From: Naegleria gruberi
Taxonomy: Eukaryota
Strand: one strand, 5' to 3'
NCBI GenBank assembly: GCA_000004985.1
Contig: GG738845.1
Length of the DNA: 64,000 bases
Positions within the stretch are counted from its first letter, which is position 1. The number at the start of each line of letters is the position of its first letter. Positions 1 through 64,000 of the stretch are shown in pieces. The notes under the pieces are model-generated. The model had not been told where the DNA came from. It ran no database searches and worked only from the letters and a program-made list of their open reading frames with translations. The translations under genes and the position numbers were made by a program.

Positions 1-8
1 CAAATCGC

Positions 9-2177
9 TTGTTGTTTTTATTCTTGACTGAATGCGCTATGAGAAATATCATTACTACAGATAATGTTCTCCCCAAGTTAGCTCTCATATTTAAGAAACA
101 TGTGCATGACAACGATACTTGTCTATTACCATGTGTTGATAGTATTGAAAGAGAAATAATTTCTCTGAAGAATTTTCCTAACAACTTGAAGAAGATTGAA
201 AAATGCAATTTGAACACTTCTCATCTACATCCTTTGGTAATTTCCAATACACTCATGTGGAGAAATGACTTTACAGACATTTCAAATCTCAAGGCACTGA
301 TATGGAATTCATTGAAAACTACCAACTATTTGATTAACCCTATCAAAGTTATAATAGCAAATTTTGAAAAAGAAAATACCTACATATGGAACAATATGTT
401 AGAGCAAAGCTTTGATGTATTAGCTATTGAAAATATCAAACACCATGTTAGTAGTTTCTTTCCAATACGATCTAGAGAAGAAGAGGAAAAAGAATGGTCA
501 GTTCACTACAAGAGATTACAAAAGTTAGGCATAGATTATTTACAATATTACCCATTCAAAGATTTACATGCAAAGGCATTGCTATCCCTTTCAAAAAAGT
601 CATTAACCACCACTAAACTTGAAGAAAAGGAAGACATTATTGATATGTTTTTTCAACCCATTGATACCCTCAACTCTAATTCTAGACTCGTGTTGGATAA
701 CTCAATTAATAGTTTGAGCTTGAAAAAATCAACTAGTTCTCTATATAATCGCCAATTTGGATTTCTTTATAATGATCTATCGGATATGAGAAAACCAAAC
801 CAATTTCTAGATGATTGGGATTTGACACTAACGATTAAATGTATGTCTAGGAGAATACTTCGCAAGTTGAAACAAGCCACACAAAGAAGGGAAATTCTAG
901 GAAGGATGGAAACCACTTTCAATATTTCTTCAGAGCTTTCTGCTGAGATATTGGAATTTTCTTCATTTATGATAGAATCAATGGATAAGCATTCCAATAA
1001 GGAATCCAAATTGTTGAAAAAATTTAAGAACATTACAAATGGTGGCAGTGACAAACAAAAATTTTCATCCCTACAAGAATTAATTGAACAAGTTTTAGAG
1101 TTTTGTAAAAAATATGAAATTTCCAGAATATCGCATGAAACAATAACAGACTCACCAGAGCAAATATTGTTACCAAGAGAGCAATCTTCTTATTGCCCTG
1201 CCACCACTGTCAGAAATTCTATCAACAATAATGAAATTTACTCTATAGTACCATTTATAGAAAGAACCCTAACTAGATCTAAAACAAAGGAAATAATATC
1301 TAATACTCTAACAAGATACGAAGAGGATGATTTATTGTTCCAAAACCAAATGAAAATGGTAGAATATTCTCCTTTCCTCCATTACTTTGAGAAAAAGATT
1401 CAAAATATTTTTGAAAATTCTTTTGAAAACTCGTTTTTTGAAAAAATAATTGATTTCTCTTACATTTTGTCTTATGGAAAGGTGAAGATTTTAAACTTCA
1501 ATCATTATGATGAGTCTTTCAACTCTGTTTTCATAACCGAAGCTGAAGCATCATATATGAACGAGCATGACAGACCTTATTTCTATAAATCATCAGACAC
1601 TGCATGGGATATTCTGAATAAGGATTTCCCTTCTCATGCCATTTGTGAGAATTTTGAAAAACTAGAAACATTAGCATCTGAAGGTGTTGACAGCCGCATG
1701 ATATTTGGTGGCTTTTGTGGAGGAGATTGTGAATTGCTGCTTTTTCATCCTGATTGTGAAGAGTTAAAAAATGGGAACACTGAAATGAGCTATCTGAAAG
1801 AGGCACTTACAAATCGAAGAATGGAACATTTTGGAGAGATTACTTGTGGATGGATGAATTTTGATGACCTAGTTGGTCCTGGTATTGAAATGACAAATGC
1901 AAAATGTGGGAATATTACTAGAGAAAATATTTGGATTTCCAATGAATGTTGTACATTCAATTATAATCCAAACAAGACTCTTGAAGAGAACAACAAGGAA
2001 CGACAAGCTAAACAGAAAGCAAATAAGGGTTTAAAGTATGTCAATCACCCCAAAAGATTTAATCAACTTGAATGTGGACATCACCACTTAAGAGAAACAA
2101 TACCTCTCTATGATTTAAAATTCTTGTTTTATTCGGCAACACCCTTCAATTTCAAAGAGTTTTATGATAATAAATAA
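9..2177 (+). CDS. Hypothetical Cys-containing protein, 5' end uncertain. Reading frame is open to the window edge; the first ATG is at 39.
   Basis: Long uninterrupted ORF of 722 aa in the track, with a TTG pseudo-start at 9. I recognise no domain. C-terminal region has clustered Cys/His (CGGDCELLLFHPDCEEL, ECGHHHL). Confidence 0.5.
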   Translation: MLFLFLTECAMRNIITTDNVLPKLALIFKKHVHDNDTCLLPCVDSIEREIISLKNFPNNLKKIEKCNLNTSHLHPLVISNTLMWRNDFTDISNLKALIWNSLKTTNYLINPIKVIIANFEKENTYIWNNMLEQSFDVLAIENIKHHVSSFFPIRSREEEEKEWSVHYKRLQKLGIDYLQYYPFKDLHAKALLSLSKKSLTTTKLEEKEDIIDMFFQPIDTLNSNSRLVLDNSINSLSLKKSTSSLYNRQFGFLYNDLSDMRKPNQFLDDWDLTLTIKCMSRRILRKLKQATQRREILGRMETTFNISSELSAEILEFSSFMIESMDKHSNKESKLLKKFKNITNGGSDKQKFSSLQELIEQVLEFCKKYEISRISHETITDSPEQILLPREQSSYCPATTVRNSINNNEIYSIVPFIERTLTRSKTKEIISNTLTRYEEDDLLFQNQMKMVEYSPFLHYFEKKIQNIFENSFENSFFEKIIDFSYILSYGKVKILNFNHYDESFNSVFITEAEASYMNEHDRPYFYKSSDTAWDILNKDFPSHAICENFEKLETLASEGVDSRMIFGGFCGGDCELLLFHPDCEELKNGNTEMSYLKEALTNRRMEHFGEITCGWMNFDDLVGPGIEMTNAKCGNITRENIWISNECCTFNYNPNKTLEENNKERQAKQKANKGLKYVNHPKRFNQLECGHHHLRETIPLYDLKFLFYSATPFNFKEFYDNK

Positions 2178-2179
2178 AT

Positions 2180-4159
2180 TTAGAAAGTGTAATTGTTTGG
2201 ACAATCCAAAGCCCAAGGGAATTTGTCTTGCAAAGTTTTTGAGAAGAGTTTGGCTACTGGTACGTCAGTTCTCTTGCACCATGCAATTGTAATTCTAGGA
2301 TCACAATAGTTTGTTCTTGATGTTGTAAGAGAAACTGTCTTGTTTTCAATTTTCATCTTTTTTTCTTGTTTGAGATCATCAATCTTCTTCTTAATGGCCT
2401 CAATCTTGGAGGAAATAGATTCAGGGGTTTTTGGTAAAAGTGGTTGTGTTGGCTTTTTAGGTGGCTTGCTCTTCTTTGCAGAACCCAAATATGCAGCAAC
2501 AGATTTTCCTGCTTTTTTGGCTTTTTCAGCTAATTCTTTTTCTTGTTGCTTGTGTTCTTCCAACTTTTGTTCATATTCTTTCATTAATTTTTCATTTTCC
2601 TTATCCCATTTTTCTTTTACGTCTTCATATCCTTTCTTTTTAACTTCCTTTAATGCTTGTTGGAGTCTTTCCAAGTAGGTTTCTTGATCTTCAATTTTCT
2701 TTTCCATAGTTTCGACTGAAGTATCAAATGTCTTTGGTGCTGCACGTTGATGGTTACAGAGAATAGCAACTTGTCTGTTGGCAGAGTTGAAAATGCTTAC
2801 TTTCTCAGCAACACTCATGTCACTAGTAATTTCTCTTTCCAACTTTTTCAATTCTCTATCCAATGTAATAGATGCATTATAGGTACGGAAAACCTTGGCA
2901 GATAATTTTTCCATATAGGACTTGAGGTGATCATTGAGTTTGGATGGATTAATCTTGTGGAAGAGCATGTCAGATTTTTTCTTTCCTTCAATAAATCCCT
3001 TTACACATTTGTAAACCTCCTTCTCAACTTCTACAGTATTTTCATATCTGATTGAGTCTTTACCAAGGAAATCAAATTTGATAGATGAAGGAGCAACCAA
3101 GCTCACATGTTCAACTCTTAAACTGCAACAACCAACTGTGTCTGCCTCTTCTTCATCATCTTTTTCATTACCGACTCTCAAAGCAAGCTTATCTATAAAG
3201 TAGATGGCAACTCCCAATTGTCTATCACTTTCTTGCTTCTCCGTCCATTGTTGTTTGTAATCTTCTCTTATCTTTTCTATGCAATCCTTCAAGCTTCTTG
3301 CAGTTTGATATTTCAGATAATCATTCATTGCCTTCATACTTGATCCACTGGCAAATTGTACATACTTGTTCTTATTGTTGATTGCATCTTTAAAAGCAGC
3401 AACCCACAATACTGTATTGTTGGATACAACACCACCCCATTTATGTCCTGTTGGTGGAGGCGGAACATCTTCCAATCTTCCAATATTAATTGTGATATCT
3501 TCAGGTTGAATTCTCTTTTTCAACATACCCATTTTAGGATGGGTACCTCTACCTCTAAATAATCCAGGAGGTTCAATCTTGAACTGTTGAACCTTTTCCT
3601 TCCGTCCATCAACAAGAGCATACTTGTATGCGTCCTCAAACTTTGCTTTTAATTCCTTTTCCGCCTTCTTTTCTTCTGAAGTTCTGTTTAATTTGGTCTC
3701 CTTTTCTGTCAATAAATGTTCCCAAATTTTAGAAAAATCACACTTGGCAAGAGATTTGATTGTGTGATTTTTCCCGAGAAGTTCCTTCCAAGCAGCCCAA
3801 AAATTTTCATTAAATTGTTTCTTCTGTATGTAATCCGATTCCAACATGGAGGCGTACATTGTTGCTACTTCCTCTTGTTCTGGGTCAAGCTTTACAGGTT
3901 TTCCATCATAATAAACAGGAATGCTATGAGGTTGATAATCTGGTGGGAATAATACACCATTATGCTTGAGTGTTTGCCACTTTTGATCAGAGTTTAAAAT
4001 TGACTGGATAGTATCATCCGATTGTGCCCACCATTTGTAAACTCCATCATCTGGTTTAGTGTCCATTTCATCCTTAGATTCTTCCTTCTTTACTTTCTTT
4101 GTGTCTTTTTTAACTATTACTACCTTTTCTTCCTCCTCACTCTCACTATCATCATCCAA
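2180..4159 (-). CDS. TOP1: DNA topoisomerase I
   Basis: 659-aa ORF with an acidic/Lys-rich N-terminus. Core and C-terminal catalytic region ends ...TSRTNYCDPRITIAWCKRTDVPVAKLFSKT..., matching the Top1 active-site Tyr motif (SKxNYxDPRI). A-rich context before the ATG. Confidence 0.9.
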   Translation of the reverse strand: MDDDSESEEEEKVVIVKKDTKKVKKEESKDEMDTKPDDGVYKWWAQSDDTIQSILNSDQKWQTLKHNGVLFPPDYQPHSIPVYYDGKPVKLDPEQEEVATMYASMLESDYIQKKQFNENFWAAWKELLGKNHTIKSLAKCDFSKIWEHLLTEKETKLNRTSEEKKAEKELKAKFEDAYKYALVDGRKEKVQQFKIEPPGLFRGRGTHPKMGMLKKRIQPEDITINIGRLEDVPPPPTGHKWGGVVSNNTVLWVAAFKDAINNKNKYVQFASGSSMKAMNDYLKYQTARSLKDCIEKIREDYKQQWTEKQESDRQLGVAIYFIDKLALRVGNEKDDEEEADTVGCCSLRVEHVSLVAPSSIKFDFLGKDSIRYENTVEVEKEVYKCVKGFIEGKKKSDMLFHKINPSKLNDHLKSYMEKLSAKVFRTYNASITLDRELKKLEREITSDMSVAEKVSIFNSANRQVAILCNHQRAAPKTFDTSVETMEKKIEDQETYLERLQQALKEVKKKGYEDVKEKWDKENEKLMKEYEQKLEEHKQQEKELAEKAKKAGKSVAAYLGSAKKSKPPKKPTQPLLPKTPESISSKIEAIKKKIDDLKQEKKMKIENKTVSLTTSRTNYCDPRITIAWCKRTDVPVAKLFSKTLQDKFPWALDCPNNYTF

Positions 4160-4370
4160 AATTCTTTTTCTTTTCTAAAGTTTTGTTGAACAATAAAAAC
4201 GCAACCCGCAAAAAAAAACTTACGTCGACCATTTTTTTTTAATTGTTATTTAATTTCAAAGAGGCGGGAAGGTTTTTTAACTGCAGTGTATTTTGGGTGA
4301 TGTATTTTTGCGCCAACTTGGTTATTTTAAAACTACAAAAAAAAGACATAAATTTTTAGCCAATTTTATA

Positions 4371-6514
4371 ATGCCAATTTCACTTTTGTATGATTTTGAA
4401 GAAACCTCGGAACAGATTATTATTAAAGTTAATCTTAAAGGAGCTACCAGAAGTAGTCTCTCCACCACTATTTCTGATTGTTATATCAAAGTCAATTGCC
4501 CACCTCATCATTTTTTGGAATTAGATTTGAAGGAGACAATTGTGTTGGATGACTCATCGAGAACACACAAAGTTGAGGGTCACAATGTTGTGTTTGTTTT
4601 GAAAAAGAAGGATAAAAAGGAGTGGGGTTCTGCAATCTTGAAACCAAATGATGAAGTTAGCAAGGAGATGATCGAATCTAGAAGAAAGGAGTCTCTGGAA
4701 AGACTCTCGAAAATGGAGGCAGAAGAAAGAGAGGAAAGAAAAAAACAAAGGACAAAAGAAGAACAGAGACTTTTAGAGCTTCATTGGCAAGAGGAAAAGA
4801 AAAAGAGAGAGGATATTGAAAGAAAGAAACAAGAAGAAAAGGAGCAAGCAGCACTTGAATTGAGTCAACTTAAAGAAAGAGATGAAACATCTTCCCAAAA
4901 ATCTGAAAAATACAGGGTTGCAAATCAAAGACAAGTAACTATTGAAGATATTACTGAGGAGGATATAGCTGTTGATGAAAAGAACTCAAATTATGAACAT
5001 TTTACTGCACCAATCAGACAGACAGAAACATCAACTATTAAGTTATCATTCACACCAAGAGCATTGAGGACTCCTGCAAGGGAGGACAAGGATAGTGAAA
5101 CATTGAAAAAATACGAAATTTGGAGAAGAAAAAACAAACCTGCAGAATTGGAAGAAAATGGTAAGTATTTATTACTCTAAATAAGGTAAAATTTCTAGTT
5201 GTGTGGGTGATTGAAAGAGGAGATAAATTTATGAAAAAGAAAAATTTCAACTCTGCAATTAGTGCCTACACTGAGGCTTTACACATGGAATCGAGTGTCA
5301 TTACATGTTTGCCGAAGAGAGCAGAGTGTTTCTTTGAAAGAAAAGAATATTTGAAGGCTATCGAAGATTGTACCAATTTTTTGAACACTGAATCAAAACA
5401 GAATGCTCAAATAGAAGATAAATTCCTGCTTCAAGCATTAACAACAAGATCGAAATGCTATAAGGAGATTTCAGATCTTAAGAAAGCACTGGAGGATGTG
5501 AAAATAGCATATAGAATTGACTCGAGTATCGAACTACAAAAAATGATAAGAGAGTTAGAAAATACTCTATCAAAAGAGTTGATGGAAGACAAAGATAAGG
5601 CTGATTTGTTGAAAGATCAAGCTGATCAAGAATACTTTGAACAAAGATTTGAAGAGGCCATCAAGCTCTATACTGATGCCATCAATCATAGAGCTCATTT
5701 CTTCAGAGCCTATAGCAACAGATCTGTTTGCTACCTTCAACTGAATAGATACTTTGAGTGCATTCAAGACTGTACATATATTCTTCAAAACATTCATTCC
5801 AAATCGGTTCCTGAGCCCGAAAAAAAGAACGCTGCTTCTTTCATCCTCAAATCATACCTGAGAAGAGGTACATGTCATTTTAAAGTTGGTGACTACAATA
5901 ATTCATATAAGGACTATGAGCAAGCATCAAGAATGGCTCCAGAGGATGAAGAAATTCTTGCCGACTTGGAAAAAGTCAACGAAGAACTTACCTCCAAACT
6001 TCAAGGGGATTGGTTAAAAAATACAGCCAACAACTTTTACTTAAGAGGAGATTTTGCTTCTGCTATTCATTCCTATACATTGGCTGTCAATCTTGACAAG
6101 ACGAATCCAGTTTATTATTCCAACAGAGCTCAGTGTTTCTTTAAAACTGGTGACTTTGTCAGATGTGTAAAGGATTGCAATACAGCCCTCTCCGTGCTAT
6201 CTGAAGATGATGAACTGAAAGTCGATCAAATTCTGGAAGAGGAAAAAAACGTTGAAGCAATGCAAGACTCAAAGAAGGAAAAGGAAGAGTTTCCGACTAA
6301 TCCAAAACTTACTCCTAAATTGCAACTTAAACTCTACCTTAAAAGAGCAGTTGCTTACAAGGAGATGGAAGAATACGAAAGAGCCTTTTTAGATATTCGA
6401 AGAGCTCACCAACTCGAGCCTGAAAATAAGGAAATCAAATCAGAATATGATTCTATTGAAAAATTATATGAGTTAACTAAAAAAGATGAAATCAAAATTG
6501 AGATAAAGGAATAA
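4371..6514 (+). CDS. CS-domain + TPR-repeat protein, DNAAF4/DYX1C1-like (dynein axonemal assembly factor 4-like). Two exons: join(4371..5160, 5199..6514).
   Basis: Exon 1 encodes an N-terminal p23/CS-like beta-sandwich (IKVNLKG...DCYIKVNCPPHHFLELDL...HNVVFVLKKKD) followed by a K/E-rich coiled coil. The track ORF ends at a G|GTAAGTAT donor at 5161. A 38-nt intron ends ...TTCTAG at 5198. Exon 2 continues in frame into TPR repeats (NFNSAISAYTEAL..., NNFYLRGDFASAIHSYTLAV...). CS-N/TPR-C domain order is that of DNAAF4. Confidence 0.6.
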
Positions 6515-6570
6515 ATATTAATTTCTTTCGTGTAAAAATGTTCCTCACAAATTTTGAACATTAAAAAAAA

Positions 6571-9500
6571 ATGAGTAAAATGCTTGCAAAGATTCAAAAA
6601 TTGAAGAAGAGTAGAGCCACTTCTTCAACCAAACAAAACAAACATGAGGAAGAAGAGTATGATAAATCATTTTTCGGATATATGGATGATTCATCATCGG
6701 ATGATGACAATTTTGATCCATCAATTTATGGAGGAAGAGAAGTAGTTGGAAGTTTTGTTGAGAAGGATGGTAGTGATGATGAATTATCGGGACATGTGCA
6801 ATTTTCAACTAACAGTGATGACGATGATGAATATAATCTTACTGTTGGTGACCTTCAAAATGAAGAGGAACAACCAAAGAAGAAAAAGAAGACTACACCT
6901 GTGGTTTCAACACAAAAACCACAACAGGTTATAGAAGAACATAATGATGATAACGATCTGGAAATGAATGATGCAACCGATGACACTCACGAAACCAATG
7001 AAGACCATCAAGAAGAAACCTCAACAACTGCCAAAAAATCAAGTAATCTTGATGAATGGACAGAAGAGGAATTGAAAGAAAACGATTCTACCTCTTCCAC
7101 ATGGAAGAAGATTAAATTATCTGATGAGGATGCCTTTTCATGTGAAGGAATGTACTCTCTTGAAGTATTAGATGAAGATAATGAGGAATACAAGTCAATA
7201 ATGCGAAGTCTTTATGGTGATGACTATGACAAGAAAGATGAAAAGAAGGAAAATCCAACCAGTATTGAAAAAGATACCAGAACAAAGGAGGAAATCAAAA
7301 AGGAACGAAACAAGAAGAAAAGAGAAAGAAAGGCTAAAAAGGCAGAGGAAAAAAAGCTTGCTGAAAATACCACCCAAGAATTACAAACCAAAGTATCTCA
7401 AGAAGAAAAAATTGAAAAGGTAAAAAAGGAAAATGAAACAAAGAAATTAGAGAAGAAAAAACTTGAAACAACAGAACAAAAATTGGTCAAGAATGAACAA
7501 GAAAACAAAGTGCAAGAAGAAACTAAAAAAAAGAGAGAAAAAGCTGGTGATTTGAAAGTTGTAAATGAAAATGCAGATACTGCTCCATTTGAAGAAGTAG
7601 CTTCTAAAATGACTGCTTGGAATTTCAATGATACCATTCAATTACATGAACAAGTTGTTCGTAATTTGTATCGCCTTGGATTTTACAAGCCAACACCAAT
7701 CCAAGAAGAATCAATTCCTAAAGCTATTGGTCAACAAGCTGATATTTTAGCTGCTGCTGAAACTGGTTCAGGAAAGACATTGGCATTTGTTTTACCAATT
7801 ATTGATGAGTTGATGAAATTGAAAGAAAATGAACCTGCTCAACAAGTCAAAGATGATGAATCTAGAACTGTAGATGGAATTTCACTCAATGAAATTGGTG
7901 TTAAAAATAAGAGAAAGAAACTTTTACGCGATGTTAAAAAGGACATGTTCCAACTCAGATCACTTATTCTTTTACCTACAAGAGAATTAGCATTGCAAGT
8001 TTGTTCACATATTGAAGCTGTCATTCGAAACACATCCCTAAAGGTTGTTGGACTAGTTGGTGGACTAAATGAAGAGAAGCAAATCAGAGAAATTCACGTA
8101 CAAAAACCTGATATTATTGTTGCTACACCTGGTAGATACTGGTTTTATATTGATAAGGGTATGTTTGCCTCCAACTCAATTCTTGGCCTCAGATTTTTGG
8201 TGATTGACGAAGCTGATAGAATGGTAGCTGATGCTCACTTTTTCGAACTCCAATCCATTTTGAGATATATTACCATTGAAAGATTCAAAAGAAGTCAACA
8301 AGGAGAATCAAACTCAATCTTGAGAAAATTCATCTCTTCTGCAACTCTTACTTTTATTGATGATAAGTGGAAGAAGCAATTATATGAATTATCACTCCAA
8401 GAACAAGAAAAGAGAGAATCCAATTCAGAAGATTATATCAACCAAAAAGAAGAAGAACAGGTTGAAATACCTCAAGAACAAGATGCTGAGCATAAGAAGA
8501 AAGAAAAAGAAACTAAAACACAAAAGATTATCCAAAAAATTCTTGCCATTTTAGATATGAAAAATCCAGTGATGGTTGACTTGACTACCAGCAATTTATT
8601 AGCCCACACTCTCCAAGAAGCCTTCATACAAAGTACCAGAGAAGATAAGGTTCTCTATCTTTACTATTTCTTGACAATTTATTCTGGTCGTACAGTAGTC
8701 TTTACAAATAATATTAAGGTTGTTAGATTTATTGGTAATATTTTGAAAGAGCTCTTTAATAAGGGACCTAATGCCAAGCAAACAAGTATTACAATTGTTT
8801 CATTACATGGTAAGATGGACCAACAATCTCGTTTTAAGAATTTGGAAAAGTTTAAAAAGGCTGAAAATAGTATCTTGATTACTACCGACGTATTTGCTCG
8901 TGGTATTGATATTCCTGATGTAGAAAATGTTGTACATTTCAATATTCCAATTGATACCAAGACTTATATCCATCGTTGCGGACGTTCTGGAAGAGCAGGC
9001 AAACAAGGATTTAGTTTGGCTATTGTTTCTCCGGAGGAACGTAAATCATTCTATCATATTCTAAGAGATACTCGAGGTGAAGGTAGTGAAATGCCTCCTT
9101 TCCCGATGTCACATCCTGATTTGTTAGAAGTTTTACGTAAGCGTGTAAATTTGGCAATTGAAATTGAAAAATTGGAAGAAAGAAAGGCTGCCAGAACTCA
9201 AGAACAAGATTGGTTTACAAAACAAGCCGCTGCTATGGATATTGATTTAGATGAACGATTTTTCAAGGACTTGAAGAAAGATAAGGATTTGAAACTCAAA
9301 GGATTAGCTCCTGATCAAGAACGTAAGCTTGCAACTATGAAGAAACAACTTGAAGGCTTACTCAAACAAAATGTTTTCATGCAAACAAAGACAAGTATTT
9401 CAGGAACTAATCGTCTATTTACTGTTGGTGATCCAAGAAGTGTTGATCTTATCAGAGCTAGTCTTAGTGGATTGAGAGAAAACAAAGCAAGAGCTGATTT

Positions 9501-9582
9501 AGAAGAAGCCCAAAAGCCTTCCGAAGTTCCAACTAAAAGTCAATCGAAAAAAAGAAAGAGAAATCAAAAAAAGAATAAATAA
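6571..9582 (+). CDS. DEAD-box ATP-dependent RNA helicase with long acidic/Lys-rich N-terminal extension (nucleolar DDX24/Mak5-like)
   Basis: Helicase motifs present: Q motif (F..PTPIQEESIP), motif I AAAETGSGKTLAF, Ia PTRELALQ, TPGR, DEAD (VIDEADRM), SAT, HGKMDQQSRF, ARGIDIP, HRCGRSGRAG. Start codon lies in AAAAAAAAATG context. Subfamily assignment is a guess. Confidence 0.85.
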   Translation: MSKMLAKIQKLKKSRATSSTKQNKHEEEEYDKSFFGYMDDSSSDDDNFDPSIYGGREVVGSFVEKDGSDDELSGHVQFSTNSDDDDEYNLTVGDLQNEEEQPKKKKKTTPVVSTQKPQQVIEEHNDDNDLEMNDATDDTHETNEDHQEETSTTAKKSSNLDEWTEEELKENDSTSSTWKKIKLSDEDAFSCEGMYSLEVLDEDNEEYKSIMRSLYGDDYDKKDEKKENPTSIEKDTRTKEEIKKERNKKKRERKAKKAEEKKLAENTTQELQTKVSQEEKIEKVKKENETKKLEKKKLETTEQKLVKNEQENKVQEETKKKREKAGDLKVVNENADTAPFEEVASKMTAWNFNDTIQLHEQVVRNLYRLGFYKPTPIQEESIPKAIGQQADILAAAETGSGKTLAFVLPIIDELMKLKENEPAQQVKDDESRTVDGISLNEIGVKNKRKKLLRDVKKDMFQLRSLILLPTRELALQVCSHIEAVIRNTSLKVVGLVGGLNEEKQIREIHVQKPDIIVATPGRYWFYIDKGMFASNSILGLRFLVIDEADRMVADAHFFELQSILRYITIERFKRSQQGESNSILRKFISSATLTFIDDKWKKQLYELSLQEQEKRESNSEDYINQKEEEQVEIPQEQDAEHKKKEKETKTQKIIQKILAILDMKNPVMVDLTTSNLLAHTLQEAFIQSTREDKVLYLYYFLTIYSGRTVVFTNNIKVVRFIGNILKELFNKGPNAKQTSITIVSLHGKMDQQSRFKNLEKFKKAENSILITTDVFARGIDIPDVENVVHFNIPIDTKTYIHRCGRSGRAGKQGFSLAIVSPEERKSFYHILRDTRGEGSEMPPFPMSHPDLLEVLRKRVNLAIEIEKLEERKAARTQEQDWFTKQAAAMDIDLDERFFKDLKKDKDLKLKGLAPDQERKLATMKKQLEGLLKQNVFMQTKTSISGTNRLFTVGDPRSVDLIRASLSGLRENKARADLEEAQKPSEVPTKSQSKKRKRNQKKNK

Positions 9583-9583
9583 T

Positions 9584-9865
9584 TTAAATTTGTTTTGAAA
9601 TATAGTACACTATTTGACAATTGTAATCAATTATTTAAATATTCATCTACCTACCATTATTTCCTCTAATAAAAGCGTCTCCGTATGTTCCAGTCTGCAC
9701 TCCATCAACATATTCCTTTGTTTGTTCCAAAGCAACATTCATATATCCATCTAGACAGGTTAAAACTCCTCTATATTCAGCACCAGAATTTAATTTAACA
9801 ATCACTGGTTTTCCGACAATATCATTTTTTAAAAAGGTTGTTGGGTCCAAATTGTTTGCTGACAT
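9584..9865 (-). CDS. LSM6: U6 snRNA-associated Sm-like protein LSm6. Two exons: join(complement 9655..9865, complement 9584..9609).
   Basis: Exon 1 encodes ...PVIVKLNSGAEYRGVLTCLDGYMNVALEQTKEYVDGVQTGTYGDAFIRGNN, matching LSm6 almost residue for residue. The track ORF reads through a G|GTAGGTAG donor. A 45-nt intron (9610..9654) ends CAAATAG. The terminal mini-exon encodes VYYISKQI* (LSm6 ends ...IRGNNVLYIS...). The stop lies 2 nt from the stop of the convergent DEAD-box gene. Confidence 0.8.
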
Positions 9866-9929
9866 TTTTTTTGTTGATAAAATTATTTTTAAACTTTCAA
9901 TTTTTTAATTTTTTTAATATTTACAAGTT

Positions 9930-10970
9930 TTAAAGTTGTTCTGGCCTTGGATGTGATTCCTTACCAAAGTTTGGTGTCACTCTGACAAATTCTGCCTTTC
10001 TTTGCAATTCTTTAATATCTTTGGCACCTCCATAAGTGAGGGCACTTCTCAATGAACCACAGAAATTATCAATAACATCTTGAGCAGAACCTGTACATTT
10101 GGCATGGAATGAAACACCTTCTGGAACAGTACCTTTCTTCAAACCTCCATAGAAATCATCTTGGAAATCCTTACTGGCCTGACCTCTATACTTGACAAGA
10201 GTAATTTCTTGACCGTTTTCTAAAGTTTTCTTTGATTTTGGAGCAGCACTTTCCATTGTCTTTGCAAAAATACTTCCCATCATGACTGTACTAGCACCAG
10301 CAGCTAAAGCAAGAACCATATCTCTTTCAAAAACAATACCGCCATCAGCAATAATTGGAACACGGAGTTTACGAGCTAATTCAGCACAATTCTTGATGGC
10401 AGAAAATTGTGGTAATCCGAAACCTGTCTTGATTCTTGTAGTACAAGCAGCTCCACAACCAACACCAACTTTAACTGCATCAGCACCAGCTGTGACAAGA
10501 TCTTGATAGCCCATTGGTGTACAAACATTACCAGCAATGATTTCCTTGTGTGGTAATTGTTTCTTTAAATTTCTAATAAATGTACACATAGCATCACTGT
10601 GACCATGAGCAATATCAATAACTACACCTTTAGCTCCCAATTCCAACAATTTTACAGTTGATTCCATATCATTGAGACCACAAGAAACAAAACAATTATT
10701 TTCATATTTTTTCACCCATTCAGATTGTTTTTCAAATGAAGTGAAACGATGGAATAATGGAATACCTCCATTAGCAATCAAAACATCAGCCAATTCATCA
10801 CCAATAACTGTATCCATATTAGCAGCAAGGAGTGGCATTCCAATCTTTGTATTCTTTGTCAACCAAGTATCTAATGAAGGGTGCAAACGTGAAGGAACGT
10901 TATTATATTGAGGAACAAGTGTAACGTCATCAAATGTCAAACACACTTCTTGGTGAATATTGCTCATCAT
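9930..10970 (-). CDS. GMPR: GMP reductase (GuaC/GMPR, IMPDH-family TIM barrel without CBS insert)
   Basis: 346 aa, collinear with bacterial and animal GMP reductase: [15 protein letters not shown], catalytic-Cys loop [26 protein letters not shown]. Length is typical of GMPR (about 345 aa), not IMPDH. Confidence 0.85.
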
Positions 10971-11374
10971 TTTTGTAGAGAATGTTTCTTTGTTGAATTC
11001 TTGTACAACCGAATAATCTAGGTAGTGGGTGATTGTATTTTTTTCATCGTTTTTTTGAATTCAATAATGTGGTGAGTGGTGTTTTTATGTCACCACCCAC
11101 CACATGGTTCAAGTTTGTAGAGGAGAAGCAGGGTGGGTACCTAACTGGTTACAATTTTTTGTAGTGGTTGGTACGTACCTAGGTAATAATTTGTGCACCA
11201 GTAAGGTTTTTTTAATAAGAATCATTGGATATATCTTAGCTCAGGATATCAATTCCAACCCAACTCCCTTAACCAACTACAACTTTGATCCACACTCTAC
11301 GGGGTTGTAGAGCTTGTGATACTTCTTGTCTCTCATGTCTGCACAGATGAACATAATGTCACCACTCAAAAAAA

Positions 11375-14300
11375 ATGATCAAGAAATTGGGCGTAAAAGC
11401 TCAAAAATTTTCTCTCATACTTCACCCTGCATTTAAACACGCAACTGATCAACATAAAACAAAACTTGTTGAAGAATCGGAAGGTCATGTTGTTCATCAT
11501 GTTATTAGTGAAGATTGTCTTGATGGAGAGTCTAAAGTTAATAGTGAAGAATTAATTGTTAGTGATTTGATTGATGAAGATATTGATGAAGATGATAAAA
11601 AAGAGATTGATGAAAATTTACTTCAAAAAGCATTATACTATGCTCTATTAACTTTACATTTACCGATTCATATGGTTCCTGAAAGAATTCAAGATGTTCC
11701 CCTCACACTCTCACAATTACAAGGTGAAGTTTTAAAATTATTTGAACCCAAGTTAACTCTTGAAGAGTTGCAAAAAACTTGGAATGAAATATATATTCAG
11801 AAATCAGATAATGGCTCTATTGATTTAATTGTAGATTTTCTATTGTTGAGAAAGTATATTTTTGAAAACGAACATCAATTACCATATACAACCTCTGATT
11901 TTGTTAGTGTGGAGAAGTATCAGTTTTGGAGACATAACAAGATTAAGGAAATTGACCTCATGTTGGATAGTATTAAAACTGCTAGAAAGAAGGAATTCAA
12001 TTGCAAGTTGGAATTTGAATTTGATAATGTTATCCTAAACAATTCTGAGTCTCTTGTTAAGAAAACTGAGTGCGATTTGATGTATCATTTGGATACAACT
12101 GATCCTGAGAGTTCCATTAAAATTAACAATGATACCAAAACTAAAACTGTATATGAATCAAAACCTGTAGAAACCAAGAAGAAGGATGCTGCTTTTAAAC
12201 CAATCTTTAAAGAACTTGTTAAATTGTAAGTGTTACCTCTAATGATGTGTTCTAACTTCTTCAAATATGTAGATCTCTAGCAAATAGAGATCAAGAGGTA
12301 AAATTTTCTATCATCTTGTCAAAATATGCAGGTTTGAAAAAGAAGGAAATTGGTCACGTTATTATTCCAGTTACCAGTTTAATTGAAAAACTTTTCCCAA
12401 AAACAAATTGGGGAAACATTGATCAACCGATTCGAGCTGATTTTCCAATTGTTTTTAATAATTCAACTATTGGTGATATTCAACTCAAAATTACAAGAGG
12501 AAATTATCAATACTTCCCAGCAAATCAAAATAATTGGACTACATATGTTTCCAAGAGGCTTGACTTTATCAAGAATAATTTAAATACATTTGATATTCCA
12601 GATGTTTACAAGATCAAAAAAGTTCTATTAAGAAGAGCATTTAATTCGCCAAAGACAGACCTTAACTTAGTGACTTATGTTCAAAAATGGATTCTTGGAG
12701 AGATTGACCTCTTATTTGGTATGTCTACCCATAATGCAGAAATTAGTTTGTTAGATGTACTTTCAAGAAATATTCGTTTTTTAATTTCATTTGCTGATCA
12801 ATTTTCAAAAAGTTATCAAACTGCTACAAAAATAATTAGTGATAATATTAAACAAACCAACAAGATCAACCAAATTATGGACAAGACTGAAAAGAAAGTT
12901 GTTGATCTCTTAATGCATTTCAAGGAGAGATTCCCAAGAAACAAACCAGATGGTGCTTTAGAAAATGTTGTTAAACTATATGACACCATTATTTCTGTAC
13001 ACAAAAAACATTCATTTGAAGAATTTTTAGATATTCTTAAAGACCTTTTGAAAAAGTCACTCGAAAATGATTATTTGCTTATTAAGAAGCAACAATTAGA
13101 GGTTTTCAAAACAGAAGAGTTGAATGCCAAGGTGTTAATTGGAATGATTCCAGGGATTGTATACAAATTGGATAGGTAAGTTGACATGTCATTTAAAATT
13201 TCAAAATATTTTCAAAAACCTTAATTGACCAAACAACTTAACATCACTTTCAAAGACTCTATGATTATTCTGATACACTCCCACAGGATGTTAAATATGA
13301 AAGCATGAACATGATCTATTATGAATTGTTCAAGAAGGATTTCCAACAAGTTGCTCAATCAGGAGGGTTCTCTGGTTATCAGATGTTGCATTTTTGCACT
13401 AAGATTAAAGATTTAGCTGAAGTGATTGGAAACTCCAACGATTTGAGTCAAAAAAAATCCGAATTGATTGACATCGCTGAAGTTTCTAAAGGCTATGAAG
13501 AAAAATTCATTGAAGAATTAGCGGCTAAACTCGGTGATTGCGCAGATCAATCTATTAAGATTGACAATTGGGTACCAGTTAATCAAGACGTGAAACACTC
13601 AACAAGTGTTGTTGATTTTTACACTGCAGCTAACGAGATTTGGAACTATGTTTCTGAATTGGAGTTTTTCAATGAACATTTATTGCAAATGTTCACAGAA
13701 ATGTTGGCAAAGGTCACTCTCGATTATGCAAATAAGGTTAAAAATATTGCAGTACAAATTATTACTAGAAATACAAAAGAGAAATCAAGTACATCCCCAA
13801 CAACTGAAAAGACCAAAAAATCCAAAACAATCAACCTCTTTAGTAGAAATGAAGTTAAAAACGCGGAGCAAGAGAGTGATTTAATTTATTCTGAGATTGA
13901 ATTGACCTCAGATTTTTTAATAATGCTTAATAATATTAGCGTTTCGAAGCAAGAAATGGAAGAAATTATCGATAGTATTATTGAAAAACAAAAGGACTTG
14001 AAAGATAGTGAAGAAGTCACTAGACAAGTAGAAAGAAACGAGGAAGAAGATTTGGACTTGGAAAATGAAGAAGATTTGAAAAAGACCTCAGATATGATTG
14101 GTGAGCATCAAATGAGTGCTCTTGAAAAATCCAGAAAAAATATTGACCTTATTATTGAATCATTGATTGCTATCATCTCCTCCAGTTTCAGAGTTCCAAT
14201 TAGAAGTACACTACAAAATATTTTTAACAAAACTAAAACCTTGGTTGAAAAAAGTTCACCATCGAACAGACCCCTCTCCAAAGATACTACTCTCAAAATT

Positions 14301-16280
14301 GTGCAATCAGAAATTGATTCAATTTTGAGTAGTGAATTACTTGAGTCTATTCTTACACCTGCCTTTACAATTCTATCCGAAAGTTGCTATGATCAATTAT
14401 TTAAATTAATCTTGGAAAATATTTTGGATATTACAAACTCAGAAATGATTAATTCATTTATTATTCCAACTGATAATTATGATATTGAATCTGATAAGGA
14501 CAAATTCCTCACTGTTGAACAATTATTTGTACTTGAAAGCGTTCACACAACCTTTGGAATTTATCTTTGTGGTAATGATGATGATCCTGATACTGGATTG
14601 AATGAACAAGTATTTGAGTCCAAATCACGTCTCCTACTCAGATTAATTTCCCTCTATCAATGCACAACACCCAAGTTGATTAACATTTACCAAAAGTACA
14701 CCAAGTATCCTAATTTGAACTTTTCAAACATTTTGAAAAAGCATCACATATTACTTTTACTCAAATCTAAGGGTGATAAAGAAGCTCTATCATTCTACAA
14801 AATTCATCAAAAAGAGGCAGAACATCAACGTATTATTCAAGTCTTCAATTTGAAACCAGTTGATGGAGCAGGAGATGAAGATGAAAGCAATGACAGGTAT
14901 GAAGAGTTGTTGGTGACTGTGAGTGGTATTTATGAATTAAGTCCGTATGATGTTCATGTTACTGAACTCAGACTTTTACTAGAATCTAAATGTTCTAGAA
15001 AGACTAAAGAATTTTTATTGAGAGATGTCATTAATGCCAAATTGAGTAAACATTTACTCTCCACAAAGGGTGTTCAATTTTCAATCAAGGGTGATGAAAA
15101 GAGAGTTTACATTCTAAATTTTACTGATTCAGAATTGAGAACCAAATTCCTAAATGTATTTTACCAACAATTGAAGAATATTGGTAATGAACAACCTCAG
15201 CTTCAAGAATTGAAATCCCCAACAACAAGTGGAAGTTCTGTTAAAATCCTTGACTCTAATTTGTTTGATCAAGCTGCAGATGCCTTAAAACTCAAGTTTA
15301 AAATCAAAAACTCATCATGTAAACTTTTAAAAAGAATTATTGCTCAAGCTGCCTACAAGGTCGATAATACCAAAGTTTTTGCGGATGGTGAAGTATTATT
15401 ATTCAATTATGGTCTTTGTTTCCATTGTGGTTCAGATGGTGTTAAAGGAACTTTCTCTCTAAAACTCAACTTTTCAATTGTAAAACAAATTGAAGGAAAG
15501 AAGAGAAAGGACAATTCCATGAGAATCAAAATTGATCTGCAAGGAGGCTATTCTCTGTCTTTTTATAATGTTGAATTTTTTGAGAATTGTCTCTCTGATA
15601 TTATCAATGCATTTGAACAATGGTCCAAGGATTCAACAATTACACCTCTACCAAAATCAGATGATAAGAATTATTTCATTTCAAAATTCAAATTGAAATG
15701 TATTGGAGAGAGTGATGAATGCTTAGATAGAAAGTTGAGCTGTGGATCAGCACTTACAGAAAATGGAACATTGTTTATTGGAAACTATCATTGTTGTTAT
15801 GAATCCAATTCTCTCCTTCCAAATAACGGAGACATACAAAAGGAAGAGCAAATCTTAATCCCTGTTGCATTTATCAAGGATATTGAGAAGTATGTTCATT
15901 CAAAATTATTGGCTCTCCGTTTATTGAGTGGCCATATTGTTTGTTTCATGTTCCATGATGAAAAGAGTTTAGAAATCGCCTTCCAAAGAATCACTGTCAA
16001 GGTACAATGTATCACTAAGCCAAAAATATCCATATTTGGATCTTCAAACAGTGAAAATAATCTTTATATTTCAAATATTTTAAAAAATGAAAAGATAGAT
16101 TTGGATTCTTGCGATCAGAGAATATTGAATAGTGCTATATTGACAAAACAAGCTCAAGAAGCACCAATCCAAACTTTAGGTAATTTGGGAAGCGGTGTCA
16201 AACAAGCAAGTCAAAGTGGTGGAGTTTTCCATTATTTTACCAATATTGGAAAGAATATTTTCGGAAATAAGAAGAAATAA
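11375..16280 (+). CDS. Large multi-exon gene of unknown function; possibly C2-like plus MUN/helical domains (speculative). Exon A 11375..12225. Exon B starts at 12273 (or 12288) and ends at 13175. Third ORF 13305..16280 is either the last exon or a separate gene.
   Basis: Track ORFs end at 12229 and 13179, each exactly at a G|TAAGT donor (GTAAGTG at 12226, GTAAGTT at 13176). The first intron (47 nt, TTCTAAC branch-like, acceptor TAG at 12272) restores the frame into ORF B. The second junction cannot be joined in frame using the obvious CCCACAG acceptor at 13286. Alternatives are an acceptor at 13303 (128-nt intron), or a short terminal exon (R-MLNMKA*) with 13305..16280 as an independent gene. 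Confidence 0.45.
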
Positions 16281-16663
16281 GTGCCTCTGTTTATTTAAAT
16301 ATAAAACTACTTTGATAAAGATTCAATCCATTATTAAGATTGAATATGGGCCATTACTGTTTGAAATTTTCATAGCAATGCGCCCATAAAAATGTCATTT
16401 AAAGTAAATGAATAGCTCCCGAATCTTCTTTGTAACCAGAAGCTAATGGAAGTTTTTAAGTGACTGTATCCATATAGTGTGCAGGTTGCCAAGTGGATAT
16501 AGGTTATCCAGTTTATAATGTTATGCTGATGGTTGGAGGAGAGAAAAATAATACAAAGTGAGCTATTAACCCAAAATTGTAATTTTAAATTCCAAACCAG
16601 ATATGTTGTTGGAAACAACCCCTCAACAACTACAATTATTTTACTAGGAAACATACAAAAAAA

Positions 16664-18722
16664 ATGATTAACTTTGTGTATCAGTTGATTATAATATTAC
16701 TCCTGCCAGGTATTCTAATCAATAGTACTTGTTGTATTTCTGGAATACCACAAGAAGAAGATACACCAATTAAAATACTAAAGGATGGAGAAATAATTCC
16801 ATTCAATAGAACCATGTTAGTTCTCATCGATCAAAGTAGCACTCCAAGAGAAGAAACTCTAGATATTGTGAGTGATGGTATTTCGTTAACATTCTCAATT
16901 CTCTCTGTAATTGGATCCTTAGCTGTGTTTGGAATGTTTTTCTTTGAACATGCTTGGGTGTTTGGTAGAGAAAAGGAACAGAAAGCAAATTATAGACGTT
17001 CTCTCAAAAGAAATACCATCAAGGATCTGGATATTCTGCAACAACACCATGTTGAATATATGAAAAAGAAGAGGCAAGTAATTTCTCAGAAAAAGAGAGA
17101 GTTTGTGCGGAGAATGATGTTATCATTGATGGTGTCAGATGTAATTTGTTCATTGAGTAGGATTATGTTTGTTGTTTGGTGGTGGATTTGTACTCAAGCA
17201 GCTCCTAATGAAATGTTCAATCATTTTACAGGTCCAGTTCAAAATTTTGGAACCAATTCATCTCAAATTATTACGAATGGATCCATTTCTTTGACTAGTT
17301 TTATTTCACCTCCTCTTTCGAAAGTCATTACAATTCATTTCAATACCAATGGAAAGGAAAAGAATAATGGGAAGGGAAAGGATAAAAAACCAGTTATTGA
17401 TAAAAAGAATGGAGGAAGTAAGAATGGTTCCATAATTGAGTATTTGTCTGATCCGTTTGGAGAAACAAACAAGTTCAACAAAAAGCAAATGGCCTTAATT
17501 GAACCTCCATCTTTCTATTCAGTGTTCAGGATTGATGGGAATGATTCCATGAATGGGACAATGTTTTATTCCTATTTTGAAATGAAAACAGCACCTCAAT
17601 TGTTTTTAGGATTTCTTGCCAATGTTAATTATGCATCATGCCTGTCAACTGCTTCCTGGGTTGCAATAGTGGCCTTTTCTGTTTTAGCAACAACGAGGCA
17701 AGTCAGTTGGGATGACGAAATGCAAGAGGAAAGTGATGACGAATCAAAGAAGGTGAAAATATTATGTGTTGAAACTGTTTTTCATTCATTTTCATGGGGA
17801 ATAGCCTTTTTTTCGTTTTTCATTATTTTTCTTCTTAGAGTAGTTTCTCACACAACACCAACAATAGATAAGACAATAATTAACATCATTACCAGTATAC
17901 TCTATATTATGTGGGCCCTGTTTTTTACCCTGGTATGTTATTAATTTCATTCAAATTAACAAAAAACAGATAATAACTATTCTTATTATAATATTAGGTT
18001 GTATTTGGAGAAAAATAGGAATACACTTCAACAAGTCTCAATTGATATTCCCAAAATTGGAGACAAGAAAAAGACAGCGTTCAGTAATACTAAAATTAAG
18101 CATGCTCCTTCTCCCATTCGCTTTTTGTGGAATTTTTGAAGTCATATTTTGGTATTACAATGCTGTCACAACTCTAACTCAACAAGATGATGTTCTCTTT
18201 GTTGTGATATTTTACAACTTTCTTTACAATGTTATCGTTCCATTGAAAGGCTTTCTTTTGGCTATTGCCTTCTTATTGGGTTCACCAGAAGTGAGATCAT
18301 GTCTCAAATGCTGTTGTTTTTGTAATAGTTTTGCTACTAGTGATTATAGCTCTAGCACAGAATCCCTTCTAGATGGTCATATTGAGGAAGCAAATAGCAT
18401 CACATCTGTTTTTGAAAATGTTAGGACAAGACTCCGAACGCCCAGCTCAGAATATGCAGGATTATACTATTCCAACTCGGCAACCACGCCAAGAACACCA
18501 CAGTTCCCAATTAGTGATTCAGAAGAGCCTAAATCCTCAGCTCACTACACAACACTGGACAGAGTGAAAGCAACCTATGCCACTATCTCAACAGAATCCA
18601 TTGAGGGAACTCTTATCACTTTTGGCCGTCTCTACACTGGTGCATCAACAAGAACCAATCAACAACAAGTGCTCCAAACTAATAGCTCTGAAATATCTGA
18701 AGACATTCATATTAATATTTGA
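16664..18722 (+). CDS. Seven-transmembrane receptor-like (GPCR-like) glycoprotein. Two exons: join(16664..17932, 18018..18722).
   Basis: Signal peptide, then 7 predicted hydrophobic helices. A long N-glycosylation-rich loop lies between helices 2 and 3. C-terminal tail is Cys-cluster and Ser/Thr-rich. Track ORF 1 ends at a CTG|GTATGT donor (phase 0). The 85-nt intron ends AAAATAG at 18017 and continues in frame into ORF 2 (helices 6-7). Confidence 0.6.
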
Positions 18723-18752
18723 TTTAAAATATTGTCAATTTATTAAAGCAAA

Positions 18753-21079
18753 TTAAAAGTTTTCCAAATCCAATTCCTTAAGGGTATCCTTCTTATTGGA
18801 TGATGAAGCATTGCTTGATGATTTGGTCTTCTTCTTGGATGGTTCCGTTCGCTTAGAAGATGGGGCACTTGTGGATTCAGTTGACTCATCTCCTCTCTTT
18901 CTCTTAAGTTTAGTCTCTTCCATTTCTTTGAGAGCAGATTCTTCTTCATCCTCTTCTTCCTCGAAGGTAACCTTTTCGTCCAATTTGGCAGCAACTCTTT
19001 CCAAAACTTCTCTGTCTTGTTTCTTCTTTTCGTTTGCATAGTACTTGTCGAGAGGTGTTTCAGTATCCTTTAAGAATTCTATAACCTTGTCAAATTCAAG
19101 TGGAGTGAAATTAATCTTGGATTTGGATTCGTTTACAAAAATGATATTGTCATTCACATGCTTAACAAGATTAGTTATTTGCTTGGAGATACCAAAATGG
19201 AGTGTTTCAGTATGTGATTTAACATACTTCTTCAAAAAGTTTGTAATTGGATAGGAAAGTTCTGGGAAGGCAACAGACTTACTATGATTAGCCAAGTGAT
19301 CCAAAAGTAAGAAACAACAATCATCAATGATTCTTTGATGGAATTCTCTAGATTTGAGTTCCTCAGGTACAGCCTTGAGTTTGAATTCGAAATATAATGG
19401 TTGTGGTTTTTGATTTTGTTTTGGAGTGTTAATAGCTTGTTTCAATTGTAAAATTTCAAAAACTGTTTGCGAAATTGGAATAAAACTCTTGTCACAATCT
19501 CTCGAAAGTTGGTTGAGCATGGTCAAAATCTTAACTTTGAATGGATAATGTTTGGCAGAATTAGTTAAACCAATAGCAGCCATAGCAATTTGTGTGACTG
19601 GGTAGAGAAGTGCTGAAATATTTTCTTGCTTGTAATAGGCACATATAACCTTTGACCAGGCATCCAAACAGTGGAAGAATTTCCAATTATAACATAAAGC
19701 ATAACCATTTTGAACTGTTGAGTCCATAGCTCTTCTCACCGTTATAGCAAGTTCTCTAATGTATGTAAAGGCATGATGGTAAGTACTAGTAAAGTTGATT
19801 GTTGACAATTCTACAAGACAATTCTTCAAAAATTCAATTTGATGGAATGTAGATGGGTTATACCCTTTAGAATTTCTCAAAAGAGTATAGTAAATACCCT
19901 TAATACATAATTCTAGGAATGGATATGGATAAATAACAGCCATACTATTGATAATAATAAATGCTCTAACTCTAACATCTTCATTGGAATGACCTAACAA
20001 GTTGAGCATGAGTCTCAAAATTTTCTTTGGTTGAGCTTCAAATAAACCATAGAATGGAACGAGTCTTACGAAATAGTGCAAAACATAAATCAATAATTTT
20101 TCATCCAAAGTCTTTTCCATCATTTGGTGGAACGCATTAATAAATGTTGAGAGAGCTAATTTAATTTGTTTCCATCCAGAATGTTTAGCTGGTAATTTGT
20201 TTCTATTATTAATATAGTTAATGAAACTATTTCCTAAAAAAATTACTTACGATCCTTGTTCATATTTTGTCAAAATAGTTGCCAAATCTCCCAAACACTT
20301 AACACAAGCCATTGTAACTCTTGCAAATGTTGCAACATCAGGAACAACATATGGAATTTCTGGTTCTTTTTCCTTCTTTTTTGATTCTTGATTTTCTCCT
20401 TCCTTCTTCAAACCTGATCTGAAACATAAAATCAAGTGGAATAATGGTTGCACAGCGTTAGAAGTTTTAATCTTTTTAACCCAACGAGCAATCAATGCTT
20501 TTGTTACTTTAATTCTATTACCAAATTCTTTAGTATCCTTTTCATCTTCTTCTTGTATTTCACCTGCAATTCTTTCAAAGTATTGTTCATCTTCTTCGTC
20601 TACTTCTTGTTGATCAGTAACATCATCAGTCATTTCATCATCCTCTTCCTTATCACCTCCGTGGAAAACTTCCTCATCAGAATCATCAGAAACACTAGCA
20701 ATCAATTGTTGAATTTCTTCTTCTTCTTCCTTTGTTGTTTTTCCTCCTTCTTGTTTAAGTTTTTCAAGGAATTCCTCAACTTCATGTTTAGTTATACTAT
20801 TTAATGTTAAAATCATCATGATTGTTTCAGTTGTACATACCCATTATCATTTTTTGTTGATTCCTTCTTATCCTTCTTCTTAGATATCTTCAAATAATGT
20901 TGGTCAAGTTGTTGTTCTTCTTGTTCGGAATCGGAAAGGTCATCTCTTTTCAGCTTTTCATTTCTAATAGTTTCTCTAATATACTTTTGTTGACCAATCT
21001 TTTGAGTTCTTATCTTGGCTTTAACCAAACTTTTATTGGATTTGTATTTTTTATCACTCTTTGTTTGCTTTTTACCCAT
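18753..21079 (-). CDS. NOC2: Nucleolar complex protein 2 (NOC2/NIR family). Three exons: join(complement 20841..21079, complement 20251..20796, complement 18753..20202).
   Basis: Three adjacent minus-strand track ORFs join in frame. Exon 0 (MGKKQTKSDKK..., typical Noc2 basic N-terminus) ends at a GG|GTATGTAC donor. A 44-nt intron with TTTTAAC ends AAATAG. Exon 1 ends at a TC|GTAAGTAA donor. A 48-nt intron ends AATAATAG. Exon 2 holds the conserved Noc2 C-terminal region. Confidence 0.65.
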
Positions 21080-21371
21080 TATTGTGAAGTACCGATTTTT
21101 TTTTGAAGTTTTTTATTTTCAATAAATTTTTGAATGGCAATAATTCTCATCACAACCTGCAGAATTTTGCTGCATTTATTTGTTTTTCATAATAATTTAA
21201 AACTGAAAGAAAACTGTTATCAGAGTGGCAGAAAGCTTGTAGTAACCACTATCACACAGGATAGATAATCACAAATTTCATTGACAAAAAATTAGGTACT
21301 ATGAAAAGTAACTTAAAGTTGTCAATAATATATTATACTTTTTATTAATTTTTTAAAAAAATACCTCAAAA

Positions 21372-21527
21372 ATGTCTGCTGAAGGTCATCACGGTCCATA
21401 CAATACTCGTTTGTTCTCTTGGAGAATGATTGCGATCGCCGCCGGTTTCTCCATGATTCCTTTGTTGTTCTCAAAGCCTGCTCCTCAACCAAAGACTGAA
21501 ACTTTCACTCCTCCAAGTAGGTATTAA
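21372..21527 (+). CDS. Candidate small ORF (51 aa) encoding a single-pass membrane micro-protein, not in the ORF track
   Basis: In the 600-bp gap before PRP16: CCTCAAAAATG start context like neighbouring genes. Product MSAEGHHGPYNTRLFSWRMIAIAAGFSMIPLLFSKPAPQPKTETFTPPSRY* has one clear hydrophobic helix. Too short to pass the 60-aa track filter. Confidence 0.35.
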   Translation: MSAEGHHGPYNTRLFSWRMIAIAAGFSMIPLLFSKPAPQPKTETFTPPSRY

Positions 21528-21684
21528 TAATTTAAATTATTCTTGATTTTCTTTTATTCAGAACATTAAATTTCAGACACCATGGGACTTTAATAAAAAA
21601 ACTACTTTTAAATTCTAACAAAATTCATTATTTGAAAGTTTCATATTATTGCTTGCCGATGATTATTGCTACACCTTCAAAAAA

Positions 21685-24600
21685 ATGTCTTCGTTGGAGC
21701 AGTGGGTGAGTGACGAATTATACGATGTAATCAAGTATAGTAGCACCACTGTCAGTAGCTATGTAATCAATTTGGCAACTAAATATCAAGCCAATCCTTC
21801 CAAGTTAATTAAAGAATTGGAAAAAGAATTACTGTCACCTGATGAAGTGCCTGTACATCATTCCAAGATTGATTCATTTGCTAGACATCTCATTCTAAAA
21901 TTACCATCCATTAATAGTTTGAAATCATCCGAGTCATCAATATCAAAAACTAATTCTAAATATTCGTCAGCAATTAGTGAGGATGTATCTTCCTTGTTGG
22001 TACTTTCCGAGGAAGAAGATAATCAAGACAAGAAAAAGAAAAAAAAGAAAAAGAATGTAAACTTGAGAAGAAAGATATCGACAAATGACAATGATGAGGA
22101 AGATCAAATGCCACCTAAAAAGGTTAAACACGAAGAGGAGGATCAGATTTTCATTTCACAAGATTCTATTGAGGACAACAACCAAAGCTCTTCAGCAGCC
22201 GAGGAAAATCAACATGATAATCAACAAATTGTAAATAATAATGAACCAAAGAAAAGGTTAACTAGGGAGGAACTTTTATCTCAAAGAGCTAAAAATCCTC
22301 AAGACAGGAGAATAGTTCTGGAAGAATTGAGAAAAAAATCTAGAAATCACTATCTTAATGAGAGAGAAAAGAAATTGTTACGAGAATTGGAAAATAATCT
22401 CATAGAAGAAGAAATTAATAGACGAGATGAGGACTTGACAGAATCTGAAAGATTGGAAAGAGAATCTAAAAGAAAAATTTTGGAATATACCAAAAATAGA
22501 AATAAGAAGAAACATACCGATTATTTTCAAATGCCAGATACATACTACGATCCAGAAACAGGAGTTTCCAAGAATAGAGACAAATTGGAGCTCATTAAGA
22601 AAAGAGATGACTACATTGACCATCATCACAAGGGCAACAGATCATCAGATCAGAAAAAATTGGAAGATGATCTCATTCAACAATCTACGATGAAGTTTGG
22701 AGCAATGGATAGACTTAAGCAAGCTGAAAGGGAATACGAAAAGGAAAAACAAGTTGAATTGGAAATTGAGGATGAAATTGAATTTATTCAAGAAATACTT
22801 GAAGGAAAGAGAGAAATGCCAAAAGAATTAATGAAAGAGCTTGGATTGAGCGAAACGCCAGGTACAGAAAAGAAAAAAACCTTATCAATGGAGGAGTTCA
22901 GAAAAACATTACCAATCTATCAAATGAGAGACAAGCTAATTCAAGCTGTACAAGATAATCAAGTAGTTATCATTGTTGGTGAAACAGGTTCCGGTAAAAC
23001 CACTCAATTGACTCAATATTTACACGAGGCTGGGTTCACTAAGAATGGGAAAAAAATAGGGTGCACCCAACCTCGTAGGGTAGCTGCAACTTCAGTAGCT
23101 ACTCGTGTTGCTGAGGAAATGGGAACTAAAATAGGAGATAAGGTCGGATACACCATTCGTTTTGAAGATCTCACATCTGAGAATACAATTATCAAGTATA
23201 TGACTGATGGTATGCTTTTAAGAGAGTTTCTCAAAGAACCTGATTTGGGAAGTTATAGTGTATTAATGATAGATGAAGCTCACGAACGGTCACTTCATAC
23301 TGATATTCTATTTGGGCTTGTGAAAGATATTGTTAGATACAGAAATGACATTCGTTTAATCATATCAAGTGCAACAGTTGAAGCTGAAAAATTTTCAAAG
23401 TACTTTGATGGAGCACCAATTTTCAATGTTCCTGGAAGAAAATTTCCTGTTGATGTTTACTATACAAAAGCTCCTGAGAATAATTATCTAGATGCAGCCG
23501 TTGTTACAGTTCTTCAAATCCATCTTTCCCAACCTGATGGTGATATTTTAGTATTTTTAACAGGTCAGGATGAAATTGAAAAATGTGAAGATATGCTAAC
23601 AGAAAAGCTTAAAATGATACCATCAAAAGGCAAAGGACTAATTGTAGTACCAATTTATTCTACCTTACCTTCAGATCAACAAGCCAAAATTTTTGAACCT
23701 ACTCCACAAGGCTTTAGAAAATGTGTTTTAGCAACCAATATTGCTGAAACATCACTTACCATCGATGGAATAGTTTATGTAGTTGACTCTGGATATTGTA
23801 AGCAAAATAGTTATAATCCAAGAAGTGGAATGTCTTCATTAGTTGTCACTCCAATTTCAAAAGCTGCTGCAATTCAAAGAACAGGCAGAGCTGGAAGAGT
23901 GGCACCTGGAAAATGTTTCAGATTATATACATCCTATTCATTTAATAATGAGCTGGAAGAAAGTCCAACACCTGAAATTCAACGTACTAATCTAGGAAAT
24001 GTTGTATTGTCATTGAAAAATTTGGGAATTAATGATTTGATTAATTTTGATTTTATGGATCCTCCACCTCCAGAAACATTAATTGCTGCTCTTGAACAAT
24101 TATATGCCCTGGGAGCTCTAAATGATGCTGGCGATTTGACATCAATGGGCAGAAGAATGTCAGAATTTCCACTTGACCCACAACTATCCAGAATGCTTAT
24201 TGCCTCTGAAAAATATGGTTGCACAGAGGAAATTGCAACCATTTGTGCTATGCTATCTGTAAATAATTCTATATTTTTTAGACCAAAAGAAAATGAGTTA
24301 CAATCTGATAATGCAAAAAAATCATTCCACCATCAACATGGTGATCATTTGACTCTTCTTAATGTTTTTAATGAATGGGTAGAAACTGGTTATAGTATTC
24401 CTTGGTGCCACCAACATTTTATTCAAGAAAGGTCAATGCTAAGAGCAAAAAAAATCAGAGAACAACTGGTACAACTTATGGAAAAGGTTGAGATTGAATT
24501 AATTTCAAACAGTGAGGATTCTGAAGCCATACGAAAGGCTATTACAAGTGGTTTCTTCTACAATGTAGCTACGCTTGAAGGACACACAGGAAGTTACAGG

Positions 24601-24903
24601 ACAATGCATAAGAAACAAACAGTCTATATCCATCCATCCTCTTGTCTATTCACTGGAAATGATAAGGATAAGGTTGTAACAATTATTGGTGATCCAAAGT
24701 TGGCAGCAAAAGAACAAAAAGATCCACCAAAATGGGTTGTCTTCTTTGAGCTAGTTCTCACTACCCAAGAATTTATGAGACAAGTTATTGAGATTGAACC
24801 AACTTGGTTGCTAGAGATTGCTCCTCACTTATATAATGGTAAAATTACTGTTAAGGAGCATAAGATGCCAAAAACTCTTGGAAAATCAAGTCGTAATAAA
24901 TAA
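21685..24903 (+). CDS. PRP16: Pre-mRNA-splicing factor ATP-dependent RNA helicase PRP16/DHX38 (DEAH-box)
   Basis: K/E/R-rich N-terminus, then DEAH helicase core: [43 protein letters not shown] (near-identical to the DHX38 motif I region), DEAH (IDEAHERS), SAT, [15 protein letters not shown], plus helicase-associated HA2/OB C-terminal domains. No S1 domain, so not Prp22. Track start at 21649 is a TTG artefact; the true ATG at 21685 lies in AAAAAAATG context. Confidence 0.85.
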   Translation: [1072 protein letters not shown]

Positions 24904-24934
24904 TTCTTTTACGAAATTGGTGTTATTTACAAGT

Positions 24935-25564
24935 TTACAGACGATTAATCTCTAATTGTTCCCACATATACTCTACAACCTCTTCACGATTCATACCACT
25001 CAGGTCATATGTTTTTGTTTCTTCCGTACCACAAATTAATGCCACAGTATTTGCATTCTCTAAATCGAATATCAGTGGGGCAATATGTTCGTAAAGTTGA
25101 ACTGAAAATTCTGTTGATTTCTGATAATCTTCAATATCTCTCTTTAGTTGTGCTTCCTTTTGTTCTAATTCTTCCAATTCACTTTCTATCAAGGCTGAAT
25201 TATGTGAATAATTTTTAATATCTTTATCAATTTGGTCAATACTGAATTGAATTTCTTGGCATTCTTTTTTCAGTATGGACATTCTCTTCTCATGCTCTTG
25301 TGTGATGAGTGTCTTGTTTTGACATGATTTTTCTAAACTTTTTAATCTAAATAACAGATTACTCATTACGTCTTTAAATTTTAATTCTTGCGATTCGGAA
25401 TACTTTTGAATAGTTTCTTGTGCTTGTGATATATTCCGAACTCGTGCAAAATTACTTTCCATGTTTAACGCATCCAATAAATTTGTTGTCATTTGATCCA
25501 ACGTAAGAAGATCTATTTCTGGGTCTTTCTTCAAATCATCCAAGTTGAGTCCTTTGTGTTGCAT
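24935..25564 (-). CDS. Coiled-coil protein with a small C-terminal globular domain; possibly kinetochore Spc24-like (weak)
   Basis: 209 aa. N-terminal heptad-rich region, then C-terminal ...VQLYEHIAPLIFDLE...NREEVVEYMWEQLE, which loosely resembles the Spc24 RWD-like C-terminus. Convergent with PRP16, with 31 bp between stops. Confidence 0.3.
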   Translation of the reverse strand: MQHKGLNLDDLKKDPEIDLLTLDQMTTNLLDALNMESNFARVRNISQAQETIQKYSESQELKFKDVMSNLLFRLKSLEKSCQNKTLITQEHEKRMSILKKECQEIQFSIDQIDKDIKNYSHNSALIESELEELEQKEAQLKRDIEDYQKSTEFSVQLYEHIAPLIFDLENANTVALICGTEETKTYDLSGMNREEVVEYMWEQLEINRL

Positions 25565-25709
25565 TTTTTATTAAATTTTTAAAACGAATTTTGGCGGGAT
25601 CTTTTTTTAATAAAACGAATTTGGCACTCACTTTCGTACTCAAAAAAATTAAGCGAAAATCTCCATCAAAAAAAAATAACAACCCTTCTCTTTAGCATCT
25701 GGAAGAAGG

Positions 25710-27869
25710 ATGATTTTTTCGGATTTGCCCTTCGAGGTTAAATGTCATATTTTTTCATTTCTGGATTATTTGGAATTTATTTTGCAAAGAGGATTATGCT
25801 TGAATAGTAATTTTTATAGATTACTAAATTCTTCTATCGGAACACCAAGAAAGCTTATTTTTGGATGTGCAAATAAACCAATTCACAGAAGAAATGAATT
25901 GGATCAAAATGAGGAAGAGGATATTTGTATTACAAATAACACACCAATATTTGAGAGAATAACAAAAGTACTCATTCCAAAATTCATCATACCAGTGTCT
26001 TTTCATAAGAGTATCACATACCTAGATGTACATCATATCAGTTCAAAGCTTACCATGAAACAAACTGTTGACTTGTGTAAAGAATTCCCGAATCTAACTC
26101 AAGTTCATTTTGTAAATCATTTCCCTACATTAGCAAGACTCAAGTCCTTTATCTTGGAGTCTCTTTTTCCTAGTCATTGCCCACATTTGAGAGTAATTGA
26201 TATTACTTCTGGAGAATTAAATGCATCTCAACACCAAAGTATGAATGGAGGATCTGTAAAGCAACAAGTCACACCTATTCAGAGATTAATGTCTGAAGAG
26301 GACTTTCCTGTAATTGTTGATTATGCTCTTTTAGTTTTACCTGACACTGCCTCTACAAAAAGTGCTTCTGGTGCTGGAGGGGGAGGAAGTGGTGGAAGTC
26401 GCTATTTGAAAATGAATGATGAACAAACTCTGTCATTTTTAAGACAATTAATTGAAAAATATCATGTACCAATCAATACATGCATACAGGGGAAATATAC
26501 TTTCTTATCAGGTGCCTGTCATAATGGGCATTTCGAATGTATCAAATATTTGTTGAATTTTGGAGCAAATAGCAGAAAGAATTTATCAAAATCGACTGAT
26601 AGTTTAAGTAGAAGCATCTCTTACGATTTAATTAGTTATGCTGAAAGTGCAGAAAAAGAAATTTTACTTTTGAAATCTCAGCCAAATAGAGCTATGTATT
26701 TTTCATTTAAAAGAAATTTCTGCATTGCTCCTCTTATAATAAGTTTAAAGGAGAATATTATTAATTTTTTATTGGAACGCCAGGTATCTTTATGCGAATA
26801 TCAAATTGGTTCTATTATTCAACACTTAAGAAGATCATTAGCAAACATTTCACTGGTTACTCCTGAGCTTAAATTAAAAATTTTAGAAAAGAAAAAGAAA
26901 CAAGAACAACTGTTTTATAATTCATTAAGGAAGGTTAATGCATTTTTATTCAATTTTGATGATTTGGATAGAGAGACTGGCTGTTCTCCAGTGCACCAAA
27001 TTTTAGATTATTCAAGTTTAAGATTGATTTTTGACAAGATGGGAATTTATCCAATATCTGCCTCTACGGAATCTCTAACAGATGAGGTTATCGATATTGT
27101 AAACAGAAAGAATATTTATACTGGAGCAACAATCATACACTTGTTGTGTGCCTCTTCTTCTTCAATAAGCAAGATGTACCAACCAACTTCAATAACTGAA
27201 CTCATATCCAGTCTGAGTAGACCAGAGAGCTCAAATCTTACAGTTCTTGATAGTGAGGTTTTCCACAATATTCAACACTTGCATAATGCATTGGGGGCCA
27301 AATTGGATATTTATGATATGAATGGTATGATGCCAATTCATTTATGTATTGATATGGAGAGGTATGAGTTGGCTAGAGAGTGGCTAAAATGGAAACCATC
27401 ACATGCACTCTTTCTTACTAAATCTACCAATGAATCAATATTACACATACTAACAGAGCACCTTTTCCAATCCCTTTTCGAGTTTAGTGCCTCAAGTAGT
27501 GAGGATGAGGGTTACAGAAGATGTATGAACAATAATTTTATTCTTGAATCACCTGCTTCACCTTCTTCAGATATTTCAATCCCTCTCAAAGATAGGTTAG
27601 AGGATAGCCTGTTAGAGAAACGAAGAATGGAGATGGTAGAAAAAGAACGAGAGAACAAGGTTACTAGAATTATTTCACTTTTCAAAGTTATTCTAACTGG
27701 GTTGGATTTGACTAATCGCGAGAAACAAGAGCTTATTAGTGTAGAAAATGATCTTGGGAGCAATGTTTTGGATATGATTGAATCATCTATTGAGGAAAAT
27801 AGCTATGAGGAAGATGATGAATTCTTTAGACAACACATTTACCAGCTGAAACAATTATTAGAATATTAA
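25710..27869 (+). CDS. F-box and ankyrin-repeat protein
   Basis: N-terminal F-box (LPFEVKCHIFSFLDYLEF). Ankyrin repeats follow (GACHNGHFECIKYLLNFGANS..., several LH/LL ankyrin-like hairpins). Confidence 0.6.
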   Translation: MIFSDLPFEVKCHIFSFLDYLEFILQRGLCLNSNFYRLLNSSIGTPRKLIFGCANKPIHRRNELDQNEEEDICITNNTPIFERITKVLIPKFIIPVSFHKSITYLDVHHISSKLTMKQTVDLCKEFPNLTQVHFVNHFPTLARLKSFILESLFPSHCPHLRVIDITSGELNASQHQSMNGGSVKQQVTPIQRLMSEEDFPVIVDYALLVLPDTASTKSASGAGGGGSGGSRYLKMNDEQTLSFLRQLIEKYHVPINTCIQGKYTFLSGACHNGHFECIKYLLNFGANSRKNLSKSTDSLSRSISYDLISYAESAEKEILLLKSQPNRAMYFSFKRNFCIAPLIISLKENIINFLLERQVSLCEYQIGSIIQHLRRSLANISLVTPELKLKILEKKKKQEQLFYNSLRKVNAFLFNFDDLDRETGCSPVHQILDYSSLRLIFDKMGIYPISASTESLTDEVIDIVNRKNIYTGATIIHLLCASSSSISKMYQPTSITELISSLSRPESSNLTVLDSEVFHNIQHLHNALGAKLDIYDMNGMMPIHLCIDMERYELAREWLKWKPSHALFLTKSTNESILHILTEHLFQSLFEFSASSSEDEGYRRCMNNNFILESPASPSSDISIPLKDRLEDSLLEKRRMEMVEKERENKVTRIISLFKVILTGLDLTNREKQELISVENDLGSNVLDMIESSIEENSYEEDDEFFRQHIYQLKQLLEY

Positions 27870-27986
27870 AGAATATTGAAACAATTATTATTCCGAATTA
27901 TTGTTGTATTTGTGTCATATTACTTAGTATTCCGAATAATTGTTGTATGTTTTGTATTGAAAAACCGAAAACATACAACAAAAAAA

Positions 27987-30773
27987 ATGTCCCAAAGTGT
28001 TGATGATATCTTTGAAGAAATGATGAGAGAGGAGAAAGCCAAACTACTTCAGGCAAGCTCCTTTCAAAAACATAAAGAACAAGTTACAACGGAATACCTA
28101 GGAGCAAAAATTAACAAATCATCATCTAACACTTCAGCATCCGATACAAAAACGCCATACATTTCGTCGGAAATTGAAATTCTACTCCAACAAACACCAC
28201 AACAAATACTTCAAAATATACAAAGAGATGTAAATTGTTTAACCAGTACAGAAAAGGGAAAAAGAATTGGTGCGATGAAGAAATTAAAATCACTTTTTGA
28301 TGCTATGGAAAGCAGAAAAGATAGCCTTCCTATTGTTGATTATATGAAGTTTTTCTTTTCTCACATTTATCAACCACTCTTAAAACTATTTTCCAATGAA
28401 ACTGAATATTGCAGAGAAACTTCTGTAAAACTGATTGCAACCTTCATTAGCTATGCAAGCAGGAGTGAAATAGAAGAATCTCTTCCCTTCATGATACCAA
28501 TACTGGAAGAAAGAATGAAAGGTCCAAAGGAAAAATTTAATGAAGAAAGCGAGGAAGTTAGAGTATCACTTGTCAAATTGATGAAATTATTGATTGAAAA
28601 ATGCACTTCGATCTTTGAGGATGCAGATTACCTACAGGCAGCCATTCACTTTTTGGAAAAAGCTTTTGAAGATTTTCATGCTGTTAAAATTGAGGCTTGT
28701 GGTTGTGTTGTTTCTCTTTGTTTGTCTCTCAAGGAAACAACAATCAAGCTTTTTTCAGGATCACTGATAAAAAAACTTGTCCCTCACCTTAAACATCAAA
28801 GATTTAATGTACGGTCTGACGTTCTGGAAGCAATTAAGCATTTAGTCTCTTGCGGATCTGTAGAAGTGTTGGAAGAATTACACTCTCCTTTAAGAGAATT
28901 ATGTTTGGACAGATCTAGTGCTGTGAGGCAAAAGTTGTTGGATGTGGTTATTGACTGGACACTTAATTTAAGAGACAAATACTCATTTCAACACAACTTT
29001 GTCTATTATCTTGTCTTGCTTAGCTCTGATGAAATTGACACAATTTCCAAATCTGCATTTGACTATATTTTGGAAGCTGGGAGACAATTTGAAAATGATC
29101 ACGAAGATGAAGTCAACGAAACTAGAATGTATGATGAAGATGAGAATAATCAAATCAAATCTACTGTTTACGAAGATGTTGAAAGATTACCAAAATTACC
29201 GCCAGTAATTATTCAAAGACCTCTTCTTGGTTCTAGATTGCTTGTAGGAAAAAAACATTTGACAAAGGTGATTAATTATCTGATTACAGATTTTGAAGAT
29301 TGGAGTCTCCAAAGAAGAATTGAAGCAGCTAAAGCACTTCAATTGTGTGTGATATTTGCCGAAAGAAATCTGACACAACATTTGGACAAGTTAATGGTCA
29401 CATTATTCCAAGCCTGCAATGATGACGAAAAGGACTTAAGAGAAGAGTCACTAAGGGTTGTATCTCTGATAGGATACTTTTTAGAACCAGAAACATATTT
29501 AAATATTATTTATAACAATTCCAGACCAGAATATGCAGCATCCCCAAAATTTTTATCAACTGTTCTCAAATGCCTCTCCCTTTTGGTTTCTCACTCCCAT
29601 TCCATGTTAGTATCTAAAATTTTACCTACCTTATTGAACAAACTTGGATCACAACATTTGGTTTATAGCGAGGAGCCAAATGTCAAGTTAAATATTTTAC
29701 ACATATTGGATGCCTGTCTGTGTAACAAGTCAGTTACTACTCTAGAGATAGGGTTTGAAGTATTCATTTTGGTTTTAAAGGTTTGTTCCCAGCCAAATAC
29801 CCCTGAGGTAATTTCTAAATCGGGTCTTTCACTAATGGATCAAGAGGCAAAGTTATTCGGTTTGAATAATGTTGAGGAATTCTACAATATCTATTATGAA
29901 AAAGCTTTTACAATATTCACCTCTGATGTTGCCTCTTGGGATAAGTTATCACCAAATTTTTATTCTTTCGAAGCCCTTCTTAGAAATTCACCAAAGTCCA
30001 CCATTATCCACTTTTCAAAGATTTTTGAAGTATTGGGAATTCATCTTGCTACGGACAAAGATCCAATGATGATTCTCAGACTTCTCTCTGCTTTGAACTC
30101 GATTATTTATTCGAGTGGAAAAGAACTATCTCAAGAACACATTCATTATATATTAACACATTTTATTTACCCACACTCCAAATGGAGAAATGGAAGAGTA
30201 TACGTTGATGTTAGAAAAGCTGCAATTTCATGCTTTAGCTGTATAGTTCGACAACAATTATGTACTACAAAGGAAACTATCCAAACATTTTGCAGTGAAA
30301 GTCAATTCGATAATTTTATGTCGTGCATGGATGATGATTTCGATCCTCATTTGAGAGGTCTTGTAGTGAAGATAATGATTGATTTAATAGAGTATTCTCA
30401 TGATTTATTAACTGAAAAGCAATGGGATACCCTTTGTACAGAATTGAGAAATAGAATGGAGGATGAAAATGATGATGTGAGAGCAATTACATCTACTACT
30501 ATCGGTCAACTACTTCTTTATCTTCCAGCCCAAATGGTAGACCAATGTACTGCCCTCGTTTTTTGTTTGTCCACTCACATGGATGACCCTAATCCAGAGA
30601 TTAGAAAATCTTGTTTTAATACTTTTCAAACTGTGATATCTGATTTCAAAAATCATCAACACTTGGAATATGTAAAAGAGAGACTAGATACAATTAACCA
30701 TCAAATTAGAGGTTTTCTTCAATCATCAGTTAGGGCTAAGAATGATTCCTTACCTTACCAGAATTTAATTTGA
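27987..30773 (+). CDS. HEAT/ARM-repeat protein (about 929 aa)
   Basis: Alpha-helical repeat pattern throughout. Start codon in ACAACAAAAAAAATG context; track start at 27876 is an in-frame upstream artefact. I could not assign a specific family. Confidence 0.5.
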   Translation: MSQSVDDIFEEMMREEKAKLLQASSFQKHKEQVTTEYLGAKINKSSSNTSASDTKTPYISSEIEILLQQTPQQILQNIQRDVNCLTSTEKGKRIGAMKKLKSLFDAMESRKDSLPIVDYMKFFFSHIYQPLLKLFSNETEYCRETSVKLIATFISYASRSEIEESLPFMIPILEERMKGPKEKFNEESEEVRVSLVKLMKLLIEKCTSIFEDADYLQAAIHFLEKAFEDFHAVKIEACGCVVSLCLSLKETTIKLFSGSLIKKLVPHLKHQRFNVRSDVLEAIKHLVSCGSVEVLEELHSPLRELCLDRSSAVRQKLLDVVIDWTLNLRDKYSFQHNFVYYLVLLSSDEIDTISKSAFDYILEAGRQFENDHEDEVNETRMYDEDENNQIKSTVYEDVERLPKLPPVIIQRPLLGSRLLVGKKHLTKVINYLITDFEDWSLQRRIEAAKALQLCVIFAERNLTQHLDKLMVTLFQACNDDEKDLREESLRVVSLIGYFLEPETYLNIIYNNSRPEYAASPKFLSTVLKCLSLLVSHSHSMLVSKILPTLLNKLGSQHLVYSEEPNVKLNILHILDACLCNKSVTTLEIGFEVFILVLKVCSQPNTPEVISKSGLSLMDQEAKLFGLNNVEEFYNIYYEKAFTIFTSDVASWDKLSPNFYSFEALLRNSPKSTIIHFSKIFEVLGIHLATDKDPMMILRLLSALNSIIYSSGKELSQEHIHYILTHFIYPHSKWRNGRVYVDVRKAAISCFSCIVRQQLCTTKETIQTFCSESQFDNFMSCMDDDFDPHLRGLVVKIMIDLIEYSHDLLTEKQWDTLCTELRNRMEDENDDVRAITSTTIGQLLLYLPAQMVDQCTALVFCLSTHMDDPNPEIRKSCFNTFQTVISDFKNHQHLEYVKERLDTINHQIRGFLQSSVRAKNDSLPYQNLI

Positions 30774-30789
30774 AATAAAAAGAATGTTT

Positions 30790-31060
30790 CTCCAGTTGAA
30801 TATTACGTGCTGCAAGCAACACCGAGAAGCGAGCATGAATCACAGAACATGAGGACAGAGGTCCTATCACACTCAGCGATCCTCTGGAACAACAAGGAGA
30901 ATATTGCTAAGGCTGATACCTAACAAAGGTGGAGTGTTTAAAGACGGTAATTGTTGAATTCTGTGCCATAAAGACACCATCAACTACTGTTAAACGCGTT
31001 GCTCCATTCAGCACTAGGAGTCGTTCTCAACATTATGCCAAACTCAAAAAATTTTAATTG
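30790..31060. other. GC-rich island (about 47% GC in a roughly 30% GC background); candidate non-coding RNA or regulatory element
   Basis: No ORF on either strand. Composition is sharply different from flanking DNA. Contains short perfect hairpins (AGGAC-AGAG-GTCCT). The minus strand carries CGCTTCTCGG, identical to a decamer of the U2 snRNA 5' region, but the rest does not follow U2. Confidence 0.3.
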
Positions 31061-31327
31061 TTATTTTTTAATTGGTTGTGGTTGAAGAAAATTACCGATA
31101 TTTGTTCGAGCATATTCCACATTTTAAATTAGTCTTGGGTGATGACCAATCATTGGGCATAATTAAGGAAAGGAAGATGTATTTATTTATCTCTTCCCTC
31201 ATTAACCGCCAAAAACATTATTTTGCAATCGTAAAAAATAGTGCTCACCTGGCAGCACGTCATCATCAAATATTATTTATTTATTGAGGAATTGGTTGGA
31301 GGATTTAGGCTTTGAAATATCTTCGGA

Positions 31328-33728
31328 ATGTCTCAAAGAAATCCAAAACTTGAAAGAAGTGATTCTAACCTCAGTACTACATCCACTCCTTCATCATTGG
31401 AGGATATTTACAAGGCAAAGAAGAATTTACCTTTCAAAACTATAAATTTAAGCGCTGTAAATAGAGTTGAACAAATATCGAGTAGAGGAGGTTTTGGACC
31501 AACACCAGAAATTGAGACTCCTGATTTTGCTGCCCTAAGAATTAAAACACCAACAGCACAACTGGGTAGACCTACTGAAAAAATTGATTTAAATTTCCCT
31601 AAATTAAGCTCGAGAAAAACACCACGATCTGCTAGGGAAGAAAGTTTCATATCACTAAATTCTAGTGAGATCAAAACATCAACACCCATAATTTCCCCAA
31701 AGAAAAATAGATCAGCAACAGCAATTGGACATTCGAATGAAAAAAAGGATTGGTTTTCTGAGGAAAAGAGAATAGACAATTCTCTGAGTGAATTAACAAA
31801 ATATGAGAATTATAAATTTCAACGATGGAATAGAAATCTTGAGGCTGTCCCAATTGAGCAACCTGCTGATAATGTATTAATGAGAATTGACAATGATGAA
31901 GAGATCACTCCTTTTCTTACAGAACTAACATCAAGAAACAGACAAATACAGAGGAGGACACCCCTTGGCAGGCATACTCCAACAGCAAACGAGGAAGACA
32001 GCGCAGAGAGTATTATCAAAAATAAGCAAGCAAGATACAGATCATTTCTCAATAATAGAACATCAAGTTTAGCTGAATCAAAAAACCAAAGACCGAGTAC
32101 ATCCTTTGAAATGTACAAGAAGCAATTGTTGGATGCGGAAGAAAAATTTGATGCCTTGGACACAAGTTGGGCTGAATTTGGAATGACTTCTACATCTTCA
32201 TTTCTGAAAAAAATTCAAACCCTAGACGTGAAAAAGAGTTCCATGAAAGAAATAGAGGACGATCTAAAACGAAAAATTAAAGAATTCAAGGAAAATGCCA
32301 ATAAGAAAGACCTTCAAAACCATATTAAGGAAATTAAAATTCTCAAAATGAAAAGAAGAAAAGAGATGAAACAAGTCTACAAAAAAGACCTTATTTCAGA
32401 GAATAAGTTTATTGCAGCATCACTTACCAAGGAAGCTAAAGATGAAAAGAGAGACCTCTTTTCAAGGCAACGAGAAGAAAGAATTAAACAGGCTCGAGAA
32501 CAAAAATTACACAATTTACTGGAGAAGAGGGCTCGTACAGAAGACATGATCAAGGATCGAGAAATGGTATGTATTTTCGAATTAGTAAATTTAACTTGGG
32601 TTATAGAGGGAAGAAATCAGAAATCAACAGCTCAAAAAAATTTCTCTTCATACTTCATGGAAAACTATAGTTACGATTATTAACTCATTGTACATAATTA
32701 AAGAAAAGATTAAGCTCTCATACGAAGAACGAGAAAGAAAGAAGGAAACAATCGAGGAAGCCCCAATGTTGGACGTTCAAGATGCAGACTATGAAAAAAA
32801 GAGACAATATTTCAATTTACTTTTTCGTGAAAAATACCAAAATACTCTGGATCGTATTAAAGAACTTATTGGTAATGGTGTGAGAAGATGGAGGGAGCAA
32901 AAGAAATATGAATCAATTCTGTTGATAGCCAAATTTTTGACTGACTTGGCAGAGACGTATAGAATTCCTTTGGCTGTTTCTAAATTCAAAAATGCTGTAA
33001 TCAAGGTACAAAGAGCTTACAGAAGCTACTTGCAAATGAAGTCATCCCAAAAGTTATTGCATTTTCTTCAACTTGAAAAGTTTATTCAGAGAAGAGTGGA
33101 AAGAATCGAGAGAGAAATCTCCAAACTGTATAACGGTAAAAAGGGAACGAAACCTCAAGAGGTTAATAGCCAAACTCTTAACAAAATGATGAGTTCAGCA
33201 ACTTTAGGCGTTCAAAATTCGAAAGTACTCTTCGATTTAGTTGCCCAAAAAGAGGAAATTAAGAAAATACCGAAGTAAGTTGCAATTTTTTAAAATTCTG
33301 TACATAAAATTGATTTTAGAGAATTGAAAGAAGAGGTTGTAAATAGATACTATAACGAGAGAAGATCTGAGCATTTCAGAAAATTAAGACTCTTCGAAAA
33401 GGAGACAATGTCAATGAAAAAAGCCTCCGTGTTTTCAGACTTTAGGCCAAAACAAAGTTTCACTCTTTCTAAAAATGAATTACAATCCCTTTTCGATGAA
33501 TGCTACAGACGAACGAGAGAAGATATTCAACGAAGAGAACGATCTCACCTTGGTGGTATCAGAACTGAGTCTAAGATGAAATTAAACCCAGAGGCCCAAA
33601 AATCATCAAACCAGCTATTCAAACTAGCAAGAACAGCAACTAGAATAGCTGTTGGCTTTAAGAACATGTCAAAACCGTCAGAAACTCATCTTACATCACC
33701 TAAACCAGTACAATTTACAGAAAATTAA
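31328..33728 (+). CDS. IQ-motif coiled-coil protein. Three exons: join(31328..32566, 32607..33274, 33320..33728).
   Basis: Track ORF 1 ends at ATG|GTATGT (phase 0). A 40-nt intron with ATTTAAC ends TTATAG at 32606. ORF 2 ends at AA|GTAAGT. A 45-nt intron ends TTTTAG at 33319. All three ORFs join in frame. IQ motif AVIKVQRAYRSYLQMK lies in exon 2. N-terminus is Ser/Thr-rich. Confidence 0.6.
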
Positions 33729-33753
33729 GAATAAAGGTTTAAGAGATGCTTTA

Positions 33754-43793: not shown

Positions 43794-45773
43794 TTATCTA
43801 GAAACGCAAAAGGAAATCAAATATTTCAAGTCTGTAAGTACATATTTACATGAACGAGTCCAGTTTGCATCATCTCCAAGTTTAATGGTTTTTCCACCAA
43901 TTTTGTCGTCTTGAATCCTGAAAATGAATGAGTATGATTATGAAAATTGTAAAACTTACTTGTAAGGTAACTCAAAATAGGTATCTTGTTTTTCTGCAAA
44001 AGTGCCTATTTCTTTTAGGCAATGAAGAAAAGCAACCATCGCCTTGTCAAACTTAGATTGCCAAAATAAACCGCCATTACTTCCACCTCCGAATAGATCA
44101 TAACTATTCTTGTTATCTAAAGTTTCAATTCTTGAAAAACTGCCCATTGGAATAATCTTGTATTTTGAAAATGCAAAGTGTTTGTGTTTTGACAAGGAGA
44201 AAAGCAAAAGTGCTGCCTGACCCCATGCAGCATTAATTTCATTCCATTCAACGTTTTGTGTTGGTAATCTTCCTAATCTAAAGTTATTGATTGTTCCGAA
44301 ATGGCCTTCATACCAAATGTGGAATGCATCATTAAAAACATTGGTGCTATTGAGTTTTTCCATTTCCTTTGTGACATGTATGATACGTTGTTGGATAGCC
44401 TCTCGTTCTTCATTATAGAGCAAAAGTTCGTTGTGAAAATCATTGTATTCTTTCCAGTAACTCTCTTGAAGGTTTGTAAATTTATCCTCTTTTTCTGTCT
44501 GGTGCTTTTCACGTAAGCTCAACTCTTCTTCCTCTTTTTGTAAAAGGTCCAACTCCTTACGAAGTAATTTCTCTTCTTCCTCTAGTAAGTCGAGCTCATT
44601 TTGTAAATCTGCTTCATTTTTCATACCAGATGATTCTTCAATTATTTTAGATTTGAAATTGGTATAAATAGCTTCTTCCTCCTTTGTCTTTTCCAATTGT
44701 TGATTCAATTGAGATGATACCTGTTCCATACACTCTATACAAAGTGGAGAATCCAATTGAGTAACATCGGATAAATATTGATACAATTGTTTTACATATT
44801 CTACATTCATTTCGTACTCCTCATTGGATATTACACACTTGTCCAAAAAATCAACATCCTCGTTCAATTGATTCATTCTTTGTTGAAGTTTCATTTGTTG
44901 TTGTTCTTTTTCTAATTGTAATTGTCTTAATTGTTGTTGCTCTTTTTTCTTTGCATTTGGATTGAAGGAAAATCTCTTTTTATCCTGTTGAGTCAATTTT
45001 TGTAATGGATTATTTGGTGTTGTTGGTCTAGGATCTTTTACTGCATCTGTTTTTCTTGGCAATGCAAAGGAAACATTTTTTGAGAGAGAAGACGACAAAA
45101 TTTCAGCACTTGGTTGATCTGAATTGGTTGGTAAATAGCCTGAACTTTCATTTAAAGATGTTAAAGGGCTTGATTCATAAGTTCCCATATATGAGGTAGG
45201 AGTAAAAGAATTATCTGTTGGTTGACCATCACTATTTTCAGATTCTTCGAATGATGACATATTCTGATCATAATTTAAATTATAAAATGATGGATCATAA
45301 ACTTTTAAGAATGCTCGTTTTGGAGGATTTTCTTCATCACCATTTGTCTCGAACATTATTTGAACAACCTGATGTTTACACCTATAACAAACAGCACTGT
45401 GTACAGCCTTTTTATACTTTGGAAAATATAACATTTCTGATAATTGTTGAACATCATCAGCCGACAGTTGAGGTGTTGCTTCCGATGATGAAATTGATTG
45501 TAATAAATTTTGATGATGAGGTGGGAGAGGAGTGTGCTGATAATAATAACTAAGAGCTGTTGTTGCTGCATTGATATTACTAACACCTGATGTTCCATTT
45601 GTTGCTTGTTGACTTGTTGAATTGGAGGATCCTGTTGATGTTGTTGTTGACGATCCAAGAATTGCATTCGAAATGTTATTGGTCAACACCTGTGGTGTGT
45701 TGTTATTCGTTCGTAATGCGGAAAGATTCGGCACTGATCGTGTGGAGGATAGTGAACCCTTGTTTTTTCTCAT
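43794..45773 (-). CDS. ATG6: Beclin-1 / Atg6 / Vps30. Two exons: join(complement 43960..45773, complement 43794..43917).
   Basis: C-terminal BARA domain ...SKFDKAMVAFLHCLKEIGTFAEKQDTYFELPYK matches Beclin (KFDHAMVAFLDCVQQF...FCLPYRM). Coiled-coil domain upstream of it. Long S/T/Q/N-rich N-terminal extension. Track ORF ends at an AA|GTAAGTTT donor. A 42-nt intron ends CATTTTCAG. The terminal exon encodes KIQDDKIGGKTIKLGDDANWTRSCKYVLTDLKYLISFCVSR*, which aligns to the Beclin C-terminal tail. Confidence 0.85.
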
Positions 45774-46069
45774 TTTTTTACAATTTAAATAGAATAAATA
45801 ATAATTAATTGTAAATTTCTCAAGATTATATCATCACTTCCAATAAGAGTGTGTTTAATCAAAATACTACCAATTAATTTTATTGTTGTAATAATGGCAA
45901 TAACAATTTTTTCTTCAATTTACGCCATATTGCCCCTTCCTTCTTACTTTGGATAAGAAAAAATTGTGTGATAAATGTGGGCAACACAAGTCATCAATTA
46001 ATTGACAAAACAAATACATCCACCCTATCATCAAACGGAATTTGGAGAAAAAGAAATATTTTCTCTCCG

Positions 46070-47113
46070 ATGACTACTTCCTCCACTTCTTACCTCCAAA
46101 ATACAACAACACATTCCTCTCTTTTAACTTGTAATAATAGTAGTATTAAATCATCAAATATTTCAAACAATACCGTAATGAATAATAGTGCCTCCTCTTC
46201 TCCAATGATCAATTCACAAGAAATTCAATCATCACAGGAGGAAGAAAATAGGACACCACTAATCAAGCTAAATGTAAAACCAATACCTAAATTATTTACT
46301 GTTTTAAATTATCCTATAATAATTATAATGTCAATTATGAATGTTTTTTATTCATTATTTGTGAATAGTTGGAACTTTTTGCATTCATTATTTTCTCCCC
46401 CACAATCTAAGAAAAAGAAACAAAGAAAATCAAAGGAATATGATAATTCAACTCAAAATAGTTCCACTTCTTCAAATTCCTCCTCGAGCTCTTTACCCCC
46501 ACTGGGGTTCTTGTCTGTTCTGTCAGGTAGGACAAGCCGTTCCAATTCTAATGCTGAAAAACCAACACAACAATCAAAAAAGTTTTTAATTTTGGACTTG
46601 GATGAAACATTAATTCACGCCAGCACTACACCACCAAGAGCTGATCATGAGAGATTGTACAATTATATTTTGGATGTTCAAATAGATCATGTAAATTGTA
46701 CATTTTATGTTTCTGAAAGGCCTCATTTGAAATTATTTATGGAAAAAGTATGTGAATGGTATAATGTTGTAATTTTTACAGCTAGTGTTAAAAATTATGC
46801 AAACCCAGTCATTGATAGATTATACCATTCTGATAAGATTGTAAAACGATTATTTAGATCATCATGTTATGTCACTGAACATGGTGTCTATGTAAAAGAT
46901 TTGAAAACAGTGACTGATGATCTCAGTAAATGTATGATCATCGACAATAGTCCTATATCTTACATGTGGTACCAAGAAAATGCAATTCCAATTTCAAATT
47001 GGATGGGAGATAATGAACGTGACAGAGCTTTGCTAAATTTACTGCCCTTCTTGGAAGCAATGAGACATTTGGAAGATGTAAAATCAATATTATCTTTTAG
47101 AATTGGTTTATAA
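46070..47113 (+). CDS. CTD nuclear-envelope phosphatase (Nem1/Dullard/CTDNEP1-like; FCP1-homology HAD phosphatase)
   Basis: DLDETLIH catalytic DxDx(T/V) motif. FCP1/NIF domain (FYVSERPHLKLFMEKVCEWYNVVIFTASVKNYANPVIDRL...). N-terminal TM helix (YPIIIIMSIMNVFYSLFV). C-terminal ...NERDRALLNLLPFLEAMRHL. N-terminal extension is Ser/Thr/Asn-rich. Start choice is uncertain; the track begins at a GTG at 45968. Confidence 0.75.
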   Translation: MTTSSTSYLQNTTTHSSLLTCNNSSIKSSNISNNTVMNNSASSSPMINSQEIQSSQEEENRTPLIKLNVKPIPKLFTVLNYPIIIIMSIMNVFYSLFVNSWNFLHSLFSPPQSKKKKQRKSKEYDNSTQNSSTSSNSSSSSLPPLGFLSVLSGRTSRSNSNAEKPTQQSKKFLILDLDETLIHASTTPPRADHERLYNYILDVQIDHVNCTFYVSERPHLKLFMEKVCEWYNVVIFTASVKNYANPVIDRLYHSDKIVKRLFRSSCYVTEHGVYVKDLKTVTDDLSKCMIIDNSPISYMWYQENAIPISNWMGDNERDRALLNLLPFLEAMRHLEDVKSILSFRIGL

Positions 47114-47149
47114 AATCAAAATAATCTCCTTTATTCATTTTAGAATTAG

Positions 47150-47515
47150 TTAATTATCTTTTAGATATTCTTCATATTGTTGAGGGGTAATGCATTTTTT
47201 GAATGAAAATGCATGAATTCCTTTCATTTCTTCTTGGAGTTTAGTATTGACAAGTCTTTGCCTTTCCAATAATTTCTTTCCCTCAAATTCAGGGCTTACA
47301 ATAAATACAGAAAATGCTAATTTGCAAGTAATTTAATAAAATTTAATTAAATTTAATAAATACCGCTTCCACACCCTCCACTATTATTTGATTAATGATG
47401 ATAATTAATTTATTTTGAACCTTAAAACATACCTTTGATCTTCCACTTGAACAAAGGTTGCTCCGATTCTTTCTTTTAATAATTCTTCAAGTTTTGATGC
47501 AGTTAATACACTCAT
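47150..47515 (-). CDS. BOLA2: BolA2-like protein (Fe-S cluster assembly factor partner of Grx3/4). Three exons: join(complement 47433..47515, complement 47364..47380, complement 47150..47316). Absent from the ORF track.
   Basis: Spliced product is [88 protein letters not shown] (88 aa). It is collinear with human BOLA2 (...VEVEDTT..CSCSFRVLVVSAKFEGKPLLQRHRLVNACLAEELPHIHAFEQKTLTPDQW). Donors AG|GTATGTTTT and G|GTATTTATT. Introns of 52 and 47 nt. The middle exon is only 17 nt. Start in TTAAAAAATG context. Confidence 0.8.
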
Positions 47516-47693
47516 TTTTTAATGTAACTACCTGACCGAAGCGATGGACTCCATGCCTCTACTATTAATCTTTTTAGTCATTGTTTTTTATTCTATTCAG
47601 TTACTAGTATTAAAAGATGATGAGAAACTGTGAACTTTAAACTCTTATAAACAATACAGAATATGAAGTTTTACAAATTAATCATTTAAAAAA

Positions 47694-48404
47694 ATGGGTG
47701 CTTTTCTTTCTCTTTTCAAAGGTGCAAATTTGACCCAATCAAGAATTTTAATATTAGGTTTGGATAATAGTGGTAAAACCAGTTTACTGATAAAGATGGG
47801 CCTGGTGACTAGTAGTAGTGATAAGAAATCTTCAAAATCCCAAACTGATTTGGATGATGATTTAACGGTGACGCCAACAATTGGCTACAATGTAAAGGAA
47901 TTTTCGTACAAAGGAGTTGTTTTTAATTGTTGGGATTTAGGAGGACAAAAGAACATTAGAAGTCTTTGGAGTAAGTGCTTCAAAATAGTTTCCGTTTTGA
48001 ATTTAATTTATTATTATATTTTCATCATCTGACAATTTAATTTATTTTACTTAATGACATTAATAGAACATTATTATAAAGGATCAAATGGTATTATATA
48101 TATTGTAGATAGCGCAGATCATAATAGATTAAAAGAATCTAAACAAGAATTATTTCATCTATTGGAAGATCCTGATCTGAAGAATGTTCCGGTTTTAATT
48201 TTTGCTAACAAGAGAGACAAGGAAGGTGCTATTTCTGCAACTGAATTGATTGCAAAATTTGAATTGGAAGACTCGTTACAGTTTGTTAATGGAAAACATG
48301 ATTGGTATGTTGAAAGTGTGAGCACAGTCACAGGTGAAGGTATTGAAAGTGGATTGAAATGGCTGGTCTCTAAACTGAAACAAAAACCATCAAAAGATAA
48401 CTAG
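47694..48404 (+). CDS. Arf/Arl-family small GTPase. Two exons: join(47694..47970, 48067..48404).
   Basis: MGAFLSLFKG (N-myristoylation Gly2). P-loop GLDNSGKTS. WDLGGQ. After splicing (TGGA|GTAAGTG ... TAATAG|AA) the sequence continues ...SLWKHYYKGSNGIIYIVDSADHNRL, then NKRD and a C-terminal helix. Carries a roughly 25-aa insertion (MGLVTSSSDKKSSKSQTDLDDDLTV) before the interswitch. The 96-nt intron is the longest clear one in the window. Confidence 0.8.
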
Positions 48405-48600
48405 GATGTATTTTACTTGTACTTTATTCAATAATAATATTCAATACTCTCTTTATTTATTAAGAGCTGAGCTTCTTTTAACTTGTAAATAAATCCAAAT
48501 AATTCTCTTGTTTTTCAAATTCAATTATTTTGCTGATTAAAAAAAATTGCAAATACAAGTTGTTAAAATTTCGTATTTCCATCACAAACAATATAACAAA

Positions 48601-49140
48601 ATGGAGACTCGGGACGTTAGATTAATATTTAATTACACCACCAAAATTGCTAAAAGCTATAACTTGAGACCAGAAATAACAAAATCAAAAGGAATTTCTA
48701 TCAATAGTATACCGTCACTTTTGAATCAATTAAAATCACGAGAGGAAAATGCTTCAGATGCAGAACATTTGGATTACATGAAGACCAGTTTATCTATTTA
48801 TTCATTACCACTCTTTACAGTTCCTGAAATTATGGAAGGAAAACATAAAACCTCATCAACAACAACAACAACTGAAGAGGAGGAAGAAAAACCTGAAGTT
48901 ATTGCAATCACTGATGAAACAAATGATGAGAATATCCAAACAGAAGTTATCTCCGAAGAACAACAAGAACCAGAGGAAACTGTACAACCTGAGGAACCAG
49001 CTGTTGAAGAAAAGAAATCAAAGAAGGATAAAAAGAACAAGAAGGATAAAAAGGAGGATAAGAAAGATAAAAAGAATGATAAACCAAAAGGAATAACAAA
49101 GTTGGAAAAGATGAAAGAAAAGTTACACAAAAAGAAATGA
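48601..49140 (+). CDS. Hypothetical acidic/Lys-rich protein
   Basis: 179 aa from ATG 48601 (METRDVRLIFNYTT...). C-terminal half is poly-E then a KKDKKNKKDKKEDKKDKK tail. I recognise no domain. Confidence 0.45.
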   Translation: METRDVRLIFNYTTKIAKSYNLRPEITKSKGISINSIPSLLNQLKSREENASDAEHLDYMKTSLSIYSLPLFTVPEIMEGKHKTSSTTTTTEEEEEKPEVIAITDETNDENIQTEVISEEQQEPEETVQPEEPAVEEKKSKKDKKNKKDKKEDKKDKKNDKPKGITKLEKMKEKLHKKK

Positions 49141-49189
49141 TCACCTTATTAAATTTATTTATTTTAAAAGATGACAGATACCCTAGATA

Positions 49190-50215
49190 TTATTTCATTA
49201 CAAACTTGTTACAAAACGTTTTTAAAAAGTCATCAAAAGGAACTGTCTTATCTTTCAAAAGAACCTGCACTATTTCACTATCACCCTTCTTTTCCAAATT
49301 TACATTCAACTTAAACTGACCTAGTTGATAGCTGTCATCTGAGCATCTCTTAATGGTTATATTATTATTTCTTAGGGTTTGTTCTATTGGTTTAATACTA
49401 GCAGTAATCAGCTCATCGATTCGGTCATTCTTATTGGATGTGGATGTTTTGGTTTTTAATCCTTCAATTTCCTTCCTCAGCTCTGTTATCTTATTTTCCA
49501 ATATTAATTTAGAGTGCTCATTTTCACATCTTAGCTTTTCGATTTGCTTCTCCAGATTCATTACATAATTCGTCAGATCCTTCACTTGATCTTTTAATTT
49601 TTGATTTTCAACAAGAATATTTGGAAATACTTCATGAATTTTCTCCTTCAACGTATTCATTAGGAGTAAATGTTCCTTGTTTGTTGAATAAAGAGATTGT
49701 GAAAGAGTAAGATTATTCTTCTGAAGTTGTTCGATTTTATCTTTCATCTGTTCCATTTCTTTCTCTGCTGAGCCAGTCTTGAGTACATTTTGCATCTCAT
49801 CCCAAGAAAGAGCCGAGCTATCTATCGATGTTGATGACTGAGACATGTCAGAGTAACGGTTTGATGAAGTTGTTGTCATTAATAATTTTTGTAAATTGTC
49901 TTTTCTTGTTGAAGAGTGTCCACTGATGGAACTAAATCTACTCGAATTACTTTCGTTACTGACTGTTGATTTTGTATCGTCAAGATCCTCTCCGAATGCT
50001 GAGTTATTGTTGCTGCTACTACTGCCTGTATTTACTAAATCACTCGAGTTTAAATTATGATGAAAATTATTTAGATGATTATTTGTATTATTCGAAGGAC
50101 TATAGGTTTTTAATGATGATGATATGAGGTTTCCATTGGTTTGAATTGAAGTGTTATTGCTTGGTTGATTCGACAAATCCGAAAGCCAACTGAGACCTCT
50201 TTGGTTTGTATTCAT
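49190..50215 (-). CDS. Coiled-coil protein with Ser/Asn-rich N-terminus
   Basis: Likely start MNTNQRGLSW at 50215 (GGGAAAAAATG). The track extends the ORF to 50296 across the tRNA gene, which is an artefact. Long heptad region. C-terminal about 60 aa are globular (KRCSDDSYQLGQFKLNVNLEKKGDSEIVQVLLKDKTVPFDDFLKTF). Confidence 0.5.
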   Translation of the reverse strand: MNTNQRGLSWLSDLSNQPSNNTSIQTNGNLISSSLKTYSPSNNTNNHLNNFHHNLNSSDLVNTGSSSSNNNSAFGEDLDDTKSTVSNESNSSRFSSISGHSSTRKDNLQKLLMTTTSSNRYSDMSQSSTSIDSSALSWDEMQNVLKTGSAEKEMEQMKDKIEQLQKNNLTLSQSLYSTNKEHLLLMNTLKEKIHEVFPNILVENQKLKDQVKDLTNYVMNLEKQIEKLRCENEHSKLILENKITELRKEIEGLKTKTSTSNKNDRIDELITASIKPIEQTLRNNNITIKRCSDDSYQLGQFKLNVNLEKKGDSEIVQVLLKDKTVPFDDFLKTFCNKFVMK

Positions 50216-50272
50216 TTTTTCCCGCTTTAATTGACTACAAACAGCAAAAAAATAATAATTTATTTGATTTTT

Positions 50273-50282
50273 TACATAAAAA
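50273..50282 (-). terminator. Pol III terminator T-run downstream of tRNA-Lys
   Basis: Minus-strand GGTTTTTTATG begins 5 nt after the tRNA 3' end. Confidence 0.6.
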
Positions 50283-50287
50283 ACCAA

Positions 50288-50360
50288 TCGCCCCACGTGG
50301 GGCTCGAACCCACGACCGTTGGATTAAAAGTCCAACGCTCTACCGACTGAGCTAGCGGGG
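50288..50360 (-). tRNA. tRNA-Lys (anticodon UUU), 73 nt
   Basis: Minus-strand sequence GCCCCGCTAGCTCAGTCGGTAGAGCGTTGGACTTTTAATCCAACGGTCGTGGGTTCGAGCCCCACGTGGGGCG folds as a canonical cloverleaf with a 7-bp acceptor stem (one G-U). A box TAGCTCAGTCGG. Anticodon loop CTTTTAA. B box GGTTCGAGCCC. No CCA encoded. A T6 run follows 5 nt downstream (Pol III terminator). Confidence 0.9.
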
Positions 50361-50447
50361 CTGCTCGTAAACTAATTATAATAATCCGTATTATATTGGA
50401 ACACAATAAATTTTTCGCTAGTGGTTTTTACATCAATCTCTGGTTAA

Positions 50448-50495
50448 TTTTCTGATTGACGTGTGAAATGTAATGGTACCTCGTCAATCAGAAAA
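50448..50495. repeat. Perfect 14-bp inverted repeat (TTTTCTGATTGACG, 20-nt spacer, CGTCAATCAGAAAA) in the spacer between IRE1's 3' end and the tRNA-Lys 5' flank
   Basis: Read directly from the sequence. Forms a 14-bp stem with a 20-nt loop on either strand. Confidence 0.8.
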
Positions 50496-50713
50496 CAGCA
50501 AACTGTAATGACTTTACAATTTTTTGCATTTCCGAAGAGAGGAAGTATCAATAAAAAACACTTTGACATTTTATTCTGGAAATGAAACTCTAATATTGGA
50601 AGTAAATTACAATAAATTTGAATGATGATGACGTGTTAATGTGCTTGTTGGGAAACATTGTTTCTCATGTGTTGCTGTACCAGTTTGCAAGCAACACAAT
50701 AAAAATTATCACT

Positions 50714-53700
50714 TTAATAGAAATACTTTTTGTATTGAAGTCTATCAGACCAGTGTGTCTTAACCAACTCATATACAGCAGGGAATAAGTTGGGGAACTC
50801 CAAATCAAAGTAAACAAAAATACCGTCTGGCAGCTTGTCACATCCACATTTCAATATTTTGGTAGTTTGAAGTTGATATTCTCTGTAGTGTGACTTTAAA
50901 TTTCTGATACATCTTAGCACGTCCCACACTCTTGTGTAATCGTATTTTCTTACAGATTTAATTTGTTGATAGACACCATCATCAATTTGGGTTTCCCATG
51001 TCTTGTTACCGTTGAATATCTTTTCAGCTGCATTTTGAAGCTCCTTATAAACAATATTCTCTGGTTCTTTGCCCAATTGATCACTTACATCACTAAGGAA
51101 GTGTAACTTCATGCTATAATCCCAAAATAAGCATTGTTTTAATAACTGAGAGGCACTGATACGTTTAGTGGGATCTGCAACTATTAGTTCTTCATAAATT
51201 AGTTTCATTACAGATGTGTCAATTCTGTGGAAATGTTTTTTTCTCTTTCGTTGATTTTGTTTGGATTGATTGCTAATTTCATCAATAAGGGCTACTGGTT
51301 TGTTATTCAAAATATTCCATTCTCTTTCAGATCGTCTTCCATATGGATGCTTACCTGTGAGCACAAAGAAAATTATGCACCCAAGAGCAAAAACATCTAC
51401 AGCTTTGGTCATTCTATTTTGGAGAATAGAGGCATTATTACCATTTGAGTTGGCAGGTACTATGGCCGGATTTTCGTTTGGTTGAGTCTGGGTAGGGTTT
51501 TCTCCATTTTCGATCTGTTGTAGAGTTTGTTCAATGTGAAGCAATATTTCAGGAGCTTGCCACCCAATAGTACCAACAATAGCAGCATTCTTATTTTTCC
51601 CACCATTATCTTCACCTGCTCCTTCACTACTGCTGCTGCCACTATTTCCATGCCGAGTGTTAATAATGCTCGATAGTTCGTAGAATGAGCTTTGATATTG
51701 CTCCAATCTTTTACCTAAGCCCATATCGCTGAGTTTTACATTTCCTTCTTCGTCAAGTAAAATGTTAGCAGGCTTTAAATCTCTATGCACAATTCCCAGT
51801 TGGTGAATATGGTCAATAGCCATGACTAATTGTTTGAGAATTCTTTGTCTTTCTGGATAGCTCAAATCAGGATGTTGTTGAAGGTATTGTTCCATAGTTC
51901 CTCCTGTACAAAGCTCCAAAGCCAGATAAATAAACTGTTCATCCTCTTCTTGGGCATAGTATCTTACAATATTGGTGTGACTGTCACTCTCTATGAGTAA
52001 TGAAATTTCTTTTTGTGCAAATTTAACAAAGTCTTTTAACATTCTCTTAACAGCTACTTTTCTTACTATAAATGCTTCATTAATCTTGTACTTTAAAACA
52101 CCGTTGTAAACTATTGTACCATTACTGCCATAACCTAGAATTTCGTTATAAAACAGTGTGATATTTCCAATTGTGTATTCATTGGTGTTGGTTGAAGTAG
52201 TAGTGGTAACTCCTACAGTTGATGCACTAGAGGTGTCAGGTGTTTTGGCTGTATCTGGAGTGGATGATTCACCAGTCTTTTCTGCTGTTTCTTTTAATTC
52301 TCTTTCTTTTCGTCTCTTTCTTCTGGCCTCTCTTTTTTGTATAAAGATAACTATTGCTATGGTTGTTAGTGAGAGTACAGCAATCAAGCTTACACTAATG
52401 AAGGTTACAGTAAACTTTTCACTAAAGTTTTGATCAAACTCATTGTTTGATTCATCATCTTGACTCAAAATATAATAGTACTGGTCATCTTTTTGAACAA
52501 TATTTGGATGTATGTCATCTTGATTTTCGATAATTAGTGTATAATTTTCCACAGTTTGATCCACATTATTCACAGATATGCTTGTGCTATTTTCTTCTTG
52601 TGATATTTCATTTGTTTCCCAAACCTTATTGTCAATTAAAAGATTATTTTTTGTTGGTTTTTCTTCGGCATTAATGGTACTCTTTCCCTTTGATGGAACA
52701 GATTCATATGGCAACATTAAAATAGAATCTTCTTTGGAGTGGTCTAATTGCAAGGTGTTATGATGTTTGGATGGTACCACCACAAGAGGAAGATGTTTTG
52801 GTAGTTCAAGTGCATAGAATGAATCTATTAACTTGTTGTGTTTGATGTGAATGGTTTGCTCTTGTTGTTGTGGATCTAGTACAGAAATGGATAATTCTTG
52901 AATGGGCATCAAAACCTTTCGGAAAATAGATTCATCTCTATACTTGGCAGAACTTGGTTCAGAAAAAATACGGTGGGCAACATTTAATTGTCTAAAGACA
53001 GACATTGGTTGAGATTCAAATGAGAGGGATATTGCTTGTCTAGCATCTTTGGCCCCTTTTCTTTTGAATAAATATAGATGATTGTCGATTGTTGATAGGG
53101 CTCCTAACCTGTCCTCATAATTTTCTTGATAGAGTGGATAAATTTCAGAATAGGTAAAATTCCATTTTGTTAAAGACTTGTCATGTGCATCCATTGATTT
53201 AACATGATAATTAACTCTTACTATAGTAATAATATCCTCAGAGTGATTGCTTGGATCCTCTACAACAGTACCAGATTTACTATCTACAAGATAAATCTCA
53301 TTACTTTTAGAACTAGTATACAGAGTTCCATCATTTCCATAAAATGGACTTCTATTCACCAATTCATTTACAGTCATTGGTAGTTTTTGAATGCCATCAC
53401 CCTTTTTATACACATACATATTCCCATTAATAGATGGTATTACCTGAATGTCACTATATTGTTTAGATGTTCTTATCAGAGGTCCACCAAGTTTATCACA
53501 AATCCACAACGTTTGATAGGATTGTTGATCTATAGCATGTACGTTTCCATTCAGTGTTGTTACTAAAAATGATGAATGTTTATGTGACAAAAAGTCATCC
53601 TTATAAATTAATGATAGATTTCTAGATGTTTCTCGCTTGCTTGGCTTTTTTTTAATTGTTTGATTCCGAGTAATTGGAAGTAATTTTGTTTCTCGTGAGT

Positions 53701-53797
53701 TTACAAAGAAAGAGGAAGGATATGTACAACAGAGTAAAAGTATTAGTATGAAAAAGCAAGTAAAAAGGAATGTATGATGTGAAAATATTTTGTACAT
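50714..53797 (-). CDS. IRE1: Serine/threonine-protein kinase/endoribonuclease IRE1
   Basis: Signal peptide (MYKIFSHHTFLFTCFFILILLLC). Luminal PQQ-like propeller repeats (LVTTLNGNVHAIDQQSYQTLW, ...). Single TM (FTVTFISVSLIAVLSLTTIAIVIFI), then RRKRRKE. Kinase domain (VAVKRM, HRDLKPANILL, DMG). C-terminal KEN RNase domain (...KTWETQIDDGVYQQIKSVRKYDYTRVWDVLRCIRNLKSHYREYQ...). Track N-terminal extension (MINRIP...) is an artefact; the ATG at 53797 gives the signal peptide. Confidence 0.85.
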   Translation of the reverse strand: MYKIFSHHTFLFTCFFILILLLCCTYPSSFFVNSRETKLLPITRNQTIKKKPSKRETSRNLSLIYKDDFLSHKHSSFLVTTLNGNVHAIDQQSYQTLWICDKLGGPLIRTSKQYSDIQVIPSINGNMYVYKKGDGIQKLPMTVNELVNRSPFYGNDGTLYTSSKSNEIYLVDSKSGTVVEDPSNHSEDIITIVRVNYHVKSMDAHDKSLTKWNFTYSEIYPLYQENYEDRLGALSTIDNHLYLFKRKGAKDARQAISLSFESQPMSVFRQLNVAHRIFSEPSSAKYRDESIFRKVLMPIQELSISVLDPQQQEQTIHIKHNKLIDSFYALELPKHLPLVVVPSKHHNTLQLDHSKEDSILMLPYESVPSKGKSTINAEEKPTKNNLLIDNKVWETNEISQEENSTSISVNNVDQTVENYTLIIENQDDIHPNIVQKDDQYYYILSQDDESNNEFDQNFSEKFTVTFISVSLIAVLSLTTIAIVIFIQKREARRKRRKERELKETAEKTGESSTPDTAKTPDTSSASTVGVTTTTSTNTNEYTIGNITLFYNEILGYGSNGTIVYNGVLKYKINEAFIVRKVAVKRMLKDFVKFAQKEISLLIESDSHTNIVRYYAQEEDEQFIYLALELCTGGTMEQYLQQHPDLSYPERQRILKQLVMAIDHIHQLGIVHRDLKPANILLDEEGNVKLSDMGLGKRLEQYQSSFYELSSIINTRHGNSGSSSSEGAGEDNGGKNKNAAIVGTIGWQAPEILLHIEQTLQQIENGENPTQTQPNENPAIVPANSNGNNASILQNRMTKAVDVFALGCIIFFVLTGKHPYGRRSEREWNILNNKPVALIDEISNQSKQNQRKRKKHFHRIDTSVMKLIYEELIVADPTKRISASQLLKQCLFWDYSMKLHFLSDVSDQLGKEPENIVYKELQNAAEKIFNGNKTWETQIDDGVYQQIKSVRKYDYTRVWDVLRCIRNLKSHYREYQLQTTKILKCGCDKLPDGIFVYFDLEFPNLFPAVYELVKTHWSDRLQYKKYFY

Positions 53798-54168
53798 TGT
53801 TCGTTTGTTGTTGTGTAGCAGCAAGCTGCTAGCTGATTTTGAACCTGCGGGTATCCGATTTATCATTGTATTTAATTAGAATTATTCATAATTATTGTGA
53901 GTGTAATCATCAAGAAAATCCACCTATTATTTAATTGAAAACTGTTATAATACAACTGTACTGCTATTTTTTAATAAAATGAATTTTTATATCCAATGGA
54001 TAACACGTGTCTATTCTTACCAATGACATGGTTTATATTGAAGAACAAGAGATAGGATACTAGAGACGACTACAAACTAATTGTATAGTGTTTACTGAGG
54101 AAAGTCATAATAACCTTTGATTCATCGAGCAGTGATTGTATGAATCATGTCTTGCGCGCCAAAAAAAA

Positions 54169-57100
54169 ATGGCTTCCTCTTCTCAGCCAAGCATATTGTC
54201 ATTAGTAGAGAGGCTTTGTCGAAAACTTCTGTCCGGTCAGCAACAGTATAATTCTTATTCGGAAACACATGGTTGGTCATATAGTAAATTCTCAACTCAA
54301 ATTGTTGTTAACCAAGATAATTCCGATAGAGTTAGTGAAAAACTTGTAAAGAACACCAAAAGGACTTGTTTTTCTATCCTGATAGATAGGAATGAAAATG
54401 TAGGTTATATTGTTCTGTTAAAGGATTTATCATATTTAGTATATTCCCCCATTCGATTTTTCTGAATCATCAGATCAATTTCCATCTAAACTTTGTGAAT
54501 TGGATTATAGAATAGATACCCTGGTATGCACACTCAAATTGAGAGGTCAAGAGTCGACAGCCCAAAAAATTGAGCGTTTATTTCAATCCCTAAAACTATT
54601 GGATATGAAAATGAGCTCATTTCTTCTTCTTTTATTTAATGATTTAATTTCTCAAAACATTGACCAAAATTATGAGGAAAATAATTTAATTTTTGATATT
54701 TCATCCATTCAATCAGTTAGTGGAGAAAGTAAAAATTCAATGATATTGGAGGATTTGAATTTAAGTAGCCAATCTGATTTTTTCCCCAATGTACTTGATT
54801 GTGCCAGCAATACTCAATCTAATACTAGTTTATATTCAATGCAACCACTTTCAAAGATTGAAGGCTTCTTTGAAAATTTTGAATATTCTGACATATCAAG
54901 TCTAAAGAGACCACTAAGTGATTTTCAATCAGTTTTAAAATTGAAACCAGAAAAAAAGAAGCGATCTATCTATTTCACAGAACAAAGCAGTGACAAACTT
55001 TTTGAACACAAACATTATTTTGAGAGACTTTGTTTTGGATTGAATCCTCAACAAATACAAGAGTCTGATCTTGTAAATTTTGGCATATTAGCCCTACAAG
55101 GTATTTCATCGGATGTATTTATTTGGGATTCTGTAAAGTTTTGCTTTAAAATTCAACCAGTGAGGATAAAGACATTATCATTTCTAGGACTACGACAATC
55201 TTTGCAGGTAGTGGCCAACATGGGATCACTATTCAAACGTTTAGAAATAATAACAGAATATACTCAACTAGATTTAACCTATACTGGAAAATGCTTGCAG
55301 AGTTGTGGACAAGGTCTTTCTCATGTCATGAATTGGTACAAGTCATGTATACTAGATATTCCAAATATTCTAACTACTCTAGTCTCAGACTATTCAGGAT
55401 GTGATTGTAGAATTACAATTCTTAACTTGATACATCATATTACTCCTTTAAAGCAACGTTTAGAAGTGTTGTCTGAAATATTTGAATGTGACATACAAGA
55501 GAAAAATGCAAATGATGAATTCTCCATACTTCTTACTGATAATATACAGAGTAAGAATCTGTATATATCTAGTAGAGTTAAACAACTGCCCAAGGGAGCA
55601 AAGCTCATCAATTTAATGTATGAAAAAATTCAATCTATTGAAAATTCAAATAGGCCAGATTCTACGAATATTCTTCTTATATTACTCTACTATACTTTCC
55701 AGCCATACCTATATTGGATAAATAAGTGGATATTTTTTGGTGAGCTTGCTGATGATTTTAGTAGAGAGTTTTTTATTCAAAAGAATACCTCAAATCATTG
55801 TACTGAAATGTGGAATGCTCACATTGTGGATGCCCAACAAATACCTTCATGCATTTTAAAATGGGGAAATGACATATTTACTACTGGCAATACCGTAGGA
55901 ATAATCAAGTCTTGTAGACCAGATCACTACATTCTCAAAGATTTCATTTCCTCAACAATTAAATCTATCACAATTCTTTTCACTGAACAAGATTTGAAAA
56001 TTTATGAGCTTCAATGTGAAAAATTACAAAAATTACAACACAAAGACGCAACCTTAGAGATGAAAACCCAATTACAACAATTGGAAGTAAAAATTAGAGC
56101 TCAAGAGGAAAGACTGAAATTTGGTGAAGAATTATTGGATAGATTTCAAGAAGAGGAGAACAAATTACGAGATAAATTAAAGAAAGAGATCTTGGAAGAA
56201 TACAGAAAGAAAATGAATGTAGATATTTTTGAGGAGAGTCTGAACCTCAATAAGACACTGAATGAAATCACTCCCAAGCAACAGGATGAAGATTCTCTGA
56301 TGAGTGAAGCTCCTTCTCAATTGATTATTGAAGATTTAGACAAGCTGATTGATGATGAAGATGCAACCTTATTAATGAGAGTAGAATCTTTAAGTGTTTC
56401 CAACTTGTTGGAGAGTCAAAGGCCATTCATAGAGTTACCAATTGAGGTAGCAACTATGAGGAGTATTTTTTCAGTATTATTCCAGCAAAAACACATGATC
56501 GACAGCATTTTTGTGAAGATGTTATTTCACGACTATAGATTGAGCGAGTATTTTAGTATTATTAATAATTTTTTCCTTTTTCGAGCTGGTGACTTTCATG
56601 ATTGTTTTGTAAATATTTTGCATGAAGGCATGAAAAAGGGTATTCTGTATTCTGATATTTATATTGTAAATAGAGCTATGCAAGAGGCATTAAAGATTAC
56701 AGGCCATGCAGAGAGAGATGAAAGTATTGTATCCAAATTGAACTTCCGTATTGATGAATCTAAGGTTATTAATTTTTTAGATTACAACTCTGTTACAAGT
56801 CTCGATCATTTGTTATTACATTATGACATTGAGTTTCCTGTCTCGTTAATATTAACACCAATCATGATGGGAAAATATGCATCAATTCATGCACTCTTAC
56901 TTAAAATCAAACGGATCGATTGCTCACTGTTGGATATTTGGACTATTTTCAAGGTAAAGACTAGAATAACCAATCAAAGACTAAAGTATCTCCAACTATT
57001 TAGACAAGAGATTCAGCATTTTATAACGGTATTCAAAACGTTCATCTTTGTAGAGGTTATTGAATCATCCTTTTCTGATTTTGTTAAAGAATTACTTCAC

Positions 57101-57433
57101 CAAAAAGATAAGGATTTGAATATGGAAAGATTGTTATCAATTCATCAAAAGTTTGTTGATTCATTAATCAAACAGTGTCTACTCTCTACATCAGCTAAAC
57201 CTATTATGGATATTATTTTGAAAATGTTTGGATTAATTTTAAAGTTCAAAATTCAAATTGAAAATGTGGACATAACAGATTTGCCAGATACCCATTATGC
57301 AATAATTACACAAACTAGAAAAGAATTTATAGATTGTGCCCTATTTTTGGATTCATTAATGGACAGAGTAGCTCTGCAATCAACAACATCCAAGTTTGGA
57401 AAATTCAGAATGAATTATAAATTTACATACTAA
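54169..57433 (+). CDS. Gamma-tubulin complex component (GCP/Spc97-Spc98 family, GRIP motifs). Two exons: join(54169..54399, 54440..57433).
   Basis: Track ORF 1 reads through AAT|GTAGGTTAT (phase 0 donor at 54400). A 40-nt intron ends ATATTTAG at 54439 and joins in frame to ORF 2. GRIP1-like region, coiled-coil insert, and C-terminal GRIP2-like region (FRAGDFHDCFVNIL..., YDIEFPVSLILTPIMMGKYASIHALLLKIKRIDCSLLDIW). Start in CCAAAAAAAAATG context. Confidence 0.65.
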
Positions 57434-57438
57434 TTTAT

Positions 57439-57867
57439 TTACACAAATACTAAAACCAATAATGAAATTACAAATAAAATTGCAGACATGCAAATAATGT
57501 TCGAATCATTACACAAATCATCAGCACAACAATATAAATTTCTCAATTTTTTACAAGTAGAACTATCTGTGGCCCCATAAATATATTTCACAGTACCATC
57601 AATTACATCTTGCTGAGAACATCCATTATATCCACTCCTACATTTAGCAGCAATTTTTGAACAATAATTGTCAGTATAATTATAAGTGACAACCGTCAAA
57701 CTAGTCATGTTATATCCATCACTAACTCCAGTATAACATTGTTGTGCTCCTTCACATTCGGTGGTTAAATTTGTCAACACACAAACCACAAAAGTAATTA
57801 ATAATATCAGTATAATATTTTGGATTTGTTTTCTAGTGATGGATAATAGTTTCATTTTTTTTAACAT
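57439..57867 (-). CDS. Small secreted/GPI-anchored Cys-rich protein with Ly6/uPAR (LU, CD59-like three-finger) signature
   Basis: Signal peptide (MKLLSITRKQIQNIILILLITFVVCVLT). About 90-aa mature domain with 9-10 Cys ending in the LU hallmark ...LYCCADDLCNDSN (compare CD59 YYCCKKDLCNFN). Then a short hydrophobic C-terminus (MSAILFVISLLVLVFV) typical of a GPI-attachment signal. N-glycosylation sites present. Alternative start at the second ATG (57855, AAAAAAAATG). Confidence 0.55.
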   Translation of the reverse strand: MLKKMKLLSITRKQIQNIILILLITFVVCVLTNLTTECEGAQQCYTGVSDGYNMTSLTVVTYNYTDNYCSKIAAKCRSGYNGCSQQDVIDGTVKYIYGATDSSTCKKLRNLYCCADDLCNDSNIICMSAILFVISLLVLVFV

Positions 57868-57969
57868 GTTTCAATTCACCTTTCATTCTTTTGTCTATGG
57901 AAGCGGAAACATTAGTGAGATATAAAGTCAATACTGATAAATATTGGTTAGAAAGCAAGAAGAAAAAAA

Positions 57970-59471
57970 ATGCACCTTCCCAGAGAATCAACATTTAAAA
58001 GGTCATTTCTAGTGAGTGTTCGGAATTTACTCTTCCAATCAAAGTTTAGATCATTTCTCCTACTGCTATGGTTATTGTTCTTTATTTATTGTAGTTATTA
58101 TTATTTCTTATTGTCTTCTATACAGGGATCGGAGAAGGCAGCGAGAATAAATACAATGCACCATGATGATCAACAAGGCGCTGGTACCACCAATAATATT
58201 CAGAATGATCTGAAGGGCAGCAATCAAAAACCTACTGGTGCTGTTGTGGAGCCATCATCACCTACACCTATCGTTCGTGTAATCAAAAAACCAATTATTA
58301 ATCTGGTAAAAGAGGAGAGGAAGAAAATTGATAATTTGGAAGATTTTAAAGAGAAGGGTGAACAGGAAACAGTTTCAAATTTCATCATTCCAATTATAAT
58401 ATTTACCTACAAACGTGCGGAATATTTGAAAGAGACTATTGATACTGTTTTAAAGTATGTGGTTAATAATTTAAAAATTTAGTGATTAATTGCTGAATAA
58501 GGTATATGCCATCTTCTGGATTTCATATTTACGTTTCTCAGGATGGAGATGATGAGAGTGTTAAAAAGGTTGTGGATAGTTATGGAAATACCATTAAGAA
58601 GCATTTCCAAAGAGAGAGAAATGTCATTATTCCTGATAAAATCTCCAATGTTGTGGCATACTACTCAATTGCACAACATTACAAATATGGAATCAATAAG
58701 GTTTTTGAATCGGATAAAACTTATGACAGAATAATTATATTGGAAGAGGATTTAAAAGTTTCTCATGACTTTTTCGATTACTTTTCAACCATGTCAAGAT
58801 TACTTGATCGAGATACTTCATTATTCTGTGTTTCTGCTTGGAATGATAATGGATTGGAGGAATTTGCACAAAATCCTTCATCATTTTACAGATCTGATTT
58901 TTTTCCAGGTCTTGGTTGGATGATGAAAAGAAAATTGTGGGAGGAAGATTTTGAAGCCAAATGGCCACTCGGATTTTGGGATGATTGGATCAGAGAAGGT
59001 CCGAACAGAAAGGGCAGAGCTTGTATAAGGCCAGAAATTTCCAGAACATTTACATTTGGATTCAAAGGTGGAGCCAGCTCTAACCAGTTTTCAAATTATT
59101 TGAGTAAAATCAAATTGAATACCGGAACAGTTGATTGGAATAATTTTGATATTAATTCTCTCGTGAAGAGCAAGTATGATGAGGAATTGATTGATCAAGT
59201 CAAATCAGCAACTCCAATAACAATACACGATCTAAATGATGCCACCAGAGAGAATACTAAAATAAGAATTGAGTACAAGAGTACAGAGGAGTATTTAAAT
59301 GTAGCCAAGGTACTTGGAATTATGGCTGACATTAAGGCAGGTGTGCCAAGAGGTGCTTACTTGGGTATTGTTACAGTTAAACTGAAACGTGGAAATGTAT
59401 TGTTCATTACTCCTCCAACTTTTTCACCACAAACATACACTAATCTTCCTCCTTTCAAACTTACTCAATAA
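57970..59471 (+). CDS. MGAT1: Alpha-1,3-mannosyl-glycoprotein 2-beta-N-acetylglucosaminyltransferase (GnT-I / MGAT1). Two exons: join(57970..58454, 58502..59471).
   Basis: Type-II topology with an N-terminal signal anchor (FLLLLWLLFFIYCSYYYFLL). Catalytic domain collinear with animal GnT-I: IIPIIIFTYKRAEYL, TVLK|YMPSSGFHIYVSQDGDDE across the splice, EDD (ILEEDLKVSHDFFDYF), CVSAWNDNG, FFPGLGWMMKR, FWDDWIR, RACIRPEISRT, KAGVPRGAYLGIV. Donor AA|GTATGTGG, 47-nt intron, acceptor AATAAG at 58501. Confidence 0.85.
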
Positions 59472-59508
59472 AGTCGTTGTTTATTTTTTATTTAAATATG
59501 AAATTGGT

Positions 59509-62500
59509 TTATCTTACATCGTAAACGAAACGAACTGCCAATAAGGTTCTTCCCATTGGATCAATAAGTTTACACTTAACTCTTGTCTTTGAGAGGAGGG
59601 AATACACAACATCTCGTTCAGGCAGTGTAATAACGTAACGTTCTTCACGAGGCTCCAACTCTGAAACTTGAGAAACAAATTCAATTCTAGAACCAACAGT
59701 ATCGATCTTTTCGTGGAAAGAACATTGTGAAAGATATTCATTGACATAGAAACGAATTTCCAACTTATACTTCCATCTCTTTCTCAATTTGATAAGAATT
59801 GGATTGGATTTGACTTCAATTGGTTTAACATTCTCTTTTTCTTTTTCTGAGGCATGTCTTGTAACGTAGACATAGGCAGCTTCTAAAACTACACCTGGCT
59901 CCTTATGGTTTACACGAACAACCAAATTATTGTTGTGTGGTTCAATAAATGTTTCATTTGCATTGCTATCTTCAACAAAGTTAATATTAACAACATCATT
60001 ACCACCTGGAGAGAACGAGAAAGTATCAGCAATATTAATTGGAAGTTTCTTTTGAGATTTCTTCATGATTGCATTTGATAATACGTCCATAATTTCAGAT
60101 TTCTTATCAGAATCGTACAAGTAATCATATGAACTTGGAACGTGTAAACAAAAATTATCATCGGCAAAAGGACTCATAGAGGCTCCTTCGATTTCATCCA
60201 AATCAATGATACGTTTAACTTTGAATTCTTGTGGATCGATATTATAAATGTGCTTATCAGTAATAATCATGATACGTTTTTGAGTTTTAAGATTCTTATT
60301 AATCTTTAACACTTCAGAGGCAAACAACACTTGAGTATCACCATTCTTTTGAAGGAGTTGTTGAACTAATTTGTTATAGTGATTTGGAAGATAATCACCC
60401 ATATATTCTCTCATCATTGAGGCCTTTTTTCTTGCCTTTCTACCCTTGTATAAATCTGAACCAATACTTTGTTTGACTTCGCTTACCATATTGTTCTTCT
60501 CTTCTTGTTGATTTTCTTGTTTGTTCTCTTCAACTTCCATATTATTAACACGAATGAGAGCACCTGTACTAGTTGGGAAAATTAGTGTTGATTTAACTGT
60601 CAAATCATCTTGGAAATCAAGAGTTTTAACACCCTTTCCTTTGTGAACAGTATAGACAAGTTTATCGTCAACTTGTAATTCTAGTGACTTGTTTTCCACC
60701 TTCTTTTTGGCATCCATAATGGCCTTGATAATTTCAGTCTTTGAAGAGCTTGAGAAAATGTAATCGTATTCACCTGGAACTTTAAGAATAAAGAAACCAT
60801 CTCTCATAGTACTAACACTAATACCAGCAATCTCCTTGAATGGAATTCTTCTCAACACCTTCAAATCATTATCCAAGTTATAAACAGCTTGATCAGTGAC
60901 TAGTAATTTACGATCTTGAACCAAGTAACGTTTGTTAATCTTTTGAACAAGACCACTGTATAATAATTGAGAATCACCAAATTCCTTCTTGATCTTTTCG
61001 AATTGTTTAGTACTGGCAACGTGTAAATAATCACCCAAGTACCATTTGAGGAGAGAGTCCTTTCTTCTGAGTTTTTGACCTTGATAAATATCTTGAACAA
61101 CATTGGTATCCAAATCATTACTCATAACTTCTTCAACCTTAACTTGAACTTCGGCACCAAAATCAGTTGCAGTAACAACATTACCACGAATAATATCAAC
61201 TTCCTTAAAATCTAATCTTTGTTCGAAACCCTTCTTCATTCTGTGTTTAATTGAATTCTTGACGAAGAATTTCATTTTAGCACGAGTGGCATTTGTGAAA
61301 CTTTCTGATAAGACTTTAAGAATTTCAGTCTTTTTGTTACTTTCAAAGATGTAATCATATTCATCTGGAGTGTGAATTACAAAGAAACCATCTGTATATG
61401 GAGAAACTGTAATGGCCTTCAATCTTCTCATTGGGATTTGTCTGTTGATAATATAACCATTTGGATCGATATTATAGATGGCTCTCTCAGTAATTAACAA
61501 TATTCTTTCCTGTTTCTTATACTTTTTGTTATATTTTGTTACAACACTGGAGAAGTGAACTTCTTGATCACCAAAATCTTCAGTGATCTTCTTCATCAAA
61601 TCAGATTTAGCCAAGTGAATATAGTCACCATAGAATTTCTTGTGGAAGGATGTTTTTCTTCTCAATTTCATGCCATCAAAAACATCATCACTTGGTTTTG
61701 AACTAATCACTAAACCTTCAGTCGTAACTTCAATGGTTGTACCTGACTTGGCATTGTAATTCTTAACATATTTAACAGTCTTTGACATAGCTTTAAGTGG
61801 ATGGAAAACAAATTCTTCACCAATATCAACACGAAGAGTCTTGACACGATGATCATCAGAATTTACAGAAGCCACTGCTTGCTTATTAGAATCATCTGTT
61901 GTTGAATTTTCTCCTGCATTGGATGATGATGGATCCGTATTGTTGGCATTATTGGTTGTATTGTCACTGTTAGGAGTATTGGATGGTGCTCCACTATTAT
62001 TATCCTTATTAATGTGTGAGAAGAATAAATCGTACGAGTCACGAATGGCCTTCATCACTTCATTCTTACTGTCAGCTTCGAGCATAATATCATGGAGTTG
62101 TGGTACAGAAACAATGAAAACTTCATCGTTGAGAGCTGAACATTTCAAACTGTCAATCATCTTGTATTGAACTCTCTTTAAAACTGTGTATGTCTTTGGA
62201 TCAACAAGGTAGATTGCAGAAGGAGAGACAACCAATAATTTTCTCTGTCTTTCGCCTGTTTTGAAATTAATTTGGTTTACAGGTCTTTGGAATAAATTAT
62301 CACATTTTTCACCAAATGTTTTTTCGAGAGCTTTTTGTAAATGTTGTTCTGCCAATACTTTTTGTCTGGCTTTGTACTTTCTAAAGTTTCTTTGAATGAT
62401 GGAGGCCATTTCAATTCTTCTCGATGCCACTTTTTCATCCAATGCAAATAATTGAATTGGAGTTTGGAGGAAAACCTTTGATTTGCCTAGGGAATATTTA

Positions 62501-64000
62501 GATTTTGGAATTTTCATTTCTTGAAGAATTTTCTTTACACCAGCTTTAGGAGTTCCATTCCAACGTGGCCATGTTGAATCTGAACAAAGTTTGTAACGAT
62601 CCAAGAATTTATCAAAGTCCATCTTGAAATAATAACCACTATTTCTAACGTGTACATTTTCAGTGATACCTAAATATTTAACTTGTTCCATGACAACTTC
62701 ATCAATAAATTCATTTGGTTTCTTCTCATGGTTTGGTTTGATACATTTTACAAAGTGATGATGTTTTCCTTTCATTTTACCAACAAATTTGAAAACATCT
62801 TCAGTAAATTGCATTGTTGTGGTTTTTTGCAATTTACCAAATTCAATTTTTTCATCTCTAGGGAAGATTTGTTGCATGAGACCTGATTGTGATTTTCTCA
62901 TAGCAAAAACTAAATCTTCAAACAGTGTATCCTTATTCATTGAAATCCATCCTTCAACGTCATATGTTACTTTACCAGCAAAATGTTTCAAATCAAATAT
63001 TAATCCTGCAAACTTGGATTTTTCATAGCAAGCCCATCCAGTTCCAAAATTAGTATTCAATTTTTGCATGTATCTTTCATCAGTACAATTTGGAAGGAGA
63101 GATTCTTCATCCAACAATTTGTAAATACCAAATGGTTTTCCTTCAATAATTTCAACTGTTTGATCAACATTTTTCAATGGAATTGGATTATATGGAATAC
63201 CCTCTCTTACATATTCATCTTGTTCAGCTTGTAACCATTTTTGCACATGTTGCTGAATCTTTTCATTTACAAAGTTAATGTTCAATTGTTCTAGAGTATT
63301 TTTTTCCTTTGTATGTTTTTCATAAATTTCAAAACCATAAATATCAAGAATGCCTATAGAATATTTTGCATCATCAGGTCTTTTTACAGCTGAATTGATA
63401 CGACGAATGAGCCATGAAAATAATCTTTCATAGATACCCTTTGCAAGTGCATCTCTATTGAATGAAGCCATTGTAGAATTTTGAACTGTTTTTGTTGCTT
63501 CCTTACCAACGTGAATAGTTCTATATAAAAGTGCCTCTCTGAGTGTATCAAATTCAACTTGGAATAAGAAAGCTGCTGTTCTCAATGTATCCTTATTATC
63601 AATTTCTGCTGTGTCTTTACCATTTACATTTAAATCCTTAAACTTGACATTACCCAAGTGTAGAATACCAGCACAAAGTCTGAAAATTTCCATTTGTTCT
63701 AAAACTGAAATACCAGCTTCAGTCATGCTTTGTCTAGTATTCTTAAATTCTAACTTGTCATTCATGCCGTTAATAGTTAAGGAACTAGATGAAGAATTTA
63801 AACCGTTTGCAGTTAAATAATTGAATTTTTTTGCTTCTTCCAATTTCAAATCCTTTTTCATTGATTCATCTGCACCGGCACACATTTGATAGAAAATGTG
63901 GAAATTTCTTTCACCTTTTCTTTGTGACACTACACGTGATTTTTCTAACAGTGATGTTGTAATGTGTGCTCCTTCTAATTGTCCTTTGAAATTGAAGAAT
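59509..64000 (-). CDS. Class-I (unconventional) myosin heavy chain with tandemly repeated TH1 tail domains; 5' end (N-terminal motor) lies beyond the window
   Basis: Frame is open to the window edge. Motor motifs read ...GAHITTSLLEKSRVVSQRKGERNFHIFYQMCAGA..., then actin-binding and converter regions. IQ motifs (ASIIQRNFRKYKARQ). The tail holds three complete plus one partial copy of the myosin-I TH1 pattern (K/RLRRK..S....YLGDY...F..V..KINK..K.Q.R.L.ITD.A.YN.D......R.I....I..ISVS...DGFF.L.VP.EYDY...S..KTEI...). Copies are separated by Asn/Ser-rich linkers. Confidence 0.8.
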   Translation of the reverse strand, partial: FFNFKGQLEGAHITTSLLEKSRVVSQRKGERNFHIFYQMCAGADESMKKDLKLEEAKKFNYLTANGLNSSSSSLTINGMNDKLEFKNTRQSMTEAGISVLEQMEIFRLCAGILHLGNVKFKDLNVNGKDTAEIDNKDTLRTAAFLFQVEFDTLREALLYRTIHVGKEATKTVQNSTMASFNRDALAKGIYERLFSWLIRRINSAVKRPDDAKYSIGILDIYGFEIYEKHTKEKNTLEQLNINFVNEKIQQHVQKWLQAEQDEYVREGIPYNPIPLKNVDQTVEIIEGKPFGIYKLLDEESLLPNCTDERYMQKLNTNFGTGWACYEKSKFAGLIFDLKHFAGKVTYDVEGWISMNKDTLFEDLVFAMRKSQSGLMQQIFPRDEKIEFGKLQKTTTMQFTEDVFKFVGKMKGKHHHFVKCIKPNHEKKPNEFIDEVVMEQVKYLGITENVHVRNSGYYFKMDFDKFLDRYKLCSDSTWPRWNGTPKAGVKKILQEMKIPKSKYSLGKSKVFLQTPIQLFALDEKVASRRIEMASIIQRNFRKYKARQKVLAEQHLQKALEKTFGEKCDNLFQRPVNQINFKTGERQRKLLVVSPSAIYLVDPKTYTVLKRVQYKMIDSLKCSALNDEVFIVSVPQLHDIMLEADSKNEVMKAIRDSYDLFFSHINKDNNSGAPSNTPNSDNTTNNANNTDPSSSNAGENSTTDDSNKQAVASVNSDDHRVKTLRVDIGEEFVFHPLKAMSKTVKYVKNYNAKSGTTIEVTTEGLVISSKPSDDVFDGMKLRRKTSFHKKFYGDYIHLAKSDLMKKITEDFGDQEVHFSSVVTKYNKKYKKQERILLITERAIYNIDPNGYIINRQIPMRRLKAITVSPYTDGFFVIHTPDEYDYIFESNKKTEILKVLSESFTNATRAKMKFFVKNSIKHRMKKGFEQRLDFKEVDIIRGNVVTATDFGAEVQVKVEEVMSNDLDTNVVQDIYQGQKLRRKDSLLKWYLGDYLHVASTKQFEKIKKEFGDSQLLYSGLVQKINKRYLVQDRKLLVTDQAVYNLDNDLKVLRRIPFKEIAGISVSTMRDGFFILKVPGEYDYIFSSSSKTEIIKAIMDAKKKVENKSLELQVDDKLVYTVHKGKGVKTLDFQDDLTVKSTLIFPTSTGALIRVNNMEVEENKQENQQEEKNNMVSEVKQSIGSDLYKGRKARKKASMMREYMGDYLPNHYNKLVQQLLQKNGDTQVLFASEVLKINKNLKTQKRIMIITDKHIYNIDPQEFKVKRIIDLDEIEGASMSPFADDNFCLHVPSSYDYLYDSDKKSEIMDVLSNAIMKKSQKKLPINIADTFSFSPGGNDVVNINFVEDSNANETFIEPHNNNLVVRVNHKEPGVVLEAAYVYVTRHASEKEKENVKPIEVKSNPILIKLRKRWKYKLEIRFYVNEYLSQCSFHEKIDTVGSRIEFVSQVSELEPREERYVITLPERDVVYSLLSKTRVKCKLIDPMGRTLLAVRFVYDVR

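Follow-up and report, generated by a model that had tools for sequence, protein, structure and literature searches.

A number of open reading frames (ORFs) in the window, i.e., the whole 64,000-nt stretch of DNA analysed here, run into an in-frame stop with another ORF close behind on the same strand, which raises the question of whether these stops are real gene ends or whether the genes are interrupted by introns, and of which kind. The window is gene-dense nuclear DNA, and the interruptions in its protein-coding genes are, with high confidence from the evidence below, U2-type (GT-AG) spliceosomal introns of the conventional sort, from a heterolobosean amoeboflagellate resembling Naegleria. 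The following 15 introns would be removed at the RNA level; they are of the ordinary spliceosomal kind and involve no new biology.

5161..5198, + strand: intron of 38 nt, GTAAGT...TAG, phase 1, GC 21%; CS-domain and TPR gene, CDS 4371-6514
9610..9654, - strand: last intron of LSm6 (CDS 9865-9584), 45 nt, GTAGGT...TAG, phase 1
12226..12272, + strand: first intron of a 1592-aa conserved hypothetical gene (CDS 11375-16280), 47 nt, GTAAGT...CTAAC...TAG, phase 2
13176..13255, + strand: another intron of the same 1592-aa gene, 80 nt, GTAAGT...CTTAAC...AAG, phase 2
17933..17969, + strand: intron of a multi-pass membrane protein gene (CDS 16664-18722), 37 nt, GTATGT...TTAAC...CAG, phase 0, GC 19%
20203..20250, - strand: second intron of NOC2 (CDS 21079-18753), 48 nt, GTAAGT...TTAAC...TAG, phase 2
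20797..20840, - strand: first intron of NOC2, 44 nt, GTATGT...TTAAC...TAG, phase 2
32567..32606, + strand: intron of a coiled-coil protein gene with a weak IQ match (CDS 31328-33728), 40 nt, GTATGT...TTAAC...TAG, phase 0
33275..33319, + strand: another intron of the same coiled-coil/IQ-like gene, 45 nt, GTAAGT...TAG, phase 2
43918..43959, - strand: last intron of Beclin/Atg6 (CDS 45773-43794), 42 nt, GTAAGT...CAG, phase 2
47317..47363, - strand: second intron of a BolA2-like gene (CDS 47515-47150), 47 nt, GTATTT...TAG, phase 1
47364..47380, - strand: internal microexon of the BolA2-like gene, 17 nt, encoding most of the conserved SGGCGS motif
47381..47432, - strand: first intron of the BolA2-like gene, 52 nt, GTATGT...TAG, phase 2
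47971..48066, + strand: intron of an Arf-like GTPase gene (CDS 47694-48404), 96 nt, GTAAGT...TAG, phase 1
54400..54439, + strand: intron of a gamma-tubulin complex protein (GCP) gene (CDS 54169-57433), 40 nt, GTAGGT...TAG, phase 0
58455..58501, + strand: intron of GnT-I (CDS 57970-59471), 47 nt, GTATGT...AAG, phase 2

Intron boundaries

An earlier note on this DNA had given 14 coordinate pairs, 13 of which are exact. Ten of the intervals join long ORFs precisely as given there, with the following numbers of open codons upstream and downstream of the join: 5161-5198 (293/437), 12226-12272 (289/301), 20203-20250 on the minus strand (197/482), 20797-20840 on the minus strand (90/182), 32567-32606 (417/223), 33275-33319 (222/135), 43918-43959 on the minus strand (623/40), 47971-48066 (96/111), 54400-54439 (88/997), and 58455-58501 (167/322). 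The intervals 9610-9654, 47381-47432, and 47317-47363 (all minus strand) are likewise correct and lie in small genes, and the intron near 13176, which had been left without boundaries, can be placed at 13176-13255.

The faulty boundary is the 3' end of the interval given as 17933-18017, which is wrong because it reads ...ATA|GG and lacks an AG acceptor. A canonical alternative, 17933-17969, possesses a putative TTAAC branch box and a CAG acceptor and joins 448 with 250 codons. It is improbable that this intron ends elsewhere, either at 18017 or at the AAG at 18035 (103 nt). The 103-nt GT...AAG version is also in frame, with 228 codons downstream, and the 37-nt model leaves an AT-rich stretch of 48 nt in the coding sequence; however, AG is missing at 18017 and use of the neighbouring TAG would put the exons out of frame, while the 37-nt version carries TTAAC 10 nt from its CAG and falls within the 37-52 nt class. 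Moreover, the 16 retained residues (IITILIIILGCIWRKI) read as a membrane helix that continues and is then followed by basic residues. With the end at 17969, all 15 introns begin with GT and end with AG, and excision restores the reading frame in every case.

Lengths, composition and splice signals

Thirteen of the 15 introns are 37-52 nt long, and the others measure 80 and 96 nt (median 45, n=15); the previously proposed range was 38-52 nt for nearly all introns. The label "ultra-short" was an overstatement, as 40-50 nt is the ordinary minimal intron size in many eukaryotes, and a 49-nt intron occupies the GCP site in a related Logan assembly. Intron GC is 21.5% versus 33% for the window, with 14/15 introns falling within the lowest 10% of coding 45-mers, and the lengths are not biased towards multiples of three (five, four, and six introns leave remainders of 0, 1, and 2, respectively).

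The donors comprise GTAAGT (seven), GTATGT (five), GTAGGT (two), and GTATTT (one, at 47363), of which only the last departs from the three forms claimed earlier; the extended consensus, with the 5' splice site pattern G|GTA(A/T/G)GT, is present in 14/15. Acceptors, formerly described as overwhelmingly TAG, are TAG in 11 of the 15 introns, CAG in two, and AAG in two. The two AAG acceptors and the GTATTT donor are below consensus, and all three are backed by homology. Six of 15 introns have an exact [CT]TAAC at 10-17 nt from the 3' end (1.3 under the null, P = 6e-4), and 12 of 15 have the looser YTRAY (6.6 under the null, P = 0.004), with no match in the expected window in three. TTAAC is the commonest form of the YTRAC/YTRAY box, and the A of the box is found some 10-17 nt short of the 3' end. 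These enrichments indicate that the TTAAC/CTAAC-like motif, earlier placed 10-25 nt upstream of the acceptor, is real, though only partly as described there, since its exact form is confined to the six introns and to 10-17 nt; its assignment as a putative branch site is a statistical one drawn from 15 sequences.

On these signals, the 5' splice site would pair with U1/U6 snRNA, the YTRAC box would act as the branch site, and short introns amid long exons would be recognised as units ("intron definition"). An Rfam scan of the window found a tRNA only, with no rRNA gene and no U1 gene; the U1 pairing of the donors is a predicted one. Retention of an intron would soon bring the reading frame to a stop, which five times is the TAA within GTAAGT itself, and the ORF map therefore has false gene ends; the ORF before 33275-33319, for instance, stops in G-TAA-GT.

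Spliced genes or neighbouring genes

According to another reading, genes really do end at the in-frame stops, the neighbouring same-strand ORFs are separate, tightly packed genes, and the GT...AG pairs are coincidental. The genome is compact, with same-strand stop-to-ATG spacers down to 56-65 nt (6514 to 6571, 37844 to 37910), and at 5161-5198 the downstream ORF has an ATG 11 codons past the proposed acceptor. Nevertheless, we consider this reading very unlikely, and chance is a poor account of the junctions. Among all hexamers with at least eight occurrences, GTAAGT ranks top as the start of GT..AG excisions of 30-100 nt that link two ORFs of 80 codons or more (6/21 sites versus a background of 0.8%), and the pooled GTA[A/T/G]GT hexamers bridge at 11 of 71 sites (binomial P = 1.4e-11). 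In addition, the observation that ORFs end where TAA is the middle of G-TAA-GT stands, applying to 5 of the 28 long TAA-ending ORFs, whereas 0.19 would be expected (P = 1.3e-6).

Furthermore, homology runs contiguously over the splice at 12 of the 15 junctions, as judged from Pfam, PDB, N. lovaniensis, and other relatives, and five introns (58455, 20203, 20797, 12226, and 54400) share codon and phase with introns of N. lovaniensis or another heterolobosean assembly, which bears out the earlier proposal that the apparent ORF ends are splice donors and the true proteins longer. The junctions of LSm6, BolA2 (both), and GCP are supported in this way, as are those of Arf-like, Beclin, and GnT-I through Pfam; N. 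lovaniensis supports both junctions of NOC2, both of the 1592-aa conserved hypothetical, and that of GnT-I. The names NOC2, Beclin, LSm6, GnT-I, and GCP are all upheld by Pfam or PDB matches.

Spliced LSm6 aligns with human LSm6 gap-free through FIRGNNV|YYISKQ, and the BolA2-like product aligns with Arabidopsis BolA2 gap-free through SGGCGS|AFSVF, the 17-nt microexon being required for both the reading frame and the BolA2 motif. The Pfam Arf domain runs unbroken over SLW|K|HYY at the 47971-48066 junction. Together, the BolA2-like and Arf-like genes hold three introns, and neither gene was named in the earlier note. In Beclin, the post-intron exon has to be included for the Pfam APG6 BARA match to extend to profile position 177 of 179, and in GCP the BLASTP alignment is contiguous over the 54400-54439 junction, where the intron matches in codon and phase a 79-nt intron in GCA_041937235.1 and the 49-nt intron in the Logan relative. 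The intron of GnT-I matches in codon and phase a 90-nt intron of N. lovaniensis GnT-I, with the Pfam GNT-I domain continuous.

The 20203-20250 intron of NOC2 has the same codon, phase, and exon flanks (aggatc|...|aaacaa) as a 75-nt intron of N. lovaniensis NOC2, while NOC2 in the JGI relative is intronless and contiguous in that region. A Gly codon is split in phase 2 both by 20797-20840 and by a 101-nt N. lovaniensis intron (NG|IT versus SG|TI), in a variable part of the protein. As for the 1592-aa conserved hypothetical, the fused model is covered 100% by an N. lovaniensis protein of 1683 aa (P0124). Its first intron matches in codon and phase a 93-nt N. lovaniensis intron (L004 8930-9022) and a ~78-nt intron in a Logan relative (L006), and the KLDR|LYDYS junction of 13176-13255 is contiguous coding sequence in N. 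lovaniensis and the Logan relative, both of which lack that intron.

For four introns (5161-5198, 17933-17969, 32567-32606, and 33275-33319), the evidence consists only of ORF joins, splice signals, and low GC, because no orthologue was retrieved. These four junctions count in favour of separate packed genes; however, at three of them the downstream ORF is open for 29-53 codons before its first ATG. In the case of 5161-5198, CS and TPR domains lie on opposite sides of the junction (Pfam), and this combination is a known single-protein architecture (DNAAF4/DYX1C1). The CS + TPR architecture of the protein formerly called "DNAAF4-like" is present and is the whole basis of the name, the "IQ protein" has an IQ match that is sub-threshold (E = 0.035), and the "7TM receptor" has no family match.

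Relatives and an independent copy

The best named protein matches are those of N. lovaniensis (52-75% identity) and N. gruberi (67%, partial model), ahead of Willaertia magna (51%) and Acrasis (51%). As the proteins are only 52-75% identical to those of N. lovaniensis, the species or genus is a different one. A tblastn search with all gene models left the membrane, CS/TPR, and IQ-like proteins without an orthologue in the retrieved N. lovaniensis, JGI, and Logan loci. Two metagenome scans yielded no match to the membrane protein and only unrelated TPR matches (21-24% identity) to the CS/TPR protein. A chimeric query of three poorly conserved N-terminal regions returned NOC2 matches only, with nothing for the CS/TPR or GCP parts, because low-complexity words filled the candidate list. 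As well, exact-protein look-ups of two single-exon genes found no record.

The window seems to derive from an assembly that is environmental or otherwise unannotated, and an ENA metagenome contig supplied the sole exact protein match in the collection, which might suggest that errors of assembly or sequencing, or small insertions in pseudogenes, account for the interruptions. There is little room for such an explanation: the ENA contig, independently assembled and 99.9% identical, carries two introns unchanged, including 54400-54439, and its few differences from the window are mainly intergenic; moreover, canonical splice signals are found in all introns, and five positions hold introns of other length and sequence in other species. 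The calls matched on this ENA copy are ORF-style, and its GnT-I gene was called as a 321-aa fragment. Equally negligible is a non-spliceosomal route (ciliate-style DNA elimination, translational bypassing, or programmed frameshifting), which has nothing specific in its favour and was considered as very short AT-rich interruptions occur in ciliates, but which is opposed by long ORFs throughout under the standard code (up to 1,496 codons), by boundaries of GT...AG with a U1-complementary donor and not TA...TA, by ordinary introns at the same sites in heterolobosean relatives, and by a spliceosomal LSm6 gene inside the window.

Additional candidates

Long ORFs were also checked for hidden introns that might start at in-frame consensus donors within them. 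The donor at 8159 was rejected as it encodes the DEAD-box motif VIDEADRM, as were those at 51088, inside an uninterrupted Ribonuc_2-5A domain, and 46748, where splicing would break an intact NIF domain; the rest of the listed donors were rejected for a coding-like GC of 29-43%. A 53-nt candidate at 43749 was also rejected, its downstream exon being wholly antisense within the last Beclin exon. Two further candidates are retained.

4175..4223, - strand: candidate intron of DNA topoisomerase I, 49 nt, GTAAGT...TAG, phase 0
21517..21561, + strand: weak candidate intron at the end of a 50-codon ORF from 21372, 45 nt, GTAGGT...CAG, GC 18%

The second is suggested by its signals and GC only, and no family match was found for the ORF at 21372. 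The 49-nt intron in topoisomerase I is probable. It adjoins a 3-codon first exon (ATG GTC GAC, 4232-4224), the long topoisomerase I ORF opens with the TAG codon of its acceptor, and no other in-frame solution gives a start codon; 36 charged residues are thereby placed ahead of the first internal ATG.

Comparison with known intron systems

Like the window, Naegleria lovaniensis, N. gruberi, and N. fowleri possess GT-AG introns with GTAAGT-type donors and mostly TAG acceptors, and TTGAC/TTAAC-like boxes lie near the 3' end in five mapped N. lovaniensis introns as they do here. Narrow peaks of 40-50 nt, strong 5' splice sites, AT-richness, and a branch site (here a putative one) near the 3' end are also shared with the minimal-intron classes of Caenorhabditis elegans and Schizosaccharomyces pombe, where recognition is presumably across the intron. 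The intron length modes of these two species are about 45-50 nt. However, the lineage is unrelated, and introns per gene are far fewer than in C. elegans. Introns of about 25 nt in Paramecium, 15-16 nt in Stentor, and 18-21 nt in the Bigelowiella nucleomorph are truly tiny, and resemble those of the window in being short, AT-rich, and prone to early stops if retained. Those of the window, in contrast, are 2-3 times longer, with a full extended donor, a recognisable branch box, and the standard code, so that "ultra-short" in that sense is inapplicable. No reassigned stops, TA-bounded elements, or introns of 15-30 nt of the ciliate type were found, the lengths being 37-96 nt.

The window resembles the reported N. 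gruberi genome in its GC content of 33% and its gene density (PMC8296547), and about 11 of its 29 genes bear introns, compared with 47% in N. lovaniensis (PMC6125883), whose gene models were RNA-seq-guided (PMC6125883). The median intron of 45 nt compares with 80 bp in N. lovaniensis (PMC6125883), and mean lengths of 126-203 bp in N. fowleri and N. gruberi (PMC8296547) are longer than the window introns. In orthologous pairs, the window and N. lovaniensis introns measure 47/90, 44/101, 48/75, and 47/93 nt, i.e., those of the window are about half the length of their counterparts.

We tentatively suggest, as a plausible rather than a probable reading, that introns throughout the genome of this lineage may have contracted to a narrow class near 45 nt, which would be shorter than any reported for Heterolobosea, with a 17-nt microexon and possibly a 9-nt first exon still being spliced; if so, the lineage would provide a compact natural system for minimal-intron recognition in Discoba. 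Knowledge of splicing itself is unchanged by these introns, and their use lies in gene annotation. The practical value is that, of the roughly 29 genes in the window, no fewer than 11 are broken up by bacterial-style ORF calling, and that a splice-aware gene finder can be trained with GTA(A/T/G)GT as the donor, YAG as the acceptor, a TTAAC-like box as the putative branch site, and lengths of 37-52 nt. Finally, the window together with N. lovaniensis forms a small, clean dataset on heterolobosean intron shortening, gain, or loss: position and phase are common to the window introns and four of the five mapped N. lovaniensis introns, while 13176-13255 is missing from N. lovaniensis and the N. lovaniensis intron L004 12441-12579 is missing from the window.

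Short introns in the window

All 14 intron intervals listed by an earlier note from sequence alone were re-read, and the open codons on either side were counted after excision. In-frame joins were found at 10 of these intervals, linking 88-623 codons upstream to 40-997 codons downstream, while three scored weakly, solely because the genes involved are small. These three, together with the microexon between two of them, are:

9610-9654, minus strand, last intron of LSm6
47381-47432, minus strand, BolA2-like intron of 52 nt beside the microexon
47364-47380, minus strand, internal BolA2-like microexon of 17 nt, carrying most of the conserved SGGCGS motif
47317-47363, minus strand, second BolA2-like intron, 47 nt, on the other side of the microexon

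The proposed boundaries stood in all but one case. The interval 17933-18017 ends in ATA|GG and lacks an AG, and a canonical in-frame alternative, 17933-17969 (37 nt, with a TTAAC box and CAG), joins 448 and 250 codons. As well, the donor at 13176, for which no acceptor had been settled, does open an intron and is now paired with an AAG at 13255 (80 nt); a CTTAAC box lies 14 nt upstream of this AAG, and the excision fuses frames of 591 and 1007 codons. The earlier observation of introns is confirmed and its interpretation supported.

The resulting 15 introns measure 37, 38, 40, 40, 42, 44, 45, 45, 47, 47, 47, 48, 52, 80 and 96 nt, and their lengths modulo three are evenly split (5, 4 and 6 introns). 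The donors are GTAAGT (seven), GTATGT (five) and GTAGGT (two), as had been noted, except for one off-consensus GTATTT in the second BolA2-like intron, and eight of the 15 donors are preceded by G. Acceptors, described before as overwhelmingly TAG, are TAG in 11 introns, with two CAG and two AAG. The TTAAC/CTAAC-like box, a putative branch site, is enriched, since six of 15 introns contain [CT]TAAC placed so that its A falls 10-17 nt before the 3' end (null 1.3, P = 6e-4), but it is absent as an exact box from the others; the looser YTRAY, at 6-30 nt, is present in 12 introns (null 6.6, P = 0.004). Retaining any of the 15 introns brings the upstream frame to a stop 1-114 nt beyond its donor. 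Phases 0, 1 and 2 are represented by 3, 4 and 8 introns, a small sample in which the excess of phase 2 may reflect detection bias, GTAAGT introns of phase 2 being the easiest to spot.

The motif GTA[A/T/G]GT is not enriched across the window (71 sites, two strands together). Every hexamer was scored for whether removing 30-100 nt, up to and including an AG, would join two ORFs that each have 80 codons or more. The background bridging rate was 0.8%, whereas GTA[A/T/G]GT bridged at 11 of 71 sites (P = 1.4e-11). GTAAGT ranked first among hexamers with at least eight occurrences (6/21 sites), and GTATGT bridged at 4/37. Stop codons are heavily biased towards TAA, which ends 28 of the 32 window ORFs of at least 150 codons, and in five of these 28 the stop lies inside G-TAA-GT, against 0.19 expected (P = 1.3e-6); the claim that such ORF ends are splice donors and false gene ends therefore holds. 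Moreover, intron GC is 21.5% against 33% for the window, and 14 of 15 introns fall within the lowest 10% of coding 45-mers.

Conservation across the junctions

Homology crosses 12 of the 15 junctions. The spliced LSm6 product aligns with human LSm6 without gaps through FIRGNNV|YYISKQ, and the BolA2-like product aligns with Arabidopsis BolA2 through VEDQ|SGGCGS|AFSVF, so that the two introns and the microexon are all validated. In Pfam, the Arf, APG6-BARA and GNT-I domains are unbroken over their junctions as well. For 5161-5198, 17933-17969, 32567-32606 and 33275-33319, the support consists of joins between frames of 135-448 codons, together with consensus signals and a low GC content.

Introns of three genes (GnT-I, NOC2 and a large hypothetical gene, whose window product has 1592 aa) were mapped exactly from protein and locus in Naegleria lovaniensis, whose genome was annotated with RNA-seq (PMC6125883). 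A 90-nt GnT-I intron matches 58455-58501 in codon and phase, NOC2 introns of 101 and 75 nt match the sites of 20797-20840 and 20203-20250, and the large hypothetical gene has a 93-nt intron where the window has 12226-12272. Similar TTGAC/TTAAC boxes are present in the five N. lovaniensis introns that were mapped. For the gamma-tubulin complex protein (GCP), BLASTP is contiguous over the junction of 54400-54439, whose codon and phase 0 are shared with a 79-nt intron of NCBI assembly GCA_041937235.1 and with one of 49 nt in a Logan-assembled relative.

Intron 13176-13255 is absent from N. lovaniensis and the Logan relative, in which KLDRLYDFS is gap-free against spliced KLDR|LYDYS. NOC2 of a JGI metagenome relative is wholly intronless (L005 781-3027) and contiguous over both window junctions. 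A 139-nt N. lovaniensis intron near residue 1449 of the large hypothetical gene (locus L004, 12441-12579) is absent from the window. These three cases illustrate gain or loss of introns between closely related organisms.

Judged from sequence, the intervals are ordinary U2-type introns close to minimal size, with canonical boundaries, conserved proteins restored upon excision and positions shared with introns of related genomes. Splicing would occur at the RNA level, with recognition across the intron, the donor pairing with U1/U6 and the TTAAC adenosine presumably used as the branch point. Minimal introns of several well-studied eukaryotes usually measure 40-50 nt, and those that are genuinely tiny have 15-25 nt, so the earlier term "ultra-short" is an overstatement.

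About 11 of 29 window genes contain introns, with a median of 45 nt; 47% of genes and a median of 80 bp were reported for N. lovaniensis (PMC6125883), and the introns of N. fowleri and N. gruberi average 126-144 and 203 bp, respectively (PMC8296547). The four orthologous introns are 44-48 nt in the window and 75-101 nt in N. lovaniensis. The 49-nt GCP intron of the Logan relative indicates that short introns are not unique to the window organism. A lineage-wide intron shortening is possible and is the only mildly novel aspect; the use of the short-intron class lies in annotation, and its intrinsic interest is low.

Additional candidate introns

A sixteenth intron, missing from the earlier list, is probable in the topoisomerase I gene (4175-4223, minus strand, 49 nt, GTAAGT...TAG). 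Its candidate first exon has 9 nt, ATG GTC GAC (candidate region 4175-4232), the long ORF opens at the TAG of the acceptor, and the spliced model gains 36 charged residues 5' of the first internal ATG. A weaker candidate of 45 nt, 21517-21561 (GTAGGT...CAG), terminates a small ORF in a divergent spacer:

21372-21561, plus strand, short reading frame of about 50 codons (MSAEGHHGPYNTRLFSWRMIAIAAGFSMIPLLF...) that includes a single hydrophobic segment, with NOC2 on one side and the DEAH helicase on the other

A family search with this ORF gave no match. Consensus donors within long ORFs were rejected as introns, being coding on examination. The NIF-phosphatase ORF is open for 64 codons 5' of its first ATG (45878-46069, plus strand); no consensus donor was found upstream of this ORF, and the gene may have an unrecognised 5' exon or use a non-consensus splice site.

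Gene content and relatedness

The window spans 64 kb and carries long ORFs on both strands under the standard genetic code, about one gene per 2.2 kb. Pfam matches include DNA topoisomerase I, DEAD-box and DEAH-box helicases, a GMP reductase/IMPDH-family enzyme, NOC2, DNAAF5, Beclin/Atg6, NIF phosphatase, an Arf-like GTPase, IRE1, GCP, GnT-I and myosin I, all ordinary eukaryotic genes. Among the encoded products are a spliceosomal LSm6 and a DEAH-box helicase that carries HA2 and OB-fold domains. The sole Rfam or ARAGORN match is:

50289-50361, minus strand, intronless tRNA-Lys (UUU) gene

The spliced GnT-I model is 60% identical to N. lovaniensis over its full length; against a partial N. gruberi model its identity is 67%, and Willaertia magna and Acrasis kona each give 51%. 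Identity to N. lovaniensis is 71-75% for NOC2 and 52% for the 1592-aa protein. These values place the source in a heterolobosean close to or within Naegleria. Window 54016-61032 is matched at 99.886% identity by ERZ929261, a 7-kb contig from an ENA metagenome (run ERR1078381), and that sample therefore contained this organism or a strain very close to it. Of the eight differences, seven fall in spacers between genes, and both introns match exactly; gene calls on this contig are bacterial-style fragments, with GnT-I as a 321-aa ORF.

Finally, the convergent stops of the DEAD-box helicase (9580-9582) and LSm6 (9584-9586) are 1 nt apart, and those of a C2-domain gene and Beclin are 20 nt apart (43771-43796), so the 3' untranslated regions of these gene pairs must overlap.

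What the first reader, a model, noticed from the sequence alone, without database searches (positions are those of the whole stretch)
57439..57867. CD59/Ly6/uPAR-like (three-finger, LU-domain) GPI-anchored mini-protein in a protist-like genome
A 142-aa ORF has a signal peptide, about 10 cysteines and the near-diagnostic C-terminal LU-domain signature CC-x-DDLCN. A hydrophobic GPI-attachment-type tail follows immediately. LU/three-finger domains are mostly discussed as metazoan, so a bona fide LU protein here would be phylogenetically notable. Alternatively it is convergent. It sits 5 nt from the stop of the convergent gamma-tubulin-complex gene.
Basis: partly seen in the sequence, partly recalled or inferred. 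Interest (0 to 1): 0.55.

Follow-up and report, generated by a model that had tools for sequence, protein, structure and literature searches.

The report
Three-finger (Ly6-like) surface protein in Naegleria
An apparently unannotated 142-codon gene of the amoeba Naegleria gruberi encodes a small secreted, probably lipid-anchored protein. Its predicted fold is the "three-finger" Ly6/uPAR/snake-toxin fold, which reviews treat as an animal invention, so the fold may be older or more widespread than thought.

Summary
The ORF at 57439..57867 (-) is real, and its features are as described. It has an N-terminal signal-peptide-like segment, a C-terminal hydrophobic tail, and the motif CCADDLCN. It has 11 Cys, 9 of them in the ectodomain. 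It lies 5 nt from the stop of the convergent GCP gene.

The window is Naegleria gruberi NEG-M. No N. gruberi protein matching this ORF was found in the protein collections.

An exhaustive HMMER search found only a handful of relatives. All are environmental eukaryotic sequences with 2-5 tandem copies of the same domain. The complete ones have a signal peptide, and several have a hydrophobic C-terminal tail. The family has 8 invariant Cys plus an invariant Asn after the last one; most copies have 10 Cys.

No Pfam model reaches its threshold. However, the only recurrent sub-threshold hits are three-finger-clan families.

Verdict: a divergent LU-like three-finger protein outside animals, with a non-canonical Cys spacing.
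- No specific relationship to CD59 was found.
- GPI anchoring rests on heuristics only.
- Homology and convergence cannot be told apart.
- Function is unknown; the best guess is a surface binding module.

The parts
57439..57867 (-). Complete CDS of 142 aa plus the stop codon at 57439..57441. An alternative start is Met5 at 57853..57855.
   Evidence: The ORF appears in the listing and translation. An identical 138-aa product was called on an ENA metagenome contig that is 99.886% identical to the window.
57772..57867 (-). Signal-peptide-like N-terminus, residues 1 to about 32. It has a basic n-region (K3, K4, K6, R12, K13) and a hydrophobic core I18-L31. Candidate cleavage sites by the -3/-1 rule fall after C29, T32 or T36.
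   Evidence: Hydropathy profile and -3/-1 rule scan. No dedicated predictor was available. A complete relative has a classic signal peptide, MKLLIFLCIYMLISCTYS, and P0006 starts MALHRGALLLAALALLVAG.
57499..57762 (-). Three-finger (LU-like) domain, residues 36-123. It has 8 family-invariant Cys (C44, 69, 76, 83, 105, 113, 114, 119), an extra C38, and N-glycosylation sequons at N53 and N63 (N33 lies just upstream).
57508..57531 (-). C-terminal signature CCADDLCN (C113-N120): the CC-x4-C-N motif with the Asn after the last Cys.
   Evidence: Regex scan. The two Cys, the last Cys and the Asn are invariant in all 22 aligned domain copies. This is the only part that aligns to CD59.
57499..57510 (-). 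Candidate GPI attachment (omega) region N120-D121-S122-N123. N120 is the only position here that fits the simple omega/omega+2 small-residue rule. N120-D-S is also an N-glycosylation sequon.
   Evidence: Rule-based scan only. Inferred, not predicted by a trained tool.
57442..57498 (-). C-terminal hydrophobic tail I124-V142 (19 residues) ending at the last residue. It looks like a GPI-attachment signal. The alternative is a tail-less membrane anchor.
   Evidence: Hydropathy profile. Relatives P0005, P0010, P0011, P0013 and P0014 also end in a hydrophobic tail at the last residue, and P0012 has one 8 residues from its end. In P0005 and P0011-P0014 a Ser/Thr/Gly-rich stretch precedes the tail.
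57868..57969 (.). 102-bp spacer between this gene's start and the start of the divergently transcribed GnT-I ORF. It is presumed to be a shared promoter region.
   Evidence: ORF coordinates. Promoter function is inferred only.

Best explanation
This is a real protein-coding gene of Naegleria gruberi for which no N. gruberi annotation was found.

Shown or predicted:
- The protein has an N-terminal signal-peptide-like segment.
- It has an ectodomain of about 85 residues, predicted to fold as a disulfide-rich three-finger (Ly6/uPAR/snake-toxin type) beta structure.
- It has a 19-residue hydrophobic tail at the very C-terminus.
- The domain belongs to a small family I found described nowhere. Its other members are environmental eukaryotic sequences carrying 2-5 tandem copies. 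In the five-domain members a Ser/Thr-rich stalk precedes the same kind of tail.

Inferred mechanism:
1. The signal peptide takes the protein into the ER.
2. Four disulfides form, leaving one orphan Cys (C38 or C44).
3. Up to three sequons are N-glycosylated.
4. The C-terminal tail is exchanged for a GPI anchor near N120-S122.
5. The domain is displayed on the outer face of the plasma membrane and uses its finger loops as a protein-binding surface, as animal LU proteins do.

The ligand is unknown.

Most likely evolutionary reading: it is a very remote homologue of the metazoan LU/three-finger superfamily with a re-arranged cysteine framework.
For: Real gene:
- The ORF length is far above chance, with 0.06 such ORFs expected per shuffled window.
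- Relatives score E = 7e-9, 1.8e-8 and 2.9e-5 in an exhaustive HMMER scan of 1.84e9 proteins.
- At least one relative is a polyadenylated transcript.
- The organism is identified by an exact match to N. gruberi XP_002683469.1.
- The only database copy of the protein is an ENA metagenome ORF.

Family:
- 22 domain copies share 8 invariant Cys and an invariant Asn, and 16 of the 22 have 10 Cys.
- Members contain 2, 3 or 5 tandem domains.
- Signal peptides and hydrophobic C-terminal tails occur in relatives.

Fold:
- AF2 with the 9-sequence alignment gives mean pLDDT 86.2 and pTM 0.73. All five models score 81.9-86.2.
- The Foldseek top 27 are all three-finger, with probability up to 1.00 and TM 0.43-0.65 normalised to the query.
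- A viral structure library gave no credible hit, which serves as a negative control.

Sequence:
- The only Pfam families hit by more than one domain copy are Toxin_TOLIP (8 of 22), Toxin_cobra-type (6, best 2.9e-4), UPAR_LY6 (5, best 1.4e-3 in this scan and 1.1e-3), Activin_recp (5) and DUF7773 (3).
- The A1 profile hits three-finger toxins in 12 of 13 PDB matches, best E = 0.004.
Against: - No Pfam model reaches its gathering score for any domain copy.
- With the broader A2 profile, RNase 7 and RNase K6 score as well as the best toxin (E 0.009-0.03 against 0.015). Sequence-level evidence alone is therefore at noise level.
- The structural evidence is a prediction from a shallow alignment of 9 sequences. 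The single-sequence model was poor (pLDDT 55.7, mostly helical). AF2 might be primed by the CC-x4-CN motif.
- The cysteine spacing C-x24-C-x6-C-x6-C-x21-C-x7-CC-x4-CN has no cysteine at the canonical position of LU Cys6.
- The ectodomain has an odd number of Cys (9).
- Codon-usage tests do not separate the ORF from off-frame sequence.
- GPI anchoring rests on simple rules. The spacer between the domain and the tail is very short.
- No expression data for the N. gruberi gene were available.
- No relative turned up among the predicted proteins searched, so none from another Naegleria species was seen. No relative was found in JGI metagenome contigs either.
Confidence: 0.7

Rival explanations
1. 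Convergence. The domain really is a three-finger-like disulfide-rich beta fold, but it arose independently of the animal LU superfamily. The CC-x4-CN ending would then be a convergent way of closing a small disulfide knot.
For: - Sequence similarity to LU proteins is at noise level outside the C-terminal motif.
- The cysteine framework differs in its first two-thirds.
- The known LU family is described as metazoan (PMC6600238; PMC11595613).
- Naegleria is phylogenetically very distant from animals.
Against: - Recurrent sub-threshold Pfam hits fall in four annotated three-finger families (Toxin_TOLIP, Toxin_cobra-type, UPAR_LY6, Activin_recp) and in DUF7773, and in nothing else more than once.
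- The HMMER alignments to the toxin WTX and to the Pfam profiles run from the second invariant Cys to the end with matching spacings.
- Most family copies have exactly 10 Cys, as the plesiotypic LU domain does.
- The invariant Asn after the last Cys is shared.
Confidence: 0.2
2. A different fold. The protein is a secreted or anchored Cys-rich protein whose real structure is not three-finger, and AlphaFold2 was steered by the C-terminal motif.
For: - The alignment has only 9 sequences.
- The single-sequence model disagrees.
- A profile of the family matches RNase A-type proteins as well as it matches toxins.
Against: - All five AF2 models are confident (81.9-86.2).
- The predicted strands cover the conserved aromatic/aliphatic positions of the family, such as the K-W/Y-x-Y/F strand.
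Confidence: 0.08
3. Not a gene. The ORF is a chance open frame in the 536-bp gap between two genes.
For: - Codon-usage scores are inconclusive. The score lies at the 1st percentile of in-frame gene chunks for total usage and at the 17th for synonymous usage.
- No N. gruberi protein matching the ORF was found in the collections.
Against: - Homologues score E of about 1e-8 to 1e-9, with 8 invariant Cys.
- The ORF has a complete signal-peptide/domain/tail architecture.
- 0.06 such ORFs are expected per shuffled window.
Confidence: 0.02

Closest known systems
Single-domain GPI-anchored Ly6/uPAR (LU) proteins of animals (CD59, LYNX1, PSCA, GPIHBP1 LU domain; Pfam PF00021 and clan relatives)
   Same: - Overall architecture: signal peptide, one domain of about 80 residues, and a C-terminal hydrophobic GPI-type signal.
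- C-terminal CC-x4-C-N with an invariant Asn.
- 10 Cys in most family copies.
- Multi-domain relatives parallel uPAR and C4.4A.
   Different: - No Pfam threshold is met.
- Cysteine spacing in the first two-thirds is different. Finger I is long (x24), there is no Cys at the LU Cys6 position, and a C-x6-C-x6-C cluster is present.
- The N. gruberi copy has 9 ectodomain Cys.
- The organism is a heterolobosean amoeba rather than an animal.
- Similarity to CD59 itself is confined to the last 13-19 residues.
- The gene is intronless, whereas the typical animal LU gene has three exons (PMC6600238).
Snake three-finger toxins (Pfam PF00087 Toxin_TOLIP, PF21947 Toxin_cobra-type)
   Same: - These give the best sequence-level matches: the non-conventional 'weak toxin' WTX 2mj0 at E = 0.004, aligned from the second invariant Cys to the end, and Toxin_cobra-type at E = 2.9e-4.
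- There are 8 invariant Cys, the number found in short-chain toxins.
- From the AF2 secondary structure, the C76-C83 pair sits between the two long central strands. That recalls the extra loop-II disulfide of long-chain neurotoxins. This last point is my inference; it was not measured.
   Different: Toxins are secreted, have no anchor, are shorter (60-75 residues) and are restricted to squamate venoms. Their second core disulfide closes finger II from its far end, and this family has no cysteine in that position.
Ectodomains of TGF-beta/activin/BMP receptors (Pfam PF01064 Activin_recp)
   Different: There is no transmembrane helix followed by a kinase domain, because the ORF stops at the end of the hydrophobic tail. 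Scores are below threshold.
The immunologically defined 18-kDa 'CD59-like' surface protein of Naegleria fowleri (Fritzinger et al. 2006, as cited in PMC4082629, PMC6723116 and PMC12587302)
   Same: - Same genus.
- A small membrane-bound protein reported to react with anti-human-CD59 antibodies and to bind C9.
- The papers read here describe it only by antibody reactivity and name no gene.
- The mature polypeptide here is about 9.7-10.2 kDa with 3-4 sequons. My own estimate is that glycans plus an anchor could bring it near 18 kDa.
   Different: - This gene is from the non-pathogenic N. gruberi.
- No homologue from any other Naegleria species was detected among predicted proteins.
- There is no specific sequence similarity to CD59.
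- No binding data exist.
- The link is a hypothesis only.

Membership tests
LU (Ly6/uPAR) domain, as defined in Leth et al. 2019 (PMC6600238) / Pfam PF00021 | Scores above the Pfam gathering threshold (24.8 bits for UPAR_LY6) | tested here: not met
   The N. gruberi protein has no PF00021 hit at E <= 10. The best family copy scores 19.9 bits, E = 0.0011. 5 of 22 copies hit at E <= 1.
LU (Ly6/uPAR) domain | [quoted passage not shown] | tested here: met
LU (Ly6/uPAR) domain | 60-90 residues with 10 plesiotypic cysteines | tested here: not met
   The length fits, at about 85 residues. The N. gruberi ectodomain has 9 Cys, of which 8 are invariant in the family. 16 of 22 copies in relatives do have 10 Cys, but their spacing differs from the LU consensus.
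LU (Ly6/uPAR) domain | Disulfide connectivity 1-5, 2-3, 4-6, 7-8, 9-10 | not testable with these tools
HMMER alignments map the family's Cys2-4 to LU Cys3-5. The AF2 strand pattern suggests a different pairing: C44-C69, C76-C83, C105-C113 and C114-C119. The two readings disagree. Only the last two pairs (LU 7-8 and 9-10) are unambiguous by position.
LU (Ly6/uPAR) domain | CC-x4-C-N ending with an invariant, non-glycosylated Asn after the last Cys | tested here: met
   CCADDLCN is present, and CC...CN is invariant in all 22 copies. Whether N120 is glycosylated is unknown. In N. gruberi it sits in an N-D-S sequon and is also the best omega-site candidate.
GPI-anchored protein | N-terminal signal peptide plus a C-terminal signal: a small omega residue, a short spacer, and a hydrophobic stretch ending at the C-terminus | tested here: inconclusive
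   Hydropathy and simple rules fit. N120 is the omega candidate, the tail has 19 hydrophobic residues, and there are no cytoplasmic residues. Relatives have similar tails. No trained predictor (NetGPI, PredGPI) and no check of the N. gruberi GPI transamidase genes could be run.
CD59 (Pfam PF25152; complement MAC inhibitor) | Specific sequence relationship to CD59 beyond the generic LU motif | tested here: not met
   hhalign of the family profiles against human CD59 aligns only 19 and 13 C-terminal columns, with probability 8.6% and 3.2%. The CD59 sequence was verified against PDB 1cdq. Only 1 of 22 copies hits PF25152, at E = 0.37.
CD59 (functional) | Binds C8/C9 and blocks pore assembly | not testable with these tools
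   This needs binding and lysis assays.
TGF-beta/activin receptor (PF01064 ectodomain plus kinase) | Ectodomain followed by a transmembrane helix and a Ser/Thr kinase domain | tested here: not met
   The ORF ends at the hydrophobic tail. Activin_recp scores 11-12 bits against a cut-off of 20.9.

The most novel reading that the evidence does not exclude
The three-finger LU fold predates animals, and this gene is the first molecular handle on Naegleria's GPI-anchored LU-type surface proteins. On this reading it is the N. gruberi counterpart, or a paralogue type, of the N. fowleri 'CD59-like' protein, which the papers read here describe only by antibody reactivity. Its job would be to shield the amoeba membrane from pore-forming proteins: complement C9, bacterial toxins, or its own naegleriapores.
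Probability: 0.08. Interest if true: 0.8.

Novelty: new variant of a known kind. Interest (0 to 1): 0.55.

Why it matters
Reviews describe LU/three-finger proteins as a metazoan family and even speculate that the domain first appeared in TGF-beta receptors (PMC6600238; PMC11595613). A confidently predicted three-finger domain in a heterolobosean amoeba changes that picture. It has the full Ly6-type architecture (signal peptide, domain, GPI-type tail) and multi-domain relatives in other microbial eukaryotes.

This means one of three things:
- the fold is much older than animals;
- it has been transferred between lineages;
- it is an easy target of convergence.

Each is testable with the family profile defined here.

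The finding also shows that small cysteine-rich surface proteins can be missed in protist genome annotation. It further gives a concrete, if speculative, candidate type for the 'CD59-like' complement-resistance protein of the pathogen N. fowleri, for which the papers read here name no gene.

Tried and rejected
- Single-sequence AF2 gave a poor, mostly helical model (pLDDT 55.7). I discarded it in favour of the alignment-based model.
- The word-indexed homology search with the protein and with alignment A1 found only the identical ENA copy. Only the exhaustive HMMER scan found relatives.
- Two of the six hits in that scan (P0008, P0009) are long repetitive proteins with no shared Cys pattern. 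Re-scored with the family HMM, P0009 domains reach only E 0.13-2.4 and P0008 gives no domain at all. I rejected both as spurious.
- tblastn and a motif scan of the window found no paralogue.
- A metagenome-contig scan with the protein found nothing.
- The afdb50 fold library was not available. I therefore could not check whether annotated protist proteins in AFDB share the fold.
- Codon-usage tests, both total and synonymous-only, were inconclusive for such a short, compositionally odd ORF.
- hhalign against CD59 aligned only the C-terminal motif. The specific CD59 label is rejected.
- The broader profile A2 against PDB sequences gave RNase 7/K6 hits as strong as the toxin hits. I do not count PDB sequence E-values as evidence of homology on their own.
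- Comparing the ENA contig with the window found 7 mismatches in 7 kb and an identical protein product. That is too little divergence for a selection test.
- Literature searches for three-finger or LU proteins in Naegleria or protists returned nothing.
- The accession PRJEB11402 appears in no held paper.

Full report
**Observation**

57439..57867 on the minus strand is an ATG-started frame of 142 codons. It encodes MLKKMKLLSITRKQIQNIILILLITFVVCVLTNLTTECEGAQQCYTG...LYCCADDLCNDSNIICMSAILFVISLLVLVFV.

- It has 11 cysteines. One lies in the N-terminal hydrophobic core (C29) and one in the C-terminal tail (C126). Nine are therefore in the ectodomain, not ten.
- The hydropathy profile shows exactly two hydrophobic stretches, at residues about 18-32 and 124-142. 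The second ends at the last residue.
- There are four N-glycosylation sequons: N33, N53, N63 and N120.
- The stop codon lies 5 nt from the stop of the convergent ORF 54500..57433, which carries GCP_N_terminal and GCP_C_terminal domains.
- The start lies 102 bp from the divergent GnT-I ORF.

**Where the window comes from**

The window's 605-aa Atg6 ORF is identical to Naegleria gruberi NEG-M XP_002683469.1. The GnT-I ORF clusters with XP_002683153.1. Both lie on a 1.56-Mb contig.

Other ORFs encode IRE1, Noc2, a DEAD-box helicase and kinases. GC content is 32-35% throughout.

The 142-aa product itself is not in the protein collection. Its only database copy is an identical 138-aa ORF called on a 7-kb ENA metagenome contig. 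That contig is 99.886% identical to the window.

No N. gruberi-annotated protein turned up in any homology search. The gene therefore appears to be unannotated in the reference proteome.

**Is it a gene?**

- ATG-ORFs of this length are expected 0.06 times per shuffled window.
- An exhaustive HMMER scan of 1.84 billion representative proteins with the ectodomain (residues 33-123) found three real relatives. These are P0005 (E = 7e-9), P0006 (1.8e-8) and P0007 (2.9e-5). It also found two spurious repetitive proteins.
- A further search seeded with P0010, a longer copy of P0007, added four proteins of 521-577 aa.
- Codon-usage tests were inconclusive. I attribute this to the short length and odd composition, but I record it as a weakness.

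**The family**

All relatives come from metagenomes, from transcript-like contigs (P0010's is polyadenylated) or from a Logan assembly of a sequencing run, with no taxon attached.

- P0010's contig is a polyadenylated transcript with 29% GC.
- P0006's contig looks like a GC-rich transcript.
- P0005 lies on a 4.6-kb genomic contig.

Relatives carry 2, 3 or 5 tandem copies of the domain.

- Complete ones start with a signal peptide.
- P0005, P0010, P0011, P0013 and P0014 end in a hydrophobic tail at the last residue. In P0012 the tail is followed by 8 more residues, and P0006 has no such tail.
- In P0005 and P0011-P0014 a Ser/Thr/Gly-rich stretch precedes the tail.

An alignment of 22 domain copies (A2) shows eight invariant cysteines, an invariant Asn after the last one, and nearly invariant G, Y and K. 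The pattern is C-Y-x-G ... C-x-S/R-Y-x3-C-x6-C-T/S-x-x-E ... K-W/Y-x-Y/F ... C ... CC-x4-C-N.

Sixteen copies have two further cysteines, one just before the first invariant Cys and one about 10 residues after it. That gives 10 Cys. These two cysteines are present together or absent together, except in N. gruberi, which keeps only the first (C38). The N. gruberi protein therefore has an orphan cysteine.

**Is the domain an LU/three-finger domain?**

*Sequence evidence is weak but consistent.*

- The N. gruberi protein hits no Pfam model significantly. Activin_recp scores E = 0.88. For the ectodomain alone, DUF7773 scores 0.17, Activin_recp 0.48 and Toxin_TOLIP 1.2.
- Across the 22 copies, only these families are hit more than once:

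| Pfam family | Copies hit (of 22) | Best E-value |
|---|---|---|
| Toxin_TOLIP | 8 | 0.003 |
| Toxin_cobra-type | 6 | 2.9e-4 |
| UPAR_LY6 | 5 | 1.4e-3 |
| Activin_recp | 5 | 0.044 |
| DUF7773 | 3 | 0.0043 |

- Every other family appears once only.
- None of these hits reaches its gathering score.
- The A1 profile matches three-finger toxins in 12 of 13 PDB hits. The best is the weak toxin WTX at E = 0.004, aligned from the second invariant Cys to the end.
- The broader A2 profile, however, matches RNase 7/K6 just as well. I therefore do not treat these E-values as proof.
- hhalign against human CD59 aligns only the final CC-x4-CN stretch. The CD59 sequence was verified against PDB 1cdq.

*Structural evidence is strong for a prediction.*

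- AF2 with the 9-sequence alignment gives pLDDT 86.2 and pTM 0.73. All five models agree. The model has five strands and two short helices.
- Foldseek agrees.
- A viral structure library gives nothing credible.

**Cysteine framework**

The C-terminal half fits the LU pairs 7-8 and 9-10, including the Asn: C105, C113-C114, C119-N120.

The N-terminal two-thirds do not fit the consensus in PMC6600238. The first finger is long (24 residues between C44 and C69). There is a C-x6-C-x6-C cluster (C69, C76, C83). No cysteine sits where LU Cys6 would close finger II.

Two readings of the pairing exist.

- HMMER alignments equate C69/C76/C83 with LU Cys3/4/5.
- The AF2 strand layout instead suggests C44-C69 as the 1-5 equivalent. 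On that layout C76-C83 would be a local disulfide between the two long central strands. It would resemble the extra loop-II disulfide of long-chain neurotoxins (the comparison is my inference).

I could not read the coordinates, so the connectivity is unresolved.

**Anchor**

The tail (19 hydrophobic residues, no cytoplasmic residues) and the small residues N120-D-S-N fit a GPI signal by simple rules. N120 is the only position satisfying the omega/omega+2 rule.

Relatives have more classical signals with longer Ser/Gly/Ala-rich linkers. No trained predictor was available. I put GPI anchoring at roughly two in three. A tail-less transmembrane anchor is the alternative.

**Mechanism (inferred)**

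1. The protein enters the ER via the signal peptide.
2. It is oxidatively folded into a three-finger domain.
3. It is N-glycosylated.
4. The tail is exchanged for a GPI anchor.
5. The domain is displayed on the cell surface as a binding module.

The ligand is unknown.

An attractive but unsupported idea concerns pore-forming proteins. Naegleria fowleri has an 18-kDa membrane protein that reacts with anti-CD59 antibodies, binds C9, and is induced by bacteria. In the papers read here it is described only by antibody reactivity, with no gene named (PMC4082629, PMC6723116, PMC8068756, PMC12587302). An LU-type protein is the kind of molecule one would look for. The polypeptide here is about 10 kDa; my own estimate is that glycans and an anchor could bring it near that size.

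Against this idea:
- The gene is from N. gruberi.
- No homologue from another Naegleria species was detected among predicted proteins.
- There is no specific similarity to CD59.

**Novelty**

The reviews I could read treat LU/three-finger proteins as metazoan. Full-text searches for three-finger or LU proteins in Naegleria or protists found nothing.

I therefore rate this a new variant of a known kind. It has the known fold and the known Ly6-type architecture, but in a non-metazoan lineage. It has a divergent cysteine framework and belongs to a small family that I found described nowhere. It is not categorically new, and its function is untested.

**Confidence**

| Claim | Confidence |
|---|---|
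| Real gene for a secreted/anchored Cys-rich domain family | about 0.9 |
| Three-finger fold | about 0.8 |
| Homology (not convergence) with animal LU domains | about 0.55 |
| GPI anchor | about 0.65 |
| Overall statement | 0.7 |

Noticed in passing
window 57970..59471 (+): The neighbouring GnT-I gene is annotated in NCBI (XP_002683153.1, 422 aa) as starting at 58156. The open frame extends upstream to an ATG at 57970 and there encodes a hydrophobic stretch (FLLLLWLLFFIYCSYYYFLL). That stretch looks like the type-II signal anchor expected of a Golgi glycosyltransferase, so the annotated model may be N-terminally truncated. The protein aligns in two blocks (58156..58461 and 58482..59468) in different frames, which implies a short intron of roughly 20-45 nt.
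   Followed up: partly
L001 (ENA ERZ929261, contig k127_381296) = window 54016..61032: A 7-kb contig from a public metagenome assembly is 99.886% identical to this N. gruberi region (7 mismatches, 1 gap). N. gruberi, or a very close strain, was therefore present in that sample. That assembly's bacterial-style gene call is the only place where this ORF exists as a database protein.
   Followed up: partly
L005 (JGI 3300030628), also P0011, P0012, P0014: AT-rich eukaryotic transcript-like contigs from three different JGI samples (P0010, P0013, P0014; P0010's is polyadenylated) encode related surface proteins. The five-domain members carry five tandem LU-like domains (10 Cys in each copy included in alignment A2), many N-glycosylation sequons, a Ser/Thr-rich stalk and a hydrophobic C-terminal tail. 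A signal peptide was seen where the 5' end is complete (L005). The organism is unknown. The gene caller missed the true start (the signal peptide MKLLIFLCIYMLISCTYS lies upstream of the called Met).
   Followed up: partly
L004 1..5 (Logan ERR15302235): The GC-rich transcript-like contig encoding the three-domain relative P0006 begins with TCAAG. This is a very weak hint at the source organism; five bases could be chance.
   Followed up: no
alignment A2 versus PDB sequences: The family profile matches human RNase 7 and RNase K6 (RNase A superfamily) at E 0.009-0.03 over about 85 residues. That is as strong as its best three-finger toxin match. It is probably a spurious match between cysteine-rich sequences, but it was not examined further.
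   Followed up: no
window 57499..57762 (-) and 3 of 22 family copies: Pfam DUF7773 (PF24982) gives the best, still sub-threshold, hit for the N. gruberi ectodomain. It scores E = 0.17 over nearly the full profile, and its best score among family copies is 0.0043. I could not find out what DUF7773 contains. It may be another uncharacterised three-finger-like family.
   Followed up: no
window 50289..50361 (-): A tRNA-Lys (anticodon UUU) gene is the only tRNA in the window. It overlaps by 8 nt the upstream end (50296) of the listed minus-strand ORF 49190..50296, which suggests that ORF's real start is further downstream.
   Followed up: no

Follow-up and report, generated by a model that had tools for sequence, protein, structure and literature searches.

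The minus strand at one end of a 64,000-nucleotide stretch of Naegleria gruberi DNA (GCA_000004985.1, GG738845.1; hereafter the window) encodes what is in all probability a heterolobosean class I myosin of the Naegleria/Willaertia lineage, composed of a motor, an IQ motif, a first tail homology 1 domain (TH1a), three further TH1 units of ancient duplication (TH1b, TH1c and TH1d) and a C-terminal beta-sandwich. Such a tail would attach to membranes through several lipid headgroups, and the C-terminal domain (CTD) would provide a site for a partner. The initial annotation considered this architecture possibly undescribed. However, tandem duplication of TH1 in class 1 myosins of Heterolobosea has been on record since 2017 (Kollmar & Mühlhausen, Additional file 1, section 1.7, Fig. 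S5; PMC5583752), and the window protein is thus one more member of a known family and does not represent a new architecture. The statement is found only in that supplement; the main texts of the literature yielded nothing on tandem or multiple TH1 domains. The CTD is not mentioned in the same paper, and the term "GDI" does not occur in its supplement (PMC5583752). Our verdict is that the window protein is a correct, ordinary member of its family with one modestly new lead, the CTD.

Reading frame, motor and relatives

The frame is open without interruption from position 63999 down to its stop codon (Table 1), a length of 1,496 codons or 4,491 nt. It runs off the end of the window, and the visible part, ~4.5 kb and free of introns, corresponds to approximately the 3' four-fifths of the gene. 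As judged from the Willaertia magna ortholog (P0002) and a further orthologous locus (L001), ~220 N-terminal residues of the motor lie outside the window; the motor N-terminus, P-loop and switch I fall beyond base 64000 and are present in both orthologs. The corresponding part of L001 contains 2-3 short introns, and similar introns would be expected in the window gene. When the whole visible product was compared with Pfam, matches were found to Myosin_head (profile positions 183 to 678 of 679) and to four stretches of Myosin_TH1, and no SH3, MyTH4 or FERM domain was detected within the 1,496 codons. Both the truncation of the gene by the window and the lack of an SH3 domain agree with the initial annotation.

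Table 1. Features of the myosin gene and its product, in order of position within the window
Feature	Residues	Position	Strand	Basis or remark
Stop codon of the myosin gene		59509..59511	-	Reading of the sequence
CTD, all-beta sandwich, predicted RhoGDI-like fold	1369-1496	59512..59895	-	No Pfam family
TH1d, full-length TH1	1179-1368	59896..60465	-	Pfam 147.6 bits (E = 4.3e-43), profile positions 1-185/185
Acidic, Q-rich linker after TH1c		60466..60549	-	Sequence
TH1c	967-1150	60550..61101	-	Pfam 117.5 bits (E = 7.1e-34)
TH1b: basic N-terminal stretch, PH-like core, beta extension	769-958	61126..61695	-	Pfam 121.2 bits (E = 5.2e-35)
TH1a, C-terminal beta extension	713-768	61696..61863	-	W. magna counterpart, TH1 profile positions 135-184
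Low-complexity N/S/T/D-rich insertion inside TH1a	665-712	61864..62007	-	Absent from some orthologs
TH1a, PH-like core, canonical post-IQ position	546-664	62008..62364	-	Pfam 43.8 bits (E = 2.9e-11)
Single IQ motif RRIEMASIIQRNFRKYKARQ, directly after the lever-base proline		62362..62415	-	Direct reading
Myosin motor domain, C-terminal ~3/4	1-512 of visible product	62464..63999	-	Pfam Myosin_head, E = 9e-135

The motor part contains switch II (LDIYGFE), the TEDS site and the converter. Its best relatives in the PDB are all of class I, namely Myo1b (368.7 bits), Dictyostelium MyoE (356.7 bits) and Myo1c (328.7 bits), and the best match from outside the class is a myosin II (318 bits). The lever-base proline, a marker of class 1 myosins (PMC5583752), is present in FLQTPIQLFALDE, where GKSKVFLQTPIQLFAL aligns with GRSKIFIRNPRTLFQL of Myo1b (FIRNPRTLF). 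The TEDS-rule residue, located 16 residues upstream of DALAK, is the glutamate in GKEATKTVQNSTMASFNRDALAK and is aligned with a glutamate of Myo1b. Between the converter and the tail, IIQRNFRKYKAR fits the pattern IQxxxRxxxxR by direct reading; in Pfam, the IQ profile gives it 15.2 bits, short of the 20.3 required. On the evidence of the nearest solved relatives, the lever-base proline and the acidic TEDS residue, the assignment of the motor to class I holds; together with the IQ motif and the TH1 tail, it bears out the earlier identification of a myosin I. The multi-TH1 myosins of Heterolobosea have likewise been placed in class 1 (PMC5583752).

Short-tailed class I myosins, such as vertebrate Myo1b and Myo1c and Dictyostelium MyoE, share with the window protein the similarity of the motor, the lever-base proline, the acidic TEDS residue and the order of IQ and then TH1. 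They carry several IQ motifs and one TH1, whereas the window protein has one IQ motif, four TH1 units and the additional beta-sandwich. The long-tailed amoeboid type (TH1-TH2-SH3, for example P0048) shares an amoeba class I motor and a membrane-binding TH1; it continues into a GPA/TH2 region and an SH3 domain, both of which are missing from the window protein, where the tail is instead extended by TH1 duplication.

Colinear orthologs are 85, 77, 52, 51 and 54% identical to the window protein. The W. magna (77%) and Acrasis kona (52%) proteins carry the same four TH1 units, and further orthologs are found in metagenomes, including the closest match (P0001, JGI metagenome 3300002220). A paralog of N. 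gruberi (XP_002682373.1, D2V147) has the same layout of class I motor, four TH1 units and C-terminal domain within the same eukaryotic lineage. However, it is only 33% identical in the motor and 44% in the tail, and it has large insertions in the motor that the window protein lacks. As a result, the window protein is placed in a second paralog group, the named members of which are W. magna ABK040_005772 and an A. kona protein designated "myosin". Named relatives with the multi-TH1 class 1 layout thus come from Willaertia, Acrasis and Naegleria.

The tail is unusually long, which could be taken as a sign of an artefact, be it a pseudogene, a fusion of neighboring genes in assembly or annotation, or an internal duplication of recent date confined to one genome. 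Nothing else speaks for this explanation, which we regard as extremely improbable. The frame has no internal stop, all parts of the protein are under purifying selection and repeats at the DNA level are minimal. Moreover, W. magna, A. kona and N. gruberi, each assembled independently, show the colinear layout, as do several metagenomes, and this recurrence rules out an assembly or fusion artefact.

Number, layout and age of the TH1 units

The tail was initially thought to hold three to four TH1 domains. Scanned separately, all four units exceeded the gathering threshold of Pfam Myosin_TH1 (PF06017), which is 31.1 bits, so that the proposed Pfam count gives four significant matches and not one. 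Other known domains could not account for the repeats, and their identity as TH1 stands. For MyTH4/FERM, the only match was to FERM_C1_MyoVII at 14.7 to 16 bits, against a cut-off of 27; for a plain PH domain, the PH_3 matches merely overlapped the PH-like cores of the TH1 units. TH1d matched the tail of Myo1c (4R8G) in phmmer (E = 1.9e-6), with K892 and R903 of Myo1c aligned with a lysine and an arginine. It is also the sole unit for which an AlphaFold2 (AF2) model was made, and the top Foldseek match of that model was 4R8G_E (E = 7.2e-10).

The initial annotation distinguished one degenerate and three well-conserved units. TH1b, TH1c and TH1d are mutually 35 to 37% identical (BLASTP E of 1e-36 to 1e-45), far beyond chance, and TH1a is weaker, at 43.8 bits and 25 to 35% identity to the other three. 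TH1a is split by an insertion, and orthologs without the insertion score much higher. The core before it covers Pfam profile positions 24 to 136 and scores 58.8 bits with a local TH1 HMM. The insertion is missing from the Acrasis ortholog and from P0004 and P0005, where TH1a is contiguous; in the latter two it spans profile positions 27-186/198 at 98 to 104 bits, and the beta extension of the window protein is colinear with their contiguous TH1a. The boundaries of the units also required revision. The block DGFF..YDY..KTEI, previously read as the end of each unit, marks the middle of TH1, where the PH-like core ends, and ~60 to 70 more residues follow in each unit. Of the low-complexity stretches said to separate the units, the long one at residues 665 to 712 lies inside TH1a; TH1c is followed by an acidic, Q-rich linker.

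The TH1 units are 49 to 90% identical to their positional orthologs, well above the identity between units of the same protein. In a simple neighbor-joining tree, they group by position across species, with bootstrap values of 81, 80, 92 and 60% for the positional clades; TH1a is long-branched and nested in the TH1d clade, a placement that we treated as an artefact. Since the units cluster by position across species, the tandem duplication is, on these sequence comparisons, ancient and older than the split of Naegleria and Acrasis. A recent internal duplication was rejected in view of the protein identities between the units, the positional clades and the presence of only one DNA repeat in the gene, 78 nt long at 73% identity.

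Membrane binding by the tail

Hokanson et al. reportedly found in 2006 that K892 and R903 of Myo1c, a Lys...Arg pair in beta1-beta2, are needed for phosphoinositide binding. These residues of the PH-like core are kept in the window protein, and their equivalents (K57 and R67 in alignment A1) are invariant in 18 of 18 TH1b, TH1c and TH1d units. The full pair is lacking in TH1a, in which the beta1-beta2 sequence NQINFKTGERQRKLLVV has a glutamine at the position of K892. TH1b, TH1c and TH1d each retain the two basic residues, along with a basic stretch at the N-terminus, so that the tail could bind several headgroups. We propose that a single-headed motor with a short lever would join actin to membranes, with TH1b, TH1c and TH1d engaging several acidic-lipid headgroups at once, leading to high avidity and slow release. 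TH1a, having lost the lysine, would probably serve mainly as a structural TH1 adjacent to the light chain. The suggestion that multiple TH1 units would raise the avidity for membranes and phosphoinositides is plausible. The net charge, however, is +8 in TH1b, +9 in TH1c and 0 in TH1d, so that simple electrostatic avidity may not hold for every unit.

The long-term conservation of the units by position would fit distinct roles as well as additive avidity. The four TH1 units might be specialised rather than redundant, each for a different lipid or protein (phosphoinositides, actin or light chains), and with a ligand of its own for each unit the tail could act as a coincidence detector or could connect two membranes or structures. 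We hold this to be possible but rather unlikely. The units have been distinct since before the Naegleria/Acrasis split, with positional clades at 60 to 92% bootstrap and lower identity between units than to positional orthologs; their charges differ, TH1a lacks the lysine, and the description of TH1 in Pfam reads "actin- and lipid-binding". Yet the invariant lysine and arginine of TH1b, TH1c and TH1d argue for a shared mode of headgroup binding, and ancient duplication followed by ordinary purifying selection would also produce positional conservation.

The C-terminal domain

The 128 residues that follow TH1d form a separate domain, which was absent from the initial annotation and has the highest conservation in the protein. 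In predicted structures, its fold is an Ig-like beta-sandwich closest to RhoGDI. The resemblance is to the Ig-like isoprenyl-binding domain of RhoGDI, with PDE6-delta and UNC119 being more distant. The AF2 model of TH1d together with the CTD had a pTM of 0.58, which leaves the relative orientation of the two domains undefined. PF26659, considered as a family for the CTD, was rejected: it corresponds to PH_DUOX, gives a faint match inside a TH1 of orthologs, and is absent from fragments comprising the CTD and at most the tail of TH1d.

Attempts to prove homology with RhoGDI at the sequence level failed. No Pfam family, the RhoGDI family (PF02115) included, matched the CTD at E <= 10, no RhoGDI was among the PDB matches of the A2 and A3 profiles in hmmsearch, hhalign of the CTD with RhoGDI returned probabilities of 21.7% and 3.8%, and a RhoGDI HMM matched the CTDs with E values of at least 0.03. 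The search for RhoGDI homologs returned vertebrate RhoGDI1 only, a set too uniform for a strong profile. RhoGDI is a free-standing protein, whereas the CTD forms the last part of a fusion with a TH1 array and has no detectable sequence-profile relationship to it. The N-terminal regulatory arm of RhoGDI, which binds the switch regions of the GTPase, is absent from the CTD; TH1d precedes the domain directly, with no helical arm between them.

The CTD always follows a TH1. In Heterolobosea, this pairing is common to the two myosin I paralog groups and recurs in a motorless protein with three TH1 units, in a RhoGEF and in a protein kinase. The most likely role of the CTD is to provide a specific binding site for a partner, possibly a small GTPase carrying a lipid (prenyl) group. 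It is possible, though rather unlikely, that the CTD is a divergent RhoGDI-type lipid (prenyl)-binding module attached to the TH1 array, in a "TH1-CTD" supermodule that would couple phosphoinositide-rich membrane to capturing or delivering prenylated Rho-family GTPases, with the myosin directly carrying or positioning the GTPase. Naegleria has 25 Rho-family GTPases and one canonical RhoGDI (PMC9928731). No report of a myosin I motor directly carrying a Rho GTPase was found in the literature. There is about an even chance that the CTD is instead a generic Ig-like (E-set) domain for protein-protein interaction or a structural cap, lacking both a pocket for lipid or prenyl groups and any connection with Rho GTPases, in which case the match to RhoGDI would be due to convergence of the fold.

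In the tandem-TH1 tail, nature provides a test of the way in which avidity for membranes tunes a myosin I. The more useful lead is the CTD, a very strongly conserved domain that lacks annotation and has a predicted RhoGDI-like fold. Should it bind prenylated GTPases, a class I motor would be linked directly and physically to Rho signalling in a lineage distant from both animals and fungi. Naegleria serves as a model of crawling driven by actin, and its genus includes the pathogen N. fowleri; thus, such a link between motor and Rho would be directly testable there.

Organization and class of the myosin gene

The myosin frame is uninterrupted for 1,496 codons, from the window edge at 63999 to the stop codon at 59509-59511, in a window of ~33% G+C with long, mostly unbroken eukaryotic genes. 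In Pfam searches, the whole product matched Myosin_head over profile positions 183-678/679 (E 9e-135) and Myosin_TH1 (PF06017) in four stretches, TH1a to TH1d. Scanned one by one, these scored 43.8, 121.2, 117.5, and 147.6 bits, each above the curated cutoff of 31.1 bits. No SH3, TH2, MyTH4, or FERM domain was found by Pfam in the whole product or in separate tail segments. These results agree with the initial annotation of a tail with several TH1 units, rather than one TH1 or MyTH4/FERM repeats, and no SH3. However, the DGFF..YDY..KTEI block, which it had taken as the end of each unit, marks only the end of the PH-like core.

One unit had also been called degenerate. TH1a is indeed the lowest-scoring unit and lacks the N-terminal basic stretch, but in insertion-free orthologs it covers positions 27-186 of the 198-position TH1 profile at 98-104 bits. 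Because of this near-full coverage, TH1a is classified by sequence as a genuine TH1, not a relic, with only the basic stretch missing. As initially noted, the window cuts the gene: judged from the Willaertia magna ortholog (P0002) and an ortholog on a metagenome contig (L001), ~220 residues containing the N terminus, P-loop, and switch I lie beyond the edge, where 2-3 short introns are likewise expected.

The best solved relatives of the motor, Myo1b (368 bits), Dictyostelium MyoE (356 bits), and Myo1c (328 bits), are all of class I; the best from outside this class is myosin II (318 bits). FLQTPIQLF of the window myosin aligns with FIRNPRTLF of Myo1b and therefore contains the lever-base proline insertion, which is unique to class 1 (Kollmar & Mühlhausen, PMC5583752). 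At the TEDS position, both myosins have E. The proposed identity as a myosin I is thus upheld by sequence comparison.

Features of the window myosin and of its surroundings. Residues (aa) are numbered from the window edge.
Feature	Position	Strand	Remarks
Myosin gene	59509-63999	-	
Motor	aa 1-512		
Lever-base proline, one IQ motif	aa ~514-546		class 1
TH1a PH-like core	aa 546-664		
Insertion inside TH1a	aa 665-712		low complexity, 48 residues
TH1a beta extension	aa 713-768		
TH1b	aa 769-958		
TH1c	aa 967-1150		
Acidic linker	between TH1c and TH1d		
TH1d	aa 1179-1368		
C-terminal domain (CTD)	aa 1369-1496		
N-acetylglucosaminyltransferase I (GNT-I)	57970-58482 and 58506-59471	+	convergent on myosin 3' end
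Cysteine-rich ORF	57439-57867	-	142 aa, hydrophobic N and C termini
Gamma-tubulin complex component	54500-57433	+	GCP_N_terminal, GCP_C_terminal
XRN 5'-3' exonuclease, L001 (metagenome)	7234-10020		directly downstream of myosin ortholog
XRN 5'-3' exonuclease, L003 (Acrasis kona)	7930-10710		directly downstream of myosin ortholog
TH1 outside myosins, L004	817-4823		

Since the two GNT-I ORFs are just 23 nt apart, a short intron is suggested to split this gene; the second ORF covers positions 123-426 of the Pfam GNT-I profile (E 6e-106). The cysteine-rich ORF, resembling a secreted or GPI-anchored protein, matched no Pfam family, and a search for identical proteins returned none. The XRN gene is absent from the window, and its adjacency to myosin may be a synteny remnant lost in this genome.

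Relatives and age of the TH1 repeats

A search with the myosin tail returned colinear proteins from a JGI metagenome (P0001, 85% identity), W. magna (ABK040_005772, 77%, full length at 1,719 aa), and A. kona ("myosin," P0003, 52%), as well as two more environmental sequences. Four TH1 stretches are also present in the Willaertia and Acrasis proteins. A profile of 18 TH1b-d units gave 2,859 matches among 1.84 billion representatives, including Naegleria gruberi XP_002682373.1 (D2V147, P0015; 1,826 aa), which has four TH1 and the same CTD. Because its identity to the window myosin is just 33% in the motor and 44% in the tail, we regard it as a paralog. These relatives assign the window to a heterolobosean of the Naegleria/Willaertia lineage.

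Alignment of the repeats, proposed initially for distinguishing recent from ancient duplication, favored the latter. TH1b, TH1c, and TH1d are 35-37% identical to one another, as opposed to 49-90% for same-position units in other species. In a neighbor-joining tree of five species, the units clustered by position, with bootstrap values of 81% for TH1a, 80% for TH1b, 92% for TH1c, and 60% for TH1d; from the N. gruberi paralog, TH1b, TH1c, and TH1d adjoined the matching clades with weak support. At the DNA level, the only repeat was 78 nt at 73% identity between TH1b and TH1c. The duplications are thus older than the Naegleria-Acrasis divergence and probably older than the paralog split.

A heterolobosean myosin-I with a single TH1 was also found in W. 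magna (KAL9645638.1, P0124; 1,470 aa). Its best Myosin_head stretch begins near residue 495, which may reflect the long N-terminal extension reported for some Heterolobosea class-1 myosins (PMC5583752).

Outside myosins, the TH1 closest to those of the window myosin occur mostly as tandem pairs (P0027, P0030, P0032, P0033, P0034, P0047, P0066, P0087, and locus L004). Their layouts are SH3-RhoGEF-TH1x2, RhoGEF-TH1x2-CTD, CH-CH-TH1x2, PX-TH1x2, TH1x2-Drf_GBD-FH2 (formin), and Pkinase-TH1-CTD. In these organisms, TH1 looks like a membrane-targeting module broadly reused by actin and Rho regulators.

Predicted fold of the C-terminal domain

No part of the protein is more conserved than its final 128 residues (95, 91, 76, 72, and 73% identity versus 83, 76, 62, 56, and 58% for the motor), and these match no Pfam family. 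CTD homologs were found only at the C termini of TH1-containing proteins. The domain also follows TH1 in a motorless W. magna protein with three TH1 (KAL9653901.1, P0019; 911 aa), a relative lacking the motor unless its gene model is truncated, and, with weaker matches of 20-22 bits, in a RhoGEF-TH1x2 protein and a kinase-TH1 protein of the same cluster as N. fowleri XP_044568291.1.

An AF2 model built from 14 sequences confidently predicted an all-beta sandwich (pLDDT 87.9, pTM 0.80). Its best 31 Foldseek matches were all RhoGDI (E ~1e-8, TM 0.68-0.77); PDE6-delta, NPC2, and UNC119 came next, with E ~1e-5. In a second, independent model of TH1d plus CTD, the Myo1c and RhoGDI matches both recurred; the junction may be flexible, given the pTM of 0.58. 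By hmmsearch, no RhoGDI was among the PDB matches of the CTD, and the RhoGDI HMM matched CTDs with E of at least 0.03 even at best. Alignment by hhalign was in structural register, with probabilities of 21.7% and 3.8%. Because sequence methods give no homology support and the N-terminal regulatory arm of RhoGDI is absent, we describe the CTD as a domain with a predicted RhoGDI-like fold, not as a RhoGDI family member. Such a domain could hypothetically bind a prenyl group or a GTPase. Naegleria encodes 25 Rho-family GTPases along with a single canonical RhoGDI (PMC9928731).

Proposed lipid binding and prior descriptions

TH1d can be aligned to the solved Myo1c tail (4R8G), which its AF2 model also matches. 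Opposite K892 and R903 of Myo1c, reportedly required there according to Hokanson et al. in 2006, stand a K and an R that are invariant in 18/18 TH1b-d units; in TH1a, the lysine is replaced by Q. TH1b and TH1c are strongly basic, with net charges of +8 and +9, in contrast to the neutral TH1d and the acidic linkers. The protein would be a single-headed motor with a short lever, whose tail could engage several acidic-lipid headgroups simultaneously, giving high avidity and perhaps, if the units differ in specificity, coincidence detection.

The initial annotation, correct on the tandem TH1 and on myosin I, had also called the architecture possibly undescribed. The main texts of the literature searched contain no description of multi-TH1 myosins, and no functional work on them was found. 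However, tandem TH1 duplication in heterolobosean class-1 myosins is reported in the supplement of Kollmar & Mühlhausen 2017 (PMC5583752; section 1.7 and Fig. S5 of Additional file 1), which also mentions combinations of TH1 with further domains in non-myosin proteins. This layout was therefore already known, if only in passing, and the gene is a further member, in a second paralog group, of this kind of class-I myosin. That supplement makes no mention of a GDI-like domain, and we found no paper linking any myosin to a RhoGDI-type domain. The sole new element would be the model-based fold assignment of the conserved CTD.
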